Shown: positions 1 to 64,000 of the stretch, in pieces
How the letters are laid out: every line of letters starts with the position of its first letter
Numbering within the stretch: position 1 is the stretch's first letter
NCBI GenBank assembly: GCA_036172245.1
Contig: JAYWIR010000004.1
Span: 1-64,000, forward strand
Length of the DNA: 64,000 bases
Source of the DNA: Raillietiella orientalis
Lineage: Eukaryota
Direction of reading: 5' to 3'
Program-made: the position numbers and the translations under genes
Notes under the pieces: model-generated
What the model was told of the DNA's origin: nothing
Seen by the model: the letters and a program-made list of their open reading frames with translations, nothing else
Databases searched by the model: none

Positions 1-1234
1 CCGGCAGCGTTCGGCAACATCGAGAACGCGTTCGACAACGACGCTGCACTCTTTAATAATCGCGCTACCCTGCTCTTTCTTCTTCTGTTGGTAGGCGATT
101 TTCTTTTCCATCCTCCTCTCCTTCTTTGATTTTTTGGCAGTTGCAACTTGCCACCCAGTCTCCTGGCCGGCTCCCTCAACTTTTACGGCGTTGGTCGTCG
201 GTGTCTCGGGTGCTTCATGGGTCTGGGGCGCAAGTGGCACAGCCTTCGCCGCAGCTTTCGCCGCCAGCCTTTTCCGCAGAAGCCGGGCGCGTTTTTTAAG
301 GTTTTTCTTGGAAACCACCCGCACTGCTGCTATTGGGCACACCTCCTTCGTGTGGCCCATTGTGCGGCATGCTAGGCACTGCACATTGGGACACCTCCTT
401 TAGAGGTGGCCCGAAGAATTGCAGAAGCCACAGTATTTCGGCTTCCCCACATGCCAGAGGTCGACGGTTTCGCCTTCGACCACCAGTTTGTGGGGAAGAG
501 TGCAGCCCTTCCGAACGTTCACGCGCGCAGCAGTGAGGCCGTGTTGCAGCCTTGTGTAGTTTTCGAAAGGTCTAACTTTCGTCCACTCCGCGTGGACCGT
601 TCCAAACTGTTCCAAAGCGGCGCGAACCTGTTGTTTGCGCATTCGCGCGGTCACGCCTAACAGGTGGACCACCATGATGCGGTCCGCCGTAGTGGGGAGG
701 AGCCTCCGCGTCCCCATCATAACGGGGGTTTTAAGCAGTCGTTGGGCCAGCTCTTCATGTTTGCAGGTGACCTCAACGTACTGACCCCCGCTGCGGATGG
801 TCATAGCGCTAAGCTCCTCCTCTTTCACATCGAGAGCGCGCATGCCCTTCGAGAAGGCGCGCGCGCTCTCTAAAGAATATAAATTGCCTACCTTGTAGAA
901 CAATGAGGGGTTGTACCCCTAATCCACATAGGCCGACAATTCCGCCGCGGCTGCAGGCGATGGCGCCGACACAACGGCGCTCCACGCCCGCGCTGCAGCG
1001 GGGACCGATTCTGTGGGGGCGGACGCCCCCACCTTCATCGCCTCTGGGGGCGACGTTGCCGTCGCCCCCTGGCTCTCCATCGCCTCTGGGGGCGGCGTTG
1101 CCGCTGCCCCCTTGCCATTCCTGGTGGTCGCGTCAGGCATCGCTGTTTGATCGACCACCGAACCACACGACGCTTGCACTGGGGCAGACTTCCTGGCACG
1201 AGCAGCACCGAGAAAACACGTCCACCCTGGAGCG
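1..1234 (-). mobile_element. L1/Tx1-like non-LTR retrotransposon, family A: 5' end and ORF1 (runs off the window; disrupted)
   Basis: ORF 400..903 ...LPHKLVVEGETVDLWHVGKPKYCGFCNSSGHL (zinc knuckle); closely similar to ORF1 copies at 12957-14575 and 16737-18257; 42-nt tandem duplication near 1036-1110. Confidence 0.85.
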
Positions 1235-3368
1235 CACAAGGCGTTCGACTGTGTTGACCAGGATATCCTCTTGGAGCTCCTGGGTCGCATGAGCTTCTTA
1301 CCCTCCTTGATTAACTACCTGCGCTCTTGCTGGCGGAACAGGATAATCTCGATTACTTTCAGTGGACAAAAGTTGTATGGCGTGCCGGTGCGGCGGGAAA
1401 TAAGGCAGGGCGACAGCTTCAGCCCCCTGCTTTTTGGCACCTACGCTGATTTGGTGCTGAGAGCGTACAGGGTGACTTTGACCCCCTTGCCGTGCTCGTG
1501 CCCCGGCACGCCAGCCGTAGCAGCGTATGCCGACGATCTTCTGCCCCTCTTACCTATGTCCACTCCGGCGAAGGCGGTCGGAGATTTCTTTGATTTGCTT
1601 AGCCGTGAAGCCGGATTACAGGTTAACAGGGCGAAGTCGTCAGTGCTGCAAGTTGGAGCGACGTAGGCAGGGAAGCAGTAATGGGTCCGTCTGGGTATCC
1701 CCACGGTGAGGTGCATCAAGTACCTCGGTGTGCCGTTGGGGGACTTCTCCCTTGCGGGAGCGTGGTCCAGCTGCCTCCAAAAAGTCGAGACGGTGATCGG
1801 CCCGTTTCTGGAAAGGCAGTTTCACTTGCCGGAACGCGCCGCGGTTTGGAACGCCTTCGCGGCCCCCATCATTCGCCCCTTGCTTTTTGTTGCCCCTCCC
1901 CCGTTGAATCCTAAAAGCAGAACAAGGACCTCCTCCGCAAATCTCTTTGGGGCAAGAAAAGGCCTTAACTCCCTTGGAAGGACTTGTGCGCTCCGCACAA
2001 GTCCTTCCAAGATTGTCGGCCTCCGGGACGGCGGTCTCAGCATCCTGACGCTGGAGCGCGTGGAAATCTAGCTGCGATGGCGGACCCTCGCCATCGCAGC
2101 AAAGATGTAGAACACCGCTTGGTGCATTCAACACCGCCTCCTGGCCAGGCGTGTGTCCCGCTGCGAAGAACTCGCAGCGTTTCTTCTGTGCCCTGTCCGG
2201 AAGATTCGAAGATGCGGTCTACTGCTCGGCCGCATGGCAACCCTGGCAAAGGAGAACGACTGGATGGTTTGTGGCCCTGCCAACTCCTCCGCTTGGCTTA
2301 AAGAGACTGCTGGCACCTGGGCCAAGCAGAACCAGAGGTGCGAAGACCGGATGAACTGCCTGCGAGTCTGCTCTTACGCCCGCCGAACTCTTCGTGAAAT
2401 TCTTGAATTTCCACCGTATTGCAAGTGGGTGGATGGCACACCCCTTGTTACGGCGATGCCCTTCCTCTAAAGGGCGCTTTACGAAAGCCGGAAGCCAAGG
2501 TGGCAAGTCTGCTGACGTATCGGAGGCAGAGTGAAGATGATGAGCGGCTGGACCATGGGAGAGTTGACAGATGCAACGACCCTAGTCTCCAGCCGCGTGG
2601 ATTAAGAATATGGGGCGAGCTGCTGGGCATACGATTGGATGAACTGAAGAGGCCCCCGGTTCTACTTAAATCCAGGATTCTTTCCCTGAAGTGGCAAGAA
2701 TCAACGTTTCTGTTGCTGCCTTGGGGTCTACCCTGCAACGCGCGCCGCTTCCACTGGACGCGGGGAAGAGTAAATCCTGCGTGTGCCAGGTGTGGGAGAA
2801 GGAGTCGTTCCCCCACCTCTTAGTTGAATGCCCTGCCGTCCAGATTCTTTGGGATCGTTTTAAAAGGGCCCTCCGGATACCGAATGGTGGCATTGTTGGA
2901 TGTGTCTTCAGTCTTGTCTTCGTGCGAGGCGCCCTCAATCCAACCGCAGCCCTGGCAGCACTTTGCTGCATTCGTGGTATTGTGGCGGCCTGGACTGATG
3001 CCGAAGATGAAGACTGCATCGTGAAAGACGTTATCGAGCATGACTTTGGCTTCCTGCAGAGAGCTACCCGATGGCCCCATCTAGGAAAACTGAAAATGGA
3101 ATTAGAAGGCATCCTGCAATGGATGGGCGCTCCCAGTAGTTTTCCGTGATCCTTTCCCGGACCTCCAAACTTTTTTTGTGGTTTGTTTTTCTCTTTAATT
3201 GTGTTTTTGTTTTCTCCCCCATACCCTTCCTCTGCCGAGGAGAGCCAAACCGGGCTGCGTCTCGGTGTCCCGGCAGTTCCGGTATTGCGTGGCCGTGAGT
3301 GGGGCTTTGTACCACGTTCTGTATTGACTGTTGAAATGTGTTTAATAAACGTCCCGGCGTATCCGGGT
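1235..3368 (+). mobile_element. Family B ORF2 3' half (RT to C-terminal Cys motif) plus 3' UTR; pseudogenised
   Basis: HKAFDCVDQ, IRQGDSFSPLLF, AYADD, KYLG, C..C..ESFPHLLVEC across frameshifted ORFs; ends in the terminal hairpin 3344-3368; resembles ORF2 at 23622-27221. Confidence 0.9.
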
Positions 3369-5970
3369 GGCATCGCCGAAACCTGGAGGAAGTTGATGGA
3401 GGGGACACTGGTCACAGAACTCTCGGACTGGGCGTTTTATTTTGCCCCATTCAGCGAGAGTCTGCAGTTCGCAAGTACGGAAGTATGCGCGCAGATGTTC
3501 GCGCGCTCCTGCGATTCACAACCAGTCTCCCGGCTGGCGCCACGCTTCGGAAGGTGGACGTCGGTCGCGCGGATGGATGTTGATCACTAGCCGAGCGTGA
3601 TCGGACAGATCCGACTCAATTGCACCTCGAGTTCCCACCCGCGTACACAAGTGGTTATGAAGGAACACGTGGTCGATTCTGCTTCTCAACACGGCTTCAT
3701 CGGCCAACAAGTTGCGTATGTGCATAGCCGCACACAACTCGTTGACCAATTGTGCTCTTATGTGGGGCGCTCCCGAGAGCAGTCGGACGTTGAAGTCTCC
3801 CGCTATCAGATGCGACCGCCGCACGCCTGCTTCGGCCAGCCAGTCTCGCCGCAGGGCTTCGAAGAACGCAGTGCGTTCTGCGTGCCTGTGGCTGGTGCAG
3901 GGCGCGTACACGTTCGTCACTACGAGGTCGATCGATTCGGATTACTCGAGGAGAAATTGTCCGACTCGACCTTCCTCGTCGAAGTGTGCACTGCGCACCG
4001 CATTGGCGACAGCCCGCTTCAGCAGGAAGGCCACTCCGCGGGAGTGGTCTCCTCCTCTACGATAAAGTAGCCTCCCCACTGTGAGCCTCTCGATTTTCTG
4101 GACGTCCTCTGCTCTGAGGGCATGCACCTCTTGGAGAAGTGCCAGATCGAAAGGTCGCAGGGTGTCGGCCACGCTACGCCTTCTGCTCCCGTTGCGCAGC
4201 TTGTTGACATTCCAACAGTCTATACTCAGTTGCCGGCAAGAGGCGATTCCACCCATCATGCAAATGATGGTGGTAGCGTGTGCATTGCCGCCTCCAGTTC
4301 GGGAGGCGGCTGGTCGTTGTCCATCTGCGGTGGTGGCGTTCCGGCCACGACCGGAACGTCTACAGACGGACTCAGGTCGATAGGAAGGACCGACCGGATT
4401 CTGTCGATGGAGGGATTCCGCGACCTCGCGGACATCGCCTCCTCGCTATCCGAGCGCATCTCCTCCACTTCAGCCTGAGGGGGAGCGACGCGCATAGGGT
4501 TGCGCGACTTCCGGCCCGCCTTCCTCTTCGGAAGGGCGACGGTGGGAGGGTTTCCGGCTTCTGCCTCGGACCCGGAAGTTTCCGGGCACTTAACTTCCGC
4601 CGGACGTCTGACGGCCTTCTTTGCAACCTTAGGCGGCTGCATTAAGGTGGCCGCGAGTTCCTCCGCCGCCTTCGCGAAGTTTTTCTCCTCGCTGCTGCTC
4701 GCGTGTTTATCGCAGGATTCCTGCGGCGGTTCCGCGGCGTTCGCGACGGTTGCGGGAGTCGTTTTCGCCGATCGACGCTCGATCGATTGAACGCGCTCGA
4801 TTGTAACGGTGCATTTCTTTAAAGACTCGCGCGGCGAAATTTTTGGTTTGCCGACCGCGGGTTTCTTGGGAACGCTCGCATTCTGATTTGTATTATTATT
4901 TTTTTTTGGAGTTTTTGTTTTTTTTTGCGTTTCGTTTGTTTTTTGTTCGACACGACTTTCCAGTTTTCCTCGTCGGCAGTTGGCTAAGAAGTCTCCTTTT
5001 GAGGCTCCTGCTCCTTGTGGACGACTTCTTCTTAGGTCGGCTGTTGGTCGCTCGTTTTTTTGTTTTCTGCCTTCTTCCCTCATTTGTCGAAGGGTCTGAA
5101 GGCGTCGTCGCGGCGTTTTTCGGGCACACAGCAATAGTGTGGCCCTTCGCGCCGCAGGTTGGGCATGTAGCATCCGGGCATCTCTTTTTAAGATGCCCGA
5201 ATGTGTTGCACAGCCCACAGTATTTTTCCTTCTCCACTTACCAGAGGTCGACGAGCTCGTCGTTGACCTCCAGCTTGTGGGGAAGTTCTTTGTTTTCGCG
5301 GAGAGTTACGCGTGCGGCCACTCGCCCACTGAATGCGCCTCGATAAGTAAAGGCGTTGGGCTTCGACCACATCGCGTATATCTCCGCGAACTTGTTGATT
5401 TCAGTGCGGATGGCTTCATCGGTCATCCGCATCGTTGTACCAGTGAGGTGGATCACCATAGAGTGTTTCACCGAGTGTGGGAAAAGATTTGCCCTTCGAA
5501 CGTAACGGGCGTGCATAGCAGTTTGTGTGTGAGCGCTGCATCTCTGCAGATCAGCTCCGCGAACTGCCCGCCGCTCCGAATCGAGAAGCAAAGAATCTCC
5601 TCGTCAGAAATTCCCATCCTACGTATGGCGTTTCTAAATCTCCGCATTGTAAGCGGAGAATATAAGTTTCCTACCTTGTAAAGGAGGGCAAGGTTGTAGC
5701 CCTCCTTTATGTAGGCCTGCACTTCGGCGGCCACGTCCGGCGGAGTCGCCGCGGCCACCTTGTTCCACGCCCTCGCCGGGGTGGCGGGGGCTTTTTTTGT
5801 GGTGGGGCATGATCCCACCTCTATAGGTTGGGTAGACGTTGGCCTCACGTCTCCCGTCGCAGCTACTGCGGCGTCTTCAGGCATTTCTGCCTTTCAACGG
5901 CCGCACTTCCAATCCACCCAACAACTAGTCTTGGCTTCGCTCACGGGAGCTGACCAAAAACGCGTGGGGC
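3369..5970 (-). mobile_element. Family E 5' half: ORF1 (5884-4256, frameshifted) and APE endonuclease (4259-3369)
   Basis: CGLCNTFGHLKKRC-CPTCGAKGHTIAVC knuckles; WNVNKL, LQEVH, NVYAP, GDFN, IDH, SDH endonuclease motifs. Confidence 0.9.
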
Positions 5971-8780
5971 ACCGATGCAGGTTTGCTGCATTTTGCGGGA
6001 TTCGTACTCCTCTCTTTACGCCAATAGACCACCAGAGCGACCTTTTGCGCAGCGTCTGCAGCCAGAAGGTGCTTTCGCGTTAATGGAGGACGAACGTCAC
6101 ACCTTCCAAGTGGAATTTACGATGGGGGAGATTGTTTCCGCCATCAAGAATCAAAAAAATAAGGAAGCATCAGAGAGAAACGGCCTGCTAGCTGAAGTTT
6201 ATTAACACTTTGCGGCAGAGTTGGCTCCCATGGTGCTCAATTTACGTTTGCTGATCCGTTAACGCGGCGATGCCCCCAACTCGTTCCAAGCAGCTATAGT
6301 ACGTCTCCTTTCTAAAGGAGGAGACTTGCGCAACGTTGGCAACTGGCGTCCTATCACTGTGGTCAATGTGGACGCGAAGATGCTTACCAAACTCTGGGTT
6401 TAGCGTTTGGGACGGGTAGCGGAATCCGTGGTCAGTCCGGAACAGACATACGCTGTTCCCGGACGAACCATGGAGGCCAACCTGTTCCTCTCCAGCACCT
6501 TTTGGCAGTTCGAACAGCGCAAGGCTAAGCTAGGTCTGGAGAGTCCTGGACTCTTCAATGACCGGGGGAAGGGAAGCCGAGGGAATGATGCGGCGCCCGA
6601 AGCCCTTGCGGTCGCAGTCGATTTGCGTAAAGCTTTCGAATGCGTCGACCAGGTGCTGCTCCTGGAGCTCCTGGAACGCTTGGGATTTCCGACCGTCTTC
6701 CTGGCGTACCTGCGCTCTTGCTGGCGCTTCGCGGTAATTACCATTAATTTCAGCGGCCGGCACGTGTACGGCGTGCCGGTTCGTCGCGACATCCAGCAGG
6801 GTGACAGCTGTGCCCTCTGCTCTTCAGCATCTACCTTGAGTTGGTGCTGAGAGCACACAGGGAGACTTTGGCAACCCTGCCGAGCTCATGTCTCGACACG
6901 CCTGCCATGTCAGGCTATGCCGACGATTTTCTGCATCTGCTTCCCGAATCCACCCCGGCATCGGCGCTTGAAGATTCCTTTGAGTTGCTGAACCGTGGGA
7001 CGGGCTTCGACGTAAACAGGGCATAGTCGTCAATTGTTTTTCCAAAATCGTCGCAAGCAGGACGGTCGGAATGGATCCTCTTGGGGATCCCCACGAACAG
7101 GTACATCAAGAACCTTGGCGTTCCGTTGGGGGACTTCTGCTCTGCAGAAGCCTTGTCCAAACGTTTACAAAAGGTGGAGCTGGCGATCGGCCCGTTCCGG
7201 GACGGCAAGTTTCACTTGCAGGAACGGGCCACTGTATGGAACGCTTTCGCGGCCCCCCTTCTTCGCTTTCTACTTTTTGTGTGCCCTACCCCGTGTCAAA
7301 TTAGGACACGGACTAGGGGCCTTATACGGAAAGCCCTCTGGGGTAACCGGAGGCCCCGCGTCCGGCTCAAAGACTTGTGCGCTCCACACAGGGACGGTGG
7401 ACTTGGTCTCCTGACGTTCAAGCGCATGAAGCGACAGCTCCACTTCAGGAAACTTGCCCTTGTGGCAAAGTTTTGCACAGCACCCTGGTGTGCACCCGCA
7501 AGACTCTTTGCTCACAGCGCAACCGGCTGCTTCGAATTGACTTTAATCCTGGTAGCCAATCAACACAGCCTGAAACATTGTGGTTATCAGTTGCGGGATT
7601 TGGTTGCCCTGATGAGAGACAACCCTTGGATCTCCTGCATCCCAGCGGACTGGACTACCATGCATCAGGAGTCCGTTTCCGCATGGGCGAAGATCAATGG
7701 CACCAGCGATGAGGACTTCTCCTGCCTCCCCAGAGGGAGGCACGCTGGTCAGCCACTCCAGGAGATCGTTTCCAACCCACGGAAACTTCTGTGGTCTTTC
7801 TTCACCCACCTTGCCCCAGTGCTGCTCTCCCTCAGGAAAGTTCGGGACAGCCGCCAGAACGCATCGTGGGAAGTGTCCTGCTTCATCGGAGGCAGAAAAA
7901 AATCACTGAAGGCGTGGACGCCGAAGGAGCTTGCGGACGCTACTACCTCGAGTGTCCCGTCGAACACAATTGTACGTTGGGGCGTGCTGCTCGGCATACC
8001 TCCGGAGCAGGTGAAGTGGCCTTCAGCGTCATGGGACAACGGCACCCTTCCCCTGCATTGGCAGGAGACGGCGTTGCTTCTGCTCCACTGGGGACTTTGA
8101 AGCAGAGCACGCCTGTCTCGCTGGACATCGGGGAATGTGGATGCTAGTTGTGCAGAGTGTGGGGAAAGGGAGACCTTCCCTCACTTGATTCTGGAGTTTG
8201 TTGCGCTCCGCGAAATGTGGGACAGACTCTCGTCGATCCTCGACATTCCGGAGGGTGACCCGAAAAACTTATTCCGATGCCTCCTGACGCGAGACGGCTT
8301 GCCAGCATCCGGGAGCGTAGCAGTGCTTTGCTGCATACGCGGTATCCTGAAGTAGTGGACCGCGTCTAGGAGAGGAAGGACCAGCCGGAATGCGATCCAT
8401 CGGGCAGCCATCTCCCTGGAGAAAGCGTGCCGTTGGCGCCCACTTCGAAAACATTTGCCGGCGCTTGTTCGCATCCCAAACCGGATGCAAAGGCCTGCTC
8501 ACGGCGCACCGTGCTCCCCTTCCTCCCACCCACTCCTTAAGAAACATTGCCTTCCATACGGTTTTCTATTTGTTGTTTTATTTCAATTTATCAGCCACTG
8601 CGCCAATGTGAAGGTCCTTTGCGGCCTACGGGTCGGTAAGGACAAGTACCACTGAACGTTTTTGAACTTCTAGACATCCTGAAGAGGAAATAAGATTTTT
8701 GGTGAAAAAATTCAGACTTTGTTATGGAATTTTTTGAAATCTCAAAAAATTTAATAATAAAAGCCTCTGGTTACCCGGGT
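5970..8780 (+). mobile_element. Family F ORF2 from the post-endonuclease linker to the 3' end; pseudogenised
   Basis: YSSLYA, SPEQTYAVPGR, DLRKAFECVDQ, GYADD, CAECGERETFPHL; degenerate terminal hairpin 8756-8780. Confidence 0.88.
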
Positions 8781-10660
8781 TAAATACCCCGTCGGGTTTC
8801 GTTGAGACTTCGCGTTGCTTTGCGGGGAGCATTGCCTGGCTGCCTACTTTCGATCGGCCGGCACACGCTTTTCAACGAGTTGTCCTCCTCTCGGTGATCG
8901 GAACGGCATCCATTTCAGAGTCCGACCGACGCATGTTCGATCGGATTTCGGCCTTCCTCCAAGTAGTGAAAGGTTTTGCTGGATTGACGGCTGTCCTGTT
9001 GTTATTTTCCGTCACCAGTGCATCGCCTTTGGTGACGGCTACTTTCCCTGCGCGCGCGTTTTCAGCGTGCTCATGCGCAGTTGCACCAGGGACCTTTGCT
9101 GAAGTCTTCTTTACTTAATTACGGTTCTTCACTTCACGTGGCGCCGTAAATGAAGATTGTCCTCCATTGCCATCTTTGAAGCCATCCGCGTCTTTGGACG
9201 GGAGCACTTCCGATGGCTCCGACACGCTCGTCATAGGCGCTGCCTTCGTAAGGGCTTTCAATCCCTTCGTTGGCATGGCATCAGCGCCAGTCGAGAGCTT
9301 GCCCTCCGACTGCGACGGCGTGAGAGGTTTCTCCGCTTGCGCAGTGTTGGACCGCGAAGCGGATTTTAGTTTTCAGACTTTCAAAGTCGACACGGCAAAA
9401 CCCTTCTTACCCGATTTGCGCTTCTCAGCCACTGCAGGAGGTGAAGGAATGGATCTGACGGTACTGGAAGTGTCGATACCGCCGTTGTCCATTGGCGACC
9501 CCGCAGGCTGCTCGAACTCCGAGAGAGCCGAGCGTGCTTGGGAAGGACCGCTATGTCGCCCAGGAGCCCTTACCATTGCCCCGAATTATCCGCAAACTTT
9601 TTTTTGCGGCTCCCCTGTCGCGAGGGGGTGCGCGCAGGGCTTCGCGTGCGAGGCTTCCTGCTGCTTTGGGGCGACATTCCGCCTCGCGTTTTTACGGAAT
9701 TTCTGCCGTGGGTTCTCCGGGTTTTGCAAGGATTTTTTCTTCCCTTCCGCGCTTTGTTTCTTAAGATGGAGCTTTGCGGCTGCCTTTTTTCGCAAAAGAT
9801 CCAAGCAATTTTTCAATTGGTGGACGAAAAGATTGCAATAACGGCATTTTCTGGAGGGGCATTTATCCAAACAAGGCCCCTCCTTCCCGCATTGCTCGCA
9901 CGTTCTTACTTTGCCCACGAACCACAGGTGAACGACCATGTCTTTCACTTGTAGTTTGGTGGGCAGCAGACGGCGGTCCGGCATTGTAAGCCGGACTCCA
10001 GCGACTCCGCTGTGTATGGACGGGAAGTTCTTGAGGTTGCTACGCACCCTCCACAGCGCATGGACCGTGGCGGATTTTGCCAACGCGTTCCGAATATCAA
10101 TGTCGGAGATTTCCGACTCAATGTCGAAAATCTCCGCCACGAATGAGTCGTCCATGGCAGCCGGGAAGACCTTCTGGCCACGGATCGACAACGGGGTGCG
10201 CAGCAAGCGTTGCACAAGTGCAGCGTCTTTGCAACGCACCTTGAAATAGCCCATGTCTTTTACGGGCATAATGGCGAGAAGGTCCTCCTCCCGCACGCCA
10301 ACACGGGTCAGTTCATCGTTGAACTGATTCCCGTCGCGCGCAGAAAGAAAACCACTCACCTTATATCGGAGAGCAGGTCTATAGCCTTGGGCTACGTATG
10401 CCCGCAACTCCGACTCGTCGAGAGGTTTCCCTTTGACGGCTGCTGTGGCAGCAACGTCAGCAAAACTCCTCTCCATTGGCGAGGCAGACGAAGAGGAGGC
10501 GGCCGTCGGTTCCGCGATTGCAGATCCGGACGCTATACCTCCAATTTTAGTAGCTTCGGATTAGGTTGACATTTTCGTCAAAATGCACGACACGAGGATG
10601 GAGCGATTAAAAGCCCGGAGACGAGAGCGAAGAGAAAAATGTTGTCACTCGGTTGAAGTT
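8781..10660 (-). mobile_element. Family D 5' end and ORF1, 3'-truncated
   Basis: ORF 9586..10476 with LPTKLQVKDMVVHLWFVGKVRTCEQC.. and CRYCNLFVHQLKNC, homologous to the other ORF1s. Confidence 0.8.
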
Positions 10661-10664
10661 TTTC

Positions 10665-12861
10665 ACCATGTCACGCCGGGGCGTTTATTAAAAATAAACC
10701 GGTCACAGACGATGCCTTCAACCAAAGAAACGACAAGGAGCAAAAAGAAGTTACCGGCACACAGGAATGGCTAACAAACCGCTTCCAACAACACTGATTG
10801 AGTAGAGGGATAACAAACAATAATCAAAATCTGGAGATAGGGGTAACGGGTCTTTGGTGAAGCTCCGTACTCACGGGGATTCAAATAGAGAGCACCTAAA
10901 ATGTTTCGCAGCCTAATAGGGCGGTAGTGTGAAGAAAAAAAAAAACATCTGAAGAGGGCGAGGGGAAAGGTTTACTGGGTGCTCTGTTGGGTAGCGTCTG
11001 TAAAACGTTGGCGTATACTAGCGAGATCTCTTTTCGTATCCTCGGTCAATTGAGGCCATCTGGCGGCTCCTACCATATAGAAAGATGCTTTGCCGATCAC
11101 CACTTGGTGCTGCTTGTTGATTATCAGCGCCTGGCGGACGGAAACTATCGCGCGTATGCAACCGATCATTGCAACACTTGCGATTGTAGACAGCCCGCTC
11201 GGCGTGAAGAATCGTCGCAGCAAGTCTCTTGCGGTGTCCACGGGATGCATTAGTGCTGTTGCCAGCCTGCGCCACGGTCCTTGTAGGACACCGCAGTCCA
11301 GAAGTAGTTGCGGAATCGACTCCGTCGATCCGGACCGAACGCAGTACGCAGACGCAAGTCCCCCGGAGTCACGATGCCAACGCTCCTTGCACTGAAAACT
11401 CCAGTGAACGAAAAGCATCACGGCTTGTTTCCAAGCAAGGGGGAGCAGCGATCTGTCAATACACTGTGGAGGGACTACAAGTTCTTCGGGGGTGACAGCA
11501 AGTTCTTCTGCTCACCGGAGGAGTCCCTTTGCAGTAACACGAGGAGTGGCGGCGTCCGCCAACTCATCCGCCTTCCAGGCGCCAAGGAGTTTGGTTTTTC
11601 CCGCTAACGTGCAAGAAACCTCCCACCTTGGCGGTTGGCAACTGTCGTTTCTTGCCCTGAGGGAAGACAGCGCTTCGGCAAGAGGCGCGGCAGCCAGGGT
11701 AGAAAACCTCACCTCCTACTGCAGTACTTCTTCCAAGGATCGTGGAAAAAATTGGCGCAAGGAACAAATATCTTCAAAGCGTATTCCCTGGTGCGCCGCC
11801 CAGGATTCAACAGACTCCTGCCGCCAAGCTTCAAAATTCATTGGGCGGCAGGACATCCACGAGTGAACTTCCAGAAGTGCGGTCAACTGCCGCAGTGGAA
11901 ACCCGAAACCCCGCTTTTTGTATTGGGTGCCCGGCAAAAGCGAGAGAAATCCTCCACTGCCGGCGCATCCCCGCAGGAGAATGCATGCTCGCACACACAG
12001 TGGGGATATCCATAGCTGAGCACACAGTGCCAGCAGTCGGAACTGCACCTGCAGTCCGATTAGCTCCATTGTCAGGATTCCCAAACCAGCATACCGACGC
12101 GGAGCTAAGAAATCTTTAAGGCGGATCCTGGATCTCGCCGGACCCCAGAAACCGTTCCTGAGCAGGCGTTTAGCCCGCTGTTTCGCCGCATAGGGGGGGT
12201 CCAAAACGAAATACAGGGGACTGAGGAGGGGGACCACAAAGCTGTTTTAAATAGTCGCCCGTTCTTGCAAGGTAAACTTGTCGTTAATAAACGGGCTGAT
12301 GGCCAACTCTGCTTTCCGAAGACAGTCCGTCCACGCTTCGGCTGAGACGAAAGCGCCCAACGGAACGCCAAGGTACTTAAAGTACCCGCCCGTTAGGATC
12401 CCCAGGCGGATCAAGTCGGACTGCTCCTCCCACGACGCACCCACACGAACGCCCGCGCTCTTCTGTCTGTTCACACTCACGCCCGCTCCCCGACGAATCA
12501 CTTCGAAGAAAACCTCGACACTGGACGCCGGGGTGGACATAAGGAGCAGAAGAAGCAGGTGATCAACGAAGGCGGTCACGGCAGGCGTTCCCGGGCAAGA
12601 GCTTGGCGAGTGAGACAGCGTCAGCCTGTATGCTCTAAGCAGCAACTCAAAGAAGATGCTGAACAGCAACGGGCTTAAGCTGTCGCCCTGTCCGATGCTC
12701 TTACGCACGGAAATACCATACACGCGGCAGTCGCTGAAAGTGATGCAGGTTAGCGCGTGGCGAAAGCACGCGCACAAATACACCAGGAGTTGCGCCGGGA
12801 ACCCAAGGCGTTCCATAATCTCCAAAAGCAGCTCCTGGTTTACGCAGTAGAACGCCTTGTG
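10665..12861 (-). mobile_element. Family C ORF2 3' half plus 3' UTR; pseudogenised
   Basis: HKAFYCVNQ, QGDSLSPLLF, KYLGVPLG, CVRSG..ESIPQLLLDC; terminal hairpin 10665-10689. Confidence 0.88.
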
Positions 12862-14758
12862 CGCTCTAGGGTGCACGTGTTTTCTCAGTGCTCCTCTTGT
12901 CAGGAAGTCTCCCCCAGTGCAAGCGTCGAGAGGTTCGGTGGTCGATCAGGCAGCGATGCCTGACGCGACCACCAGGAATGGCCAGGGGGCAGCGCCAACG
13001 CCGCCCCCAGAGGCGATGGTGGTGGGGGCATCCGCCCCCACAGAATCGGTCCCCGCTGCAGCGCGGGCGTGTAGCGCCGTTGTGTCGGCGCCATCGCCTG
13101 CAGCCGCGGCGGAATTGTCGGCCTATGTGGAGGAGGGGTACAACCCCTCATTGTTCTACAAGATAGGCAATTTATATTCTTTAGAGAGCGCGTGCGCCTT
13201 CTTGAAGGGCATGCGCGCTCTCGATGTGAAAGAGGAGGAGCTTAGCGCTACGACCATCCGCAGCGGGGGTCAGGACGTTGAGGTCATCTGCAAACAAGCA
13301 GAGCTGGCCCAACGACTGCTTAAAACCTACGTTGTGATGGGGACGAGCAGGCTCCTCCCCACTACGGCGGACCGCAGCATGGTGGTCAACCTGTTAGGCG
13401 TGACCGCGCGAATGCGCAAAGAACAGGTTCCCGCCGCTTTAGAACAGTTTAAAACGGTCCACGCGCAGTGGAAGAAAGTTAGTCCTTTCGAGGACTACAC
13501 GGGGCTGCAACACGGCCTCACTGCTGCGCGCGTGACCGTTAGGGAGAACTGCACACTTCCCCACAAACTGGTGGTCGAAGGCGAAACCGTCGACCTCTGG
13601 TTTGTGGGGAAGCCGAAAAAATGTGACTTCTGCAATACGTCGGGCCACCTCAAAAAGAGGTGTCCCAATGTGCAGTGTTAAGCATGCGGCACAATGGGCC
13701 ACACGGAGGATGTGTGCCCAAAAGCAGCAGTGCGGGTGGTTTCCAAGAGAAACCTTAAAAAACGCGCCGGGCTTCTGCAGAAAAGGCTGGCGGAGAAAGC
13801 TGCAGCGAAGGCTGTGCCACCGGCGCCCAAGAACCAGGAAGCACCCAAGACCCCGAAGACCAACGCCGAAAATGTTGAGGGAGCCGGCCAGGAGACTGGG
13901 TGGCAAGTGGCAACGGCCAAAAAATCAGAAAAGGAGAGGAGGATGGAAAAGAAAATCGCCTATTAACAGAAGAAGAAAGAGCAGGGTAGCGCGATAATTG
14001 AAGAGTGCAGCGTCGTTGTGGAACGCGTTCTCGATGTTGCCGAACGCTGCCGGAAAGAACTTGCCGCTACCGACGACCTCCCCTCTGTTGACACAGTCAA
14101 CAGCGAGGGGAGCGAGCCGGCGGCGGCGTCCGTCATCGACACCACCATCGATGACGTAGCCTTCGCGCGAGCCGCGAAGGAGCTGGCAGCCTCGTTGCAG
14201 CCAGAACCCACCAAGGCTGGCAAGAAGGCCGTAAGGCGTCCGGCCTCCCCTCAGGAGTCCCCCACTTCCGACTCCGAGGTGGAGGCCGGAAGCGCAGCCT
14301 CCGTTTCCACGGCACCGCGCAAGAAGGCTGGACGTAAGTCCACAAAGCCAAGGAAGCTCGTCTCCCCCGTCGAAGGGGAAGAGATGGCTTCCGCAAGCGA
14401 GAGTGCCATGAGCGTGGGAAACTCTCGGGACACATCGCCCGAGAGACTCCCACGCACGGACACGGAGGGGATGGAGGGGGTGGAGGCCGAACAGGTGCCT
14501 CAGGTGCCTGAGAAGGCCGAAACCCCCATGGACATCCCGCCAGCCTCGCAAGAGGAGGGCTTTTCCACACCTTAAACTTCCCAGCAGTAATGCCGGGAAT
14601 CTCCTCCCGCCGTCGTCTGCGCATCGCCGTTTGGAACGTGAACGGCATGACAGACGCCGGCAGGAGACGAGACATGGCCGCCCTTCTGGAGTCCTACGAC
14701 CTTGCGCTGCTGCAGGAGATCCACGTGATCTCTGCAGAACAAGCGCAAGAGATTTCTC
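12862..14758 (+). mobile_element. Family A 5' end, ORF1 (about 12957-14575, internal stops) and start of endonuclease (14590-14758)
   Basis: CDFCNTSGHLKKRC knuckle; WNVNGM..LQEIH; TAATG at 14588-14592. Confidence 0.9.
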
Positions 14759-16365
14759 ACCCGGTCACGCCGGGGCGTTTATTCCATATAACATAACCAA
14801 AAAAAAAGCAATTATACAAAATAAACCAGTTGGGAACCAAACTCCCAACCGACGACTGAACATGAATGAAGAGAATATTGCTGGCACGCAGGCAAGAGTA
14901 ACAGTTTTGTGAACGGTGTGAAGGGGCGGGAAACACAAAGAAACCAAAATAAAATAAAAACAATGAATAAGGAGGACGGGATAAGGGTGTTTGGGATCGC
15001 TCTGGAAGACACGGGGATAAAAGCATGGGCACCGGAAATTTTACCGAGCGAACGGGGACGGGGTATGGGTGGGCGAGAGGTAGCAGGGGTCACCGGATTA
15101 CGTCGTTCTCAAAGGTGTGTAAACCGGCGATGTATGCCGGTGATGTCCTCATTCACCTTGTCACGAAGATGAGACCACCTTGAAGCCTTCTCCATGAATT
15201 GAGCTGCAAGCAGGTGAGCCTCCCTTCGCTGCGATGAAAACTCCAGGGCGTAGCGGGCCTTCACGATGGCGCGAACGCAACACATGGTTGCGACAATCGC
15301 GGCAACTGAAAGCCCATTTCTGCTGAAGAAGCGCCGCAGCACATCAATGGCAGTGCCTCCTTGTGGCATGATGGCCGAAGTGAACCTTCGCCACAGTTTT
15401 CAGAGGTCACCGCAGTCCAACAAAAGGTGCGGAAAAGACTCGATCTCTCCGCACCTTAAACAGTTTGGCAAAGCAGCTTCCCCGGAAACGATGCTTCGCT
15501 GCCTATTACAGTGAAATGCACAATGTAAAAAGAGCAGCACATCTTGTTTCCACTCAAGGGGGAACACAGAGCTGTCCAAACAAACGAAGGGAACCACTAT
15601 CTCTCAGGGGGGCACACTTAAATGTTCGCTCCACCGAAGCATTCCCTATGCCCGATTCCGAGGTGTGGCGGCTTGCACCAGCTCCTTTGTCGTCCAGCTG
15701 CCGAGGAGCACACAGACTCCCGCTATTTTGCAGGAGAACTCCCATTCCGCCGGTAGGCAACCGTCGTTGCTTGCCCTGAGGGCAGACCGCGCTACGGCGA
15801 GTGGTGTGGCGGCCAGACGATCCGACAACTTCTTGTCCTGCATGACTTCGTCCATTTGATGACTGAGGAGAAGTCGCAGGCGTCGAAGTTCTTCCGGGCG
15901 CGTTCCTTCGGAAGCTGCCCACGATGAAAAAGATTCCTGCCGCCATGCATTAATGTTCATGGGGCGGCAGGAGATCCAGCTTTGGGCTTCCAGCAGTGAG
16001 GACAGCTGCCTCAGCGGGAAGCCAAACCCTATTCTGGTGTGCCGAAAGTGGGGTAGCAACGAAAGCAGTCCCTCGCTTCCCGTGCAGCGCCTCAGTATAA
16101 GGCGTGCGGGTAAGCACCACGGCGTACACCACAGCTTGGCACAGAGCCGCAGCATGCGAAACTGCAACTGCAGTTCGATGCTGTTTAAGTCGAGGATGCC
16201 CAAGCCTGCATCCTGACGCGGCGCCACCAAGTCTTTAAGTCTAACACGGGATCTTGCAGCGCCCCACAACGCTTTGCGTAGAAGGCGCTGCGCCCAGACT
16301 TCGACTTCCTGGGGGGGTGGACAAACAAAAAACAGGGGGCGGAGGAGGGGGGCCTTGTATATTGA
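14759..16365 (-). mobile_element. Family C-like ORF2 C-terminus plus 3' UTR
   Basis: RVRLKDLVAPRQDAGLGIL, CLRCGEIESFPHLLLDC; terminal hairpin 14759-14783. Confidence 0.85.
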
Positions 16366-16568
16366 TCCAGATTATTTTATTTTGGTTTCTTTGTGTTTCG
16401 CGCCCCCCCACACCGTTCAAGAAACTGTTACTCTGGCCTGCGTTCCAGCAATATTCTCTTCATTCTTGTTCAGTCGTCGGTTGGGAGTTTGGTTCCCAAC
16501 TGGTTTATTTTGTATAATTGCTTTTTTTGGTTATGTTATATGGAATAAACGCCCCGGCGTGACCGGGT
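16366..16568 (+). mobile_element. Short 3' UTR fragment, inverted copy of about 14759-14955
   Basis: Near-identical reverse complement by eye; terminal hairpin 16544-16568. Confidence 0.8.
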
Positions 16569-18257
16569 GAGAAATCTCCCGGGCTTGATCTGCGGAGATC
16601 ACGTGGATCTCCTGCAGCAGCACCAGGTCGAAGGATGCCAGGGTGGCGGCCACGTCACGCCTCTTGCCTTCGTCGCTTAGCCCGTTCACGTTCCAACAGG
16701 CGATCAGAAGACGACGGCGAGAGGCGATTCCCGGCATTATGGCTGGGAAAGTGGCGTCGCGGCACCTGCCGCGGGGCAGGTGTAGGACAGGTCCATCGGT
16801 AAGAGGACGGAGGCCTCTTCAGGCGCCTGGGGAACCTGTTCGGCCTCCACCCCCTCCATCCCCTCCGTGTCCCTGCGTGGGAGTCTCTCGGGCGACGGGT
16901 CCCGAGAGTTTCCCACGCTCATGGCACCCTCTCTTTCGGAAGCCATCTCTTCCCCTTAGACGGGGGAGACGAGCTTCCTTGGCTTTGTATACTTACGTCC
17001 AGCCTTCTTGCGCGGTGCCGTGGAAACGGAGGCTGCGCTTCCGGCCTCCACCTCGGGGTCGGAAGTGGGGGACTCCTGAGGGGAGGCCGGACGCCTTATG
17101 GCCCTCTTGCCAGCCTTGGAGGGTTCTGGCTGCAACGAGGCTGCCAGCTCCTCCGCGGCTCGCGCGAAGGCTACGCCATCGATGCTGGTGTCGTTGACGG
17201 ACGCCGCCGCCGGCTCGCTCCCCTCGCTGTTGACTGTGTCAACAGAGAGGAGGTCGTCGGTAGCGGCGAGTTGTTTCCGGGAGCGTTCGGCAACATCGAG
17301 AACGCGTTCGACAACGACGCTGCACTCTTTAATTATCGCGCTACCCTGCTCTTTCTTCTTCTGTTGGTAGGCGATTTTCTTTTCCATTTCCCTCTCCTTC
17401 TCTGATTTTTTGGCCGTTACCACTTGCTACTCAGTCTCCTGGCCGGCTCCCTCAACTTTTTCGGCGTTGGTCGCCGGGGTCTCGGGTGCGGCCTGGGTCT
17501 TGGGCGCGGGTCGCACAGCCTTCGCGGCAGCTTTCTCCGCCAGTCTTTTCTGCAGAAGCCGGGCGCGTTTTCTAAGGTTTCTCTTGGAAACCACCCCCAC
17601 TGCTGCTCTTGGGCACACCTTCCTCGTGTGGCCCATTGTGCCGCATACTTGGCACTGCACATTGGGACACCTCTTTTTGAGGTGGCCCGACGTATTGCAG
17701 AAGCCACAGTATTTCGGCTTCCCCATATACCAGAGATCGACGGTTTCGCCTTCGACCACCAGTTTGTGGGGAAGAGTGCAGCCCTCCTGAACGGTCACGC
17801 GCGCAGCAGTGAGGCCGTGTTGCAGCCTCGTGTATTCCTCGAAGGGACTAACTTTCGTCCACTGCACGTGGACCGTTCCAAACTGTTCCAAAGTGACGCG
17901 AACCTGTTCTTTGCGCATTCGCGCGGTCACCCCTAACAGGTGGACCACCATGCTGCGGTCCGCCGTAGTGTGGAGAAGCCTGCGCGTACCCATCACAACG
18001 GGGGTTTTAAGCAGTCGTTGGGCCAGCTTTGCATGTTTGCAGACGACCTCAACGTACTGACCCCCGCTGCGGATGGCCATAGCGCTGAGCTCCTCCTCTT
18101 TCACATCGAGAGCGCGCATGCCCTTCGAGAAGGCGCGCGTGCTCTCTAAGGAATATAAATTGCCTACCTTGTAGAACAATGACGGGTTGTAGCCCTCCTC
18201 CACATAGGCCGACAATTCCGCCGCGCCTGCAGGCGATGGCGCCGACACAACGGCGCT
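16569..18257 (-). mobile_element. Family A ORF1 (5'-truncated) and start of endonuclease (16737-16569)
   Basis: ORF 17427..18248 with two CCHC knuckles; WNVNGL..LQEIH; TAATG overlap 16735-16739. Confidence 0.9.
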
Positions 18258-18796
18258 TTACGTCCGCGCTGCAGTGGGGACGTTAAAGTCCCCGGCGATG
18301 AGGTGCGCCCTTCGCATGTCTGCTTCGGCCAGCCAATCTCGCCGCAGGCCTTCGAAGAACGCAGTGCGTTCCCCGCGCCTGTGGCTCGTGCCGGGCGCGT
18401 ACACGTTGGTCACGACGAGGTCGATCACGTCGGTCCACTTGGCAACAAGCTGCCCGATTTGACCTTCCCCGTCGAAGTGCACGTCGCGCAGCGCATTAAC
18501 GACGGCTGGCTTCAGCATGAAAGCCACACCGCGGGTGCGGTCTCTCCCGTTTTGGTATACGAGCCGCCCGCCTGCGATCCGTTCGATTTCCTGGGCCTCC
18601 CCTGCGTGGAGCACGTGCGTCTCCTGCAGAAGCGCCAGGTCGAAGTCCCGCAGGCTGGCGGCCGCTTCTCTCCTCTTGCCGTCGTCGCGCAACCCGTTGA
18701 CGTTCCAACAGATTACGCGCAGTCGCCGGCAGGAGGAGAGTCCACGCGTTGGTGTGTTTATTGTGCTTGCTTACCGTCCTCCGCCTGCTGTTTGCC
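18258..18796 (-). mobile_element. Family E-like ORF1 tail and endonuclease fragment; close duplicate of about 27835-28352
   Basis: LQETH, NVYAP, AGDFN; high nucleotide similarity to the 27.8-28.3 kb segment. Confidence 0.85.
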
Positions 18797-21780
18797 ACCC
18801 GGATATGCCGGGGCATTTATTATTCTAATTTTTTACAAAAATTAGATAATAAAGTCTTTCAAAAGTTAATTGTAGGAACCACTTGGTTTTCCCACCTTGG
18901 TTGACGTGTCTGTTGCCGGTGCATAGACCGGTTAGGTCCATTCCCGAGGCGCATGGGAAGGGAAAACTAGAACAAAAACAAACAAAAAGAGAGATAACGG
19001 GGAAGGAAACAGTTGTATGGGGAGAGAAGGGGGGCAGGGAAGGGATCACTGAGCGCCTGGGTCGGTCCTCCGCCTCCTGTTCAGAATGCAGTCAAGTTCT
19101 GTTTTAACTCTGAAAGGTAGACGCCACCTTGTCGCCTTCTCTAAAGAGATCGTCGTCCAGTGAATGGCGTCCCTGCATCTTGGGCCTCTTCTTCTGGCGT
19201 GCCACCTTTGCACAATGCCGCGCACGCAGCAGAGGACTGCTAGAGACGCGGCGGGGCGCAGGCCGTGACGCAGAAAGAGGCGACGGTAAATTTCCTTAGG
19301 GTCGCCTACTGGAAGATGGAGGATTGGGGCGATTCGACTCCAGAGTCCATCCAGGGCGACACACTCGAGAATGAGATGCGGGAAGGTTTCTCTTTCTCCG
19401 CATTCGACACAGCAGGCATCCACATTTCCCAGTGTCCAGTGAGACAGGCGTGCTCTGCTTAACAGTCCCCAGTGCAGAAATAGCAACGCCGTCTCCTGCC
19501 ACTTCAACGGAAGTGTGGCGCAATCCCAACACGCTGGGGGCCACTTCACCTCCTCCGGAGGTATTGCGAGCAGCTCTCCCCAGCGCGCAAGTCCGTGAGG
19601 CGGGACGCTCGGAGTGGCAGCGTTAGTGAGCTCCCGAGTCGTCCACGCCTTTAAAGGTTTTTTCCTGCCTCGGATGAGGCAGGACACTTCCCACGATGCC
19701 AGCTCGTTGCTGCTCCTACTGTTTTTCAGGGAGGACAGAACGGGGGCAAGGGGGCTGGAAGAAGCCCACAGAAACTTCCGGGGCGTGTTGATAATATCCT
19801 GCAGCGGCTGTCGAGCGTACGGTCCTCGTCGTAGGCAGTTGTATTCCGCCTCGCTCGTGCCGTTGATCTTAGCCCACGCGGAAGCTGACTCCTGAAGTCA
19901 GGCAGTGCAGTTCGCGGGGATGCAGGAGATCCAGGTATTCTCCCTCATCAGGGCGACCATCTGGCGCAAATCGGGGCCACAGTTGGAGAGGCTGCGCTGG
20001 TAGGCCACGAGGATCGAGGACAATCCTTCGCAGCCGGTCGCTCTTCTGGCGAGGAGCCGTGCCGGATCGCACAATGGCGTCATCCATAAGCTAGCCGCAA
20101 GGGCTAACTTTCGAATTGTTGTTTGAAGTTGGATGCGCTCCAACGTAAGGAGGCCCAAGCCACCATCCCTGCGTGGAGCGCACAAGTCTTTCAATCGGAC
20201 TCGCGACCTCGCTGTGCCCCAAAGGGCAGTCCTCAAGCGGGCTTTGGTCCGTCTCTGTATGATGGGAGGGGCGGGGCAAACAAAAAGTAAGGGGCGAAGG
20301 AGGGGGGCCGCGAACGCGTTCCACACCGCGGCCCGCTCCTGCAAGTAAAACTTGCTGTTCCGGAACGGGCCGATCGCCAACTCCACCTTTTGGAGACGGT
20401 CGGACCAGGCTTCTGCAACGCAGAAGTCCCCCAACGGAACGCCAAGGTACTTCAAGCACCTGCCCGTGGGGATCCCCAAGCGGATCCAGTCCGGCCGTCC
20501 GGCCCACGCCGCATGGTTGAATAGTTGTGGTGATGTTGTAACGATGGAAGATTTCTCTCTGTTCACCTCGAGGCCCGTCCCGCGGCGCAGCAACTCAAAG
20601 AAATCTTCGAGCGCCGACGCCGGGGTGGACCCGGGGAACAGGAGCAGAAGGTCGTCGGCGTAGGCCGACACGGCAGGCGTGCCGGGACACGAGCTTGGCA
20701 GGGTTGCCAGAGTCTCCCTGTATGCCCTCAGCACCAGCTCGAAGTAGATGCTGAAGAGCAAGGGGCTCAGACTGTCACCCTGCCTTATGCCACGCCGAAC
20801 CGGCACGCCGTACACGTGCCGGCCGCTAAAAGAGATGTTGATTAGAGCGAAGCGCCAGCAGGAGCGCAGGTAAGCCCGGAAGACGGCCGGGAATCCCAAG
20901 CGTTCCAGGAGCTCCAGAAGCAGTTCCTGGTCGACGCAATCGAACGCTTTACGCAGATCGACTGCGACCGCAAGGGCACCGGGCGCGGCTCTTCCATGAA
21001 GGGCGTCCCCTCCCTGGTCAGAGGAGAATCCAGGATTCTCTTGACCTCCCTGGTCTTCGCTTTGTTGCAACTGCCACCATGTACTGCAGAGGAACAGGTT
21101 GGCCTCCATGCTTCGTCCGGGAACAGCGTATGTCTGCTCCGGACTCACCACGGATTCCGCCACCCGTCCCAGTCGCTCAGCCCAAAGCTTGGCAAGCAAC
21201 TTCGCATCCGCATTCACTACTGTGATGGGACGCCAGTTGCCTACGTTGCGATTGTCTCCTCCTTTCGGCAGGAGACGTACTCTAGCTGACCGGAACGATT
21301 TGGGAACGTCCCCTTGTTCTCGGATCAGCATGCATAGCCGATGCACCAGGGGGGCCAGCTCCGCCACGAAGCCTTGGTAGAACTCCGCGGGCAGACCGTC
21401 TTCTTCTGGTGCTTTTCTCTTTCGAAGCTTTCCGATGGCGGAGACGATCTCCGCCATCGAGAAAGGCTCCGCGAGTTCATGTGCCTGCTCCTCCTGCAGC
21501 GCGGGGGCGCCTTGCGGCAGCAAGCGCTGCGCCACGGCGCGCTCCGTTGTTCTACGCGCGTACAAAGAGGAGTAATAGTCCCGCAGGATGCGGTTTATTC
21601 TCGCCGGAGCTAAGCATTCTTGACCTTGGGCGTCCAGCAAGCTGGGCGACCCGGATTGCCAGGTCTGTCGCTCAGCCCCAGCTTTATACTCCGCCAGGCG
21701 TCGAACGTCGGGAGTCCTAGAGTAAAGACGGGCGTGGTGGTATGCCCGGTCGTTCCTCAGCCCTCCGCCGAAACCCTTGG
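18797..21780 (-). mobile_element. Family F ORF2 (linker, RT, C-terminus; one internal stop near 19898) plus 3' UTR
   Basis: APEEDG, WRPITVVNADAK, DLRKAFDCV, GIRQGDSLSPLLF, AYADD, KYLG, CVECGERETFPHLILEC; terminal hairpin 18797-18821. Confidence 0.92.
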
Positions 21781-21871
21781 CGAGTGGACGTGTGTTTCCT
21801 TCGCTCCCGAGTGAGTCGACAGGAAGCGGTTTTTTGTTGTGTTGTTTAGTGTGGAACATCGTTGGTGTCCG

Positions 21872-23625
21872 ATGGTAGCGATGCCTGAGGACACCACGAT
21901 GGAGGTAGGTGTGGGGGAGGCTTGCCCACCTTCACAGCCTACAGAATCAGGGGCGTCCGCCCCGGAATCGCCCTCGCCGCTCAAGGCGAGGAGCTGGAGC
22001 GCCATGGTGGCCGCGCCGAGCGCGGAAACCATGGCCGAGATGGCGGCCTACCGGGCAGCTGGGTACAAGCCCAGCTTGGTTTACCCGGTAGGCAATCTCT
22101 TTGACGGGCGAACTGCACGCGCTTTTTCGAAAGCGCTGCAGAACGCCAACGTGTTAGAAAAGGACCTTGACGGTCTATCCGTGCTAAGCGGGGGTCAGCG
22201 CGTTGAGGGTGTCTGCAAGGACATCACCTTGGCGCAAAGCTTGATAACCACCCCGCTGAACGTGGACGGACGCAAGATCCTACCAGTCACGATGGACCGC
22301 TCCGTAGTGGTCCATCTGACAGGGATCACCAGACGCATGACGCGGTCTGCGGTTGGTGATCAGTTAAGAAAGCACGGGGATGTTCACGCGCTTTGGCCAA
22401 AGGCCACAATCTTCGATGGCTACGATAGCCTTTTCGGAGGGCAGGCCGCCGCGCGCGTGACGGTGAACGAGAGTGGGCTTCCCCACAAACTAGAGGTCAA
22501 TGGCGAAGTCGTAGACCTCTGGTACGTGGGGAAACCCTGCTTTTGTGGCTACTGCAATGCAGTAGGACACTTGCGCAAGCGGTGCCCGAACATTGTGTGC
22601 CACTTATGCGGGGAGAAGGGCCACGTACGCCGCGTATGCCCTAAACGCCCCACTCCGGTGCCGCCTGCTGCAAAAAAAGCACAGGCAAAACGCAATAAAC
22701 TGGTCGAAAGACCAAAAAGAGATACTGGCCGGCAGCAGCCGCTAGCCCCTGTTCCTCCCACACAGGCGTCGGAAGAAAAACCCTCCGAAGACGCGGGAGT
22801 CCAAGACGGCTGGCAGCTGGTCAAGGCCAGGAAGGAGAAAAAGGTGTACCCCGCGGAACCCGCGAAAGCGGTAAAAAAGATAGCCGGCAAGGCGAAAAAA
22901 CCTGGGCCGCGCTCTAAGACCATGCGGGAATGTACGGTAGCACTGGAGCGCATAGCCGTTTCCGAGATTGCCACCCGGGGCGACGAGCCTTCCCTCGCCG
23001 TTTCCGCCGCGCCCGAGGTTTGCGACGACGAACCCTCTGTTTACACAGAGGGTGAGCCGCGCGACGCGCCGGTCGACACTGCGGACGCCGCGTTCGCAAA
23101 GGCGGCGGAGGAGCTCGCGGCCACGCTGGCGGAGCGTGAGAACCCCTCACGCAAGGCCGTGCGAAGGCCGGCTCCCGCGAAAAGGCCCCCACAGGTGAGT
23201 CGGACCTGGGGGCCGGAAGTGCATCCTCCTCCTCGGAGGCACCCCCCAGGAAGTCGGGACGCAAGTCCCAGAAACCCAGGAGGCGCCTCCCCTCCACCAG
23301 CGAGGAGGAGAAGCACGAAGGTAGCGGTAGCGTGGGAATCCCGGAGGGGGAACTCCCACGCTCGGAAGCCGTCGAGCCGGCCACCCCCATGGAGGAGGGT
23401 GAGCAGGGGGGCGAAGCCCTCCCTGCAGTCGCCGAGCCTGAACAGCCCGCCCCCATGGAGGAGGGCCAACAGGTAGGCGCGACCCCACCTAAGGGTGACC
23501 CCTTCGACGCGCCGTTACCCATGGAGGAGGGGGACCAGGTGCACGCAGCGCCTGACCCTCCTCCTCCACCTAGCGTCCCGCCCCAACAGGTGGCGGACGC
23601 CGCATCGCCATCTTCCCAGAAATAA
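21872..23625 (+). pseudogene. ORF1 nucleic-acid-binding protein with two CCHC zinc knuckles; apparent frameshift in the low-complexity C-terminal part near 23.2 kb
   Basis: CGYCNAVGHLRKRC-CHLCGEKGHVRRVC; the acidic/Pro-rich tail continues in another frame (ORF 23332..23625) to the ORF2 junction. Confidence 0.8.
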
Positions 23626-26600
23626 CACCTGGGCTCGCCAGTCGCCGTCGGATTCGCGCCGCCTGTTGGAACGTCAACGGGCTGCGCGACGACGGTAACA
23701 GGCGATATACGGCCGACACCCTGCGTGAGCTCGACCTGGCCCTGCTGCAGGAGATCCACGTGATCACCGCGGCAGACGCCCAGGAGATCGAGACGATCGC
23801 GGGGGGTCGGCTGTATTGGCGGTGCGGCCTCCGCAACACCTGCGGGGTCGCGTTCTTCTTGAAGCCGGCCATCGACGCGGCCGTGAAGGGCGTGCGCTTC
23901 GATGACGACGGTCGGGTCGGTCAGCTGATTCTCAGCTGGTCCGACTCGATCGAATTGATCGTCACGAATGTGTACGCCCCAAGCGGTAAACAGGGATACA
24001 GCGACCGTACCAGGCTGCTGGATTCCCTGAAGCGCGACTGGCTGGCGGACACGAACGTGCGGAAGGCTCACCTGATAGCGGGAGATTACAATCTCCGTCT
24101 GCTAACAGGTGAGCCAGAAACACAAGAGAACGCGATGAACGAGTTGTGCGCCGCCATGCGTGCGCGCAACTTGTTCGCGGGTGAGAGGGGAATGGTCCGC
24201 AGCATCGACCACGTCTTCCTCGACGCTGACCTGTGTTCACGGGTCGGCAAACGGGGGAGAGTTGCGTCGACGTTGTCGGACCATTCCCGGTTAATTTTCG
24301 AGATGCGGCCTCGTGACAAGGGACCGCCATCCAGAAATTGGCGTCTGCCGGGGGACTGGACGCGACTCTCAGGTGCGGAGGAATACCTTCGCGAATACCT
24401 GAGAGGTGTCACGCTTCGGAATCTCCAGGACTGGGACCTTTTTAAGGAATCGGTCCGCGAGTTCTGTGAGCAGTTCCCCCTGGATCGCCTGCCCCCCGGA
24501 TTCGGCGAGGGTGCTCGCAACCATCGGGCCTATTTACAGGCTCGTAGTTACGAGAGAACCCCTAATGTCCGTCGCCTGGCCGAGTACCGCGCCGGGGCCG
24601 AACGCCAAGCCTGGCAATCCGGGTCGGCCAGCTTGCTGGACGACCAGGGTCGGGAATGTTCGTCCCCGGCGTCGGTACGGCATCTCGTGCGGAGTTTCTA
24701 TTCCTCCCTTTACGCCAGGCAGCCCCCGGATCGAAACGCCTCTCGGCGCTTGCTTCCGGATGGCGCCCCGGCAATAGGGGAGGAGGAGATGGAAAGCCTC
24801 GACGAGCCTTTTACCACCGGCGAAATTCTCGCCGGTATCAAAACGCTCAAGAGGCGTAAAGCTCCAGGGGAAGACGGCTTGCCCGCGGAGTTCTTTCAGA
24901 GCTTCGCGGAAGAGCTGGCACCCCTGCTGCTTAAGTTGATCAGGCTGATCCGAGACGAAGGCGATGTTCCCGCCTCGTTTCGGTCAGCCAGAGTGAGGCT
25001 CCTGCCGAAAGGGGGAGACCTCAGGGATTTAAAGAACTGGCGTCCGATCACGATCGTGAATACGGACGCCAAGTTGATCGCAGGGCTAAGGGCTTCGCGT
25101 CTGGGGCAGGTGGCAGAATCCGTAATTAGCCCGGAGCAGACTTATGCTGTTCCCGGGCGAAGTATGGATGCCAACCTCTTCTTCGAGGGCACATGGGTGC
25201 ACCGGCAGAGAAGAGAGAAGAAAGGGATAGGGAAAGTCGGCAACCCCACATTGGGGCCGCCAGCCGGGCTGGGAAGGGACCCCCGGGCGGGGAAGGGGGC
25301 CCTAGCGCTTGCAGTCGATCTCCACAAGGCGTTCGACTGTGTAGACCAGGAACTTCTCTTGGAGCTCCTGGGTCGCATGGGCTTTCCACCCTCCCTGATT
25401 TCCTACCTGCGCTCTTGCTGGCGGAACGCGATAATTACCGTCTCTTTCAGCGGTCAAAAGGTGTATGGCGTGCCGGTGCGGCGGGGCATAAGGCAGGGAG
25501 ATAGCCTCAGCCCCCTGCTCTTCAGCACCTACTTTGAGTTGGTGCTGAGAGCGTACAGGGTGACTTTGGCCCCATTGCCGAGCTCGTGCCCCGTCACGCC
25601 CGCCGTAGCAGCGTACGCCGACGATCTTCTGCTTTTGTTGCCAATGTCCACCCCGGCAAAGGCGGTCGGAGACTTCTTCGATCTGCTCAGCCGCGGGACC
25701 GGACTGCAGGTTAACAGGGCGAAGTCGTCGGTTGTGCCAATAAATGTGGCGTGGGCAGGGCAGCAGGACTGGGTCCGTCTGGGGATCCCCACGGCGAGGT
25801 GCTTCAAGTACCTTGGTGTGCCGTTGGGGGACTACTCCCCTGCGGAAGCGTGGTCCAGCTGCCTCCAAAAAGTCGAGACGGCGATCGGCCCGTTCCTGGA
25901 AGGCAAGTTTCACTTGCCGGAACGGGCCGCGGTTTGGAACGCCTTCGCGGCCCCCATCCTCCGCCCCTTGCTTTTTGTTTGCTCCCCCACCGTGGAATCC
26001 AAGAAGAGGAAGAAGGACCTCCTCCGTATCGCCCTTTGGGGCAAGGGGAGGCCCCGAGTCCCACTGAAGGACTTGTGCGTTCCGCGTCGGGATGGCGGTC
26101 TTGGCCTCCTGACGCTGGAGCGCGTGGAAAAGCAGCTGCCGTGGCGAACCCTCGCCATCGCAGCGAAGATGTGGAGCACCCCTTGGTGCACTCCGGCCCG
26201 CCTCCTGGCCAGCCGTGTGTCCCGGTGCGATGGACTCGCGTCTTTTCTTCTGAGCCGTGGCCGGAAGATGCGAAGATGCGGCCTACTGCTCGGGCGCATG
26301 GCAACATTTGCCAAGGAGAACAGCTGGATGGTTTGCTGCCCCGCCAACTCCCCCGCCTGGCTGGAGGAGAATATTGGAACGTGGGCAGTAGTTAACCAGA
26401 GAAGCCACGAGACGTGGAATCGTCTCCGATGCAGCCCCTACGCCCGCTGCACGCTGCGGAATCTCCTGGAGAGTCCAGCAAGATGCACGTGGGCAGAGAC
26501 GACCTGCCTAGCTACGGCGCTACCCTTCCTAAGGAGGGCACTTTACAGCACCCGGACGCCAAGGTGGCAAGTCTCCTGCTGCATCGAGGGACGGGAGAAG

Positions 26601-27221
26601 TTGATCAGCGGCTGGACAACAGGAGAACTGGCCGACGCCTCGACCCCGAGCGTCCAGCCGCGAGGATTGTTAAGAGGGGGCGAGCTGCTCGCCATCCCCA
26701 GGGATGAGCTGAAGTGGCCCCCGGTGATGAAAGAATCCAGGATCCTGCCCCTGAAGTGGCAAGAGTCGGCGTTGCTTTTGTTGCACTGGGGTCTACCCTG
26801 CAACGCGCGCCGCTTCCACTGGACGAGGGGAGCTGTGGATCCTGCGTGTGCCAGGTGCGGGGAGTGGGAGTCGCTTCCCCACCTTATTGTGGATTGTGCT
26901 GCCCTCCGACCCCTTTGGGAACGGTTCGGGACGACCCTCGGGCTCCCTACGGGCAGCACCCCCAGAGACGTTCTTCGGCCTTTCTTCGTGAAGGACGCAC
27001 TGCAGCCAGCCGCAGCCATCGCAGCCTTGTGCTGCGTCCGTGGCATCGTGTCGGCATGGAGCGACGCCAACAACGAAGGAGTGGGTCCACAGGCGAGGGA
27101 TGTCATCCCGTATGCCAAACGCTTCTTGCGAAGAGCTGCCGGATGGCCCCAACTGGGGAATATGCAGGCTGACCTCGAGGGCTTCGTTCGACGGATGGGC
27201 CCTTCCCACAGCGACCAGTGA
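23622..27221 (+). CDS. ORF2 polyprotein: APE endonuclease, reverse transcriptase, C-terminal Cys motif; open for 1199 codons, but the first codon reads ATA
   Basis: WNVNGL, LQEIH, NVYAP, GDYN, IDH, SDH; APGEDG, WRPITIVN, DLHKAFD, QGDSLSP, YADD, KYLG; CARC..ESLPHLIVDC. Confidence 0.93.
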   Translation: MTPGLASRRRIRAACWNVNGLRDDGNRRYTADTLRELDLALLQEIHVITAADAQEIETIAGGRLYWRCGLRNTCGVAFFLKPAIDAAVKGVRFDDDGRVGQLILSWSDSIELIVTNVYAPSGKQGYSDRTRLLDSLKRDWLADTNVRKAHLIAGDYNLRLLTGEPETQENAMNELCAAMRARNLFAGERGMVRSIDHVFLDADLCSRVGKRGRVASTLSDHSRLIFEMRPRDKGPPSRNWRLPGDWTRLSGAEEYLREYLRGVTLRNLQDWDLFKESVREFCEQFPLDRLPPGFGEGARNHRAYLQARSYERTPNVRRLAEYRAGAERQAWQSGSASLLDDQGRECSSPASVRHLVRSFYSSLYARQPPDRNASRRLLPDGAPAIGEEEMESLDEPFTTGEILAGIKTLKRRKAPGEDGLPAEFFQSFAEELAPLLLKLIRLIRDEGDVPASFRSARVRLLPKGGDLRDLKNWRPITIVNTDAKLIAGLRASRLGQVAESVISPEQTYAVPGRSMDANLFFEGTWVHRQRREKKGIGKVGNPTLGPPAGLGRDPRAGKGALALAVDLHKAFDCVDQELLLELLGRMGFPPSLISYLRSCWRNAIITVSFSGQKVYGVPVRRGIRQGDSLSPLLFSTYFELVLRAYRVTLAPLPSSCPVTPAVAAYADDLLLLLPMSTPAKAVGDFFDLLSRGTGLQVNRAKSSVVPINVAWAGQQDWVRLGIPTARCFKYLGVPLGDYSPAEAWSSCLQKVETAIGPFLEGKFHLPERAAVWNAFAAPILRPLLFVCSPTVESKKRKKDLLRIALWGKGRPRVPLKDLCVPRRDGGLGLLTLERVEKQLPWRTLAIAAKMWSTPWCTPARLLASRVSRCDGLASFLLSRGRKMRRCGLLLGRMATFAKENSWMVCCPANSPAWLEENIGTWAVVNQRSHETWNRLRCSPYARCTLRNLLESPARCTWAETTCLATALPFLRRALYSTRTPRWQVSCCIEGREKLISGWTTGELADASTPSVQPRGLLRGGELLAIPRDELKWPPVMKESRILPLKWQESALLLLHWGLPCNARRFHWTRGAVDPACARCGEWESLPHLIVDCAALRPLWERFGTTLGLPTGSTPRDVLRPFFVKDALQPAAAIAALCCVRGIVSAWSDANNEGVGPQARDVIPYAKRFLRRAAGWPQLGNMQADLEGFVRRMGPSHSDQ

Positions 27222-27421
27222 TCCCTTCCCTGCCCTCCAACTTCTTTTTGTTTGTTTCGTTTTATTTTACTTTTTGTCTCATCCCCATCCCCCTTCGCTG
27301 TCGGGGAGTGCCACGCCGGGCTGCGTCCCGGTGTTCCGACAGGTCCTGTGTTTACGGCCGTGGTGGGGCCTTGTACCACGCATGTGAAGTTTATCAATAA
27401 ACGCCCCGGGCGTACCCGGGT

Positions 27422-30030
27422 GGCAACGCCGAAACCTGGAGGGAGACGGTTCAGGGGAAACTGGTCGCAGAACTCGCGGACTGAGCTCTTCAAGTCGTCC
27501 CTGTCCGCGAGCGACTGCAGATGGAAGCCTTGCAGGAACGAGCGAAGATGTTGCGCTGCTCCTGCGAGGCGCAACCAGTCCCCTGGCAAACGCCACGCTG
27601 TGGAGGGTGGACCTCTACCGCGCGGGTGTATTTCTAGCGCCAGCCGGGGATGGTCGGAAAGTTCGGATGGCACTGCCCCTCGATTTCCCACCCGCGAACA
27701 CAGGTGGTTGTCGAGGACCATGTGGTCGATCCTCGTCTCCGTCCCGGCGTCACCGGCCAACAAGTTGCGCGCGTGCATGGCAGCGCACATCTCGTTGACC
27801 AGCTGTGCGCGAATGTCGAGCGCACCTGCCAGCAGGCGGACGTTAAAGTCCCCGACAATGAGGTGCGCCTTTCGCATGTCTGCTACGGCCAGCCAATCTC
27901 GCCGCAGGCCTTAGAAGAACGCATTGCGTTCCCCGCGCCTGTGGCTCGTGCCGGGCGCGTACACCTTGGTCACGACGAGGTCGATCGCGTCGGACCACTT
28001 GGCAACAAGCTGCCCGATTTGACCTTCCCCGTCGAAGTGCACGTCGCGCAGCGCATTAACGACGGCTGGCTTCAGAATTAAAGCCACACCGCGGGTGTGG
28101 TCTCTCCCGTTTTAGTATACGAGCCGCCCTCCTGCGATCTGTTGGATTTCCTGGTCATCCCCTGCGTGGAGCACGTGCGTCTCCTGCAGAAGCGACAGGT
28201 CGAAGTCCCGCACACCGGCGGCCACTTCTCTCCTCTTGCCGTCGTCGCGCAACGTGTAGACGTTCCAACAGATTACGCGCAGTCGCCGGCAGGAGGAGAG
28301 CCCACGCGTTGGTGTGTTTATGGTGTTTGCTTACCGTCCTCCGCCTGCTGTTCAGCAGCTGGGAGTTGTGTACCCATTGCGACGGGCTGTTGCTCGCAAG
28401 GAGGCGGTACGTCGGTTGTTGTGGTGGTGGTTGGAGGATCCTGCTTGGCCAGGGACGTCTCCGGCGAGGAGTCGCGAGACCTCGCGGACATCGCCTCCCC
28501 GTCGTCGTGGTCCGACCGCATTTCCGTCTCCGCCGGTGGAGGTGCGGAGCGCCGCGGGTTGCCTACCTTTCGGCCCGCTTTCCGCTTCGGGAGAGCGACT
28601 GCCGGAGCGTTGCCGGCTTCGGCTTCGGACTCGGAAGTCTTCGGTCCTTTCGCCTCAGCCGGACGCTCAAGGCCTTCTTCTGGGCCTTGGGAGGCTGCTG
28701 GAGCATGGCTGCCAACTCTTCCGCCGCCTTGTTGAAGTCCCGGTCGTCGCTGCTCACGCTGGGCTCGCAACTTTGTCGCGGCGTCGGCGTTCGCGCGGCG
28801 GCGGGTTGAACAGCTGGCGTGACGTCACAACGCATCGTTCCGTCAGCGGAGCGAGTATCGATCGCCGGCACGCGTTTGATGGCCACGCTGCACGCTTTCA
28901 TTGTTGGGCGTGGCGCGACCTTCCCCTTGCCCTTCACCACTTTCGCCGGTGCGGGCGCGGTTTTTTTAACGATTTTTACTTTATGGGTGACCAGCTGCCA
29001 GCCTTCCTCGTCGGCAGTCTTTTCTGGGAGCTCCTGTACCGAGTCCCTTTCCTGCTACACGACTTTTGTCGGAGCCGACGGCTGATCCCCTTTTGTGGGG
29101 TTTATTACTATTTTTGCCTTCCCTTCCTTCTTTTGCGGAAGTTCCGGCGTTGGAGCGACGTTCATCGGGCACACCACTTTGGTGTGGCACTTCGCGCCGC
29201 ACGTTGGGCAAACCGCGTCCGGGCACCACTTTTTCAAATGCCCGAACGAATTACAGTTTCCACAAAATTTAGGTTTCCCCACAAACCAAACGTCGACGAA
29301 CTCGTCGCCAATTTGGAGCTTGTGGGGAAGCTGTACGCTTTCTCGAAGCGTCACGCGCGCGCCTACTCGCCCACTAAATGCACCGTTCACACCGAAGGTG
29401 TTGGGCTTTCTCCACATCGCGAAAACGCTTGCGTATTTTTCCAGTTCAGCGCGGATGGCGTTCTCATCCATCCGCACTGTTGTCCCTGTTAGGTGGACCA
29501 CAATGGAGTGGTCCACCGTGTGTGGGAGTAAATTCCTGCCCTCAAATTGTACGGGCGTGCAGAGCATCTTGTGGGTAAGAGCTGCATCCTTGCAGATGAG
29601 CTCCGCCAACTGCCCTCCGCTCCGTATAGAGAGGCAAAGAATTTCATGGTCGGCAATGCCCATCTTTTTGATGGCATTGCCGAACTTTCGCGCCCTTAAC
29701 GGGGAATATAAATTGCCTACCTTGTACAGGAGGGCCGGATTGTAGCCCTCCTGGATGTAGGATTGGATTTCAGCGGCGACATCGGGCGTTTCCGCCGCTG
29801 CCACCGCGCTCCAGGCCCTCGCCGTAGTGGCGGGTTCAGAGGAAGTGGTGGGGCGTGATCCCACCTCCTTTGGCTTGGGAGACGCGGTCTTCCCGCCTCC
29901 CTCACCTGAAACTGCGGCGTTCACAAGCATTTCTGCCTGTCAACCGCCGCGAAACACACACGAAACACCAGGAAAGAAAAACTCCCTATCCACATAGCGC
30001 ACAACAATTGCGTCCGCCGCACACCGCGCA
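27422..30030 (-). mobile_element. Family E-like 5' half: ORF1 (29930-28318, disrupted) and endonuclease (about 28310-27422)
   Basis: CGNCNSFGHLKKWC knuckle; GDFN, IDH, SDH, LPPGFG. Confidence 0.9.
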
Positions 30031-32816
30031 CTGAAGCCCTACTACTCCTCGTTGTACGCGAAGCAGCCCACGGAACGCAGTCTCTCCGAGCTGCTTCTTC
30101 CGACGGGCAATTGTGCTATCGATGAGGAGGAACGCGCCAGACTGGATTGGCCTTTCACGGCGGAAGAAGTATCTTCTGCCATAGCGGGCCTGAAGAGGCG
30201 TAAGGCGCCTGGGGAGGATGGCCTACCCGCGGAGTTCTTTCAGTGCTTCGCGGCGGAGCTCGTCCCCCTGGTGCTAAGCCTTTCCTCGCTGATGCGTGAG
30301 ACGGGAGATGTTCCCGCTTCTTACCGCTCAGCAAAGGTGCGGCTCTTGCCGAAAGGTGGTGATTTGCGCCACCTCAGGAACTGGCGTCCGATCACATTGG
30401 TGAATTCGGACGTCAAGTAGTTCTCCAGGCTATGGGTCGCGCGCCTGGGGAGAATCGCAGAGTCCTTGGTAAGTCCGGAGCAAACGTATGCTGTTGCGGG
30501 GCGGTCCATGGACGCGAATCTCCTCTTCGCGCGAACATGTTTCGATTTGATGCAGCGCGTGGCGCAGCAGAGCCAGGCAGCCGAAATCGCCGCTGCCAAA
30601 GGAAAGCGGCAATGTTCAAGCCACGATGGAACGCCGGGAGCCTTAGTGGTCGCCGTCGATCTCTGCAAAGCGTTCGACAGCGTAAACCAGGACCTCCTTC
30701 TGGAGCTTCTGGGACGCCTAGGCCTCCCGACGCACCTCATCGCCTACTTGCGCTCCTGCTGGCGTCACGCGTTATGCTGTATCTCTTTCAGCGGGCGTCA
30801 CGTGTACGGTGTACTCATACGGCGGGGTATCAGGCAGGGAGATCCCCCCTGCTCTTCAGCATCTTCTTTGAGTTGGTGCTGAGGGCGTACAGGCTGACGC
30901 TGGCCAACTTGCCGAGCTCCTGCCCGCAAACACCGGCCGTGGCCGCCTATGCTGACGACCTTCTCCTGCTGCTGCCCATGTCCACCCCGGCGTCCAGGCT
31001 CGAGGACTTCTTCGAGCTCATTCGTCGGGGAGCGGGCCTGAGCGTGAACAGGACGAAATCAGCCGTTGTACCGGTTGGCTCTACGTAGGAGGGGCAGTCC
31101 GACTGCAACCGCCTGGGGATCCCCACGGGCAGGTGCTTGAAGTACCTTGGCGTTCCCTTGGGCGCCTTCTGTCCAGCAGAAGCGTGGTCGGACTGCCTTC
31201 AGAAGGCCGAGACTGCTCTGGGCCCGTTCCAAGGCGGAAGGTTTCTCCTGTCGGAACGGGCCTTCGTGTGGAACATTTTCGTTGCCCCCCTCCTCCGTCC
31301 CCTTTTTTTTGTTTGTCCCCCTCCCTACTCGGCTCAGCGTTGGGCTTGTTGCCTGTTGCGAAACGCCTTGTAGGGACCGGCGAGGTCTAGGATACGCGTC
31401 AAGGACTTGGCGGCTCCTTGGCGGGATGCAGGATTGGGCATCCTGACTCTGGAGCGGATCGGACTGCTAGTGCAGTTCCGCACTTTGCGCCCAGCTATGG
31501 ACTACTCCCTGGTGTGCTCCAGCGCGGCTGCTGCTGCGGCGCTGCACGGGTGGCGACGGACTGCGTTCCTTGCACCTGCGCACGGAGCGCGCCCAGAGAA
31601 GATTCGGCTTTCCTTTGAAGCAGCTCGCCACGCTTTTAGGAAAGCATGAGTGGATCTCTTGCCGGCCGACGAACTTCAACGCCTGGAGGCAGGAAGCCTT
31701 ATCGTCCTGGGCAGCGGAACAGGATGTGTCCCGATTGGAACTCCGTTGCGTGAACCTTTCTCCATACTGTCCAATGGAGGAGGTGTTGGAAGACCAGGAC
31801 CAGTGGACACGCCTAGCCGCCACGCCCCTCGCCGAAGGACTGTCTGCATTGATGGTGCGAGACGACAGTGACGACAACCATCTAGTCCTACCTTATGAAA
31901 CAATAATTCGCATAATCATCACATCATCAGATGTTCTTCATTCATGAACCATCCCATCTTTAGGAATCAAAATCGATGCCATCCCGATGCCGGCGAGGTG
32001 GGAGGCCGCTTGCGAAATCGCAGGCGAAACCCGACTGCTGGGCGGCTGGAGGACTTGCGAGCTGGCAGACGCTGCACGCCTCGCCTTCGTGCCAAGCGAC
32101 TTTTCCGGTGGAGCGAGCTCCTCGGAGTGCCCACCGAAGAACTTGTGGTCCCTTCTGCGTGCTTGGACGCGACTGTGTTCCCCCTTCGGTGGAAACAGGA
32201 CGCTTTTCTGCTGATGCATTGGCGCTTGTACTGCAACCAGCGCGCGCACCTGGTTTCCGGGGAAGCTGCGTCCCCGAACTGCGGAGCAGTGGAATCGCTT
32301 CCGCATTTGCTGTTTGAATGCGGTGCCCACCAGGAGCTGTGGCGGCGGCTGTCTTCAGCGCTCCTGCACCCTGGACAAACCGCAATGGATTGGATACGCC
32401 GCTTCTTCACGCGTGGCGGCCTATCTCTTGGGGTGGTCGTCGCAATTATCTGCTGCGTCCGCGCCATTGTCAGGGCCCGCCACTTATTGCAGATGCGAGC
32501 AGTCCCAACATCGGTCCCCGACATCGCAACCTGCAACCTGCAAATGGCTGCCGGGTGGCCACATCTGGGAGCAGAAGTGAGGTCGGAGATCGGCGGCATT
32601 CACCGCCGGTTCTGAGAATAGCAACGGTTAAACTGCATACCCCTGTCCCCGCCTTCCCACCCAATTAATTTATTTATTGTCCCCCCCTCTCCCGTTCCGA
32701 ACTCTCAGTGTGCCCGTCCTGCGTTCCGGGAAATCTACTCCCCATCTTCTGTTTCCCTTGCCTGGGAACACAGTTCCCAGATGATATTATAAATAAACGT
32801 CCCGGCGCAACCGGGT
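30031..32816 (+). mobile_element. Family C ORF2 from linker to 3' end; pseudogenised, with a ~100-nt foreign insert
   Basis: APGEDG, WRPITLVN, AYADD, KYLG, ESLPHLLFEC; terminal hairpin 32792-32816. Confidence 0.9.
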
Positions 32817-32819
32817 AAT

Positions 32820-35564
32820 AAACCACGGCGAAGGTGGGCAGCATCGTGTCGGAGTTCTATTCCTCCTTGTACGCGCCATTAACACCGGAGCGCCATTTCG
32901 CGCAGCGCCTGCTGCCGAATGGCGCTCCCGTGCTCAAGGAAGAGGATCGTTTCAGGTTGGCGGAACCGTTTACGATGGTGGAGATCATCTCCGCCATCAG
33001 CGAACTTAAGAACACGAAGGCACCAAGGGAGGACGACCTGCCCGCGGAGTTTTACAAACACTTCGCGCCAGAGCTAGACCCCTTGGTGCTCAGGTTAGGT
33101 AAGCTGATCCGCGAACACGACGAAGTTCCCGCCTCGTTCCGGTCAGCAACAGTACGTCTCCTGCCGAAGTCAGGAGGCCTACGCAACATTGGTACTGGCG
33201 TCCCATCACAGTGGTGAATGCGGACGCAAGGTTGCGTGCCAAGTTGTGGGCAGAGCGTTTGGGGCGGGTGGCCGCTTCCGTGATCAGTCCGGAGCAGACG
33301 TACGCGGTTCCCGGACGAAGCATGGAGTCAAACCTGCTCCTCGCCAGCACATGGTGGCAGTTGCGACAACGCGTTGCTCAGGAGGGTCAAGGGAGTCTTG
33401 CGCTCCCCTCTGACCAGGAACATCGGCTAAAGGGTGGGATGGTCTCGGCGGGAGCCTTTCCCGTCGCAGTCGATTTGCACAAAGCATACGACTGCGTCGA
33501 CCAGGAACTCCTTTTGCAGCTCCTGGAACGCATGAGTTTCCCAGCCGTGCTTTAGTCCTACCTGCGCTCCTGCTGGCGCAACGCCTTAATAAATATTGGT
33601 TTCAGCGGCCGGCACGTGTACGGCGTGCCAGTGCGCCGCGGCATCCGACACGGTGACAGCCTGAGACCCTTGCTCTTCAGCATCTACTTCGAGTTGGTGC
33701 TGAGAGCATACAGGGTAACTCTGGCAACCCTGCCGAGCTCGTGTGCCGGCATGCCTGCCGTGTCGGCCTATGCAGACGATCTACTGCTGCTGCTTCCCGG
33801 ATCCACCCCGGCGAGTGCTCTCAAGGACTTCTTCGAGTTGCTGCGCCGCGGGACGGGCCTGGAAGTGAACAGGGCGAAGTCGTCCATGGTTTTTGTCGGC
33901 ACGGCGTGGGCTGAACGGTCGGACTGGATCCGCTTGGGGATCCCCACGGGTAGGTGCTTCAAGTACCTCGGCGTTACGTTGGGGGACTTCTGCGCAGCAG
34001 AAGCCTGGTCCCACCGTCTCCAGAAGGCAGCGTTGGCGATCGGTCGGTTCCAAGAAGGCAAGTTCTACTTGCAGGAACGGGCCGCAGTGTGGAACGCGTT
34101 TGCGGATCCCCTTCTTCGCCCCCCATTTTTTGTGTGGCCCGCCCCTCATTTTGTTCGAAAACGAGCAGCGGGCCTCCTGAGGAGAGTCCTGTGGGACAAA
34201 GGGAGGTCCCGTGCGAGGCTCAAAGACTTGTGCGCTCCACGTAAGGACGGTGGAATTGGCGTCCTTACACTGGAGCGAATGGAAAAACAACTGGGTTTTA
34301 GGACTCTCGCCCTTGCGGCCGATTTGTGGGACACGCCTTGGTGCGTTCCAGCACGCCTCCTGGCCCAACGAGCCACCGGATCCGGCGGACTTGTGTCGCT
34401 TCTGTTGGCGCGCGTCGGCAGATGAACGCACTGTGGCTTTCACCTGCGACGCATGGCCGTTGCGGTTCGAAAGAACGTCTGGATTTCCTGCCTTCAAGGG
34501 AACTACTCTGCATGGTTGCACGAGTCAGCCTCCACCTGGGAAAAGATCCACGTTCCGGCGGGCACTAGGATCACTTGCCTGAAAAGGCACGCCCGCTGGA
34601 CGCTGCAGGAGATCGTGCAGTCCCACGACAAGCTTCTGTGGGCCTTGATAACCCCCCTCGCCCCAGTGCTGCCCTTCCTTGTAAATGCCAGGGACAGTAG
34701 TGAGCAGGGGAAATGGACCGTGTCCTGCGCCATAGGCGGCAGGACACAATCGATAAAGGCGTGGACATCTCGGCAGCTAGCAGATGCTGCGACGCCGAGT
34801 GTCCCGCCCAACGGGATTCGACGCTGGGGCGAGCTACTCGGACTATCTCCGGAGGAGATGAAGTGGCCCCCAGCGTCCTGGAACAGTGCATTCCTCCCCC
34901 TGAAAGGGCAGGATGTGGCGTTGCTTGTGGTGCTCTGGGGATTACCATTCAAAGCACGCCTGCATCAGACAACCCGGGGGGCTGTGGGTCCCTATTGCGA
35001 CCGGTGCGGGAAAAAAGAAACATTCCCCCACCTTCTTCTTGAGTGCAGTGCCATCCTCCCTTTATGGGATCGCCTTGCGGCGATCCTGGAGCTGCGCCCT
35101 AAGGACGTTTTCAGGCACCTCTTCTGTCGTGACGCCTTGTGTAGCAGTCCTCTGCTGCATTCGAGGAATCGTGGCGGCTTGGAACGCCACCAGAAGAAGG
35201 CGCCAGCCAACCAGCAACGCCTTACGTTGGACTCGCCTATTTGTGCGAGGTGTTTGCAAGTGGGGCCACTTAGGCGCTGAAAGGATTCAGCTTGTCCGGA
35301 TCCTGAATAGGATCTAGGGAACCTATGCACGCGCAAAGTGATCCCTTCCCTGCCCTCCCACCTCTAAAACATTTGTTCCCTCCCACGTTTGAACTTTTTT
35401 GTTTGTTTTGTTTTTTCTTTCCCAACCCCCGCGCATCGGAAGGACCTCTCCGGCATAGCGCCGGGAACCAGCAAGCTGTTTTGGCGTGGTGCACCTTCGG
35501 GTTCTCCACTCGAAAAATTAATGTATTTTTATTCTTGGAAATAAATGTCCCGGCACATCCGGGT
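32820..35564 (+). mobile_element. Family F-like ORF2 from linker to 3' end; pseudogenised
   Basis: FYSSLYA, DLHKAYDCV, AYADD, KYLG, CDRCGKKETFPHLLLEC; terminal hairpin 35540-35564. Confidence 0.9.
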
Positions 35565-36425
35565 GTGAACGCGGACCACCTGCTTCTGTTTCTTCGGTGC
35601 TACGTTGGTTATCTTTTTAGCCTCCTTCTTCTGGGGCTTTTTCTTTTCTACCTTTTGCCAACCTTCCTCGTACTCGGCGTCCCCTCCAGCTGGTGCTGCG
35701 CTGCAGGATGTTTGAGCATCGGGTTGGTTGGCGGGGCAGGACTTTACCAGTTCCTGGCTTTTGTCCTGTTTCCTCGCCGTCTCTTCCTTACGTGCGCCTA
35801 CCGGAACGGACCTTTTCCTGTTGGTGAAAAGGGGCACATCAGGCGGATGTGCCCCTTTTCACCGCAGCCAATACACACGATGTTTGGGCATTTACTCTTC
35901 AGCTGCCCCGACACCTGCCAAAGCGGCAGCACACGGGTTTCCCCACATACCATACATCGATCTCCTCCTGCCCGACCTGTGGCCTGTGAGGTAGCCCACC
36001 CTCGGCCCAGACCGTCACGAGCGCAGCGGCGTATCCACTGAATGACCTGGTGTAACCCAGGACATTGGGTTTTCCCCACAACGCGTGGACCGTACCGAAC
36101 TTTTCCAAGGATTTGCGTACTGCGTTCTTCGCCATCCTCATTGTAATTCCGGTGAGGTGGACAACGATCGAATTGTCCGCCCTGAACGGGAAGATCCTTC
36201 TCCCGTTCACGGTCACCGGCAGGCGGAGCAGCTGTCAAGCCATCCCTGCAGTCCTGCAGTTCAGCTCAAGCAGCTGCCCGCCACTTCTTACGGAAAGCCC
36301 TGGACTTCTTCCTCCGGGACTTTCAACTTTTTGAATTCCACGGCGAAGGACCGCAAGACCGCGGGGGAATACAGGCCACTTACCTTATATAACAAGGCCG
36401 GGTTATACCTGTCGGCCATGTAAGC
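35565..36425 (-). mobile_element. ORF1 fragment most similar to family B ORF1
   Basis: SIVVHLTGITMRM, DVWYVGKP, CIGCGEKGHIRLMC. Confidence 0.8.
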
Positions 36426-37035
36426 CACATCGCGAAAACGCTGGCGAATTTTTCAAGTTCAGTGCGGATGGCGTTTGCATCCATCCGCAGCGTTCCCGGT
36501 AAGGTGGACCACAATGGAATGGCCCTCCGTGTGCGGAAGTAAATTCCGGCCTTCGAATTGTACGGGCGTATAGAGCATTTGTGCGTAAGAGCTGCATATT
36601 TCCTGATGAGCTCCGCCAGATTCCCTACGCTCCGTATTGATGAACACAGGATCTCATGGTCGGCAATGCCCATCCTTTTGACTGCATTGCCGAACTTTCG
36701 CGCCCTTCGAGGGGAATATAAGTTTCCTACCTTCTACAGGAGGGCCGGATTGTAGCCCTTCTGGATGTAGGATTGTATTTCCGCGGCGACATCGCGCGTT
36801 TCCGCCGCTGCCACCGCGCTCCAGGCCCTCGCCGTAGTGGCGGGGGGAGGTTGAGTGGTTGTGGTGGGGCGTGATCCCACCTCCGCAGGCTTGGGGGACG
36901 TGGTCTTCCCGCCTGTCTCACCTCAAACTGCGGCGTTCACAGGTATTTCTGCCTGCCAACGGCCGTGAACCGCACACGAAACAACAGAAAAAACTTCCTA
37001 TGCACGGAGCGCACAATTGCGGCCGACGTTGTCCG
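36426..37035 (-). mobile_element. Family E-like 5' end and ORF1 N-terminal fragment; paralogous to about 29410-30020
   Basis: MGIADHEILC, EGRNLLPHT..SIVVHLTG. Confidence 0.8.
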
Positions 37036-37169
37036 CGCGGCAAGCGCTACTACTACTCGTACGCGGAGCCCACTGAACGCAGCCTCTCCGACCTCCGGTG
37101 ATCGTCGAGGAACACATGGTTCCGCAAAGCACGCATCCTGGGATCGTCGACCAGCAAATTCGAGGCGTG

Positions 37170-38404
37170 CACGGACGCGCACACCTCGTTCACCAGCCGC
37201 TTCTCCCGGAGACGCTGTCTCCTTCGATGGCGTGTGGACGTTGAAGTCCCCGGCTACGAGGTGAGCCACTTCGGGGCCGGAATTGCTGAGCCAGCAGACG
37301 CGCAGGCTCTCGAAAAACTCGAGTTTCTCGATGTGACGCGCGGAGCCGCACGGCGCGTACACGTTCGTGACGACAAGGTCGATTTATTGGGACCACTTGA
37401 GAACAAGTTGGCCCACTCCACCTTCCTCATCCAAACAAGCTCTCAGCACCGCCCCGCCACCCTGCCTCGGACAAGGAACGCTACTCCGTAGGTAGTCTGG
37501 GAGCGTCACCTCCAAAGGAGCATCCCGCCTGCGCGATCTTCCAGATCAACCGCTTGCTGTTCGGAAAGAGCGTGAATCTCCTGCAACAAGTCCAGATCGA
37601 AGTCGCGCATAACCTTAGCAACCAATCGCCTCTTCTCGTTATCCTCAAGCCCGTTGACTTTCCAACAGGCCACTCGGAAGTTACGAGAACATGCGAGCCC
37701 GCGCATTATTGCTGCGGACATGGAGGTGCGTTCCTCCCCACGTCCGACGAGGCATCAGCCGGAAGCCCGTCGGATAGAGGAGCGCAAGCGCACCCTGTCT
37801 CCGCCGCGCCGCACGCGGCTGGCTCGGTGGAGTGGAGGACCATTGCCTCGGGCTCCGAGGAGCACCGGGACCCGTTACCGGCATCAGGCTCTTGCCTGGA
37901 AGGTTTCGGCTTGCGCGCAGCCCTGGATTGACCCGGGGCTTGGCGAGCCCATGCGCTGCCCACGGACACCACCTCGGAGTCTAAATTCCACGCGAGCGGC
38001 AGGCGTTTTTCCTGCCGTTTCTTCGGCTGGTAGCTCGGAGTTATACCAGCACTCGCACATGGCGCCTTCGGCGGCGATCCCCCTTTCGGGGTCGCGGCGT
38101 CGGCAGCTCCCCTCTCACCGCGGGTGACAGCGACGGCGCGCGCGGCGGCAGCAGAGGATTTTTCGTGCGCCTTTCTTGCCGCGCGGGACAGCCTCTTTAC
38201 CCAGCGTACCTTGATGATGGGGAAATGTCAAGGATCGCGAGGTTTGCGCTGCTTCTTGCCCCCAACGAAAGTCCAGCCATCCTCGCCGCTTTCCGGTTCG
38301 CCTCATCTATGCGCGAGGGCCTCGCGGGTCCTCTTCATCCTCTCCAAGGCCTCCGGTGCGGCGATGCCGGCCAGTTTGTCCGTCGCCACATCTGCCGAGG
38401 CCAG
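37170..38404 (-). mobile_element. ORF1 tail and endonuclease fragment of a further family
   Basis: ACWKVNGL..LQEIH, YAP, AGDFN; TAATG 37704-37708. Confidence 0.75.
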
Positions 38405-39402
38405 TGGTTGGATCTATATCAACAAGCAGTATAAAGATGCCCAACTCATGATAATGGTCAATGGCATCTATGCTCTTTTCACCTACTATATGGTGCGGTA
38501 TCGTAGGTTGAACCAAGTGTTTATCCCAGATGATGACTGGCGCCAGACATCCCAACGCTACTACCTAACCCCAGTCCAAGCCAAGCACCCGTCCCGTCTA
38601 AACCCTGTATCAAGTCAGGCACTGATCTCGAAACAAATGGCGGTGAATTGTATGGTCCTTATTATAGCTACCAAGGTTTCATGGTGGCTCACGAATCACC
38701 ATACTGGTGTGCGCAAGAATTAAAAGGGGGCAGGTTTCCCTTTAAAAGTGTGGAGGTCGTTATTTGGCCGAGTCTCCTTATCAAAGGGACTGGATGCCAC
38801 TCACACTTTAGGGCACTTCCGCAGTACGCTCAGAGTTTTGGAGCTGGTGGGGTTTACTAGGATGATTGAGTCGATGCCTTTATCAGTCACTGGTCCTCCG
38901 TCAAAGCCTATATCGATATCCCAAGATGCTCTCCTCCGATTCCATTCCCCTCCTGTCGGTACTCAAGCATGCTGCGGCGTACCAGGCATTTAAGAGGCTT
39001 GTTAACTGGGCCCAAGCAGCCAATTTCCCAGAGATAGAGAACATGGCTTTTCTGGGGGAAGCATATGCGAACATTATGCTGAACTCTATCTACTACCATA
39101 TAGGAGCTCGGTACATTACAGGGCAGCCACGAAGCAATTTCAACGACACCGATGCCGACTCCGTTCTTGGTCGGCTTGGATCTTTTATGTTGAATATATA
39201 CCCTAAATCCACCTTCTGCATGTCACCACACATTTCTCGCAATGTGGTTGAGTCGAAAGAGGACTTTTCCCCTGAGTGGGATGCGTTTTGCACGAAGGTC
39301 CCGAAGGAAATATCGCTGAAGCCAATTGAAGCCACCACACCACAGTTAGCCGAAGAAAGAGTTACCCTTTTGCGTACCCAGCTCTATGATGCGATGAGTT
39401 AG
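38405..39402 (+). pseudogene. Endogenous viral element: putative negative-strand RNA virus nucleoprotein, qinvirus-like, frameshifted
   Basis: Abrupt drop in GC; consecutive frames give ATKVSWWLTNHHTG, HTLGHFRSTL, DALLRFHSPPVGT, YHIGARYITG, LGSF..YPKSTFCMSPH, which I recall as qin-like N motifs. Confidence 0.5.
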
Positions 39403-39659
39403 TTTCAAGTTAGGCATTCCCGTCCCGCTCCGGTACGACTCGCTGGGGGTAGTGCCTGCAGCTGAGCCAGTCGAGTAACCAATGATCTCAGACGTGTGCA
39501 ATGCATATTGGAATATATGGTGTGACCTATTCTGTGAAATTGCCATAAAAGTGTTTATTTTGTTGCAAATATGTTTTGATTTGATGCTCACTTTTACACA
39601 TTAGTACAATACGCAGGTGGACGTAAAGAGGTGGTTTGCGATGGCGTGGCTGTTATTCA

Positions 39660-40366
39660 CTACTGCAAAGGGACTCCTTCGGTGGGGAGAAGAACTTGGT
39701 GACTCCGGGGGACTTGCGTCTGCGAACTGCGTTCGGTGCGGGATGACGGAGTCCATCCCGCACCTACTTCTGGACTGCGGTGTTCTACGAGGACCCTGGC
39801 GGAGGCTGGCAACAGCAATCTTGCATCCCATGGACACCGCAAGAGACTTGCTCCGACGATACTTCACGCCAACCGGGCTATCTTCAAGCGCAAGGATTGC
39901 AACCATCGGTTGCGTACGCGCAAGTTTCAGTCCGTCAGGCGCTGGTATTCAACGGGCAGCACCAAGAGGTAGTTGGCAAAGCATCCTCCTACATGCAATC
40001 GGTAGCCAGATGGCCTCATTTGACAGAGACAAGGGAACTATGCGGCATACAGCACTGCAGCGACCTACCCGGTGATCCTTGCCCCACACTCCATGATTTT
40101 TTTTTTTTGCCCACTTCCGTCCCCTTAGTCTCCGGAACATTCTAGGTGCTCTCTATATGAATCCCCTGAGTACAGAGCCTCACCAAAGACCCGTCACTAT
40201 TCCCTCCCGTTTGTTTGTTTTCTTATTTCCTACTCCTACCATGTTGCGAGCGGTTTGTTTACCAGGCCTACGTGCAGGTAACTCCCTATGTTCTCTGTAG
40301 TTGCGCTGGTTGGGGACATGGTTCCTGACCGGTTTATTTTAAATAAACGGCCCGGCGTGACCGGGT
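39660..40366 (+). mobile_element. Family C ORF2 C-terminus plus 3' UTR
   Basis: CVRCGMTESIPHLLLDC; similar to the reverse complement of 10665-11535; terminal hairpin 40342-40366. Confidence 0.85.
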
Positions 40367-41050
40367 GATAAACTTCAATCTAGTGTGGACGTGTTTTTCC
40401 GTCGCTCTCGTCTCTAGGCTGTCATCCGCTTCATCTTGGTGTCGTGCATTCCGACGACGATGTCGACCCAACGAGAAGCTACTGATGTTGGAGGACCAGC
40501 GTGAGGATCTGCAACCGCGGAACCGACGGCCGCCTCGTCTTCGTCTGCCTCGCCAGCGGCGAGTAGCTTTGCGGACATTTCTGCAGCTGCAGCCGTCAAA
40601 GGAGGATCCCTAGACGAGGCGAAGTTGCGAGCTTACGTAGCCCAGGGCTATAGCCCCGCACTCCGTTATCAGATGAGTGGGTTTCTTTCTACTCGCGACG
40701 GGGGTCAATTCAACGACGAATTGACCCACATAGGCGTGCGGGAGGAAGACCTGAAAGAGCTCCTGCTCTTCGTGCGGAACGCCATGCAACCAGCCGCAGT
40801 CCTAGCAGCATTTAGAGGAACATTCGGAAGGACCTGGCCAGGGTCCTCAATAGGATGCACCCGCCTTCAGCTGGCGGTGATCCCTTTCCTTCCCTCCGAA
40901 GCCTTTTTATTTATTTATTTTTTTATTTTTCTTTTCTTTCTTTTCCCATTTCCCTTCGCTACCGAGTTGAGTTCCGTCGGTCTGCATACCGACGACCTGG
41001 CAGGCCAGATGTTATGTTAGCCGTAATGGGGCCTTGTACAACAAATGTAT
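40367..41050 (+). mobile_element. Family D 5' end/ORF1 start (to about 40755) fused to an ORF2 tail/3' UTR fragment
   Basis: RAYVAQGYSPALRYQMSGFLSTRDG matches the 9586..10476 ORF; GTGATCCCTTTCC 3' UTR motif near 40877. Confidence 0.75.
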
Positions 41051-41075
41051 AGATGAGTGATGTATAGAATAGTAA

Positions 41076-41388
41076 CCACATTTGCAAAATACCTATACCT
41101 CAAGCAAGGAGCCATTTATTTACAGAATTGCAAGAAAGCTGATGTTACCCAGTTGTACAATTGGGAATCCATCATCGTCATGGACCTTATACGTGACAAT
41201 AGAGAGTGCAGTACGTGTTCATCAAAAGCCTCAAGAACGGAATAATATTTGAACCGAAGTACCAAGGATCCATGGAGTGTGTTCAGACACCGGACGTTAT
41301 CGTCATGGCTAACTGGGACCCTGACTACCAAAAGATGTCTTCCGATAGATGGAAACTCATCAACATCACTTCCTCCAACAGAAAATAA
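41076..41388 (+). pseudogene. rep: CRESS virus Rep helicase C-terminal fragment (unit 1)
   Basis: FAKYLYLKQGAIY, LKNGIIFEPKY, IVMANWDPD..SSDRW. Confidence 0.85.
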
Positions 41389-41439
41389 ACCTTCACTGTT
41401 GACGCTGATGACATCACCCTTTGTTAAAACAAACACAAG

Positions 41440-41830
41440 TCCTAATAAAGACTAATTCCTCCAGCCTTCCTTCATTGTCTAAATTGTCGCATGTTTCCCC
41501 TAAACAACCAATACCTCCCATGAATTCCATACATAGGAGTTCCTCGAACCAATCTACCCTTACTTGGACACACACCAGACTGACACCTTCCCTTAAAATC
41601 ATCAGGAATATCTTGACCAAGACATGTGCTTCATTATATAAAATGCCCGCACATTGTCCGCAAAGACAACTCTTCGCTCCTTCTAGTCTCCACCCAGATA
41701 GAACGAATGGCCTGTTCGCTCTTTCCGTTCTCATACTCTAACTTCCTATGCAAACAGCACGGCCAATAATAACTTATTCCCTTCACACCAAAGTATCTCC
41801 TCGACACTGCTTCTTTCTCATTATAAAACT
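41440..41830 (-). pseudogene. Diverged CRESS capsid C-terminal fragment (unit 1)
   Basis: RRYFGVKGISYY..RSIWVET aligns by eye with ARYFGVRGIRVY..RCPWIDS of the 42524..43450 capsid. Confidence 0.55.
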
Positions 41831-41852
41831 TGATAATAAATAATAACTGAAT

Positions 41853-42512
41853 AATCACACTACCTTCTACTCGAAAAACATTAATTTTGTAAAAGAATGC
41901 TTCCGATTCGCCAGAAGCAGGGCACACCCGAACCCCTTGGCCAAATTACAACCTAAAAGTTGGCAGATGGACATCCTAAAAATTATACGACTAAAACCCG
42001 AGTTACGCAAAATATATTGGTACTATGACCCTGTTGGAGGAACTGGCAAGACAACCATGGCCAAATTCCTGTACTTGAAAAAGGGCGCCATTTACATGCA
42101 TTCATGTAAAAAAGCCGACGCTGCCCATATATATAATGGAGAAAGAATAATCATTGTAGACCTCACCCGTGACAATCAAGAACACGTCCAGTACGGGTTC
42201 ATCGAAACACTCAAGAACGGAATCATCTTCGATTCCAAATACCAAGGATCCATAAAGTATTTCCAACCTCCCCACATCATATGCTTCAGTAACTGGGAGC
42301 CGAATTACAAGATGTCTAGTGATAGGTGGATTGTCAGAAATATTTCCAAGTCCGATGCAGCTCGACTCACAGATTGCATGATGGACGAAGGTGTCATTCT
42401 CCCTTGCGCTTGCGCTTCACGCCCTAGTACAGCGCAAGCCCACGACTCGCCTGACTCCTCCTCTCCCACATTGTCACCGTCCTCCCCCTTTTTTTATGAA
42501 ATACAAGATTAA
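41853..42512 (+). pseudogene. rep: CRESS Rep C-terminal half (SF3 helicase), open frame (unit 2)
   Basis: Walker A WYYDPVGGTGKTT, Walker B IIVDL, LKNG..SKY, motif C HIICFSN, SSDRW. Confidence 0.92.
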
Positions 42513-42523
42513 ATATATTTTCT

Positions 42524-43450
42524 CTATTTATATAATCTAACATCCTTCAAGTGCTTGAACTGGATATAGTACGTTCTCGTTATCCTATAGATTGGATAAC
42601 CTTTTTTCAAGCGACCGTCCTTTGGACATACGCCGGACTGACAAGCCTCCTTCAAATCGTCTGGTATATCCACTCCAGACATGTGCTTCAACACATGCAC
42701 ACGATTAAAATGTACGTAACTTTTCGTTTCAGGATCCAGGTTTACTCCTTGAGAACTATCAATCCAAGGGCAACGAACAAAACGAAATAATTGACCTCCG
42801 TATGTTTGCACAGTCTTTCGCAAATAAGCTCGCGAATACACACGAATACCTCGAACACCAAAGTATCGAGCAAAACAACCAGAAGTCTCTCCGTGACCAG
42901 ATATCGTATCCTCTAGTTTGATATACGGCATTCCTGCCAAATTCTCAAAATACTCTCCCTGGTTCGCCGACTGATACAGCAACACATTTCGATACGACAC
43001 CTTCATTCCGAACTCCTCCCCCATGTTTCCTATTGTCAGACCTAAAGACATCGGTTCTATCTTCATAGCACATCCCTTCACTCTAACATATCGATAGAAC
43101 TTCGCGAAAACATCCAAATTAGCTATTCGCAAAAGATCTTCCACCGACATCACGGTTTCGTCATACGTGAACATCCAAGAACAATTAACATGGTCTCCAT
43201 CAGCAGTCCTCAACGAACTGTAATGGACCGCATCTGCCAAAACATCCCGAGCTACCACACGCGTTGTACGAGACAACTTATAGCGAGGTGAACAATACAA
43301 CTTCGCACGGCGACGACGAACATTCCAACGACGACGGCGCTTTAACGTACTATATCCCCCTCTTCGACGAGACAAACGACGATGCTTCACCAAGAACGAT
43401 GATCCTGCACGCTTCCTCTTCCGAGAGCGAGCAGCGCGAGGTGATGTCAT
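42524..43450 (-). CDS. cap: CRESS virus capsid protein, intact 308-aa ORF (unit 2)
   Basis: Extremely Arg/Lys-rich N-terminus; ambisense to Rep; adjacent to an origin hairpin; homologous to four other decayed copies. Confidence 0.85.
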   Translation of the reverse strand: MTSPRAARSRKRKRAGSSFLVKHRRLSRRRGGYSTLKRRRRWNVRRRRAKLYCSPRYKLSRTTRVVARDVLADAVHYSSLRTADGDHVNCSWMFTYDETVMSVEDLLRIANLDVFAKFYRYVRVKGCAMKIEPMSLGLTIGNMGEEFGMKVSYRNVLLYQSANQGEYFENLAGMPYIKLEDTISGHGETSGCFARYFGVRGIRVYSRAYLRKTVQTYGGQLFRFVRCPWIDSSQGVNLDPETKSYVHFNRVHVLKHMSGVDIPDDLKEACQSGVCPKDGRLKKGYPIYRITRTYYIQFKHLKDVRLYK

Positions 43451-43696
43451 TCCGCTGCTTGACAGCGTACTGGCGACCTACACTAACCCCCCTCCCTTTT
43501 TCAAGTCCGCTGGTGGGACATGCCCACCCGACTTTATCAGCCTTCCACGAGGTCGGGTTACGCCACGCACTACCCGCGTGGACAGCAACAGCTTGTTCCG
43601 CATTCCTAATTCTTCCACGATTGCGGACATCAACCAGCTACTAAAAATATCCACTTACAACATATCGGAATTTCCCAAGGTTTTACGTTGCCAGCG

Positions 43697-43735
43697 AAAT
43701 GCAATCTGGGTAATACTATTTACCAGATTGCATTT
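43697..43735 (-). promoter_or_regulatory. Rolling-circle origin stem-loop with nonanucleotide TAGTATTAC
   Basis: 13-bp perfect stem AAATGCAATCTGG/CCAGATTGCATTT; loop contains GTAATACTA (43710-43718); TATAAAT at 43753-43759 upstream of Rep. Confidence 0.93.
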
Positions 43736-43819
43736 TATGCGTAGTTACGCAGTATAAATACAAACTACACACAACATTAACCTAGTGCTACTTACACAGA
43801 ATTACAGTGAACATACAAG

Positions 43820-44086
43820 ATGCCTTACGCACTCTTCTTCAATTGGTGTTTCACACTATGCAATTTCTCCGAAGACGAACTCAAGAATATCAAAGATTGG
43901 TGCAGATGCAACTGCTACTTCGCATGCATCGGCAAAGAAACAGCATCTACAGGAACACCGCACCTACAGGGCTACTTCCAACTAAAAGAGGCTAGAACGT
44001 TACCAGGACTCAAACGCAAAACCTTCCGGAAGTGCCACCTCGAGAAAGCTCGAGGATCATCACGGAGCAACTTAAGGTACTGCACA
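43820..44086 (+). pseudogene. rep: CRESS Rep N-terminal HUH endonuclease half (unit 2), truncated at motif III
   Basis: WCFTLCNF, TPHLQGY, NLRYCT. Confidence 0.92.
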
Positions 44087-44134
44087 AACTCTTGCATTAT
44101 CTTACCATAATAGAAATAAAATGGTCCCTTAATT

Positions 44135-44392
44135 TGCAAAGACCATGTAGGAAGACAGGCCTCTAGGAGGCTGTCGGCAACGTGGAAATGGGTTGATGGT
44201 GACCAGAAGATTTCCTTGAGTGAAGTAATTATTGATGCAACTCAGAGCAAAAAAGTGGTTTCGACAATCCGGAATCTCCAGCGGGAGTCCGCATGGCTTT
44301 CCCTCATTAATAAGCATCCCGACCAGGGGAAAGCCACATTTAGTCACGCTCAACCACCTGATGTGCAAAACCATCCTTCCAATTACGTTTAG
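44135..44392 (+). mobile_element. Fragment of an RLE-type non-LTR retrotransposon (Utopia/NeSL-like), post-RT region
   Basis: My translation: ..ASRRLSATWKW...WLSLINKHPDQGKA..HPSNY, resembling the ASRRL...KPDQGK...SNHF region I recall for Utopia/NeSL proteins. Confidence 0.5.
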
Positions 44393-44502
44393 ATGCTACC
44401 CGCTTCAGTAAATGAAATCTGTTTTTTCCAAATCCAAGCATGCTCATCCTGACTACAGTCTTATTACATCAGTTCACTTCATAATGATGGTTTTTGTTTT
44501 CG

Positions 44503-45140
44503 AATAAACGTCCCGGCGCAAACTGGTAAGGAACGATCACGCAGCACGGACGTGCGCTGTTGTGGATCTCTGAGCGTGTTTTTAGTTTGCCTGCACTGCC
44601 GGTTCTGCCTTGCATCGGCGAGAAATTTTGCCTCGGTCGTCAACGCCGAGGCAGCCAACGGAGCACCCCACAATGCAGAGCTGCGGGCATATGTAGTTCT
44701 AGGCTACAAGTCCGCTCTCTGCTGCACGGTCAGTGCCTTGAGAACGAATGGAGTGGGTGACAAACGCCGCGACGAGCTTGACGGCATCAGGGTGCGGGAG
44801 GATGACCATCTGGCTGTGATGCCCGTAAGTGCACTTGGACATTAGGAGGTGCACTGCAAAAAAGCAGCTCTCGTCTAGCGCCTGCTACGCACCCCGCTGA
44901 ACATCCGCGGGAAAATCGTCCCCTCGGCCATGGACCAGTCGTTCTTTGTCCAATTATCCGCCATCCGTGCGAAAACTTCCGATCGCGAGCTCCTGAGCGC
45001 GCTGGGGGCATTCGCTACGGTGCACGCTCTGTGAAGAATAGCAAACCTAATCAAAAGGATCGCATCCCTCCACAGCGAACTCGCGACGGCGCGAATCATC
45101 AGGGCGGACCGGTGGCTCTTGTCTTCGGAGCTCAACTACG
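44503..45140 (+). mobile_element. Terminal hairpin followed by a degenerate family D-like 5' end/ORF1
   Basis: ELRAYVVLGYKSAL, VREDDHLAVMPV, RLLRTPLNIRGK similar to ORF 9586..10476. Confidence 0.75.
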
Positions 45141-45145
45141 AGGTT

Positions 45146-45991
45146 GACGAATAAAATCTTTCGTCTCTTATTCCTTTAGACAAAAAATAAGTTCCAGTAC
45201 ACTGCATGCCGAATAATTCTTCAACAATAATCCACTCTTTGAAATCGAACCATCTCCTTCCCAAGGTGACGGAATCTCAAATCCAGCAATATGTCATATC
45301 AAATGCGCCTGCAAACTATACATTTGTTCATTTCCTCAGCATTGTCTCCGTCCATCCATCCACACTCTATTTTCCAAGTTACAGTACCTCCATGCATAAG
45401 GTGATTCAAGTTCATACGCGACTTTACAAACGCCCAGCAACCGATTTCTATCCTGTTGTAGAAACAATTTGCCTTGCCATTGAAAATTTCGATAGTCCTC
45501 CAAGCATTTTCATATTTTTGTGTCAAAGCAGCTACCTCATTCTCACACCAAAGATACCCCCTCCCCCATGAGTCAGTATCAAGTGCCTGCTCTCCTTATA
45601 ATCCACATCGTCTCTTGAGTCAGAAAATGTGTAATCCAAAGATTCAAACGTATACCGTATTCCAGCAAGCTTCACCTGCTGGAACACCCTCCACATTCCA
45701 TCCAAAGTAAGCATCCTCAACCAGTCCATTATGTTGTATCACTTAACAACTACGTATAAGTGCCAGCTGTTTCACTACCCCGCGTTACAAAAAACTACAA
45801 ACCAAGCACTTGAGACCGTAAAGCCCTCTTCGTAAACCCATGGCTAAAACCACTACGCCCAAAAAACAACCTCCTCCTAAACAAACGCGTACATTCCTCC
45901 TCCGTTGACGTATTAACCATAGACACCGTACAACTATGCTTTCCATTTGGTCCTTTTCCAACACGTTTCGCTTCAACTGGCGGACTGGCAT
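45146..45991 (-). pseudogene. cap: CRESS capsid, diverged and frameshifted (unit 3)
   Basis: Arg-rich N-terminus, RVFQQVKLAGIRY, IFGVR, CGWMD, C-terminal KGIRDERFY. Confidence 0.7.
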
Positions 45992-46144
45992 AGTCTCCTC
46001 CCTTCACACAGTCCTGCGCCTACTGATTAAACAGCCATAAAACAAACAATATATGCCTACCCCATCTTCCCGTACCACTCCCACAACTGAGCACTTTCCC
46101 ACCCTTCCACGTGCTACCCGTTATCCGAGAAGTGCAATGCACGC

Positions 46145-46214
46145 TGAAAATGTTTCAAGGTGAAAATGTTTCAAGAACTTTGACACCTCGGCGGCTGGGT
46201 AACACTAACCAGTC
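46145..46214 (-). promoter_or_regulatory. Second origin region: iteron-like direct repeat plus hairpin with TAGTGTTAC
   Basis: TGAAAATGTTTCAAG twice (46145-46159, 46161-46175); CTGG-GTAACACTAA-CCAG near 46195-46212. Confidence 0.65.
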
Positions 46215-46501
46215 AACTCAAAAAACATAAATATCATGAGCTACGGTTAACTAAACAGTCTGACCACCTTAGTGTTACCATCCTAAGCATCCGAAGCATG
46301 CCACAAAGAACCACGCAAAGTACTGGTGCTTCACCCCAAATAATAACATAGATGAAGAGTACCAAACCACCAGAAAGTGGTTTCGACTGGAATCTTCATT
46401 CGCCATAATAGGCAAACAAGGAGAATCCAACACACCTCATCTCCAAGGTTACACCTTACAGCTACACCACCCAAAAACAATTCTTTAGTTGAAGTATGTA
46501 G

Positions 46502-47380
46502 ATGCCTTACGCCGTTGTTAACTGGTGCCTTACGCTTAACAACTACACGCAAGATGACGTCATCAGCATCAAAACCTGCTGCCACTTGCACTACTCCTAC
46601 GCAGTTATCGCCAAGGAGCAAGGATCCTCAGGAACTCCACATCTCCAGGGTTACCTTCAACTTACCGATGCATGCACATTGCCTCAAATGCAACGAATTC
46701 CCTTTCAAAGGGCCCACCTGGAAAAAGCTAACGGCAGTCCTGAAAGCAACCTCAGGTACTGCACGAAAGATAAAAACGCCTGGATCTATGGAGCCATCAC
46801 AGAAGACCACGGCCAGGTTCGTATGAGAGACATGTTATTAACAACCATTTTCACAAACACCTATCTTACATATCTTTCTTTCTTTTAGATTCTCCAACTC
46901 ATCAATGCTCCAAAAACATCAACTTCATTAAGGAATGCTTTCGGGTTCTCCGAAACGAGACTGCCCCGAATCCCATGGCTAGATTACGTTTACGCCAATG
47001 GCAAATGGATCTGCTTGATCTACTGCGAAAGGATCCCACCCCCAAAACATCTACTGGCTGAAAGACTCGAAAGGAAACGCCGGAAAAACTACATTCGCTA
47101 GATTTTTATTTTTGAGAAAAACAGCAATTTACATGCAGTCTTGTAAAAAGGCTGACGCTGCTCATTTGTACAATGAGGAGCCCATCATTGTTGTAGATTT
47201 CAACAGAGACAACAAAGAGCTTGTCCAGTATGGATACATAGAAACCCTCAAGAATGAGATCCTTTTCGATCCAAAATATCAGGGGAGCAGCAAATACTAC
47301 TCCACTCCTCACGTCCTTGTCTTTGCAAACTGGAGCCAGACTTCTCCAAAGTAAGTCAAGACAGATGGGTTGTCATAGAT
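46502..47380 (+). pseudogene. rep: CRESS Rep with intron 46817-46888 (unit 3), disrupted
   Basis: WCLTLNNY, TPHLQGY, YCTK; GNAGKTT; LKNE..PKY, HVLVFANW. Confidence 0.9.
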
Positions 47381-47479
47381 CTCAACACCTTGCTGAGGAA
47401 GACTTCTTGGACCATGGATGATTCAGGCAGTCTACTCTCCTGGTGCAAGCCTTCATAGCTCCTTCTGAAGACAATTATG

Positions 47480-48400
47480 ATGAATGATACGAAAACAGGG
47501 TACAGGTTCCTCCAATACGTCCAATTAACTCCCGTAGATACTCAATCTGATCCGGAGCGTTAAATCTACTACATCATCCAGCATCGCAATAATTTAAGGA
47601 CACATCATCCCCATACGAAACACTTTTCGCAGTATACGCAGTACATCTAATAAACCTGCGTGGTACCCTTGCTCGGCCTCGCCGATATCGAGAATGCCTT
47701 CGATTCGCTAGATCAAACAATGCTGCTAAGGATCCTGAGGAGAATGGGTTTCCAAACGATGTTTTTAGCGAAAGCACAAGCAGGAGACGCTGGACGAAAT
47801 AACTTCCAACATCAGGATCAACGGCACTGAGTGGAAATCAGATGGGAAGAGAATTCCACCAGGGAAATGCCCTAGTCTGATGTTCCTCGCCCTCTACCTG
47901 GACGCGGCGTCGTCCTATGTGGCAAAGGTTTAAGGGTCTCACATTGGAAGGGGAAAACACCCACCTGGCCTATGCCGATGACGAGCTCTTCGTCAAGGCG
48001 GATGAGTAGGATCACAGAGCGTTCTTGGACATCGCTGAAGCCATGGAATACGGACGCGGTTTAAAGATGAACCCAACTAAATCGTGCCTCTTCATAACAG
48101 AAACACCGCTCGCACGGTTCAGAACCATGGACGAAGCCAAATACCTCGGTGTCCATATCGAAGAAAAGGAAGCAGTATTGCCACTCAAATGGAAGGACAT
48201 CGAGCAGAAACTAAGGAAACCGGCAAATACCAGGGGAAGGATTTCTCTCTAAATGAGGTCAACCTTTGGAGCAGTGCTCACACTCAAGTTCGTGTTCATG
48301 GTGGCGTTCTATAACATCCCAGAATGACCAAATACCTAGACAACGACCAGAGTTTCCTCATGTGTAACGGGAAAAAATTCCGTATGAAGACGAAGTGCCT
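47480..48400 (+). mobile_element. Old, AT-richer L1/Tx1-like RT fragment
   Basis: AFDSLDQTMLLRILRRMGF, AYADD, GLKMNPTKS, KYLGV. Confidence 0.75.
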
Positions 48401-48429
48401 ATCATCCGCGAGCGGAAGGCGGTACCAAT

Positions 48430-49415
48430 ATGCCCAAGATCGTATACGCCGTCCAGCTCCAAGATATCAGGCAACTCGTCAGGTACGCAAACGCTGGTGT
48501 CGACTGCACTGCAGCTATGCTATTCTCACCAAAGAAACTGGCAGTCAAAACAGCCCTCACATCCCAAGGATACCTGCAGCTGCATGAACCTAGAACCCTT
48601 TCACAACTCAAACGACCACCATTTCAACAAGTGCATATGGAAACTGACAAGGGCAAGCCACAAAGCAACAAAGACTGCTGTTCCAAACAGAACTCGAACC
48701 CATGGGCATATGGCTCCCTTGACAACGATGAGACCGATAATGAAAAAGGTACAAGTCTCATATTTACTTAATCCCATTCCCACAGATATTGCAACTCATA
48801 AAATCCGGCCATGATGACAAGTACCTCCTAGAACATCACACGAGATTCTACTCCAAAAACATTAACCTGATTACAGAATGCGCTTCCGACTCCACCGAGA
48901 TACAAGACATCCCAACCCCATGGCAGGACTCCGTCTTCGTGAATGGAAACTTACAATTCTCCATACACGGAAGAAACCACCAAACCCACGCAACATTATT
49001 TGGATTAAAAGACGAATGCGGCAACAGAATAAAAACAACCTTCGCAAAATCTCTCTACTTAAAAGGATCAGCCATATACCTACAATCTTGCAAGAAAGCA
49101 GACGCTGCCCATCTCTACAATGGAGAGAAAATTATACTCGTCGACCTTACGAAAGACAACAGAATTTGCTCAATGCAGATTCATCGAGTTCCTCAAGAAT
49201 CATCCTCGATCCCAAATACCAGGTATCTGTCGAGTATTTCACAACGCCACATAATTGTATTCGCAAACTGGGACCCAGACCACAAAAAGATGACTACAGA
49301 TCGTTGGCAAATCATCAACATAACAAACCACAACAGGAAAAAAAACATCTTTCACAATGGACGAAGATGGAGCCATTGTACCCTTTCGCAAAGATACCAC
49401 TGTAACAACCGATGA
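48430..49415 (+). pseudogene. rep: CRESS Rep with probable intron 48749-48785 (unit 4), disrupted
   Basis: QGYLQLHEPRTL, KTTFAKSLYLK, IILVDL, HIIVFANWDPD..TDRW. Confidence 0.85.
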
Positions 49416-49429
49416 GAAATAAATTTTAT

Positions 49430-49610
49430 TTATTGATACCCTAACTCGTTGTCTCTCATTCCTTTAAACATAAAATAAAACTTCCTCGGAATTTTATCAT
49501 CCGGAGAACCCTTCTTTAGTTCTCCCACCATTGGATGCAAAACAACATTCGCATTTGGAACTGGCCGTACGTGATCCACGATCCCATGCGACCGTCGGCC
49601 TGATGTCCGC
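49430..49610 (-). pseudogene. cap: CRESS capsid extreme C-terminus (unit 4)
   Basis: GELKKG...RKFYFMFKGMRD aligns with GRLKKG...RTYYIQFKHLKD; AATAAA on both strands at 49418-49434. Confidence 0.65.
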
Positions 49611-49914
49611 CCTGACACTAAGGCAGTCGCAATAACTGGACCTGACGTGGAGACGAGTCCAGTTCGAACAAAAAATCAAGATAATCCTCAAGAGCACAAA
49701 AATGTGGGTCAAGGAGCTGACCACGAACATCATGAACATCCCGCTCTTTGTAAGCGTGCCGTGGGTCAGAGAAATGGCTCCAGAGAACAAGAACCCTAAC
49801 ACTAGGAGACAACTTGGAGACTAGTGGGAACACCCACGAGTGCGTGTGCTACGACAGAAGCGCCAGCTGCAAGGAAGAACAACCTACAAGTCCCCTGAAC
49901 TCTATCAGAACTCT

Positions 49915-50751
49915 GTATCCAGATGTCAGCTTTCCTGACTTTGGACACACACCACGATGACAACCATCTTTTAGGTTATCCGGTATGTCCGCACCTGACA
50001 TGTTTCATTACATGGAAACGTCCGCATCTTGTTTGCTACTGCGTTTCCACATCTACGCTTCCACCCTCTCCACTATCCACCCAACCACACTTCACATATT
50101 TTTCCACTTCCCTATTTCCAAGCACCTCTCTCCTTACAACGTATGCCCTCGCGTACCACCGCAAACCACGTACACCGAAATACTTGCTCCAATAACCAGA
50201 CGTCTCCTCATGAGCCGATATTCGATCATTCACTTTCGTATATGCATAGCCCGCCATACTTCCGAAATGATCCCCTTGCGCGGGACTCTGATACTTCAAG
50301 GCATTTCGGTATGACACCTTCATTCCAAATTCCTGACATATTCCCTATCATTAAATCTAACGACAACGGCTCCACCTTTACAGCCATTCCTTTCAATTTC
50401 ACGTAACGGTAATATCTCGCGAACTGCTCCAAATTCAATGCTCTCAACAAATCATACAAGTTCGCTTCTTCCTTATACATGAACATCCAAGAACAATTTA
50501 CAGGATCATTGTCCGCCGTCCTCTGCGATGCATAATGTGGCCCTTGCGACTCCCCATCGCTCCACCACTCGTAATGCACGCCCATATCTCCAACGCAGGT
50601 TTCTCAATATTCCCCACCTACGTCTACGTCTATTAAATCTACGGCGCCACTTGTAAGTGCTGTATCCCAATCTGGTCAGTCTTCGCCTCTTCGCCGCGTA
50701 ATTTCCTGCACGCTTACGCTTTCGATACGATGACGAGCATGGTGCTACCAT
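49915..50751 (-). pseudogene. cap: CRESS capsid, frameshifted, near full length (unit 5)
   Basis: RKRKRAG..RRRR N-terminus, VNCSWMFMY, RYYRYVKLKGMA, KVSYRN, YFGVRG; close to the unit 2 capsid. Confidence 0.85.
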
Positions 50752-51008
50752 TCGGCTACTAGATAGCCTACTGCCATGTTTTTCCCTTCCCCCTCCCTTT
50801 CATACTCCTGCTGGAGGGCTACGCCCACCCGACTATTCTAGCTTCTCACGAGGTCGGGTTTCACCAGGCACGGACATCTGGAAAGCTTATCGCTTTTCCG
50901 CGTATCAAAGTCTTTCGCGTGCGCGGACAAAAGCCAGATACTAAAAATAAATATGCTTACATAACAATTTCCCATGGTGTCGGATGATTACTGCGCAATA
51001 ATACTGAC

Positions 51009-51026
51009 CTGGGTAATACTGACCAG
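51009..51026 (-). promoter_or_regulatory. Third origin hairpin (decayed) with CAGTATTAC
   Basis: CTGG-GTAATACTGA-CCAG, positionally equivalent to 43697-43735. Confidence 0.75.
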
Positions 51027-51096
51027 ATTGAGCTACTACGCACTTACGGCGTACATAAACCAACACTGAGCATCCGAACCAGTCTTACCTCGGGTG

Positions 51097-51978
51097 ACGC
51101 CATACGCACTATTTTTTAACTGGTGTCTGACACTCTGTAACTACTCAGAAGACTTCAAGGCCATCAAGCAATGGTGTCGATGCAACTGCACATTTGACTG
51201 CATTGGCAAAGAAACGGCCGAGACAGGAACGCCACACCTCCAAGGCTATTTTCAACTGAAAGAGCCGAGAACACTTCCCGGTTTGCACCGTAAACCCTTT
51301 CATAAGTGCCATCTTGAGAAGACCAAAGGAAGCGCACAGAGCAACATTAGGTATTGCACCAAGCAGGACAAGGATGCATGGGTATACGGCGCCTTAAATG
51401 AACAAGCCAAACCATACGAGGAACACGTAAGATAACTACGTAGTTTCATTTTTCTCAAGGTCATATATTTCAGATCCTACAACTTGTAGAAAACGGCGCC
51501 GATGAACTGTATATCCTCAAACATCACACCTGCTTCTATGCAAAAAACATAAACTTTATAAAAGGATGCTTCAGGCTATCACGAACCAGGACACACCCAA
51601 ATCCACTCGCCAACCTCCAACTCAAAGAGTGGCAACTAAAAATCTTCGATATCATCCGACACGAACCCCACACAAGAGAAATCTACTGGGTCTATGATCC
51701 AGTAGGAAACGCCGTAAAAACTACCATGGCAAAATTCCTCTACCTCAAAAAAAAACGCAATCTACATATGCACAGCTGCAGGAAAGCCGACGCAGCTCAT
51801 ATATACAACGGCGAACGTATAGTGGTCGACTTCACCAAATATAATCAGGAGCACGTACCATACGGCTTCATAGAGTCTTTGAAAAATGGAATCACCTTCG
51901 ATTCCAAATACCAAGGATCTATTAAATATTTTCAGCCACCACATACCATTGTCTTCGCAAATTGGGAGCCGGACAAGA
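51097..51978 (+). pseudogene. rep: CRESS Rep with intron 51427-51473 (unit 5), frameshift in an A-run near 51750
   Basis: WCLTLCNY, TPHLQGY, YCTK; GTAAGA...TTTCAG intron joins PYEEH to ILQLVENG in frame; YDPVGNAVKTT, LKNG..SKY, HTIVFANW. Confidence 0.92.
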
Positions 51979-52429
51979 ATGGAATTTATCATAATCATTT
52001 GGTATTCAGTTTATGTTGTGTGTGTGAGGATGATGATATGATGTGTATAGGAATAAATAGAATTATGGTTATGGTACCGAAGCTCGTAGTAAATGAAGTC
52101 AATCCCCGGGCATTGGAAGAACACTTACCCCTATGGTTATGTGTTATAATAAACTGAATGATTAAAATGAATCTCAATTAGACAATATTGGAAATGTATT
52201 GTACGTTCAAACCTTCATAACTTTTGCAAAAAGAATGATAAGAACTCACATCAAAGGCAACAAAATACACGATGCATTGAGTAAAGGTTTCTCAAGCCCT
52301 ATGCTCAGTGGAGCTTGTAGAACTTGTTCTTTCACATCATAGGAATCTGATCAACGAATCTAACGTTAAATGAATTTTCTCTAGGCGGGGTGCGGATGTT
52401 CGCACCGTATTCCTGCGTACTGGAATCAG

Positions 52430-52850
52430 AGCCAGATAGTGGTGTTTGAGCTAACTTCATTATTGGTCATTCGAAGAGCAATAATGGAGTTCCTTGATTT
52501 TTCCTGGGAAACAGTATCCAGCTTGCTACCTGGTAAATTGCAGCGCGTAAGAAGAGCTCTCGAAGTAGTAAACAAGAGACCAAACTTTGGGTTTGCAAAG
52601 GACTTGAGGGAAATCAAGTCCACAAATTACAATAACATAGGATATGCAGCAAACTCTGGGGTATCAAGTCTCGCAACAATTAATACCTAAGGGATGGATC
52701 GCCAATCCCAAGCAGAGAGTTCAGTTAGACGTAAGGATCCCCGGATAGCGGTCTACAATAGAGGATGCTGAGTGCCAAAGTTCGTGCAACAAGAAATCGA
52801 AGGAATAAAAGCTCTTTGTGAAGCCGCACATAGCTTAACCATTCCATTGC
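52430..52850 (+). pseudogene. Endogenous viral element: chuvirus-like (Jingchuvirales) nucleoprotein C-terminal part
   Basis: TSLLVIRRAIMEFLDFSW..LLPG..ALEVV..PNFGFAKDLREIKSTNYNNIGYAA then (next frame) GWIANPK..LD..I; matches my recollection of chuvirus N motifs. Confidence 0.65.
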
Positions 52851-55693
52851 TGACTTGGCGCAACAAGACCATGCACAAAGTGAGCTATGCAGGGAAACTG
52901 CCAAGGGCCACCCTCTCTCACCTAATCTCCTTCCCTCCATAATCCTATCCACTTCATGAGAAAAACAAATCTGTGCAAGGTGAAAAAAACTGCAAAATAA
53001 CTCAAGATTTGTGGAGAAAATGGCACTAAATATTAACAGTGTCTGATTGAAGGTTGTTTTTGGATCGAGAATAAGAAAACAAGATCATCCCACCGTAAGT
53101 TAGACTGGGGGAAGAGTTCAACGAAACGAACCGACGAGCCAGTTTCAGCTGGAATCACTGAGAACGAGTTTCGCTCCTACCCAAAAAACGCTGGACTAAA
53201 TATGGAATTTTTATTAATAAAAAATGTTCCAGAGGACTCAAAGGCTTTCAAGAGTACCGATGTAACGTTTTCTGAAACCTATATGAATTGGGTGATCTCT
53301 AAACTCGATACCGGAAATTGAAATCACCAACATTAAAGTGACTAATATTCGAACTTTCCTTACTTTCCAAATCCAGAAGGTTCAACTCTGGAGAGTAAAA
53401 GAACTGATTAAAAATGGTAATTCGATTTGATTATCATTCTTTTTGTTCCTGACAACTACTTTCATGAGGGCAGACTGATTAATATCAAACATTAAAACCT
53501 CATCCAGTTTCAACAGGTTTTCACAAAAGTTTCTGCAAACCCATCAGTGTATAGACTTAATATTATCAAATGCCCAGTATTAACAAAAAGAAGCATTACT
53601 ACAATACATGTTGTTTGAAAATCCTTTAAAAGTTGCACAAGAGTCACACTAATCAAAGCAAATCACAAAGCATGACGCCTTTCCATTTAGATATAATAGG
53701 ATTACTTTCATGAACCAAGCAGACTACGACAGCACCATTCCTTACTTGGGAATCTTATGCTGGAATGTGTACAAATGAAATGGAACTGAGTGCAATATGA
53801 ATTCCTACACAGAGAAGCATTATAAATCCCAACTTCATCCTTACTATTCCTCCGATGCATAGGCCGCAAGCTTTCGACACAATACACATGGCCCACATAC
53901 ACTCCAATAGTATCAACCAAAACTACCTATCTTTCTCTGTGCATGTGTCTCTTTACCAAACGATGATCAAGAAACCGATACTATTCCAAGCTACATTATC
54001 ATCAAAGCCTTATTATCATAAACATTACGTTCATTTTACACATTGCATTATTTTGTTCGTGCATTCTCAATATACATGCATTCATACAAACATTATATAA
54101 CGTACTATTGTAATAGGAATACTGAGACACTCTAATAACACTACAACAGCTGCCATAGCTCTATTTTCCAATAACAAGTCAGGAATCGAACCTCAGCTCC
54201 CTCATACCTCCTTGACTTCAGTGTTCATGGAATTTTACTTTCAACATCTCCTAAAACAGGGAGTACTGCATGCTCAAAAAATTCACATATATACAAAGCA
54301 TTCAACGCATCCATACCTTAAAGGGCAGTCTAGCTATATACATAGTGCATATAACCTTCTGATCTTAAAAATATAAAATAGCTAATATGTTAAAAAAATA
54401 AACCGGAAAAAATAAAGCCACGCAAGTTCACAACAAAAGCTGATTTCAGAGACACTAAAAGAGCCAATAATTTGTTTCACTTCTTTATACACAAAGCAAT
54501 GCAAAGTATTGAGTCATTAAGTCTAAAAGTACTTTTTTCATGGGCCAACTTCACACTGATTTGTGAATCATAATAGCTACATTAACTGCAAACAAATACA
54601 AAATGCAGTTGTTCCTCATTGCTTGCACAATGCATCCTAATCACTGCAAACATTACAATGTGCAGAGTCAAACAAAAAGTAGACACACATATGCAAAACT
54701 CAGCAAAACGTCTTCAGTCTTTATTTATGTCCCCTATTAATAAACCAAGGATAGAGGCAGAATTAAAAGTGGTAATTCTCGGTATAACTTGGGAATCACA
54801 CAAAAAATAACTAAGAACAGGAGTTTCAAACATTTTAGCTATTTAGACAAAGCATAAATTTTGTTTTCCAAATCACTCATAACCAGCTTTTAACATTAAA
54901 TAGTTTGACTTTTTACGTAATCCATTAAAACGAAAACGCCATTTGACAGTGCCTCAACCTAGAAGTAATTTTGCACAAAAATTATCAAACATCACAAGTG
55001 AATGAATGGAAGATGAATAACTACTTAATAAATAATGAACTTTACATTTACTATTCTCAAGTAAATGTCAAATGATTTTTACAATGCTTTTGCTAAAAAT
55101 ACTCTGTGCTCCCAGTTCATTGAAGTTATTCAGACAACCTATGAATCCAAAGACAAGTACAATTCAATTGTTGCTGATTTTATCTAATATTCTATGGAAA
55201 GTGAAACATTTGATCTGCCAGTACATTCAAATAATGAATTCTCCAGTGAAAACAACTGGAAAAACAAAAAAAAACTGTCAAACTGATAAACAAAACTACC
55301 AAAATAAACAAATACATCTCTAGATTAAACCCCATGAAAAATTTGGGTAAAACACAAGTTAATAGAGATTAAAAATTACGTTCTCAATAGACAAACATCA
55401 ATTAAACTTCTTGTAACTCACATTACTGATATGGAACAAAACCACAGAAATCTCTATTTGCTCTCTCTTGATTTTTTCCTAGGTTTGCAGGATATACTTT
55501 ATTCTGGCTTACACCATCCTCAGATAAAAGTCATGACTATTATGACTCACCAAAACACTGCTCTTTCAAAAAACAATCGCCTCTTCTCACTGTTTCTACC
55601 AGTTTCACAATATTCTGTAAGAAAAAGTACTTAGAATTCAAGCAATTATCAAAATACTTACTTTTGAAACAATTTACTTTAAATAATGAGGTA

Positions 55694-57804
55694 CTAACTA
55701 GGAAAGTCACTAAATTTTTCATAAAAAAGCATATATGCTTGGGTTCCTAACACAGCAGCTGAGCTACTTAGTTGGACATCAGTATCAGAAATACAATACC
55801 AAAGGTCATTATGACCTTTGCGATATGTCACAAAATGACCAGAAAAAACATCTCCCAAGTGTGTGATCACAGCTTTTAATTCATAGAATGAGTTACACTT
55901 CACAGAACTTTTGGATTGGCTTTCATTTTCCATTTGACAATAAAGAAATGGTTGTAAAGAAAGCATCTGTGGGAATTCCACATGCACATTACACTTAATA
56001 ACTTGTCCTGATGGCAGCCATTTTGTTCTTTGTAAATGCAAAATCAGCACCTGAGGTGACTGACCCACAATTAAAGCATTAGTCAAGTCTAAAATACACT
56101 GAATATACCTGCATTATGGTAGTATTCTTAACAAAACTAGCAACTGGACCACAAGCACAAGTCAAACCAGTCATCAACTCTGGTCTAGTAAATGCCTTTA
56201 GCAAGGACACAAGAGTCAAACAGTTATACTGTAAATTGGTTAGTATAAGTGGCAAAGAAATAACGATAAAACGATCACAAATCACTGGATACTGCAATAA
56301 TACTAAAATGAGAGCTTATTTCGAAAACAACTTACCTTCTTTCCACATAATACACATGTTAACTGACTGGCTAACAATCCAAAGAAAGGTAAACTACTGA
56401 GCATCCTTTGATCTTTGTTTCCACAATACATTTCTGTGTTCCAAGAACTCTGCAGAATACATTCCACAGGATTAGATAAGCATTTTTCTGATTCTTCCTG
56501 AAGAGTGCTGCTTAATAATAGTAAAAACTCATGTGCATCTTGTTCGCCTGCTTGAAATGACCAGCCACTATCCCAAAGAGCAGACAGTACCAAAGATGAA
56601 CTGCTACAACTAGGATCTCCAATGTTAATTCCTGAACAAATCTCTTAGTATCTCAGTAAAATATTTACATAAAATTCTACCTTCTAATGTTTTGTATAAA
56701 GCCCTGTGTAATGTAAGGCCTGAATACTTATTGACTTTGATTTCCAAAGTTCTCAAGAATATCTCACAAGATGCTAAAGCTTGCAAAACAGCATTCACAA
56801 AGCAACTGTTTCCTACATTTACTAATCCCAGAGGATGCTGGAAATTATCTAAAACATAATGGTGTTTACTAAACTAATTAAGAAAACCTAAAACAAAACA
56901 CACTGAACTTTTCCTTCTGATATTTAAAATTATTCTGATATGTCTCCTAGTTCAACAATAATCAATTCTACATTATAACTTTAAGAAACTCACCACGAAT
57001 GCTACCAAATTGCCTATACCGGAAAACATTAAAAAAATCAAGTCACTTTGAATGACATGGATTTCACAGGAAATCAAAGCACGACTCATAAAGTTCATTA
57101 GCGATAGATGAAGAAATAAAATAAGATTCGAACTGTACTTTCACTTCTCATTTTACATCTGTATTTGGTCGAGTATTGAAATAGTGAAAGTGAAACATAT
57201 TAATTTGCTGATGATGTATCCGGCCTGCAGGTACGTTTCTTACATCCACAAATGTAATACAGCCCCGATGTATTCCACTGATGGATCACATTTTGATTTT
57301 CGACCAAATCTACTGTAAGTTTCTTTTTCGAAAATATTGTACTTCAAATGAAGCTTTTTGTTTATGGGCCTGCTTCAAATACAACCTTCAAATACATGAC
57401 AGCACGGTATTCAGAAGGCACGAAAAGGATGCAGTAAGATTCCTTACAACTGAAGAGCACTGCAAATGATGTACGAAAGGTTTAAACCATCGAATACTTT
57501 TCGAATCAGTGAAACTTCATGATTTGAACACAAAAGTTTCACTGCCTCGAAGATTGCGCTACGCCAAAAACAGCAAATCAAATTTGAACTCTGTTTACCA
57601 CTGACTTGCAAATGGAAACTTTTAGATCGGAAACTTTGCAGAGAAATTAAAAAAAATTCAGGATTGGAATAGTACCAACTGCGTACCTGTAGCTACATGC
57701 GATTCTTTTTTTTTTTTCACCGAACCAAATCCAAACAGCACGTAATATATGGATATCGAAAGTGCACTCAGAAGCACCGAGATTGCTGCGAGCATGCTCT
57801 CCAT
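55694..57804 (-). CDS. USP30: USP30-like ubiquitin-specific protease; 5 exons 57804-57687, 56848-56681, 56631-56336, 56291-56109, 56059-55694 (376 aa)
   Basis: N-terminal hydrophobic segment then basic patch; Cys box GLVNVGNSCFVNAVLQAL; QDAHEF; His box HLGDVFSGHFVTYR, WYCISD, AYMLFYEK; GT-AG introns with consistent phases. Confidence 0.85.
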
Positions 57805-60800
57805 GCTCCACCAGACGTAGGAACAGCGGAAACGGAACGAAGTGTCTTCACGTGTCACCGCCGTTACAACTTTACTGTTCCCCTAAATGTGATAATTTCC
57901 GCAGAATACACGGTTTCCGTGGCAAACCCCGTTCCCCTCTCTCCCAATGGACTCTCCACTGACCCACCGGGTGCACTCACCCAAGATTCTTGCCTGCCTT
58001 CGAGACTGCTGACCCTTTTGTACGGATGCAACACAGGTGGAAAGTTGCAGAGGAATTCAGATCCGGCATGTTTGTACAAGGATGCAGGGGGTTTGAAAAC
58101 TGCTTGATGCAAGTCTGCAGTTGATAATCCAGCAATCAGTTGGACCTTAGAGAAGTAATTATTGGTACAGTAAGCGGGTACATTCTTCTGGCAATACTGA
58201 ATGACTCGTTACGATTTAAAAAAATTACACGTCACTCAAATTTAATTGCAATATAATAACCCACTCCACACACATTTGTTCTATGGAAAGGTTAAAGAAA
58301 TTTAGTTTTTTTTAAAAAAAAAGAAAAAAAAAGTAGTATTGTGATTTCAAAACGAGTAAAATAATCATTGGGTGTACCCATTGTCAGTATAATTGATGGA
58401 ACTAATGTTTTAGACAGTAAAACGAACATGAAGTTTGAAAGTATAAAGACTATAAAAAAAAAATTGCTGATACCTTGTTCCACACAAATATTGTTGCATT
58501 ATAAATTGGCCTATATGTTCTCACTGCCTGTAATGATGCTTCAAATGAATTTACAGTTGTTCTTCATCGTATAAATTAGCTTCCTTTCAGAAAATAAGCA
58601 GTTGTAAGGAGTTTCCATAGCAATTGCCTGTGAGGGATTTCTATAGGAGACAAAAGAATGATAAATGAATTCGAAATCTTATTCCGAAAGAAAAAGAAGA
58701 AAACTCTCCTCAGCTCCATTTTTTATGCACCAGTCCCCATTGCAGATTTTGGAATGAACTTGCAACTAATGAATTACACTATAGTAAGTCTTCACTCTGT
58801 TCTTTCGAAGATGCAAAGAGTTTACTGGCACGATATATGGATTTCTAGTAAGATCGTCGTGAATTCGTTGAGTATTCAGAATTTCTCGATTATTGTGAGA
58901 GGTCTCATAATAAATACCTTATCACAATAAAAAAGTGATTCATTTGAAGTAATTAGGATGTACTTGCTGATTGGTTTTTTGTGTGTTCAACTTTGGAAAA
59001 AGTTTTAACATCGTCTTCCACCTGGAAAAAAGTTATGCAGTTTATACACAGTTTTGTAAGCATCGGCTAATTTTGTAGGGATAGAACAGTTTGCTTTGGA
59101 ATCAATAGCTTTCATGGAATCATAAAAATTTAATTGTAGCTTTTAAAGGTAAAGACGATTTCTTTACCAAGCTTTTTAAAAGAGGATCCTTCCTGAAGTC
59201 TCAGAATTAGTTTGGCAGAATGTTCCTGAAATTGATTTGTCTCAAAGCATTCGAAAGATAACTCCCCGATTTCATACTACTGACCTAATTCTAACTCAAA
59301 CAAAATTAACCGACCGATCAATGTTTTTGTTACTCATGAGATAAAGCAATATGAAAGATGAAGCTGTTGAACTGTATCCTGGCTAGCAGTTTGATGAATC
59401 AGCTAGTTTGAAGGACAGTAATGATAGGTGTTGTGTAACACTTTATAATGTGTCTACACACTTAGCATTGGATGGGGGAATGTTTCTTCCGAGTCGAATG
59501 TCAGGAGACGACAGGCTTATCTTCACTGTCAATCGACTCAAGTTTGTTAAAAGTGTGACCTTTAGAGAGGAAAAAAACTGCGGTGTCGTAATTGAAAACT
59601 GAAGTTTTTCCAAATGCTTGTGTACATAGCTCTACAAGTTTGAAGGCAAACTTGTAGAGCTTTCAGTTGTCCCAAGAGGTTGTTCTATAAAAACACAATC
59701 ATTTGTCTGGGTTGACAAAAATTGCAAACACCATTATGGAAACTGTAGAAATATTGTTGTTGGATTATCTCTGATGCTAATAGTAGAAGGCATTCATATC
59801 CTTTTTGTTTCCACTGTTTCATTTGTTTTCAGTGCAAATTTGCATTTTTCTGTCGTGGCAGCTTTGCTGAGATCGCGACATTATGATGTGCTTACGTGAT
59901 TATTTATGTGGCACAGTTGCCCAGTCTATCACCCTAGACTGAAAGATATGAATAGTAAATTAAAGAGAAAATTCTCGTGTACAAATTGCCATGCTATTCA
60001 TAAAGACTAACGTGCATTTGTGTCTGTCAGCAGGCAAATTGTTGCCAACAAGAATCATACTGATGCTTTGATGAAGCACCCTTGTCTGTATTATGCCTAC
60101 AGCACTAATGAAACTACCATTGTGCTCCTCGTTGGAGATGCTGAGACAACTTTCGTGAAAATAAACCTAGTCCCCCGCCGGGAGACTGGATTTATTTTTC
60201 ATTTTCCTATACAACAAGCAAAGCACGGATGAGCTGTTATGCTGGACCAAAGTGCTATATAATACGAAACTGCCATCTCAAGAAGTCTACAGATTTCTGA
60301 TAGCACATCCCTATCTGTTTGTTTACATATGTTGAATGGCTGAAGAGTTTGGAAAACGCTCATTTCTACCACTCATTTTTTCTGCAGTTTCATAACTTGG
60401 AATTGGGTTTTCGTTAGCACGGTGTTTTTTTTGTTTTTTTTCAAAAAAAATTACATGAAAGGATGAACAGGTCCATAGCCTTTTTTGGAATTGTGTGTAG
60501 CCTATCCGTGTTGTGTTACCTTTTCTCCTTATGAGTGAATTTTCAAGATAGGATTCCGGACCTTCGTTTCAATATAAGCTGAAAGTTTTCGGTGGTGCTT
60601 CTGTTTGGATTCACCTGAGAATTGCAATCAGCAGTTTGGAAGGATTGCCAAAAACATGAACCAAAAATGCGGTTAAATATTTTGCACATGTCACTTTTCT
60701 TTAAGCAAAGCTTGGAAAGTAACTAAATTCCATTGCTTTCCCGTTCTCTGTCTTCTATGGTACGGAGTCAGCAGTAATTTATTTCAGAGAAATCTTAAAC

Positions 60801-63800
60801 ACTTTGAGTGGCAAGGTGCGCTCAACTTCTGTATATTTTTACAGCAACTTCTGTGTATTATTATTGATTTCCACTTCTTTTCAAATAAGGCACCATGGCA
60901 GGCACCATGTTCTACAGGCACCATGGGATACAAGTCAAGATACAACTTTGCTTCCATTTACTATGTATTGCGGGTTTTATAATATTTCTTGGTGTGAATG
61001 AAATTCCTGTCAAGTTTGTGAAAGCAATTTCCGAACGAGTTTTTTGTTCTAGACAAAATCCGTGTTCGGAAAACAACGCGATATAATTCGTATTCCCGAT
61101 GAAATTTCAAGTTTGTTATTCAAAAAAAAAAAGGAGAGAGAAATCTGAAGATAAAAGAAGACAAGAATTGAAGTGCTTCGGATGCACGCATAAAATTTTG
61201 CAGCATCTTTAGAAGTTGCATGATTTTTAGTTGCATGGTATTAAATAAAATATATTACTGAAAATCGCAGTCTACAATGAAAATTTGTTGTTTATTCAAC
61301 AAGATTGTATTATTATCTATCATTATCTATTTTCTCTATGTGTCCCTTTATATAGTTTTGTATATTATTGCAATTCTGTCGCATCAATTTAATTCGATAG
61401 ATAATAACAGATAATAATTTTGCGAATGTAGCGCACGTTGCATTTGTTGAAGTTTCAGTATTGCCAGTGATTCGGTCTTTTATTCTCATAATCGTATGTG
61501 AAAGAATAGAATTTTAGTTTCTGGACAGTACTTTAGATGACTGAACAAGCAGTGCTGTAGATCAGTGAATCTAGATGAAATAGTAGATGTTCTTTTGGTG
61601 CAGGTTTCACCTGACGATGGTAGTTAGCCTTGTTGGCTCGTTTTTGTGCACGTCTATGTTTTCCATTCTCCATTTAATTTTTTGCCAGAGCCATATGACA
61701 TGGCTCTCTTTATGTATAAAAAAGTTTATTGATTTCAGATTCTTTTTGTTTCACAAGTACATTACTCTTCCTCAACTTGCCAACAAATGTGAGCAAAAGG
61801 GAAGTGAACAAATGCATTTTAAAAGGCAACGTCTTATCGTGTACACATTTTACATGTCTCTTCATGTAAAACGTGTGATCTTTCATGCGTCTATGTATCT
61901 TAAGGTCATTTGTGCATGAAAAGCATTGTAAATTATGATAAGCATCGTCATATTCAAGGGTTGCTGTCTAAAGTCGCCACCTTGATTAGCAAGAAAAAAC
62001 ATGAAGGTTTTCAGATGAGCAATATAAATTTGAGAGCAAATGAAATAGGACTCTGTGCAGTGAAGAGATTGCCAGTGTTTGTGCATAGGCAGAACACAGT
62101 CAAGCTGCTCAAGTCTCTCATATGGAAGCTCACAGTGCAATCTGCTTGGCTCACATGAAAAGTGAGCATTTTTTTGTCCTTTCCATTGCACTGAATAGAA
62201 AATCTGTAAATTTCGGTTATTTAGAAATCTACAACAAATTTGCTGCATACCGATATACATAAAGTTCAAAGGCCATTTTAAAATGTCGAATTATACTTTT
62301 GCATGCTCGTAAGTGAAAGCTTAAATGGAAGATGTCTTAAATTCTTATTCATATTCAGAGCAGAACAAAGGACCAAGTGAGATGAAGATCTACTGGAAGA
62401 GAAAGATGGTAAAAGCACCGGATTAGATCTCACGAATCTTCAAAACATTTTACTGTGGGATTCAATATTTGCATCGTTTTCTTTTTTTCTTTTCCGAAAG
62501 AACTTGGCATGTAAAATTCTTTCGATGTCTTCTCAGCTTCTTTGAAAGCTTTTCCTAAAGCTACATATTCCATAATCACATTCTATCTTCCTCGTCTGAC
62601 ACTTCTGTCCGTTGTCAGGGTGACTGCAGAGGATCGCTGCGTTCATTTCGCATGCAAGTGACTGAGAAAGATGCAATGGAGAATACCTTAGGAATGCTAG
62701 CAGTTTATTTGTTGCTATCGTGTTAGCATACTACTTTCAAATCGTGATTTATGCAGCCCATCATCTCAGTACTTTGCAGCAGAAGAGTCGTCAAGGAAAG
62801 AAAGAATGTTTTGGATTCAGTTTCAGTTTTCTAAAACTAATCCGAGTTTATGTCGGTTCCAATTCGAGCTTTATGTCAAGCATGAAGGGGATGCGGCACC
62901 ATTAGTGGAGTATACACGGTTAATTTCCAGCTGGTGAAAAGAACTTGGATCGAATCGGAGGATTTATAAATGGCAAAGAGAATCCTTTACGTCACCATGG
63001 CGACCCAACACGAAGAGATATAATGTTACGAGCCGCGAATGCACAGGTACATATCGAATAATTGTTCTCTATTGAACTAGAGGAATCATTCTTACGAAGA
63101 AAGATAAACATAAGAGAGTGGTCGTCATTTTGAAAAACACCACGATTCTATATTGATTACGTTTGAGTTCCGTGTCATTCAATCTTTCGGCGCCTCTTTG
63201 AATTTTTGCGTATCACACGAAAAAATAAAATCACCTTTTCGTTCCCTTAGAGATAATTAATGCCGTGTTTAAAACCATAACCTATGCTAGCTTTTTTAGA
63301 GCTGAATGCATCAAAAAAAAAAAAAAAAGAATGTAAGATGATAATCATCTTTTTATAAAATTTGTGAGAAATGTCAGAAACATGATTAATTCATTCCTTC
63401 AAAAACCAAAAAGCATCACCAGGTTCTGCCAGTTTTGTCAGCTTGAAACTATTGGAAATCACTGATGAACTTCCGTCCAAAATGGTCATCAAAGTGGTCG
63501 GAAACAGCCGGAGATTCAGAAATGGTTCAGAGAGAACGGAGACAAAGTGCTGTGCTTGTTGCCAACGCACCTGTAGAGAGGTTCTATAGAGAATTTGTTT
63601 CCATTTCCACGCTCGGAGTTGTAAGTTAACTGGCAGGACTCACTGGATTCCAAAGAGCTGCCCTTAAACTTCTGCTGTGGAAGCATCATCAGGAATACTG
63701 TGAGTTGAATGGACCCATTGTCCAGTGATTTTTTGGGGGGCTAGTTTTGGGTGTTTAGTGGAACGGATTCCTTTTGGGGCATTCCATGCATAAGAAGGAA

Positions 63801-64000
63801 ACTTCGAAGCAAGCAATTTCGTTGTAGCTGATGCTTGGTAAAACACAGCACACCATAGTATTCGTTGTTAGGTCACCATTCGTTAGGATTGTTTGGTTGA
63901 GAGTCGTCCCACCCGAAAAACAACGTTTGTTCTCATATGCTGTGTTGCCAGTACTTGTTTCAGAATGTTTCATTGAAACCTTGTTAAAGTTCTTCAATTT

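Follow-up and report, generated by a model that had tools for sequence, protein, structure and literature searches.

The safe havens of target-specific LINEs comprise rRNA, snRNA and tRNA genes, microsatellites, telomeres, DNA transposons and LTR elements; human LINE-1 has a loose TTTT/A nick consensus and a poly(A) end, and among LINE clusters ZeppL of Chlamydomonas is named alongside those of Zepp. For the Tx1 clade, the targets described include Tx1D of the piggyBac type (for Tx1), Mariner-N4_AMi (for Tx1-Mar), Harbinger (for Tx1-9_AMi), LTR retrotransposons (for Tx1-8_Crp and Tx1-4_AMi), U2 snRNA genes (for Keno) and microsatellites (for Kibi and Koshi), and tandem and sequential insertions at one site are described as well (PMC4494074). 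Cnl1 of Cryptococcus, which is LINE-1-like, is described as preferring existing copies and building nested arrays of mostly 5'-truncated copies (PMC9942834). The clusters of Zepp in Coccomyxa and Chlorella are described as GC-rich nested LINE copies of up to about 42 kb with local GC peaks, one per chromosome, and are thought to be centromeric (PMC3446292). In the case of R1, the tandem arrays described result from double insertion at one rDNA site, with a 33-nt duplication as spacer (PMC5932611).

The locus compared here with these systems lies in a window of 64,000 nucleotides (the whole stretch of DNA analysed; positions 1-64,000, forward strand, of contig JAYWIR010000004.1 in assembly GCA_036172245.1) from Raillietiella orientalis. 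From position 1 to about 40.8 kb the window is a continuous, GC-rich mosaic of about 21 nested pieces of L1-superfamily (Tx1-like) LINEs with little other DNA between them, which we call the island. Searching the window by tblastn with ORF1 and ORF2 of the full-length copy L gave 36 HSPs, the ORF2 copies showing 30-69% protein identity to L, and self-BLAST of the window gave 58 pairs. At least seven RT lineages are present in the island, with a mutual identity of 66-75%. The part at 37.8-39.7 kb is weakly recognisable as LINE, its minus strand resembling a low-complexity ORF1 tail; the sequence at 41.0-44.4 kb is a Rep-like, non-LINE repeat, four decayed Rep-like copies adjoin the island, and two LINE pieces at 44.48-45.15 kb sit in such Rep-like sequence. 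The initial annotation, which saw about 41 kb of element pieces with no recognisable host DNA between them, is right up to about 40.8 kb, but its range (1..45140) also takes in the non-LINE sequence at 41.0-44.4 kb, and its statement that insertions are mostly antisense amounts to a trend only, as 14 of the 20 pairs of adjacent pieces are on opposite strands (p = 0.12). A USP30-like host gene is located 15 kb from the island. The Rfam scan of the 64 kb gave no match, and the window holds five small tandem arrays, none at a junction; nor were microsatellites found at the junctions. The pieces are the following:

1..1234, minus strand: A, A-family 5' part (ORF1, 5' end at 1234), running off the window; tblastn match to ORF1 aa 22-380
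1235..3373, plus strand: B, L-like, running from ORF2 aa 584 through the 3' end (hairpin at 3353-3367, tail at 3368-3373); carries A and is itself inserted into C
3374..5926, minus strand: C, M-like, 5' end to ORF2 aa ~315, cut at PGFG by B; 5' boundary ± ~25 nt
5927..8785, plus strand: D, K-like, starts ~26 codons upstream of YSSLYA and includes the 3' end; hairpin ends at 8779, tail 8780-8785
8786..10659, minus strand: E, E/S/T-family 5' part (5' end and ORF1); 5' end 5 nt after the tail of F
10660..12861, minus strand: F, F/R-family, from ORF2 aa 584 through the 3' end (tail at 10660-10665); carries G, which cuts it exactly before HKAFY
12862..14753, plus strand: G, A-family, 5' end to ORF2 'EI', cut by H
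14754..16371, minus strand: H, H-family, 5'-truncated at ORF2 aa ~789; hairpin 14760-14775, tail 14754-14759
16372..16573, plus strand: H', H-family 3' fragment of 202 bp; hairpin 16552-16567, tail 16568-16573
16574..18281, minus strand: I, A-family, ORF1 aa ~55 to ORF2 'EI', cut by H' at the nucleotide used in G
18282..18791, minus strand: J, M-family, 510 bp, beginning 66 nt before the conserved start of ORF2 and ending at GDFNV
18792..21775, minus strand: K, 3' part of the host split by L, covering ORF2 from aa ~308 onward and the 3' end (hairpin at 18798-18813, tail at 18792-18797)
21776..27426, plus strand: L, full-length LINE, 5651 bp, the only copy with both frames open
27427..29978, minus strand: M, 5' part of the host split by L (5' end, ORF1, ORF2 to PGFG); 5' boundary ± ~25 nt
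29979..32821, plus strand: N, starts ~22 codons upstream of YSSLYA and includes the 3' end (hairpin at 32801-32815, tail at 32816-32821)
32822..35569, plus strand: O, starts 12 codons upstream of YSSLYA and includes the 3' end (hairpin at 35549-35563, tail at 35564-35569); directly follows the tail of N
35570..36990, minus strand: P, M-like 5' part with ORF1 and the 5' end; its ORF1 is interrupted by the 3' end of O
36991..37103, plus strand: N', short N-like piece adjoining the 5' end of P, in the same arrangement as N and M
37104..38300, minus strand: Q, divergent LINE with ORF2 from aa 7 to aa ~217 and an ORF1-tail-like stretch
39699..40371, plus strand: R, F/R-family 3' fragment; hairpin 40351-40365, tail 40366-40371
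40372..40765, plus strand: S, E/S/T-family 5' end with the beginning of ORF1, separated from the tail of R by 5 nt
44480..44532, plus strand: very short N-like 3' terminus, AATAAACGT, tail TAAGGA, inside Rep-like sequence; 5' limit not defined
44540..45150, plus strand: T, E/S/T-family 5'-end-like motif and ORF1 fragment, starting ~10-30 nt after the preceding tail

The full-length copy L begins with an 8-nt leader and the 5' motif, has open frames for ORF1 (21815-23476, 553 codons) and ORF2 (23574-27221, 1215 codons) and ends with a hairpin (27404-27420) and a tail (27421-27426); ORF2 has no ATG before about codon 187, and "intact" here means an open frame only. ORF2 encodes an APE-type endonuclease (Pfam Exo_endo_phos, aa 32-237, E 5.5e-11, 43.1 bits against a cut-off of 24.5) and then a reverse transcriptase (RVT_1, E 2.3e-22, 80.2 bits against 29.6). 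In ORF1 (553 codons), zf-CCHC scored 20.6 bits, just under the cut-off of 20.8, and no other Pfam family was matched. The solved protein nearest to ORF2 is human L1 ORF2p (E 8.5e-52 over aa 353-750), with R2 at 7e-16, and the endonuclease domain matches the human L1 endonuclease (1vyb) at E 1e-5. The best database relatives, none of them a named element, have at most 32% identity, and the Atlas offers generic RT clusters only. The Pfam domains and the match to ORF2p support the earlier reading of the elements as LINEs with APE and RT and place them in the L1 superfamily; "Tx1-like" refers to their insertion behaviour, not to RT phylogeny.

The 3' ends consist of AATAAAYG, a CCCGG-loop-CCGGG hairpin and a 6-nt tail, TGNNAA, which is part of the insert, not of the host, and is joined directly to the target; no poly(A) or simple-repeat tail was found at the termini. 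Eleven sites match AATAAACGNCCCGG with two or fewer mismatches (1.43 expected by chance; none of 100 shuffles reaches 11), one of which, at 13757, is an internal chance match, and ten termini share this end structure. The hairpins of D and of the N-like terminus at 44480..44532 are degenerate. The 5' motif, GTGGACGTGTTTT, is found in A at 1213-1225, and 5' boundaries near the YSSLYA junctions are uncertain by about 10-25 nt. The 5'-truncated copies include H, H', R and I.

The island is probably a nest built up recursively by sequence-specific LINEs of the L1 superfamily (Tx1-like). That insertions of several lineages hit fixed nucleotides within other lineages, as independent events and not by duplication of composite blocks, is supported by three sites each used twice at the same nucleotide, i.e. 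two events per site, all within one 64-kb window, and to this extent the fixed-site insertion into sister elements proposed in the initial annotation is borne out. The paired inserts and hosts are of different lineages (e.g. 63% identity, or dS of 0.9-1.3). One of the sites is in RT motif A, DL|HKAFD, whose double use had been noticed before: A|B (1234/1235) and G|F (12861/12862) break at the identical nucleotide, immediately before CACAAGGCG. The inserts A and G share 92.5% identity over 1158 aligned nt and have diverged neutrally (dN/dS 0.98), the hosts B and F share 63.2% over 750 nt (dN/dS 0.29), and the drop in identity coincides with the junction. This drop argues against segmental or inverted duplication, in which a few nested insertions would have been copied as composite blocks and the recurring junctions inherited. 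Colinear alignments do run through junctions, as such duplication would have it (1235-4696/25323-28754, 10280-11372/40752-39699, 13049-14957/18281-16372 and 29412-30092/36425-37094), yet as an account of the island we judge it improbable.

All three termini previously noted at PGFG were found (3373/3374, 21775/21776 and 27426/27427), and the site can be refined to a break after GGCG with a 10-bp duplication. L is flanked by an exact 10-bp target-site duplication, GGTTTCGGCG (21766-21775 and 27427-27436), its K and M flanks join into one frame, LPPGFG|GGLR, and B enters C at the nucleotide where L enters M. In its own PGFG site, L departs from the target sequence at two bases close to the cut. 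B|C and L|M show about equal identity on the insert and host sides, which favours duplication, and therefore independence rests there on dN/dS. Both sides are under purifying selection (0.37 for B vs L; 0.36 in the endonuclease and 0.21 in ORF1 for C vs M) and the frames of L are open, so that these junctions are not decayed duplicates. For F|E and R|S, identity is likewise about equal on both sides and independence therefore rests on dN/dS (S vs E 0.35, dS 0.49; R vs F 0.78, dS 0.23, on only 112 codons). M and P have also diverged under selection (dN/dS 0.16, dS 0.46), and dN/dS is 0.32 for K vs D. In all, dN/dS is 0.16-0.37 in four of the five coding pairs, R vs F being the other, and equal neutral divergence is found only for J, a copy of part of M with 94% identity and a dN/dS of 1.5. 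Composite duplication is already contradicted for at least two junction classes.

The third site lies in the endonuclease, EI|ER, where H enters G (14753/14754) and H' enters I (16573/16574) at the same nucleotide. The two cases at "EIS" given in the initial annotation are thus real, with the host break after GAGAT; since TGNNAA belongs to the insert, the "S" is insert tail. G plus H and H' plus I make up an inverted repeat of 1.9 kb whose centre is asymmetric, as expected of fold-back, and composite duplication may apply to this pair. Against it, 8 of 202 sites differ between the inserts and 171 of 1702 between the hosts (96% and 90% identity; Fisher p = 0.003, non-CpG p = 0.009), in a comparison which sets a 42% GC stretch against a 59% GC stretch. 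Also, the relationship of A, G and I is star-like, their private differences numbering 34, 38 and 41 respectively, with G and I sharing no derived changes relative to A. The empty site is present in two public contigs, which match to 14753 and then read on uninterrupted. Hosts had been described as more diverged than inserts, and this is the case in three of the five pairs (92.5 vs 63.2%, 96 vs 90% and 87.7 vs 77.3%), the other two being about equal.

The remaining junctions are looser. The four junctions upstream of YSSLYA, taken before as one site, lie about 26, 22, 20 and 12 codons upstream of it, as read from the alignments. The three 3' ends reported just upstream of family D 5' ends could be located (10660, 40371 and 44532) and make up a second, tail-to-head class. 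Between the members of the tail-to-head pairs F|E, R|S and N|O the spacers are 0-5 nt, reading ACTTC in two of the pairs. No site is common to the single 3' junctions of K in J, D in E and O in P. That all targets are conserved coding motifs is not supported, given the class at 5' termini and these three junctions. Furthermore, simple nesting cannot account for the head-to-head joint H|H' (16371/16372) between inverted A-family arms, nor for the flanks of M plus K, which fit no single insertion, as J is sense at the 3' end and N antisense at the 5' end. The H|H' joint means that the array owes part of its form to rearrangement, which could have increased the number of some junctions. Alternatively, twin priming or template switching within single insertions might have made the head-to-head and tail-to-head joints, without any targeting of elements: C|D, M|N and P|N' are laid out like a 5'-inverted LINE, the minus-strand 5' end meeting a plus-strand internal point, and J|I is a sense-to-sense join at GDFNV of the kind that template switching could produce. 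However, the partner pieces come from different lineages (K vs N, dN/dS 0.23, dS 1.3), and breakpoints recur where random ones are expected, which leaves this explanation very little probability. Twin priming was tested at M|N and is ruled out there by M-K continuity, M running through L into K as far as a complete 3' end and thus being a full-length element, not an inverted 5' segment.

Accumulation of transposons, without sequence specificity, in a regional graveyard (heterochromatin or piRNA-cluster-like) that tolerates or attracts insertions would make the shared positions coincidental. The island is indeed dense, nested and placed beside the decayed Rep-like copies, and several single junctions lack a common site. 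But among 17 events 0.012 exact same-site, same-orientation coincidences are expected and at least three were observed (P(3 or more) = 3e-7), and a given lineage is always at a given site, so that we find this explanation extremely improbable. Chimeric junctions could also result from mis-joining of repeats at shared motifs during assembly. The array does consist of related repeats, H|H' and the flanks of M plus K are topologically odd, and the long-range order rests on the assembly, the sole public run found having short contigs, mostly 95-99% alike, none of which spans the stretch. Nevertheless, the junctions are at biological termini (hairpin and tail, 5' motif), not at shared sequence, the 10-bp duplication around L is exact, and one contig of the public run bridges G|H (14724-15102), while the two others mentioned show the empty site; an artefact of this kind is hence highly improbable.

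Returning to the nest of sequence-specific LINEs, we assume that each lineage would have its own APE-type endonuclease nicking a defined short sequence, which for several lineages would sit in another lineage. L-like and F-type elements would be entered by the A-family in RT motif A, between DL and HKAFD, and M/C-type elements by the L-family at the PGFG codons. A-family elements would in turn take up H-family inserts at EI|ER in their endonuclease codons, and N-type elements would receive M-type inserts in the linker upstream of YSSLYA. Integration would proceed by target-primed reverse transcription from RNA ending in the hairpin and TGNNAA, not poly(A), and, judging from the one complete case, would leave a 10-bp target-site duplication. 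New copies would supply fresh targets to other lineages, so that insertions pile up into a GC-rich island, on which at least two later rearrangements would be superimposed. We infer that specificity is set by the endonuclease and not by RNA-DNA pairing or chromatin, and likewise the length of the recognised sequence and the same targeting genome-wide. The inserts disrupt the host copies, and a safe-haven reading fits equally well as the earlier statement that the families propagate by disabling each other. A bolder idea is a closed network, in which the endonucleases evolved toward sequences that other lineages must conserve (RT motif A, endonuclease core, linker, 5' terminus), the targets being self-renewing and hard to mutate away and co-evolving with the specificities, as the two-base difference in the PGFG site of L would illustrate; homing of LINEs into LINEs would then be an evolved strategy sparing host genes and suppressing competitors, and would not simply follow from short GC-rich recognition sites in a genome that is AT-rich. 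We regard this as possible but doubtful.

Compared with Cnl1, the island is likewise a nested LINE array built by insertion into existing copies; the difference is that Cnl1, as described, is one family inserting into itself, in tandem orientation and near telomere repeats (PMC9942834), whereas the island has at least seven lineages, mostly inserts across lineages with no one-family tandem self-insertion found, has 14 of 20 joints opposite-strand and lies 15 kb from the USP30-like gene. Like the Zepp clusters it is a GC-rich cluster of nested LINE copies, but it has fixed intra-element sites, none being given in the description of Zepp, and an animal-like host (PMC3446292). The tail-to-head pairs F|E, R|S and N|O resemble the dimers of R1, a site-specific LINE re-using the target regenerated by target-site duplication (PMC5932611), with the differences that the spacers are 0-5 nt, not the 33 nt described, and that the members of a pair do not overlap and hence give no ground for assigning them to one family. 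Human LINE-1 ORF2p (PDB 8uw3, 8sxt, 8c8j; endonuclease 1vyb) has the same order of APE, RT and C-terminal Cys/His motif; unlike human L1, the island elements end in the hairpin and TGNNAA and use defined GC-rich sites. There is also a likeness to the Tx1-clade LINEs, which are L1-related, APE-type, have a strict or strong target preference and count other transposons among their described targets (PMC4494074). The targets in the island are not of the Tx1 classes described (snRNA, tRNA, 5S, microsatellites, DNA and LTR transposons) but LINEs of the same group, hit at 5' termini and within the coding sequence of RT motif A, endonuclease and linker, and the lineages target in a chain, H to A, A to L-like and F, L to M, and M to N. 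Sister lineages using each other's coding sequence would be a further safe-haven solution, multicopy, harmless to the host and held constant by selection on the target lineage, and mutual targeting would explain compact GC-rich transposon islands in an AT-rich animal genome without targeting at the chromatin level. Such a natural series of close APE endonucleases with different mapped cut sites would also be useful for learning how this fold reads DNA. Target-specific behaviour of the Tx1 type is thus known, and the LINE targets of the same group are the new aspect.

GC content is 56–63% over 1 to ~38 kb of the window and 32–39% beyond 52 kb. A stop-to-stop ORF scan of the window returned a single long frame pair on the plus strand, at 21815-23476 (553 codons) and 23574-27221 (1215 codons), which belongs to the full-length LINE copy L (21776-27426). 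The 1215-codon frame (ORF2) matches Exo_endo_phos and RVT_1, and the 553-codon frame (ORF1) has a borderline CCHC knuckle. The nearest solved relative of L ORF2 is human LINE-1 ORF2p (E 8.5e-52), with R2 far behind (7e-16); among database relatives the best protein match is 32% identical, and the Atlas protein clusters matched were generic RT/endonuclease only. The ORF2 frame differs from that of ORF1, starts ~100 nt downstream of the ORF1 stop and has no ATG before ~codon 187 (23574-24135, plus strand); either reinitiation or a start other than AUG would be required to translate it. The two L proteins gave 36 tblastn HSPs tiling 25-45145 on both strands, and self-BLAST of the window gave 58 pairs; combined with the termini, these hits resolve 1-40765 into ~21 pieces (A to S, lettered left to right), with two small LINE pieces further right (44.48-45.15 kb). 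The initial annotation, which saw no recognisable host DNA between element pieces in ~41 kb, holds; 37.8-39.7 kb is the sole poorly recognisable stretch, and its minus strand is still ORF1-tail-like. The RT-bearing pieces (B, D, F, H, K, L, N and O) share 66–75% mutual DNA identity, and dN/dS of K vs D, O, L and N is 0.23–0.32, that is, divergence under purifying selection, which implies at least seven lineages.

Ten real 3' ends have a common structure, namely AATAAA(C/T)G, a 5-6-bp hairpin (CCCGG-loop-CCGGG) and six bases fitting TGNNAA, and poly(A) is absent from them. This motif has 11 matches in the window vs 1.43 expected, one of the 11 being an internal chance match. The six bases are insert sequence, because uninterrupted M sequence has no TGGCAA where K adjoins J (a 94% copy of M), and because two public contigs match G to 14753 and then read on with 13 in-frame letters resembling the uninterrupted endonuclease sequence of J. 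The 5-bp stem is present in most minimum-energy folds and is thermodynamically not unusual (z-scores -0.1 to -1.15); it shows no covariation since the stems are invariant, and its support lies in its conservation at the termini. No pairing of the RNA 3' tail with the target was evident on inspection. At four 5' ends (A, G, L and S) GTGGACGTGT follows 8-9 variable bases. Across the genome, site-specific insertion would predict a CGCCGAAACC-type flank at most L-type tails, an ATCTC-type flank (A-family endonuclease) at most H-type tails and CACAAGGCG at most A-type 5' ends. In the alignment, the A 5' UTR (~1040-1090) has ~42 bases more than that of G (12981-13017), and a public contig carries a 37-base joint that goes back within G (13017/12981); together these indicate that the A-family 5' UTR varies by short tandem duplication.

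At the PGFG motif of ORF2, L sits between K to its left (18792-21775, minus strand; ORF2 aa ~308 to the 3' end) and M to its right (27427-29978, minus strand; 5' end to aa ~315). The exact 10-mer GGTTTCGGCG stands on both flanks (21766-21775 and 27427-27436), and the flanks, when joined, read LPPGFG/GGLR (here and below a slash within a motif marks the break). The identical 10-mer and the read-through flanks indicate that M and K belong to a single full-length element, which L interrupted with a target-site duplication of 10 bp, and L in M+K is a complete nested event. Moreover, piece B enters C at the same PGFG nucleotide, which accounts for all three termini previously assigned to this motif (both sides of L, and B in C). 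dN/dS is 0.37 for B vs L and 0.36 for C vs M (ORF1 0.21); this selection, together with the two open frames of L, shows that the two PGFG cases are not a decayed duplicate. In L's own PGFG region (24474-24530, plus strand), two bases near the cut differ from the site occupied in M+K (GGATTCGGCGAGGG vs GGTTTCGGCGGAGGG), which may or may not protect L from its own family.

A second fixed site lies in RT motif A, where A (1-1234) and G (12862-14753) adjoin their hosts B and F with their 5' ends at the identical nucleotide, directly before CACAAGGCG (encoding HKAF), as had been claimed for a twofold use of DL/HKAFD. When the two composites are aligned, the insert side is 92.5% identical over 1158 nt and the host side 63.2% over 750 nt; the drop is located at the junction, and deeper inside, the host sequences do not truly align. 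Divergence between A and G is neutral (dN/dS 0.98) and that between B and F is not (0.29). Here one young family inserted twice, each time into a different host lineage. Furthermore, CACAAGGCGTTC is found at the RT motif A site of three copies in the window, two of them occupied, and none of the four copies with another sequence at this site is occupied.

The third site is in the endonuclease, where H (14754-16371, minus strand) and H' (16372-16573, plus strand) enter G and I (16574-18281) at the identical nucleotide. Both cases reported as EIS are therefore at one position; the break itself reads EI/ER, and the TGNNAA tail is the insert's. A fold-back duplication of G+H, producing H'+I, is disfavoured by the unequal differences, which amount to 8 of 202 sites between the inserts vs 171 of 1702 between the hosts (Fisher p = 0.003; p = 0.009 without CpG transitions), with the caveat that the compared stretches have 42% and 59% GC, respectively. 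In addition, the A-family pieces A, G and I are star-like, with 34, 38 and 41 private differences, which means that G and I did not arise as sister duplicates. The joint of H with H' (16371/16372) is head-to-head, with A-family arms in inverted orientation on either side. The surrounding 1.9-kb inverted repeat (90% identity; arms 13049-14957 and 16372-18281) has in each arm an A-family 5' part and the terminal ~200 bp of an H-family LINE, and its asymmetric centre is the body of H; it could reflect a fold-back event, or two insertions plus rearrangement. Double priming at a break was rejected for this joint, since the right flank does not continue the left one but repeats it in inverted orientation.

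The 5' ends of the M-like pieces C, M and P adjoin D, N and N' in the linker, ~26, 22 and 20 codons upstream of YSSLYA (aa 376 of L), boundaries read from alignments and uncertain by ~10-25 nt, and the tail of N adjoins O 12 codons upstream of it. Four junctions upstream of YSSLYA thus exist as first described, but they form a cluster rather than one site. M and P (dN/dS 0.16, dS 0.46) are distinct lineages, and their 5' ends are 87.7% identical vs 77.3% for the abutting host pieces (p = 0.005). ACTTC separates the tail of F from the 5' end of E, and likewise the tail of R from that of S, and a very short N-like terminus lies ~10-30 nt ahead of a 5'-end-like motif of T; these are the three termini noted just upstream of family 5' ends. 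The joints of N with O and of K with J are also tail-to-head. For S vs E, dN/dS is 0.35 and dS 0.49, vs a dS of 0.23 for R and F, so the two sides of the tail-to-head joint differ in their history. The statement that hosts are more diverged than inserts applies to the DL/HKAFD, EI/ER and M-P pairs but not to F-E and R-S, where overall identity is similar on both sides (78% and 79.5%).

For 17 events in a 5.65-kb element, 0.012 same-nucleotide, same-orientation coincidences are expected by chance, and the probability of three or more is 3e-7. The left end of the window is a clean nest of which the right half is visible (A in B, B in C, C in D, D in E), every insert being antisense to the element around it. 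Mirror-image halves are predicted left of the window, which would be, in order, the remainder of A, the 5' part of B (plus strand), the 3' part of C (minus), the 5' part of D (plus) and the 3' part of E (minus), each with a short target-site duplication. The proposed antisense preference is a trend only (opposite strands in 14 of 20 adjacent pieces, p = 0.12). The 3' neighbour of M+K is J (sense, at 18792) and the 5' neighbour is N (antisense, at 29978), and these cannot be two halves of one target; twin priming for the head-to-head joint of M and N was rejected, as M+K is a complete element. I, a 5'-truncated A-family piece, joins J (a 510-bp M-family piece) in sense exactly after GDFNV (18281/18282), possibly through a template switch during reverse transcription. 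The H-H' joint, the M+K flanks and the I-J joint indicate that rearrangement also acted.

Sequence-specific target-primed reverse transcription is the best-supported reading. For L, the target-site duplication and the tail position would place the first nick after GGCG on the host sense strand and the second 10 bp away on the opposite strand. The sites differ between lineages and fall within other lineages, in a chain of H into A, A into L-like and F, L-like into M-like, and M-like into N-like. The stack of L-like in M-like in D/N-like is seen twice with every component diverged under selection, which suggests that the specificities are stable over time. We infer that the endonuclease is the source of site specificity; the idea that mutual disabling benefits the families is speculation.

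No Rfam family reached threshold in the 64-kb window and no tandem array was found at any junction, so the island was not seeded on a known Tx1 target. Its surroundings contain the following features.

41000-44400, plus strand, decayed Rep-like gene copy
46300-47400, plus strand, decayed Rep-like gene copy
48350-49420, plus strand, decayed Rep-like gene copy
50190-52160, plus strand, decayed Rep-like gene copy
55697-56644, minus strand, USP30-like gene, two exons, Pfam UCH

The four copies derive from a rolling-circle Rep-like gene with Pfam Viral_Rep (E 1e-13 and 2e-17) and a P-loop helicase part, the latter RNA_helicase-like. They are ~67–70% identical, all have stops or frame breaks, and they lie within a strongly C-skewed stretch of 45–47% GC; one unit seems to be broken up by the two small LINE pieces (44.48-45.15 kb). 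The copies resemble an endogenous array of Rep sequences that are CRESS-DNA-virus-like or related. The USP30-like gene, the window's sole clear host gene, has its best named relatives in bivalves, an annelid, a nemertean and cephalopods (31–54% identity), which would make a spiralian invertebrate the probable host. One public DNA run contained 24% of the words sampled from the window, in short contigs uninformative on long-range order, and no RNA run with window sequence was listed. Of 164 contig pieces of this DNA run placed on the window, 32 were at least 99% alike and 132 were 95–99% alike; one contig bridges G and H, two show an empty EI/ER site, and one joint runs from 28808 to 18796. Summed contig depth was ~18-24 over H (14668-16001) and the 3' half of L (24006-27340) and ~1-8 over most other pieces; as contig depth is not copy number, this is only a hint that the H and L lineages are the most abundant or youngest.

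Our literature search, of incomplete coverage, yielded no description of sister LINE lineages that home to one another's fixed coding positions. Tx1-clade LINEs are described as targeting Tx1D, Mariner-N4_AMi, LTR elements and Harbinger (PMC4494074), and L1-Tx1 elements as widespread in molluscs (PMC10294476). Tandems of R1 are reported to arise via re-use of one site (PMC5932611), Cnl1 is described as self-inserting to form nested arrays (PMC9942834), and the clusters of Zepp are described as nested and GC-rich (PMC3446292).

Follow-up and report, generated by a model that had tools for sequence, protein, structure and literature searches.

The 64,000-nt window analysed here (Raillietiella orientalis, assembly GCA_036172245.1, contig JAYWIR010000004.1, positions 1–64,000, forward strand) raises the question of how two copies of one retrotransposon family came to have their 5′ ends at the same base of the HKAFD codons in the reverse transcriptase (RT) sequences of two diverged LINE lineages. 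The first 40 kb of the window consists of nested, GC-rich APE-type LINEs belonging to several diverged lineages, and the surrounding animal genome is AT-rich. The nearest database proteins are 25–30% identical and unnamed or generic, carrying RVT_1, Exo_endo_phos and zf-RVT domains.

A reference point within this nest is an intact, full-length, 5651-nt element, FL (21776–27426, plus strand), which has an open ORF1 and an ORF2 frame that is open over 1215 codons. The ORF2 frame matches Exo_endo_phos (43.1 bits, cutoff 24.5, residues 32–237) and RVT_1 (80.2 bits, residues 574–750), and on these predicted domains FL classifies as an APE-type non-LTR retrotransposon (LINE) with an N-terminal AP-endonuclease-like domain followed by the reverse transcriptase. 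Two CX2CX4HX4C motifs are readable in ORF1 of FL and in ORF1 of family A, the family whose 5′ ends are in question, with a borderline Pfam zf-CCHC score (20.7 bits against a cutoff of 20.8). FL lacks LTRs and its sole flanking repeat is a 10-bp direct repeat, so that the apparent CCHC knuckles, the absence of LTRs and the short target-site duplication also point to a LINE.

At the left joint, read on the plus strand, the sequence GAGCG ends at 1234 and CACAAGGCGTTC follows from 1235; at the mirror joint, GAACGCCTTGTG occupies 12850–12861 and CGCTC follows from 12862. In each case the RT homology starts with the His codon of HKAFD (1235 and 12861), bearing out, with coordinates about 1 base off, the original prediction that the 5′ end of family A abuts antisense RT at both joints. 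Global alignment of 1–2100 with the reverse complement of 12001–14100 gave 1101 identities among 1192 aligned bases on the A side (92.4%, with one 42-nt indel; 1–1234 against 14053–12862) and 413 among 657 on the RT side (62.9%; 1235–1891). The final 100 nt of A before the joint share 89 bases, the initial 17 nt of the RT share 16 and the following 100 nt share 54, so the step in identity is sharp and is located 17 nt within the RT homology rather than at its edge. The peptides encoded past the joint are HKAFDCVDQDILLELLGRMSF in the left host and HKAFYCVNQELLLEIMERLGF in the mirror host, both as first quoted, and the description of near-identical A ends with RT sides that diverge within a few codons agrees with these values. 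Similar identity on both sides of the joint, which had been named as evidence against separate insertions, is not what the alignment across it gave (92.4% versus 62.9%).

The two joints share the same base, orientation and reading register in two ORF2 copies of approximately 3.6 kb. By our own estimate, random insertion into either strand of a 5.6-kb element would produce this coincidence in the order of 1 in 10^4 cases, and chance is implausible as an explanation. Counting both strands, the window has just four exact copies of the 9-mer CACAAGGCG: one at each joint, one at the HKAFD site that is uninterrupted in FL, and one elsewhere. An 8-nt match, CGCACAAG, lies 760 nt further into the left host and was left unused; microhomology by itself therefore does not select the HKAFD site.

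Family A, treated in the original prediction as an element with a 'host', is in fact the 5′ part of another LINE, comprising a 5′UTR, an ORF1 with CCHC knuckles and the start of the endonuclease. A1 (1–1234, minus strand) contains the 5′UTR (1141–1234) and ORF1, carries two private stop codons and leaves the window at its left end; tblastn with the ORF1 of A2 maps to 1245–376, and the ATG is 94 nt from the 5′ end. In A2 (12862–14757, plus strand), the 5′UTR and ORF1 (start codon ATG, 12956) are followed by ~50 codons from the beginning of the endonuclease, where the 3′ end of a G-lineage element interrupts it. A3 (16570–18281, minus strand) is 5′-truncated at ORF1 codon ~66, thus has no 5′ joint, and forms a 1.9-kb inverted repeat with A2, the arms of which have the G-lineage joint in common. 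The ORF1 of A is only 32–50% identical to the ORF1s adjoining other RTs (47.7% to that of FL), which places A outside the lineages of both hosts. Divergence among the three copies is star-like, with 34, 38 and 41 private changes in A1, A2 and A3 respectively.

The left host, B (1235–3373, plus strand), is the 3′ half of the ORF2 of an FL-lineage LINE, from the HKAFD His codon to the 3′ hairpin end. It aligns by tblastn to P0001 aa 522–1151, ends in a hairpin at 3345–3369 plus GCAT, and is 86.5% identical to FL over 660 nt. The mirror host, C (10660–12861, minus strand), is likewise an ORF2 3′ half and runs from HKAFY to the 3′ hairpin end (hairpin 10688–10664) of a LINE of a different lineage; its tblastn alignment covers aa 522–1146 at 43.6%, and its nearest relative is the RT copy J5RT (73.6%). 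B and C are 62.7% identical. The HKAFD site of FL (25323) is unoccupied, FL being uninterrupted at the same 17-mer, and since FL is the nearest relative of B, the joint is not ancestral to B and C. Because the hosts differ and no stop codon is common to A1 and A2, the two joints arose separately. These comparisons support the A joints being independent events at one site of the catalytic RT motif in two diverged host lineages, as had been proposed; the accompanying claim of site specificity is so far unproven. All visible A-lineage 5′ ends, 2/2 and thus a very small sample, lie antisense at HKAFD, in hosts that are 62.7% alike.

The 17 nt common to both joints (1235–1251, plus strand; 16/17) may be either a target-derived leader or a copy of the target. 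In C, these first 17 nt are 16/17 like B and FL, whereas the next 103 nt are the least like B and FL (56–62/103) as against 77/103 identical to J5RT. The 17-mer ends at an initiator-like CAGT (A(+1) at 1250, minus strand), 27 nt upstream of a DPE-like GGACGTGT, and identity between A1 and A2 stops at the CA position. GGACGTGT is present in A1, FL and x2 and matches 8/8 positions of the consensus as quoted in PMC1636488. A CA lies exactly 27 nt upstream of this 8-mer in A1 (16 flanking nt and 11 element nt) and in FL (17 and 10), and two other lineages with a DPE-like motif have no CA at this spacing. The match to the Drosophila initiator consensus is modest by our own count (6/8 in A1, 5/8 in A2 and 5/8 in FL).

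We read the 17-nt stretch as a probable target-derived leader carried by the A RNA. The original prediction had named a breakpoint just inside the RT as a sign against site-specific insertion, and such a breakpoint does exist, 17 nt in; the stretch keeps the reading frame of C, and site specificity is therefore not removed by it. No homology was found between the A 5′UTR and sense ORF2 beyond the common 13-mer. A search of the whole window for a ribozyme at the A 5′ end yielded no Rfam match at gathering score, and only noise at E≤10 in 12700–13100. A CGC nick site 9–11 nt upstream of the joints was considered and dropped when a better 5′UTR alignment shifted the boundaries of two neighbouring elements, H1 and H2.

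The insertion of FL provides a precedent within the window that can be checked on both sides. FL lies antisense within H2, a minus-strand element whose 3′ part (18793–21775) spans ORF2 from the GFG codons on, as far as the 3′ hairpin end, and whose 5′ part (27427–29995, right boundary approximate) has the 5′UTR, ORF1 and endonuclease up to the GFG codons. The codon phase of H2 is continuous across FL, resuming from 27427–27436, and FL is flanked by exact copies of the 10-mer CGCCGAAACC at 21766–21775 and 27427–27436 (plus strand). FL is thus a proven antisense LINE-into-LINE insertion within the ORF2 of H2, with an exact 10-bp duplication. The FL-lineage site is also written GGTTTCGGCG.

Just three copies of CGCCGAAACC occur in the window, the third lying directly behind the 3′ end of B (3374–3383, plus strand). 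There B cuts H1 at the GFG codons; H1 (3374–5975, minus strand, right boundary approximate to ~15 nt) comprises the 5′UTR, ORF1 and endonuclease of an H-lineage LINE, and its own 5′ end is head to head with the ORF2 of the RT copy J3RT. The visible FL-lineage 3′ ends are therefore both at CGCCGAAACC in two different hosts (2/2, again a very small sample). The 3′ joint of B being within H1, B inserted there in an event of its own, and the A1 5′ end beside it would most simply be a later event, a step that is disputed by the strongest of the rival explanations below. For both the A and the FL lineages, independent copies thus appear at the same target in the same orientation. The joints, their independence, and antisense insertion of LINE into LINE with duplication at a reused site (FL and B) are what the sequence shows.

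Not all joints of the nest are simple insertions, since H2 is without a target duplication, and tandem joints between a 3′ end and a 5′ end are found at 10664 and 40367. Three RT copies (J3RT, J5RT and T) share a third recurrent breakpoint, which falls near aa 297 of P0001 in ORF2; of these copies, T lies in the same orientation directly behind the 3′ end of another element, and a stall or truncation hot spot fits this pattern as well as targeting does. The joint between H2 and J5RT and a look-alike at ~37010 are similar on both sides and were counted as one event. Positions 1235–8500 and 25323–32600 are collinear at ~70%. A block duplication of these intervals was rejected, as J3RT is nearest to the RT of H2 (83.8%) and not to J5RT (68.7%), and the reading frames of FL are still open.

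The explanation to which we incline, at somewhat better than even confidence, is site-specific insertion of A into the HKAFD codons of the ORF2 of other LINEs. Two full-length A copies would each have entered an older LINE antisense, one in the FL lineage (B) and one in another (C), both at the H-K-A-F-D codons, splitting RT motif A. The A-encoded endonuclease would nick at or beside the HKAFD sequence and begin target-primed reverse transcription. The A RNA is predicted to start at the initiator-like CAGT within the antisense F-D-C codons of the target, 27 nt upstream of the DPE-like GGACGTGT of the element, and would thus bear a 16–17-nt target-derived leader. The complement of this leader on the cDNA could then anneal to the HKAFD site of the next host, setting the 5′ joint in register and with single-base precision, and A would presumably create a target duplication of its own. 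This is the best-supported reading and is unproven: the 3′ end of A1 lies beyond the left window edge, A2 is cut at 14757 with its 3′ end lost in rearrangement, and the 3′ junction and duplication of A accordingly lie outside the window. With two A joints observed, and on neither a 3′ junction, a target duplication or the upstream half of B or C in view, nested insertion of A is a likely reading and not a demonstrated one.

A broader and distinctly more tentative extension regards the nest as a guild of mutually parasitic LINEs, in which each lineage would home antisense into one conserved ORF2 codon block of another. On this conjecture the FL lineage would use the GFG codons between endonuclease and RT, and A would use those for HKAFD in RT motif A; the initiator of the target together with the DPE of the element would restrict expression to copies that are correctly sited and oriented, and the RNA leader would guide the next insertion by homology. 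If this were true, a victim would be unable to alter the motif without losing its reverse transcriptase, mirroring homing introns and rDNA-specific elements.

The rival that survives best, although we judge it unlikely, is twin priming with two RNAs, or template switching, in which an A RNA and a B or C RNA are copied at a single insertion site and the RT-like leader at the 3′ end of the A cDNA anneals to HKAFD of the B or C cDNA and primes there, with no targeting by the endonuclease. The head-to-head layout, in which a complete 5′ end stands beside a 5′-truncated ORF2 as in 5′ inversions, suits this explanation, and the FL-like 17 nt at the joint of C would fit a leader arriving with A. The irregular joints of the nest (H2 without a duplication, the tandem joints) and the recurrent truncation of RT near aa 297 are also in its favour. 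However, where both sides of such a joint are open to inspection, as they are solely in FL, the insertion is clean and has a 10-bp duplication; FL also shares the initiator–leader–DPE geometry, and an earlier true insertion at HKAFD would still be required for A to have gained its leader.

Recombination or gene conversion at the DNA level is improbable. One ancestral joint between A and RT would have been duplicated and its RT side then replaced, or its A sides homogenised, by an exchange ending within the motif, consistent with the breakpoint 17 nt inside the RT and with the evident DNA-level rearrangement of the locus (the 1.9-kb inverted repeat of A2 and A3, with the same G-lineage joint in both arms). 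B and C, at ~63% identity, are nevertheless too diverged for homologous exchange; their common stretch is just 17 nt, and an exchange stopping so near the A end, within 17 nt in ~2.1 kb of RT, would need a coincidence. The uninterrupted site in FL, nearest to B, indicates that the joint is not ancestral to B and C, and the star-like A1, A2 and A3 show no conversion tract.

Misjoining of repeats at a short common word during assembly has to be considered in 40 kb of nested repeats for which the one public run found gave just short, diverged contigs, yet it seems very improbable: the longest identical run over both joints is 17 nt, in our judgement not long enough for an assembler to be misled; A1 and A2 are 8% different and thus distinct copies that each need a flank; and the perfect FL duplication with its in-phase host frame indicates that the assembly is coherent here. 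Ordinary 5′ inversion by twin priming of one RNA, with A and the adjacent RT as parts of a single element, has the classic layout of an inverted 5′ part beside a direct 3′ part, and H1 with J3RT and H2 with J5RT could also be read in this way (endonuclease ending near aa 251, RT beginning near aa 297), but it is hardly credible and already contradicted, because two RTs of just 63% identity stand beside one and the same A (92.4%), the ORF1 of A is ~48% identical to that of FL while the RT of B is 86.5% identical to that of FL, the missing RT half of H2 lies on the far side of FL (making H2 a split full-length element with no inverted piece), and the A part starts from base 1 of its element and the RT part from mid-ORF2, which is not what a single element would give.

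Outside the window, searches of public data found no further copies of A, a point against site-specific insertion. In one public sequencing run, 11% of sampled words were present, and its contigs on 1–9000 were short (~230–500 nt among the pieces listed) and mostly <95% alike; none of the six listed loose contig ends, from a set with 105 more, fell at 1234/1235, which has no bearing either way on the joint. Exact-pattern scans with the A 5′-end 20-mer found seven loci in metagenome contigs and three in prokaryote genome contigs, and those with the joint 18-mer found ten loci in viral contigs, all of them chance matches, 18–31 nt long. A protein-guided scan of viral contigs with the ORF1 of A found no relative.

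L1 5′ inversion by twin priming has a similar layout, placing an inverted 5′ part head to head beside a direct, 5′-truncated 3′ part. Here, by contrast, the parts belong to separate lineages, and FL in H2, where both sides can be inspected, proves to be a nested insertion with a duplication.

Among site-specific elements there is a likeness to Tx1L, an APE-type LINE of Xenopus whose insertions occupy a fixed sequence of the transposon Tx1D, and the endonucleases of such elements are reported to read ~10 bp around the cut (PMC1919474). Both cases would involve an APE-type LINE and a specific short sequence inside another mobile element. In contrast to Tx1L, the target here would be the ORF2 coding sequence of another LINE at the catalytic RT motif, with antisense insertion, and the ORF2 site used appears to differ between several lineages of the one nest. 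The RNA of some R2 elements keeps upstream 28S sequence, with a postulated role similar to that proposed for the 16–17-nt HKAFD leader (PMC3774820); R2 differs in its restriction-like endonuclease, co-transcription with rRNA and ribozyme release, whereas no Rfam ribozyme was found here and the leader would derive from a polymerase II initiator in the target. The Drosophila LINEs jockey, Doc, F, G and I have internal promoters in which an initiator is followed by a downstream element at about +29 to +36 (PMC1636488), and A1, FL and x2 resemble them in carrying GGACGTGT (8/8), with the CA 27 nt upstream in A1 and FL. Those elements start at their own first base, whereas the predicted start here lies 16–17 nt outside the boundary set by the FL duplication, in the target.

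To our knowledge, the targets of site-specific LINEs comprise rRNA genes, small RNA genes, telomeric and simple repeats, and one DNA transposon. In the openly searchable literature, we found none described as having a catalytic motif in the coding sequence of other LINEs for its target. The joints described here point to retrotransposon homing into a conserved motif of rivals. If confirmed genome-wide, this would represent direct interference between retrotransposon lineages and a promoter completed by its target site, would offer a natural explanation of dense LINE nests in an otherwise AT-rich genome, and would supply endonucleases with new ~10-bp specificities that may be of interest for targeted insertion.

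The GC-rich part of the window (~53–63% GC in 1–40 kb, compared with 32–39% from 52 kb on) is a nest of LINEs. Its complete copy, FL, has an open ORF1 with two CCHC knuckles, an ORF2 frame open for 1215 codons (Exo_endo_phos, 43.1 bits; RVT_1, 80.2 bits) and a 3'UTR that terminates in a conserved hairpin, AATAAAyGyCCCGG...CCGGGTG, plus ~4 nt, without poly(A); 11 hairpin 3' ends of this type are present in the window. The AT-rich part contains exons of a USP30-like deubiquitinase (55694–56644, minus strand), for which the best named matches come from bivalves, an annelid and cephalopods at ~50% identity, indicating an animal source, probably a lophotrochozoan.

Family A comprises a 94-nt 5'UTR, an ORF1 that has CCHC knuckles, and the opening ~50 endonuclease codons (...RIAVWNVNG...LQEIHV), and is thus the 5' part of a LINE, with an ORF1 only 32–50% identical to the others in the window. 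The 3' end of copy A1 lies beyond the window edge, whilst copy A2 is cut at 14757 by the 3' end of a G-lineage element, followed by an inverted repeat with copy A3; for neither copy does the window contain a target duplication or the upstream half of B or C. This repeat (13049–14957 and 16372–18281; 1.9 kb, 90% identical, 1.4-kb spacer) has a G-lineage 3' end in both arms, joined to one and the same codon of the endonuclease (14758 and 16569); either inverted duplication at the DNA level or a further case of site reuse could account for it. Adjoining A1 and A2 on the opposite strand are B (1235–3373) and C (12861–~10660) respectively, each an ORF2 3' half that starts at the HKAFD His codon and finishes with a 3' hairpin. 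HKAFD falls within the RVT_1 match and is motif A of LINE RTs, with the catalytic Asp just upstream in ...AVD-L. Head-to-tail joints between a C-type 3' end and an x-type 5'UTR occur at two loci, 10660–10690 and 40343–40372, with 77% identity between them over the joint region, suggesting either that one lineage forms tandem arrays or that an end-to-end joint has been reused.

On the plus strand, the A1 joint reads ...CACCCTGGAGCG up to 1234 and CACAAGGCGTTCGAC... from 1235; in the mirror joint of A2, GAACGCCTTGTG at 12850–12861 is followed by CGCTCTAGGG from 12862. Alignment of 1–2100 with the reverse complement of 12001–14100 confirmed the A–RT junction shared by two host families that was the core of the original prediction: the A sides share 1101 of the 1192 bases aligned (92.4%; a single indel, of 42 nt), compared with 413 of 657 (62.9%) on the RT side (1235–1891). 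At fine scale, identity is 89/100 in the last 100 nt of the A side, and on the RT side 16/17 over the first 17 nt and then 54/100 over the next 100 nt. The predicted step in identity is hence real, but is located 17 nt inside the RT homology rather than at the joint itself. The two-joint observation is real and beyond chance. The N-terminal part of the A1 ORF1 also contains a 42-nt tandem duplication (1033–1074, a PPEAM repeat), which A2 lacks.

The independence claimed for the two joints is borne out by relatedness on both sides. Over 660 nt from HKAFD, B is 86.5% identical to FL, whose site is uninterrupted (25323), and only 62.7% identical to C, for which the closest copy is another RT, J5RT (73.6%); B and C therefore cannot owe the joint to a shared ancestor. 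A1 and A2 have two stop codons each, none in common, and at 1005 compared sites A1, A2 and A3 carry 34, 38 and 41 private differences, so that the three copies descend separately from an intact source and not from one dead composite. Since the 3' end of B lies within a third element, H1, B reached H1 by its own insertion, and the A1 5' end beside it is most simply read as a later event.

A precedent is provided by FL itself. The 10-mer CGCCGAAACC occurs three times in 64 kb, and two of the copies (21766–21775 and 27427–27436) flank FL (21776–27426) exactly. On the opposite strand both belong to the ORF2 of the LINE H2, where they read GGT TTC GGC G with matching codon phase; the 5' part of this ORF2 (endonuclease, ...LPPGFG) lies to the right of FL and the 3' part (GFGGGLRNDRAY...) to the left. 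Judged by these flanks, FL is a clean, full-length antisense insertion into H2 with a 10-bp target duplication. The third copy (3374–3383) directly follows the 3' end of B in H1, so a single ORF2 site served two elements of one lineage, in two hosts. Antisense LINE-into-LINE insertion thus occurs in this nest, with one site used twice. FL carries GGATTCGGCG at the site targeted by its own lineage, one base off the target GGTTTCGGCG, and an unoccupied copy of the A target stretch at 25323–25339, 17/17 identical.

The first 17 nt of C match B and FL at 16/17 and four other RT copies at 11–13/17, whereas the next 103 nt are least like B (56/103) and FL (62/103) and most like J5RT (77/103). B/FL-like sequence has therefore been placed at the C joint, in register with the C frame. 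A breakpoint just inside the RT, which the original prediction had named among the findings that would refute it, is indeed present, 17 nt in, but because the register of the C frame is kept it does not do away with site specificity.

The A 5'UTR carries GGACGTGT (GCACGTGT in A2), as do FL and the further element x2. It matches at 8/8 positions the downstream promoter element consensus quoted in passages of PMC1636488 for the Drosophila LINEs Doc, F, G, I and jockey, at ~+29 to +36. A CA lies 27 nt upstream of this motif (ACA[C A]GTCG in A1, CCT[C A]GCCC in FL), in both cases outside the element, in antisense host codons; flank and element distances compensate (16+11 nt in A, 17+10 nt in FL), and the A1/A2 flank identity stops exactly at that CA. 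The initiator matches at only 5–6 of 8 positions, and two other lineages have the motif without the CA. The 13-mer CTTGTGCGCTCCA spans the A1 5' joint, with 12 of its bases in A2 (joints at 1239 and 12857), and recurs unchanged as the sense ORF2 codons for KDLCAP in J3RT, T and the H2 RT (B, 12/13), with sites at 1984, 7375 and 34228 (+) and 20185 (–). In local alignment it scores 26, where shuffles give 17.2 ± 2.5, and the likeness to the KDLCAP codons goes no further.

The best reading, which we favour by a modest degree, is that an A-lineage LINE inserted antisense, independently and with the help of homology, into the HKAFD codons of two other LINE lineages. We infer that A transcription would start at the initiator-like CA within the target, so that the A RNA would carry a 16–17-nt target-derived leader, the complement of which on the cDNA could pair with HKAFD in the next host and so set the position of the 5' joint. 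The main rival, which seems improbable, is two-RNA twin priming: reverse transcription of the A RNA and of another LINE RNA would take place at a single site, and the products would be joined via the leader homology. It would give the same picture at the A 5' joint and differs only in what adjoins the A 3' end. Nor does microhomology by itself explain the choice of site, as an 8-nt match deeper within B was left unused. Twin priming of one RNA is excluded by the pairing of a single A type with two highly dissimilar RTs.

Other joints in the nest call for caution. H2 has no target duplication, and directly beside its 3' end is an H2-like piece, 94% similar and truncated at the 5' end. A breakpoint near aa 297 of the ORF2 protein P0001 is found in J3RT and J5RT, beside the 5' ends of H1 and H2, and in T, there after the 3' end of another element in the same orientation; a truncation hot spot also fits this pattern. 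A joint near 37010 was rejected as an extra event because both of its sides are in common with the H2–J5RT joint. Several circovirus/CRESS-like Rep gene fragments lie across 41847–52157 of this animal-like genome (Viral_Rep at 46502–46885 and 51070–51432, RNA_helicase at 41847–42509), with an arginine-rich, capsid-like ORF (42527–43477, minus strand) that has no Pfam match. Just upstream of Rep-like copies, at 40343–41020 and ~44500–45142, LINE 5'UTR/ORF1 pieces come immediately after LINE 3' hairpin ends, and the viral-like fragments may have been dispersed along with pieces of LINEs.

A partial literature search found no report of a LINE targeting the ORF2 of other LINEs. The closest case is Tx1L, described in passages of PMC1919474 as an APE-type LINE inserting into a fixed sequence of another transposon, with endonucleases of Tx1L-like elements reported there to read ~10 bp, and part of PMC4640811 names 'transposons' among the targets of site-specific LINEs. 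For R2, PMC3774820 describes a postulated 5'-joint role for upstream 28S sequence kept on the RNA, the same as that proposed for the A leader. Family A is best read as an APE-type LINE that is site-specific, has targets of a new class and possibly has its promoter completed by the target.

Follow-up and report, generated by a model that had tools for sequence, protein, structure and literature searches.

An AATAAA hexamer and a short GC hairpin form a conserved 3′ terminus of diverged L1-like LINEs in Raillietiella orientalis

LINEs that are L1-like by their ORF2 end, in Raillietiella orientalis, in a conserved module made of an AATAAA hexamer, a short GC hairpin at a fixed distance from it and a few purine-rich nucleotides. 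We identified eleven copies of this motif, AATAAA-YGN-CCCGG-loop-CCGGG-T, in a single 64-kb window (the whole stretch of DNA analysed, positions 1 to 64,000 of contig JAYWIR010000004.1), which is the evidence base for everything said about the motif here. All of them lie within 1-44.6 kb; in the following list the first A of AATAAA is the lower coordinate of the plus-strand copies and the higher coordinate of the minus-strand copies.

3344 to 3373, plus strand: copy h1; AATAAA, CGT, CCCGG/CCGGG with loop CGTAT, then T and tail GGCAT; 3′ terminus of element A (ORF2 residues 522-1151 at 1235-3140)
8756 to 8786, plus strand: copy h11, decayed, 5′ arm CTCTG; 3′ end of element Bs (ORF2 residues 302-1150 at 5969-8502)
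10659 to 10689, minus strand: copy h2, decayed, with 3′ arm CATGG and tail GAAAAA; 3′ terminus of element R, to which the 5′ end of element S is joined head-to-tail
14754 to 14783, minus strand: copy h3, intact, with loop CGTGA and tail GAGAA; 3′ terminus of element Q, which is inserted in antisense orientation close to where the ORF2 of element P begins
16544 to 16573, plus strand: copy h4, in-situ duplicate of h3 on a 3′ UTR fragment of about 195 nt, within a 90% inverted duplication (13049-14957 / 18281-16372)
18791 to 18821, minus strand: copy h5, intact, pre-stem TG, loop CATAT, tail GGCA(AA); 3′ end of element M
27396 to 27426, plus strand: copy h6, intact, 6-bp stem CCCGGG/CCCGGG with loop CGTA, then T and tail GGCAA; 3′ terminus of the intact reference element
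32792 to 32822, plus strand: copy h7, intact, with loop CGCAA and tail AATAAA; 3′ terminus of element N, which adjoins element O at ORF2 residue ~302
35540 to 35569, plus strand: copy h8, intact, with pre-stem TG, loop CACAT and tail GTGAA; 3′ terminus of element O
40342 to 40372, plus strand: copy h9, intact, with loop CGTGA and tail GATAAA; 3′ terminus of an R-like fragment, to which the 5′ end of a LINE is joined head-to-tail
44503 to 44533, plus strand: copy h10, decayed, with 3′ arm ACTGG, loop CGCAA and tail AAGGAA; nothing upstream resembles ORF2, and downstream there is a 5′ end and then ORF1 (44618-45145)

The 25-nt motif reads AATAAACGTCCCGGCGTATCCGGGT on the plus strand at 3344-3368. 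All 11 copies share the hexamer, a spacer of 3 nt and a T behind the stem, and the stem itself is intact in eight and decayed in three (8756, 10689, and 44503). The ORF2 C-terminus lies 175-411 nt upstream of the motif in nine copies, the remaining two (16544 and 44503) being short 3′ fragments. Independent copies number fewer than eleven, as those at 14783 and 16544 are in-situ duplicates and those at 10689 and 40342 have a junction in common, with 77% identity. The pattern AATAAA-N0-10-CCGG-N3-9-CCGG matched exactly at eight sites, where 100 dinucleotide shuffles predict 0.00, and the hairpin pattern CCCGG-N3-9-CCGGG returned 10 against 0.56 expected (at least 10 in none of the 100 shuffles); two of these 10 (4571 and 20875) are unrelated palindromes without AATAAA, and a fuzzy scan added three further, decayed copies. 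A covariance model, built from the same 11 copies and hence matching them by construction, reported exactly 11 in the window at E ≤ 1.1e-5, and we dismissed as noise two of its 13 rows up to E 10 (E 3.8 and 7.2). The 19.4 kb of non-LINE DNA at 44.6-64 kb gave zero copies with this model; no copy lies outside a LINE context, which excludes, within the window, a host target repeat that occurs mainly without elements. The eleven copies of AATAAA plus CCCGG/CCGGG that an earlier note on this DNA had reported are confirmed. The loops, too, match its list (CGTAT, CGTGA, CATAT, CGCAA, and CACAT), to which GCGTAC in the copy at 27396 is added. A pattern scan of metagenomes gave 17 loci, none of them (0/17) similar to LINE ORFs by tblastn, and we regard these as chance or prokaryotic hairpins, not relatives. 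In a word-based, not sequence-based, search of the open-access literature we found no description of a LINE terminus composed of AATAAA and a CCCGG hairpin.

A single element in the window is intact, and it allowed us to place the true 3′ end.

21766 to 21775, plus strand: left copy of the target-site duplication, the 10-mer CGCCGAAACC
21776 to 27426, plus strand: the sole intact element, 5651 bp
21881 to 23476, plus strand: its ORF1, with a borderline zinc knuckle
23760 to 27221, plus strand: its ORF2, AP endonuclease and RT; the coordinates are those of the open frame and not of a start codon
27427 to 27436, plus strand: right copy of the target-site duplication, CGCCGAAACC

The 5′ UTR of this element carries a GGACGTGT motif, and its 3′ UTR of 175 nt leads into the hairpin. 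The right copy of the duplication is the antisense of G-F-G codons (ORF2 residues ~250-253) of host element M, and in one contig from a DNA sequencing run 21776 is linked to 24498 across opposite strands, which is how an M-like copy lacking the insertion should look. The position of this 10-bp duplication, the one that was verified, assigns the GGCAA after GGGT to the element. Elsewhere, with borders taken from flank homology, the tails measure 4-6 nt (GGCA, GAGAA, AATAAA, GATAAA); the hairpin ends 5-7 nt before the element does, and in all copies the DNA end of the element falls 24-25 nt past the hexamer. The tails follow the purine pattern GRNA(A), with no tandem repeat and no run of more than five A's, and a long A-tail is absent in 11 of 11 copies. 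The claim that foreign DNA begins right after GGGT without an A-tail is therefore correct as regards the tail, but the terminus lies 4-6 nt further on. The AAC that had been taken as a hint of a cut preference consists of the last A's of the tail and the first target base and does not clearly mark a cut site, and the four target sites that we reconstructed (CTC^CGCC, CTG^AACA, TCG^ATCT, and GTC^CCCG) have no obvious consensus and no common palindrome. The verified nick on the primer strand follows ...TTTCGGCG, which is not T-rich.

By the similarity of their ORF2, endonuclease and RT together, the elements are L1-like LINEs. ORF2 matched RVT_1 at 80.3 bits and Exo_endo_phos at 21.1 bits, the latter under the cut-off of 24.5, and against the PDB human L1 ORF2p came out best (1.9e-48), with R2-type proteins at 6.7e-16 or weaker. 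The zf-RVT domain scored 22.8, 26.2, and 17.8 bits in three ORF2 copies, all below the cut-off of 27.5, and was not reported for the intact ORF2. The linker between endonuclease and RT, at about residues 256-301, is the least conserved part of ORF2. Like mammalian L1, the elements have two ORFs and an ORF2 that combines an RT with an AP endonuclease at the N-terminus; they duplicate the target site, are often truncated at the 5′ end and carry an AATAAA close to the 3′ end. Unlike mammalian L1, which is of the relaxed type and has the target consensus TT/AAAA, they lack a poly(A) tail in every copy, use GC-rich targets and are GC-rich themselves (62%, with a GC3 of 73%), and their ORF1 has only a borderline zinc knuckle (zf-CCHC, 20.7 bits against a cut-off of 20.8) and gave no L1 ORF1p family match in a profile search. 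For human L1 and Alu, a conserved stem-loop in the 3′ UTR has been predicted (PMC5135761). A protein search of a public collection with ORF2 yielded 43 matches, the best of which are 21-31% identical. No RNA run was listed as containing the element; it was found in one DNA sequencing run (0.52 of words), which may be the source sample; 410 contigs of this run matched, and the 248 that are less than 90% alike indicate many diverged copies.

Conservation sets the motif apart from its surroundings. Mean pairwise identity over its 25 nt is 0.846 among seven independent copies, with every pair at 73-96%, compared with 0.43-0.48 in six upstream 25-nt blocks, 0.46 beyond the tail and 0.458 in shuffled 25-mers. 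The ORF2 sequences form three clades (support 100/100, 100/99, and 89/92), and their pairs show an amino acid identity of 37-68%, a dS of 0.57 to more than 1.8 and a dN/dS of 0.20-0.45; judged by these values, the carriers are deeply diverged lineages under selection whose synonymous divergence is saturated. The proposal that the motif is a common end to otherwise differing 3′ UTRs was well founded, with 85% against 43-48% identity across three deep ORF2 clades. These figures bear directly on the possibility that the motif has no function and reflects common ancestry, recombination between families, or a few events multiplied by segmental duplication. Local duplicate blocks, 80-94% identical, are indeed common in the window, where the in-situ duplicates P, P′, and W0 have a dN/dS of 0.65-0.97; moreover, h3 and h4 represent a single event, and within the pairs h1/h6 and h2/h9 the motif shows 3 differences in 25 positions, which is not much less than the divergence of their flanks. 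Between clades, however, the motif is still 73-96% identical where synonymous sites are saturated and 3′ UTRs are at random level, so neutral retention is not credible and we give this possibility next to no weight. The three of 11 copies that lost the stem are all on broken elements, which points to selection on the motif during retrotransposition and not in situ. For the collinear blocks at 1235-8786 and 25323-32822 we rejected 3′ transduction or segmental duplication, as all component pairs have a dN/dS of 0.23-0.39 and M3, not N, is the closer relative of Bs.

Within this common framework, the loop type tracks the ORF2 clade, which argues for lineage-specific recognition and against free cross-mobilisation. 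The earlier note had envisaged trans-mobilisation across families; this idea is not supported in that form, given the clade-tracking loops and the lack of a non-autonomous partner in the window, where the covariance model found the 11 LINE-associated copies only and no SINE or other non-autonomous element with the same tail in 64 kb. A tRNA scan of the window returned nothing. Lineage-specific use of a common scaffold fits at least as well as cross-family trans-mobilisation.

The evidence for the hairpin as a folded structure is mixed. Of its five core pairs none changed on both sides, each being invariant or broken only in decayed copies, and because they never covary the stem could be read either as sequence or as palindromic DNA. 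In h6, the insertion of a G and a T-to-C change together give a sixth G-C pair. The hairpin, with at least four of five pairs, appears in the minimum-energy fold of six of the seven intact copies that were folded, h3 folding otherwise, and the folding energy of the intact copies is not exceptional against dinucleotide shuffles (z −0.1 to −1.0). An extension of the stem by pairing of pre-stem and tail was rejected, since in an alignment by eye it fits one copy only. As a side observation, the pre-stem AYG and the loop CRU could form a 3-bp pseudoknot, one pair of which is C-G in seven sequences, U-A in two and A-U in one, with no one-sided change; its covariation score was equalled in 4 of 500 shuffles. 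We keep it as a lead only, because a single ORF2 clade accounts for the three variants and each of the two changes is a CpG transition.

Our best explanation, in which we place slightly more confidence than doubt, is one by analogy: the motif would be a stringent-type 3′ recognition module joined to a poly(A) signal, and it would set the start of reverse transcription. LINEs are thought to be of two types, the stringent type, whose RT recognizes a 3′ stem-loop, and the relaxed type of L1, which recognizes the poly(A) tail and has been proposed to derive from the former (PMC4176376). As described there, UnaL2, ZfL2-1, and ZfL2-2 require a 3′ stem-loop that the linker between endonuclease and RT of ORF2 binds with loop specificity, and the cognate specificity of ZfL2-1 and ZfL2-2 comes from the loop (PMC4176376). 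For a role of our hairpin in RT recognition, these stringent-type LINEs of eel (UnaL2) and zebrafish (ZfL2-1 and ZfL2-2) are the best analogy: they too have a short conserved stem-loop at the extreme end of the 3′ UTR, a few terminal nucleotides in place of a long A-tail, and a common stem with loops that differ between lineages. Unlike UnaL2 and ZfL2, which belong to the L2/CR1 group, the elements here are L1-like by ORF2, their hairpin is shorter (5 bp, no bulge) and preceded by AAUAAA at a fixed distance, and they have a GRNA(A) tail where UnaL2 and ZfL2 have a terminal repeat unit; no partner SINE was seen in the window.

In the mechanism that we propose, AAUAAA would serve as poly(A) signal, with cleavage some 23-25 nt downstream and just beyond the hairpin, so that the RNA would end in a 5-bp GC hairpin with a 5-nt loop differing by clade, an invariant U and a purine tail of 4-6 nt, GRNA plus A or AA. 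The ORF2 protein would bind the hairpin of its own RNA, like that of a stringent-type LINE, and this binding would make target-primed reverse transcription begin a few nucleotides further on. Copying would take in no more than the leading one to three A's, or an oligo-A end as it naturally occurs, for which reason integrated copies would lack a long A-tail. Integration would produce a target duplication of about 10 bp at GC-rich sites and would not need a T-rich primer. Most likely, this is a known principle, a 3′ handle for the reverse transcriptase, in a form that is new here. An L1-like group that combines a poly(A) signal with a strictly conserved hairpin at its terminus, and has no more than an oligo-A tail, would be intermediate between the two types of LINE; the one intact copy permits a direct test of recognition, and clade-specific loops on a common stem constitute a natural experiment in the co-evolution of RT and RNA. 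Even if its function proves ordinary, the motif is a precise marker for annotating the 3′ ends of these LINEs.

A further parallel is found in R2, whose protein binds a structured 3′ UTR, starts cDNA at a defined RNA position without primer-template pairing and jumps to further 3′ UTR RNAs, giving head-to-tail repeats (PMC11371274). The fixed short tails and the three junctions (h2, h9, and h10) at which the tail is joined straight to the 5′ end of another element match this behaviour as that source describes it, and end-to-end template jumping to RNA without a long A-tail would give such junctions. R2 is otherwise unlike the elements here, in that its endonuclease is restriction-like, it has one ORF only, its folded 3′ UTR is long and it is specific for 28S rDNA; their ORF2, with its AP-type endonuclease, is far closer to L1.

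The hexamer deserves separate attention. It is invariant in all copies and always 3 nt ahead of the stem, and the inferred end, at about 23-25 nt past it, is within the usual range, as RNA at poly(A) sites ends in most cases 10-30 nt downstream of AAUAAA. The tails read NNNA followed by A or AA, with a GGCA in three copies that resembles a CA cleavage site, and at one junction (J5) AA is common to the target, as if a short A-run had annealed to the primer. These features would also suit a module that is mainly a signal for 3′-end formation, AAUAAA and hairpin acting as a self-contained cleavage or termination device that either makes the element independent of flanking downstream elements or stabilises an RNA end with no or few added A's; the hairpin would then not be specifically needed by the reverse transcriptase, and the short tails would reflect the position of the RNA end. 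Such a role is compatible with hairpin recognition, but as the main function we hold it to be unlikely, because it leaves unexplained both the one to three A's of the integrated copies, if the RNA is polyadenylated, and the clade-specific loops on an invariant stem. In addition, the intact element contains two more sense-strand AATAAA, at 22694 and 25739, so the hexamer alone cannot define the element end, and no Rfam family, the histone 3′ stem-loop included, matched in the window at gathering thresholds. Histone mRNAs likewise end a few nucleotides after a short GC-rich hairpin and have no poly(A) tail. The consensus of the histone 3′ stem-loop differs from our hairpin in stem length, loop size and flanks, and on these grounds, together with the Rfam result and the AAUAAA upstream, we rejected a replication-dependent histone stem-loop; the U7-binding element of histone genes would fall outside a retrotransposed copy.

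The 10-mer of the verified target-site duplication occurs a third time in the window.

3374 to 3383, plus strand: third copy of CGCCGAAACC, directly after the tail of h1

Element A thus occupies, in another M-like element (B), exactly the nucleotide position that the intact element occupies in M. The dN/dS is 0.39 for A versus the intact element and 0.34/0.23 for the two M-like hosts, against 0.65-0.97 for true local duplicates, which suggests that the ORF2 of a sister LINE was entered twice, independently, at one and the same nucleotide, and thereby LINE-into-LINE targeting (n = 2 events). There is no single target common to all insertions, as the four reconstructed targets differ. Another ORF2 position, near residue 300, reads CGTCCCCGGCG in the intact element, resembles the 5′ half of the hairpin and is a boundary in three independent copies. 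We rejected an RT pause site at this position, where the RNA fold is unexceptional (z −0.6 and −1.2), and also two-RNA twin priming for the M/N/O complex, whose outer flanks are not contiguous.

Insertions of this kind raise the question of whether the hairpin acts as DNA. CCCGG/CCGGG is a perfect DNA palindrome, three of 11 tails run straight into the 5′ end of another element, and three independent 5′-truncated copies start at most about 10 nt from the hairpin-like CGTCCCCGGCG site; a landing or recombination site that draws new copies to resident hairpins, or to sequences like them, would yield both the tandem and nested arrangement and the conservation of the motif. Yet not one hairpin is interrupted by an insertion, the insertion with the verified target duplication sits in ORF2 codons unlike the hairpin, the four reconstructed targets have no palindrome in common, and dead copies lost the motif (3 of 11). 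Template jumping explains the tandem junctions equally well, and we consider a DNA landing site quite improbable.

Among AP-endonuclease LINEs, the Tx1 group, R1, and TRAS/SART are known for recurrent insertion at one nucleotide of a repeated target, and the pair of independent insertions described above, at one base in the ORF2 of a sister LINE, is of the same kind. Unlike in those groups, the candidate target is the antisense strand of the coding sequence of another LINE lineage, and other lineages of the cluster are at other sites. We consider it possible, though on balance doubtful, that the hairpin-tailed L1-like lineages use defined sites in each other's ORF2 as landing pads and so build up a nested cluster; combined with hairpin-positioned, poly(A)-independent initiation, this would make them elements of the L1 superfamily with stringent recognition and sequence-directed self-nesting. 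If repeated insertion at one nucleotide of a sister element were found genome-wide, it would show how self-targeting, besides passive accumulation, can enlarge LINE clusters. In the intact element itself the equivalent of the target site, at 24498-24507 and with one mismatch, is empty.

We searched the window for the 25-nt motif (AATAAA, a 3-nt spacer, a CCCGG/CCGGG hairpin and a T) that closes the 3′ end of its L1-like LINEs, and found the copy at 3344–3368 as the earlier note had described it. The AATAAA-containing pattern had eight exact matches against 0.00 expected, and the bare palindrome had 10 against 0.56 expected, two of them unrelated. A tolerant scan added three decayed copies, giving 11, the number previously claimed; a covariance model recovered these 11 building sequences and nothing else in the 64 kb (next rows at E 3.8 and 7.2). 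The stem is intact in eight copies and decayed in three; all 11 have AATAAA, a spacer of 3 nt and a T following the stem. Nine copies lie 175–411 nt downstream of the last aligned ORF2 residues. The copy h4 (16544) is a fragment of ~195 nt within a 90% inverted duplication that also holds h3 (14783), and h10 (44503), upstream of which we looked for ORF2 similarity and found none, is probably a short 5′-truncated copy. The window's 19.4 kb of non-LINE DNA yielded no copy.

The copy h6 ends an intact element, whose main frame and surroundings are as follows:

23760–27221, + strand: ORF2 frame of 1153 aa, with RVT_1 (80.3 bits) and, below cut-off, a weak match to an AP endonuclease (21.1 bits)
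18791–21775 and 27427 to ~30000, − strand: the two halves of element M, flanking the insert

A frame of 545 aa with a borderline zinc knuckle precedes ORF2. Among proteins of solved structure, human L1 ORF2p is nearest (E 1.9e-48), with R2-type proteins far behind (6.7e-16 or weaker), and the closest matches in the public protein collection are only 21–31% identical. Using the two proteins in tblastn, we identified about a dozen further copies in the window, on both strands and 31–69% identical, the majority frameshifted or truncated. Two more sense-strand AATAAA occur in the ORFs of the intact element, at 22694 and 25739 (+), where ~0.3 are expected from composition, so that the hexamer by itself cannot define the 3′ end.

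The intact element and M are in opposite orientation. Minus the insert and one copy of the 10-mer CGCCGAAACC, which is exact at 21766–21775 and 27427–27436, the halves of M join as ...NRLPPGFG followed by GGLRNDRAY..., in agreement with the intact element's own ...DRLPPGFGEGARNHRAY.... The element therefore spans 21776–27426 and ends in ...CCCGGGT-GGCAA, five bases beyond the GGGT at which it had been thought to stop. In one contig from a DNA run, 21776 is connected with position 24498 of the opposite strand, the arrangement expected of an insert-free M-like copy. At the other junctions the border was fixed by homology, because the flank is itself LINE sequence. The following tail junctions were obtained:

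GGCA, then AACAGC: AA common to tail and target
GAGAA, then ATCTC
AATAAA, then CCACGG
GATAAA and GAAAAA, each then a LINE 5′ end

Tails are thus 4–6 nt long, purine-rich and terminated by A or AA. The downstream "AAC" once taken as a hint of cut preference is the tail end plus the first target base, and the four reconstructed target sites share no common consensus.

Among the seven copies sharing no duplication, mean identity of the motif is 84.6% (range 73–96%), against 43–48% in six consecutive upstream 25-nt blocks, 46% in the block past the tail and 45.8% in shuffled 25-mers; the 3′ UTRs do otherwise differ between families, as had been proposed. By ORF2 the copies fall into three clades: {N, R, Q}, {A, intact element} and {O, Bs, M3}. 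Between copies dS is 0.57 to >1.8 and dN/dS 0.20–0.45, compared with 0.65–0.97 in plain local duplicates (P, P′, W0), so the carriers diverged as active lineages and retained the motif throughout. It decays in dead copies (3/11); selection on it therefore operates while elements are retrotransposing, not on copies at their place of residence.

Recent local duplications, one of them inverted, link 13049–14957 with 16372–18281 (90%), 1–1005 with 17277–18281 (92%) and 18278–18792 with 27838–28352 (94%); through the last, M's 3′ tail is immediately followed by a copy of M's inter-ORF region and endonuclease start. In-place rearrangement of the cluster is under way. Element R (10664–12861, −) is mosaic-like, its first ~650 nt (12205–12861) being 80% identical to A and the remainder nearest N, pointing to inter-lineage recombination or template switching.

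The hairpin alone has a folding energy of ~−8.4 kcal/mol and is in the minimum-energy fold of six of the seven intact copies folded, with z-scores against shuffles of only −0.13 to −0.98. Compensatory changes were found in none of the five core pairs; only h6 gives a structural hint within the stem, a G insertion and a T-to-C substitution together forming a sixth pair. A candidate 3-bp interaction between the pre-stem AYG and the loop CRU (C-G in seven, U-A in two, A-U in one) has no sequence altered on one side alone. We treat it as a lead, because its three variants are confined to one clade and each of the two changes is a CpG transition. Loop sequence tracks the ORF2 clades: {A, intact element} have CGTA(T/C), {M3, O} have CAYAT, R and Q share CGTGA, and N has CGCAA. 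In 51–52-nt stretches folded from the 3′ UTRs of h1, h6, h8 and h9, AAUAAA(C) can pair with a U-rich stretch upstream of it (UUUAUU or the like), giving a second, AU-rich hairpin beside the GC hairpin, and this second hairpin might hide the poly(A) signal or expose it; in the alignment, UUUAUU also precedes AATAAA in h2 and h5.

We propose that AAUAAA is positioned so that cleavage 23–25 nt downstream would land just past the hairpin, giving an RNA 3′ end of ...CCGGGU-GRNA with or without extra A's. ORF2p would bind the hairpin and start cDNA a fixed few nucleotides downstream, so that only 1–3 A's would be copied. The verified primer strand ends in ...TTTCGGCG, and therefore offers no T-rich primer pairing with an A-tail. 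At three junctions (h2, h9, h10) the tail is joined straight to another element's 5′ end, with GGACGTGT 11–18 nt in; template jumping onto RNA without a long A-tail would produce such junctions. Full-length copies conserve the motif GGACGTGT(K)TTT at that distance from their 5′ ends, where it likely marks an internal promoter or initiator:

21776–21800; 1210–1235 (−); 12862–12890; 40373–40395; 44534–44555: GGACGTGT(K)TTT sites at 5′ ends

The whole scheme would share the logic of stringent-type LINEs, described as requiring a stem-loop that the EN-RT linker binds with loop specificity (PMC4176376), and of R2, described as initiating at a defined RNA position and jumping to further 3′ UTR RNAs (PMC11371274). 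We do not favour cross-family trans-mobilisation, suggested in the earlier note: loops that differ by clade on an invariant stem fit cognate recognition of the ZfL2 kind, and the covariance model found no non-autonomous partner with the motif in the window.

Element A, ending at h1, adjoins the same 10-mer CGCCGAAACC at 3374–3383, antisense to the ORF2 G-F-G codons of another M-like element, B, and 1235–4696 is collinear with 25323–28754 at 73.7% identity. Because dN/dS is 0.23–0.39 in inserts and hosts (A against the intact element, 0.39; B against M, 0.34 in the endonuclease and 0.23 in ORF1), the two insertions at this same nucleotide are independent events and not copies of a single junction. 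The corresponding site in the intact element itself, with one mismatch, is empty. Separately, three 5′-truncated copies of different lineages start within ~10 nt of one another:

5961–5975; 29995–30005; 32823–32830: starts of Bs, N and O, at ORF2 aa ~300

The intact element has CGTCCCCGGCG at this point, a sequence resembling the hairpin's 5′ half, and the RNA of the site shows no exceptional structure. Several full-length 5′ ends directly adjoin truncated copies head-to-head (W0 with A, B with Bs, M with N, R with P). Most of these arrangements would follow from nested insertion, in antisense orientation, into preferred sites; an alternative is a truncation hot spot combined with template jumping. 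LINE-into-LINE targeting of this kind would be more novel than the hairpin tail itself.

Functionally the motif most resembles the stringent-type 3′ tail, while the closest relatives of the elements are in the L1 superfamily, two hallmarks of which, a poly(A) tail and a T-rich target, are absent here. The motif is no histone-type stem-loop or other Rfam family (0 Rfam matches at gathering thresholds), and word searches of the open literature returned no description of an AATAAA-plus-hairpin LINE terminus. Judged from sequence, the motif is real and clearly under selection, and the mechanism proposed for it is plausible, a new variant form of the already known hairpin-tail principle.

The dense nested non-LTR retrotransposon cluster occupies 1–40 kb (52–63% GC) and is followed by other repeats at 40–52 kb (45–48% GC) and by DNA of 32–39% GC at 52–64 kb, which holds an exon:

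55694–56113, − strand: USP30-like ubiquitin hydrolase exon

Its best named relatives are from bivalves, an annelid, a nemertean and cephalopods (31–54% identity), from which the eukaryotic host was judged to be an animal and probably a spiralian. GC contrast is sharp between the host-like 52000–64000 (32–39%) and the adjoining LINEs (compared at 21776–27426), which in all three deep clades have 62% GC overall and 73% at third codon positions. Finally, 40700–52000, whose + strand is much richer in C than in G, contains a repeated unit whose ORF at 41847–42512 (+) matches PF00910, the small-virus SF3 "RNA helicase" (E 1.1e-4), with partial repeats near 47124, 49032 and 51523; it may be an endogenous virus-like element or a mobile element of another kind.

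What the first reader, a model, noticed from the sequence alone, without database searches (positions are those of the whole stretch)
38405..52966. Co-oriented archive of DNA and RNA virus fragments beside the retroelement nest: candidate small-RNA immunity locus
Within about 14.5 kb there are five CRESS units, a qin-like N, a chu-like N, a Utopia/NeSL-like scrap and L1/Tx1 scraps. All Reps, both N genes and every recognised retroelement piece after 38.4 kb lie on the plus strand; capsids are minus by ambisense layout. The neighbouring USP30-like gene runs on the minus strand toward the cluster, so read-through would be antisense to them. Known: flamenco and mosquito EVE clusters have this design. 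Inference: a trap or memory locus. If the host is a nematode lineage lacking PIWI, it would have to work by another small-RNA route.
Basis: partly seen in the sequence, partly recalled or inferred. Interest (0 to 1): 0.85.

Follow-up and report, generated by a model that had tools for sequence, protein, structure and literature searches.

The report
Co-oriented cluster of captured virus fragments
A stretch of an animal chromosome holds several separately captured relatives of one small circular DNA virus, one RNA-virus gene and jumping-gene scraps, all pointing the same way beside a host gene; in mosquitoes this layout marks small-RNA antiviral memory loci, but that function is untested here.

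Summary
Between 38.4 and 52.2 kb I find six CRESS-DNA virus fragments, not five. Every Rep piece is on the + strand and every Cap piece on the - strand, and three replication-origin hairpins survive. There is also one qinvirus-like nucleoprotein pseudogene (+), three LINE pieces (+) and one RT scrap (+): 11 of 11 recognised pieces on one strand. A USP30-like gene on the - strand ends 3.5 kb to the right and points at them.

Corrections:
- The "chu-like N" could not be confirmed.
- Two N-looking ORFs (40505-41017, 44453-44842) are LINE ORF1.
- The host looks spiralian, not nematode.

New result: the CRESS units differ at saturated synonymous sites (pS 0.65-0.94) but at few non-synonymous sites (pN 0.14-0.39). 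A neutral-decay simulation gives pS = pN. All units form one clade against 32-42 outside Reps, and unit B is undecayed while the others are broken. So they are separate captures from one virus lineage, not local duplicates.

The "archive" reading is therefore supported. The small-RNA function is untested, because no sequencing run or genome was available. The design matches mosquito read-through piRNA clusters, so this is a new member of a known kind.

The parts
38394..39399 (+). Qinvirus-like putative nucleoprotein pseudogene. Three colinear pieces in three frames (two frameshifts), covering profile positions 49-340 of 375.
39661..40333 (+). LINE ORF2 3' end piece (zf-RVT region), directly downstream of the N pseudogene
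   Evidence: (zf-RVT, E 0.005). Positions 39699-40752 are 77% nt identical to 11372-10280 on the minus strand.
40334..41050 (+). LINE 5' end with the ORF1 N-terminal part. Not a viral N.
   Evidence: The 39-nt 5'-terminal motif recurs at 14753-14791 and 16536-16574.
41066..41424 (+). CRESS unit A: C-terminal part of the Rep helicase, in two frames
   Evidence: E 1e-29 to 5e-17; falls inside the window clade
41478..41870 (-). CRESS unit A: C-terminal half of Cap, in two frames
   Evidence: 31% identity to Cap B residues 180-314, E 1.5e-14
41847..42509 (+). CRESS unit B: Rep from mid-protein to the stop codon (SF3 helicase, Walker A intact). Open frame of 221 aa.
   Evidence: (PF00910)
42527..43477 (-). 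CRESS unit B: Cap, an uninterrupted 317-aa frame with an arginine-rich N-terminus
   Evidence: (Circo_capsid E 0.029, below cut-off). No word-based homologues.
43697..43735 (-). Unit B origin hairpin. Nonamer TAGTATTAC at 43710-43718, read on the minus strand.
   Evidence: 13-bp stem, -13.1 kcal/mol with DNA parameters
43811..44107 (+). CRESS unit B: Rep N-terminal HUH domain. B is one permuted genome-length unit broken inside Rep.
   Evidence: Viral_Rep 59.1 bits
44490..45150 (+). Second LINE 5' end with ORF1 N-terminal part. Not a viral N.
   Evidence: matches ORF1 of the intact LINE, E 1.5e-10; 46% identity to the 9589-10560 ORF
46199..46485 (+). CRESS unit C0: origin-like nonamer TAGTGTTAC (minus strand, 46199-46207) and a Rep N-terminal piece at 46324-46485. 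A Cap remnant at 45302-45595 on the minus strand is only a hint (E 0.2).
46502..47351 (+). CRESS unit C: near full-length Rep in three frames (at least 2 frameshifts)
   Evidence: Viral_Rep 63.7 bits
47941..48159 (+). Reverse-transcriptase scrap of another retroelement family. The broader remnant spans about 47570-48310.
   Evidence: RVT_1 E 1.3e-6. Not matched by the nest's LINE ORF2s.
48388..49412 (+). CRESS unit D: full-length but most decayed Rep (at least 3 frameshifts; HUH motif II and Walker A altered)
   Evidence: E 0.0045
49915..50799 (-). CRESS unit E: Cap, with at least 3 frameshifts and at least 1 in-frame stop
51013..51021 (-). Unit E origin nonamer CAGTATTAC in a weakened hairpin
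51070..52154 (+). CRESS unit E: Rep, HUH domain plus helicase, with at least 1 frameshift and a changed Walker A glycine
   Evidence: Viral_Rep 51.7 bits
52196..52940 (+). Unverified ORF run with six stops.
55697..56873 (-). USP30-like deubiquitinase, last three recognisable exons. The stop codon is near 55697. The first minus-strand AATAAA beyond it is at 55498-55503.

Best explanation
WHAT IT IS (shown). A germline-integrated cluster built by repeated, separate captures.
- At least four diverged members (B, C, D, E) of one CRESS-DNA virus lineage entered as DNA. Three units keep the non-transcribed origin hairpin, and B and E are genome-length permuted units. This lineage has a cyclovirus-type layout, with the origin nonamer on the Cap-sense strand.
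- One qinvirus-like N mRNA was retro-copied and lies fused upstream of a LINE 3' end.
- LINE scraps lie between them.
- All are on the + strand.

HOW IT MOST LIKELY WORKS (inferred, untested). The block lies in the 3' flank of a minus-strand USP30-like gene. I propose it is, or was, read as one minus-strand transcription unit, either read-through from that gene or a start of its own. That RNA would be antisense to Rep, N and the LINE ORFs and would be cut into piRNA-type small RNAs. Insertions in the antisense orientation would be retained, which would explain 11 of 11 pieces on one strand. In short, a uni-strand piRNA-cluster-like trap that has sampled one persistent DNA-virus lineage several times.
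For: Identity and strand of the parts.

Integration rather than contamination. The viral units are truncated, permuted and frameshifted. They are interleaved with LINE pieces of the same families as the flanking nest (77% nt identity), on one contig with an intron-bearing host gene.

Separate captures.
- Between units pS is 0.65-0.94, at or near saturation, and pN is 0.14-0.39. Third-codon-position identity is 0.37-0.52 against 0.66-0.90 at second positions.
- Twenty neutral-decay simulations at the same overall divergence give pS 0.288, pN 0.292 and aa identity 0.45.
- Cap shows the same pattern (pN/pS 0.25/0.67 and 0.34/0.74).
- All window Rep pieces form one clade: SH-aLRT 100 for 5 helicase pieces against 32 outside Reps, and 97 for 5 N-terminal pieces against 42.

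Different ages. Unit B has 0 disruptions in about 1.9 kb of coding sequence. The others have at least 12 in about 4.6 kb. The Poisson chance of 0 at that rate is about 0.007 (my arithmetic).

Orientation. 11 of 11 pieces are on + inside the cluster, against 7 on + and 6 on - for domain-bearing LINE ORFs in the nest. The piece just left of the cluster is on the minus strand (36650-36784).

Precedent.
- Mosquito core piRNA clusters are made by read-through from upstream genes, are enriched in antisense nrEVEs and are proposed to act as traps (Qu et al.; abstract and sections 7 and 11 read).
- Antisense 5'U piRNA-like RNAs come from putative EVEs of ssDNA viruses in a starfish and a sea anemone, and from a rhabdo-like N EVE in a mollusc (Waldron et al. 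2018, PMC6085071; passages read).
Against: - No expression or small-RNA data of any kind.
- Host genome and PIWI status are unknown.
- The cluster's last confirmed viral base (52154) lies 3.5 kb beyond the USP30 stop codon. A canonical minus-strand poly(A) signal sits about 200 nt after that stop. In Qu et al. most clusters start directly at the gene's transcript end.
- Minus-strand poly(A) signals inside the cluster are not depleted beyond what base composition predicts: 4 observed, 6.2 expected, and 27% of 500 simulations had as few or fewer.
- Part of the co-orientation has a mechanical cause. The N gene and the LINE 3' end next to it would be co-oriented by RT template switching, and LINE-LINE head-to-tail junctions recur elsewhere. 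The number of independent events is therefore below 11, and the p-value could be as weak as 0.03, post hoc.
- The strand-composition skew cannot separate the readings. It is strong in all CRESS parts but absent from the LINE scraps and the N gene inside the same block.
Confidence: 0.4

Rival explanations
1. Neutral graveyard. The same serial captures happened, but in a gene-poor, repeat-tolerant flank with no small-RNA role. Co-orientation would come from chance, from mechanical linkage (RT template switching, head-to-tail LINE insertion), and from the ordinary selection against sense-strand insertions, which carry poly(A) and splice signals, inside or just behind a transcribed gene.
For: - The number of independent events may be as low as six (p 0.03, post hoc).
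- The N pseudogene abuts a LINE 3' end on the same strand.
- The LINE 3'/5' composite is repeated at 11372-10280.
- There is no depletion of minus-strand poly(A) signals.
- Plus-strand poly(A) signals are enriched: 21 observed, 12.1 expected, and 1.2% of simulations reach that. This fits elements that simply keep their own signals.
Against: - At least four separate captures of one virus lineage within 11 kb are hard to get without either a local integration preference or retention by selection.
- The neighbouring LINE nest shows no strand bias.
- Every well-studied locus of this design that I read about yields piRNAs.
Confidence: 0.35
2. One complex integration event. A mixed population of related CRESS genomes was joined head-to-tail (for example by template switching during rolling-circle or recombination-dependent replication, which preserves polarity) and was inserted once. 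Co-orientation would then be automatic, and the cluster would record one co-infection rather than a series.
For: - All Rep pieces belong to one clade.
- Rep D's stop region runs straight into the Cap 3' end, with back-to-back poly(A) signals as in a natural ambisense genome.
- Unit boundaries lie inside genes, as expected from illegitimate joining.
Against: - Decay is very unequal: B has 0 disruptions in about 1.9 kb, while the rest have at least 12 in about 4.6 kb.
- LINE and RT pieces separate the CRESS blocks.
- The qin-like N cannot have been part of a DNA concatemer.
- No unit boundary lies at an origin nonamer, so Rep-mediated strand transfer at a resident origin is not supported.
Confidence: 0.12
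3. Assembly chimera or contamination. Free viral contigs were wrongly joined to host DNA.
For: - No reads could be laid on the region; no run was listed.
- GC content steps from 58% to 45% to 35% across the window.
- Unit B has no internal stop or frameshift.
Against: - Five of the six units are broken by frameshifts or truncation.
- Units are permuted and partial, and are interleaved with host LINE pieces that have 77%-identical paralogues 28 kb away on the same contig.
- Six different, 53-72% nt-identical versions of one gene in tandem is not what free circular 2-3 kb genomes assemble into.
Confidence: 0.04
4. Protein-level co-option. The uninterrupted Cap (317 aa) and Rep-helicase (221 aa) frames of unit B are kept because the host uses the proteins, for example as dominant-negative inhibitors of incoming virus. 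The rest of the cluster would be debris.
For: - Three open frames totalling 637 codons in B.
- Translated EVEs that limit a cognate virus have been reported in Aedes (PMC13643977; search listing only).
Against: - Open frames are equally expected from a recent insertion.
- Rep in B is split and permuted.
- There is no orthologue or population data to measure selection after integration.
- The constraint seen between units dates from the viral phase.
Confidence: 0.05

Closest known systems
Mosquito core piRNA clusters made by read-through transcription (Qu et al., bioRxiv 10.1101/2022.08.22.504762; abstract and sections 7 and 11 read)
   Same: - An intergenic block downstream of, and read in the direction of, a protein-coding gene.
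- Virus-derived inserts antisense to that direction, mixed with retroelement fragments.
- Proposed to act as a trap that keeps new viral inserts.
   Different: - There, the small RNAs, Pol II and chromatin marks, and RT-PCR read-through are all shown. Here none is.
- Their inserts are nrEVEs of RNA viruses. Here most are DNA-level copies of a circular ssDNA virus, with origins retained.
- Most of their clusters start at the gene's transcript end (d = 0). Here there is a gap of about 3.5 kb.
- The host here is probably a spiralian, not an insect.
Drosophila flamenco uni-strand piRNA cluster
   Same: One-strand orientation of nested mobile-element fragments, antisense to a single long precursor.
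   Different: flamenco holds LTR retroelements and has its own promoter. Neither a promoter nor a precursor is shown here.
Antisense, 5'U piRNA-like RNAs from putative EVEs outside arthropods (Waldron et al. 2018, PMC6085071; passages read)
   Same: ssDNA-virus EVEs (parvo/denso-like) in a starfish and a sea anemone, and a negative-strand RNA virus N EVE in a mollusc, give negative-sense primary-piRNA-like RNAs. These are the same virus classes and probably a similar host range.
   Different: Those were single contigs from metagenomic RNA with no locus architecture. Here the architecture is seen but no RNA.
Endogenous geminivirus arrays: GRD in Nicotiana and EGV1 in yam (Filloux et al. 2015, PMC5014472; passages read)
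   Same: Integrated HUH-Rep ssDNA virus units in the same orientation, with partial rep genes and an intergenic stem-loop nonanucleotide. EGV1 yields siRNAs.
   Different: Those are tandem repeats of one integrated unit, amplified after integration. The units here diverged under purifying selection before integration and are separated by LINE pieces.
Circovirus-like EVEs in invertebrate genomes (Dennis et al. 2018, PMC6069186; passages read)
   Same: Divergent CRESS or cyclovirus-like rep sequences embedded in invertebrate contigs.
   Different: In that screen of 307 invertebrate genomes, all newly found elements derived from rep and none had cap homology. Here three Cap remnants and three origins are kept, in a multi-unit cluster.
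Clustered IHHNV (parvovirus) EVEs in crustacean genomes (PMC12287923; search listing and start of abstract only)
   Same: Repeated endogenisation of one ssDNA virus lineage in invertebrate genomes, with both ancient and recent inserts.
   Different: A different virus family. I did not read that paper's locus structures.

Membership tests
Cressdnaviricota (CRESS-DNA virus) derived element | HUH endonuclease domain with motifs I-III | tested here: met
   Pfam Viral_Rep scores above gathering in 3 pieces and below it in 1. Motif I (CxTLxN-type), motif II (HLQG) and motif III (YCxK) are visible in alignment A2 for B, C and E, and degraded in D.
Cressdnaviricota (CRESS-DNA virus) derived element | SF3 helicase with Walker A fused to the HUH domain | tested here: met
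   PF00910 matches at 41847-42509. GxxGxGKT-type Walker A is intact in B and C and altered in D and E.
Cressdnaviricota (CRESS-DNA virus) derived element | Origin stem-loop with a conserved nonanucleotide between divergent Rep and Cap genes | tested here: met
   TAGTATTAC, CAGTATTAC and TAGTGTTAC in hairpins at 43710-43718, 51013-51021 and 46199-46207, all on the minus strand. The 8-mer on its own is not rarer than chance in 64 kb (3 found, 2.7 expected). The evidence is its position inside homologous hairpins.
Circoviridae, cyclovirus-type layout | Rep encoded on the strand complementary to the nonamer strand, plus phylogenetic placement inside the family | tested here: inconclusive
   The layout is met; the rule itself is recalled from ICTV descriptions. 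Placement was not tested, because the 42 outside Reps are unnamed metagenomic contigs at 46% identity or less over the N-terminal domain. Circo_capsid scores only E 0.029.
Qinviridae-like nucleoprotein EVE | Significant colinear similarity to the segment-2 protein of a classified qinvirus | tested here: met
   35% identity and E 5e-24 to the Wuhan insect virus 15 protein. The profile covers positions 49-340 of 375. That this protein is the nucleoprotein is the field's assumption: the source calls it hypothetical, and one UniRef member is named capsid protein.
Chuviridae nucleoprotein EVE | Significant similarity to a chuvirus N | tested here: inconclusive
   No hit for 52196-52940 in the word-based search (only proteins of 435-2000 aa were searched), the Atlas, IMG/VR, Pfam, or by profile comparison with the qin-like family (probability 0.07%). 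No chuvirus N sequence was available to compare directly.
Uni-strand piRNA cluster (flamenco or mosquito core-cluster type) | Nested mobile or viral fragments predominantly in one orientation | tested here: met
   11 of 11 recognised pieces are on +.
Uni-strand piRNA cluster (flamenco or mosquito core-cluster type) | Long single-strand precursor transcript antisense to the inserts, from a promoter or read-through | not testable with these tools
   No run was listed. Only the geometry is known: the USP30-like gene on the minus strand ends at 55697 and points at the cluster.
Uni-strand piRNA cluster (flamenco or mosquito core-cluster type) | Dense 24-31 nt, 5'U-biased, PIWI-bound small RNAs from the locus | not testable with these tools
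   No small-RNA data and no host genome.
Tandem post-integration amplification (GRD or EGV1 type array) | Units related by neutral divergence from one integrated copy | tested here: not met
   pS is 0.65-0.94 against pN 0.14-0.39 between units. The neutral simulation gives pS = pN = 0.29.

The most novel reading that the evidence does not exclude
A heritable, strand-oriented archive in a non-arthropod (probably spiralian) animal. It has sampled one persistent circular ssDNA virus lineage at least four times over a long period, including origin-bearing genome-length copies, and has also sampled an RNA virus. It is read antisense from a neighbouring housekeeping gene to make piRNA-type guides. 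This would be sequence-specific germline memory against DNA viruses built by serial acquisition at one locus. A bolder addition: the two LINE 5' ends placed directly upstream of CRESS blocks supply sense transcripts, so that the locus makes both strands.
Probability: 0.25. Interest if true: 0.8.

Novelty: new member of a known kind. Interest (0 to 1): 0.6.

Why it matters
If the block yields antisense small RNAs, the mosquito model (a read-through piRNA cluster acting as an EVE trap) would extend in two ways. It would apply to another animal superphylum. It would also apply to CRESS-DNA viruses, for which invertebrate EVEs have so far been reported mostly as isolated rep fragments (Dennis et al. 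2018, passages read).

Independently of function, the locus is a dated series of one virus lineage in one host. It holds Rep, Cap and origin from several time points, which is useful for calibrating CRESS virus evolution and for naming a host for an otherwise orphan lineage.

It also gives a clean test of whether EVE clustering reflects an integration preference or retention by selection.

Tried and rejected
1. Expression. The sequencing-run search for 42500-52499 listed none (none was listed, which does not mean none exists), so no reads could be laid.
2. Host genome. None is held. Exact look-up of 10 window ORFs (LINE ORF1 and ORF2, Cap, Rep and N forms) found none in the collection.
3. Chu-like N. 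See the membership test. My "longer" search covered only 435-2000 aa because I made the query 248 aa, so typical N proteins of about 400 aa were not examined.
4. Cap.
   - No word-based homologues.
   - AlphaFold2 single-sequence model had pLDDT 32, so no fold search was made.
   - A small Cap profile gave only E 0.2 for the supposed Cap of unit C0.
5. Atlas search of the qin-like ORF gave only scores of 0.83 or less. PDB searches gave nothing.
6. IMG/VR scans with the Rep helicase ORF or alignment A1 found no relative. Only the N-domain alignment A2 did.
7. P0001, the top hit, was dropped. It is a repeat protein matching query residues 3-47, which lie outside the N homology.
8. Rep-mediated insertion at a resident origin. 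No unit boundary lies at a nonamer.
9. Poly(A)-signal depletion on the minus strand: not significant.
10. Strand skew as evidence of transcription: ambiguous.
11. Rfam: 0 matches in the whole window.
12. Earlier findings of this scan: four look-ups, nothing returned.
13. ORFs 40505-41017 and 44453-44842 as viral N: rejected. They are LINE ORF1.
14. The supplements of the papers were not consulted. The Qu et al. cluster tables might bear on typical gene-to-cluster distances.

Full report
SETTING.
The window is eukaryotic. No whole genome is held for it.
- 1-38 kb is a GC-rich (about 58%) nest of LINE elements. ORFs carrying APE, RT or zf-RVT domains lie on both strands, 7 on + and 6 on -, out of the 114 ORFs of 130 aa or more that I scanned. 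One LINE looks intact (ORF1 21815-23473; ORF2 23574-27218).
- 53-64 kb is AT-rich host DNA (33-39% GC). It carries three UCH-domain exons on the minus strand at 55697-56873.
- The last exon finds 13 USP30-type proteins among 88 candidates: 5 bivalves, 2 cephalopods, 1 annelid, 1 nemertean, 1 thrips, 1 fungus and 2 unnamed, with no nematode. Identities are 31-54%. The exon aligns to the last residue of a 458-aa homologue, so the gene ends at about 55697.
- The host is therefore an animal, probably a spiralian, with no close relative in the database.

WHAT IS IN 38.4-53 KB. From left to right:

1. Qinvirus-like N pseudogene, 38394-39399, + strand.
   - Its largest ORF has 161 relatives at E<=0.001 in an exhaustive search. 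They are typically 370-400 aa and match at their residues about 220-340.
   - Of 10 looked up, the named ones are the segment-2 protein of Wuhan insect virus 15 (Qinviridae) and predicted proteins in ant and beetle genomes. The top hit, P0001, is a spurious repeat protein and was dropped.
   - A profile of 30 relatives hits three colinear pieces in three frames (E 3e-17, 1e-14, 1e-40) and nothing else in the window.

2. A LINE ORF2 3' piece, then a LINE 5'/ORF1 piece (39661-41050, +).
   - Positions 39699-40752 are 77% identical to 11372-10280 on the other strand.
   - The ORF at 40505-41017 and its look-alike at 44453-44842 match ORF1 of the nest's LINEs. They are not viral.

3. Six CRESS fragments.
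   - A: Rep C-terminal end (+) and Cap C-terminal half (-).
   - B: a permuted, nearly genome-length unit in the order Rep helicase part (+), complete 317-aa Cap frame (-), origin, Rep HUH domain (+). It has no frameshift or stop.
   - C0: origin plus a Rep N-terminal piece of about 55 aa.
   - C: Rep, with at least 2 frameshifts.
   - D: Rep, with at least 3 frameshifts.
   - E: Cap (-) with at least 3 frameshifts and 1 stop, origin, and Rep (+) with at least 1 frameshift.
   - A second LINE 5'/ORF1 piece (44490-45150, +) lies between B and C0.
   - An RT scrap of another family (RVT_1 E 1.3e-6, +) lies between C and D.

4. Three origin hairpins carry TAGTATTAC-type nonamers on the minus strand. 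Rep is therefore encoded opposite the nicked strand. As I recall the ICTV description, this is the cyclovirus-type layout.

5. The retained non-transcribed origins show that at least B, C0 and E entered as DNA, not as retro-copied mRNA.

6. I leave it unverified.

DUPLICATES OR SEPARATE CAPTURES?
- The units are only 53-72% identical at the nucleotide level across aligned codons (blastn 65-78%).
- Synonymous differences are at or near saturation (pS 0.65-0.94) while pN is 0.14-0.39. Third-position identity is 0.37-0.52 against 0.66-0.90 at second positions. This holds for Rep and for Cap.
- Twenty simulated neutral decays of one copy to the same overall divergence give pS 0.288, pN 0.292 and 45% amino-acid identity. 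The observed B-E identity is 72-80%.
- So the units diverged while both proteins were under purifying selection, that is, as replicating viruses before integration.
- All window Rep pieces nevertheless form one clade: SH-aLRT 100 for 5 helicase pieces against 32 outside Reps, and 97 for 5 N-domain pieces against 42. These are quick trees on short alignments, and the outside set is only what two pattern scans returned. The best outside identity is 46% over the N-terminal domain.
- Decay is unequal. B has 0 disruptions in about 1.9 kb of coding sequence. The others have at least 12 in about 4.6 kb. The Poisson chance is about 0.007 (my arithmetic).
- Taken together: one virus lineage, several captures, at different times.

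ORIENTATION.
- Eleven of eleven recognised pieces have their Rep, N or retroelement sense on +.
- If all were independent, the two-sided p is 0.001. Some are not. The N gene fused 5' of a LINE 3' end is what RT template switching produces (mechanism recalled), and the LINE 3'/5' composite recurs elsewhere.
- The co-oriented domain ends on the left at about 38 kb. The next LINE ORF1-like piece (36650-36784) is on the minus strand, and the nest is mixed.
- No unit boundary lies at an origin nonamer, so Rep-catalysed insertion into a resident origin does not explain the polarity.

FUNCTION.
- A transcript continuing from the USP30-like gene would be antisense to every Rep, to the N gene and to the LINE ORFs.
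- Qu et al. show this design for mosquito core piRNA clusters: read-through, antisense nrEVEs and a trap model.
- Waldron et al. report antisense 5'U piRNA-like RNAs from putative ssDNA-virus EVEs in a starfish and an anemone, and from an N EVE in a mollusc.
- ter Horst et al. find EVEs enriched in piRNA clusters across arthropods.
- By analogy I rate a minus-strand small-RNA precursor as the single most likely mechanism, at about 0.4. Nothing here tests it.
- Points against: there is a 3.5 kb gap, a canonical poly(A) signal lies about 200 nt after the USP30 stop, and minus-strand poly(A) signals in the cluster are not depleted beyond what composition predicts.

STRAND SKEW.
- An A+C excess on the + strand runs from 41 to 58 kb. 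It is +0.13 to +0.26 in all CRESS parts and +0.09 to +0.17 in the USP30 gene and its 3' flank. It flips sign beyond 58 kb.
- It is absent from the LINE scraps and the N gene inside the block.
- It exceeds the values of all 44 outside CRESS genomes (-0.12 to +0.12).
- It fits either C-to-T decay of the encapsidated (minus) strand or transcription-linked asymmetry. I do not count it either way.

COMPARISON AND VERDICT.
- The elements are members of Cressdnaviricota (HUH, SF3 helicase and origin all met) and of the qin-like N family (met).
- Family-level placement of the CRESS lineage is open.
- The locus has the one architectural feature of a uni-strand piRNA cluster that sequence alone can show. 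The defining RNA features could not be tested.
- It is not a GRD/EGV1-type post-integration tandem array. That test was made and not met (Filloux et al.).
- Compared with the invertebrate circovirus-like EVEs catalogued by Dennis et al. (newly found elements all rep-only), the retention of Cap and origins and the serial capture at one site are unusual.
- Verdict: a real, integrated, serially built, co-oriented multi-virus cluster. It is a new member of a known kind, with an untested but well-precedented small-RNA reading.

Noticed in passing
window 21815-27218 (+): An apparently intact LINE: a 553-aa ORF1 frame (weak zinc-knuckle hits) followed by a 1215-aa ORF2 frame with APE and RT domains. 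A possibly active source of the reverse transcriptase that copied the qin-like N mRNA.
   Followed up: partly
window 41000-58000: Strand-composition domain. The A+C excess on the + strand is +0.09 to +0.26. It is interrupted at the LINE scraps and the N gene and flips sign beyond about 58 kb. It covers CRESS parts of both coding strands and the USP30-like gene with its 2.7 kb 3' flank. It could reflect virion-strand deamination, minus-strand transcription, or both.
   Followed up: partly
window 40334-40372, 44490-44530, 14753-14791 (-), 16536-16574 (+): A conserved motif of about 39 nt marks the LINE 5' terminus. At 40333/40334, and in the paralogue at 11372-10280, it directly follows another LINE's 3' end. 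This suggests head-to-tail insertion or a self-targeting habit of this LINE family.
   Followed up: partly
window 40334-41050 and 44490-45150: Two isolated LINE 5' ends (5' UTR plus ORF1 start, normally the rarest LINE part) each sit immediately left of a CRESS block on the same strand. If their internal promoters work, they would drive sense transcription into the viral units.
   Followed up: no
window 42527-43477 (-): The 317-aa Cap frame of unit B is uninterrupted. It has no detectable homologue in the word-based search of 5.8 billion proteins, and only a sub-threshold Circo_capsid match (E 0.029).
   Followed up: partly
trees: The window clade's nearest outside relatives differ between the Rep N-terminal domain (L045, L002, L047) and the helicase domain (L018, L008, L011, and the L052 group). 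This hints at domain-level recombination in the lineage's history. Support is modest.
   Followed up: no
window 49400-49440: The stop region of Rep D runs straight into the 3' end of the Cap assigned to unit E, with back-to-back poly(A) signals as in a natural ambisense genome. Yet Rep D and Rep E are only 40-46% identical. Either a recombinant ancestor or a coincidental junction at two gene ends.
   Followed up: partly
window 41051-52200: Plus-strand poly(A) signals (AATAAA and ATTAAA) are enriched: 21 observed against 12.1 expected from a first-order Markov model, reached in 1.2% of 500 simulations. Minus-strand signals are at expectation.
   Followed up: yes
window 44108-44489 and 52155-53320: Stretches between recognised pieces with ORFs of 90-119 aa on both strands and no match in Pfam. 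Origin unknown.
   Followed up: partly
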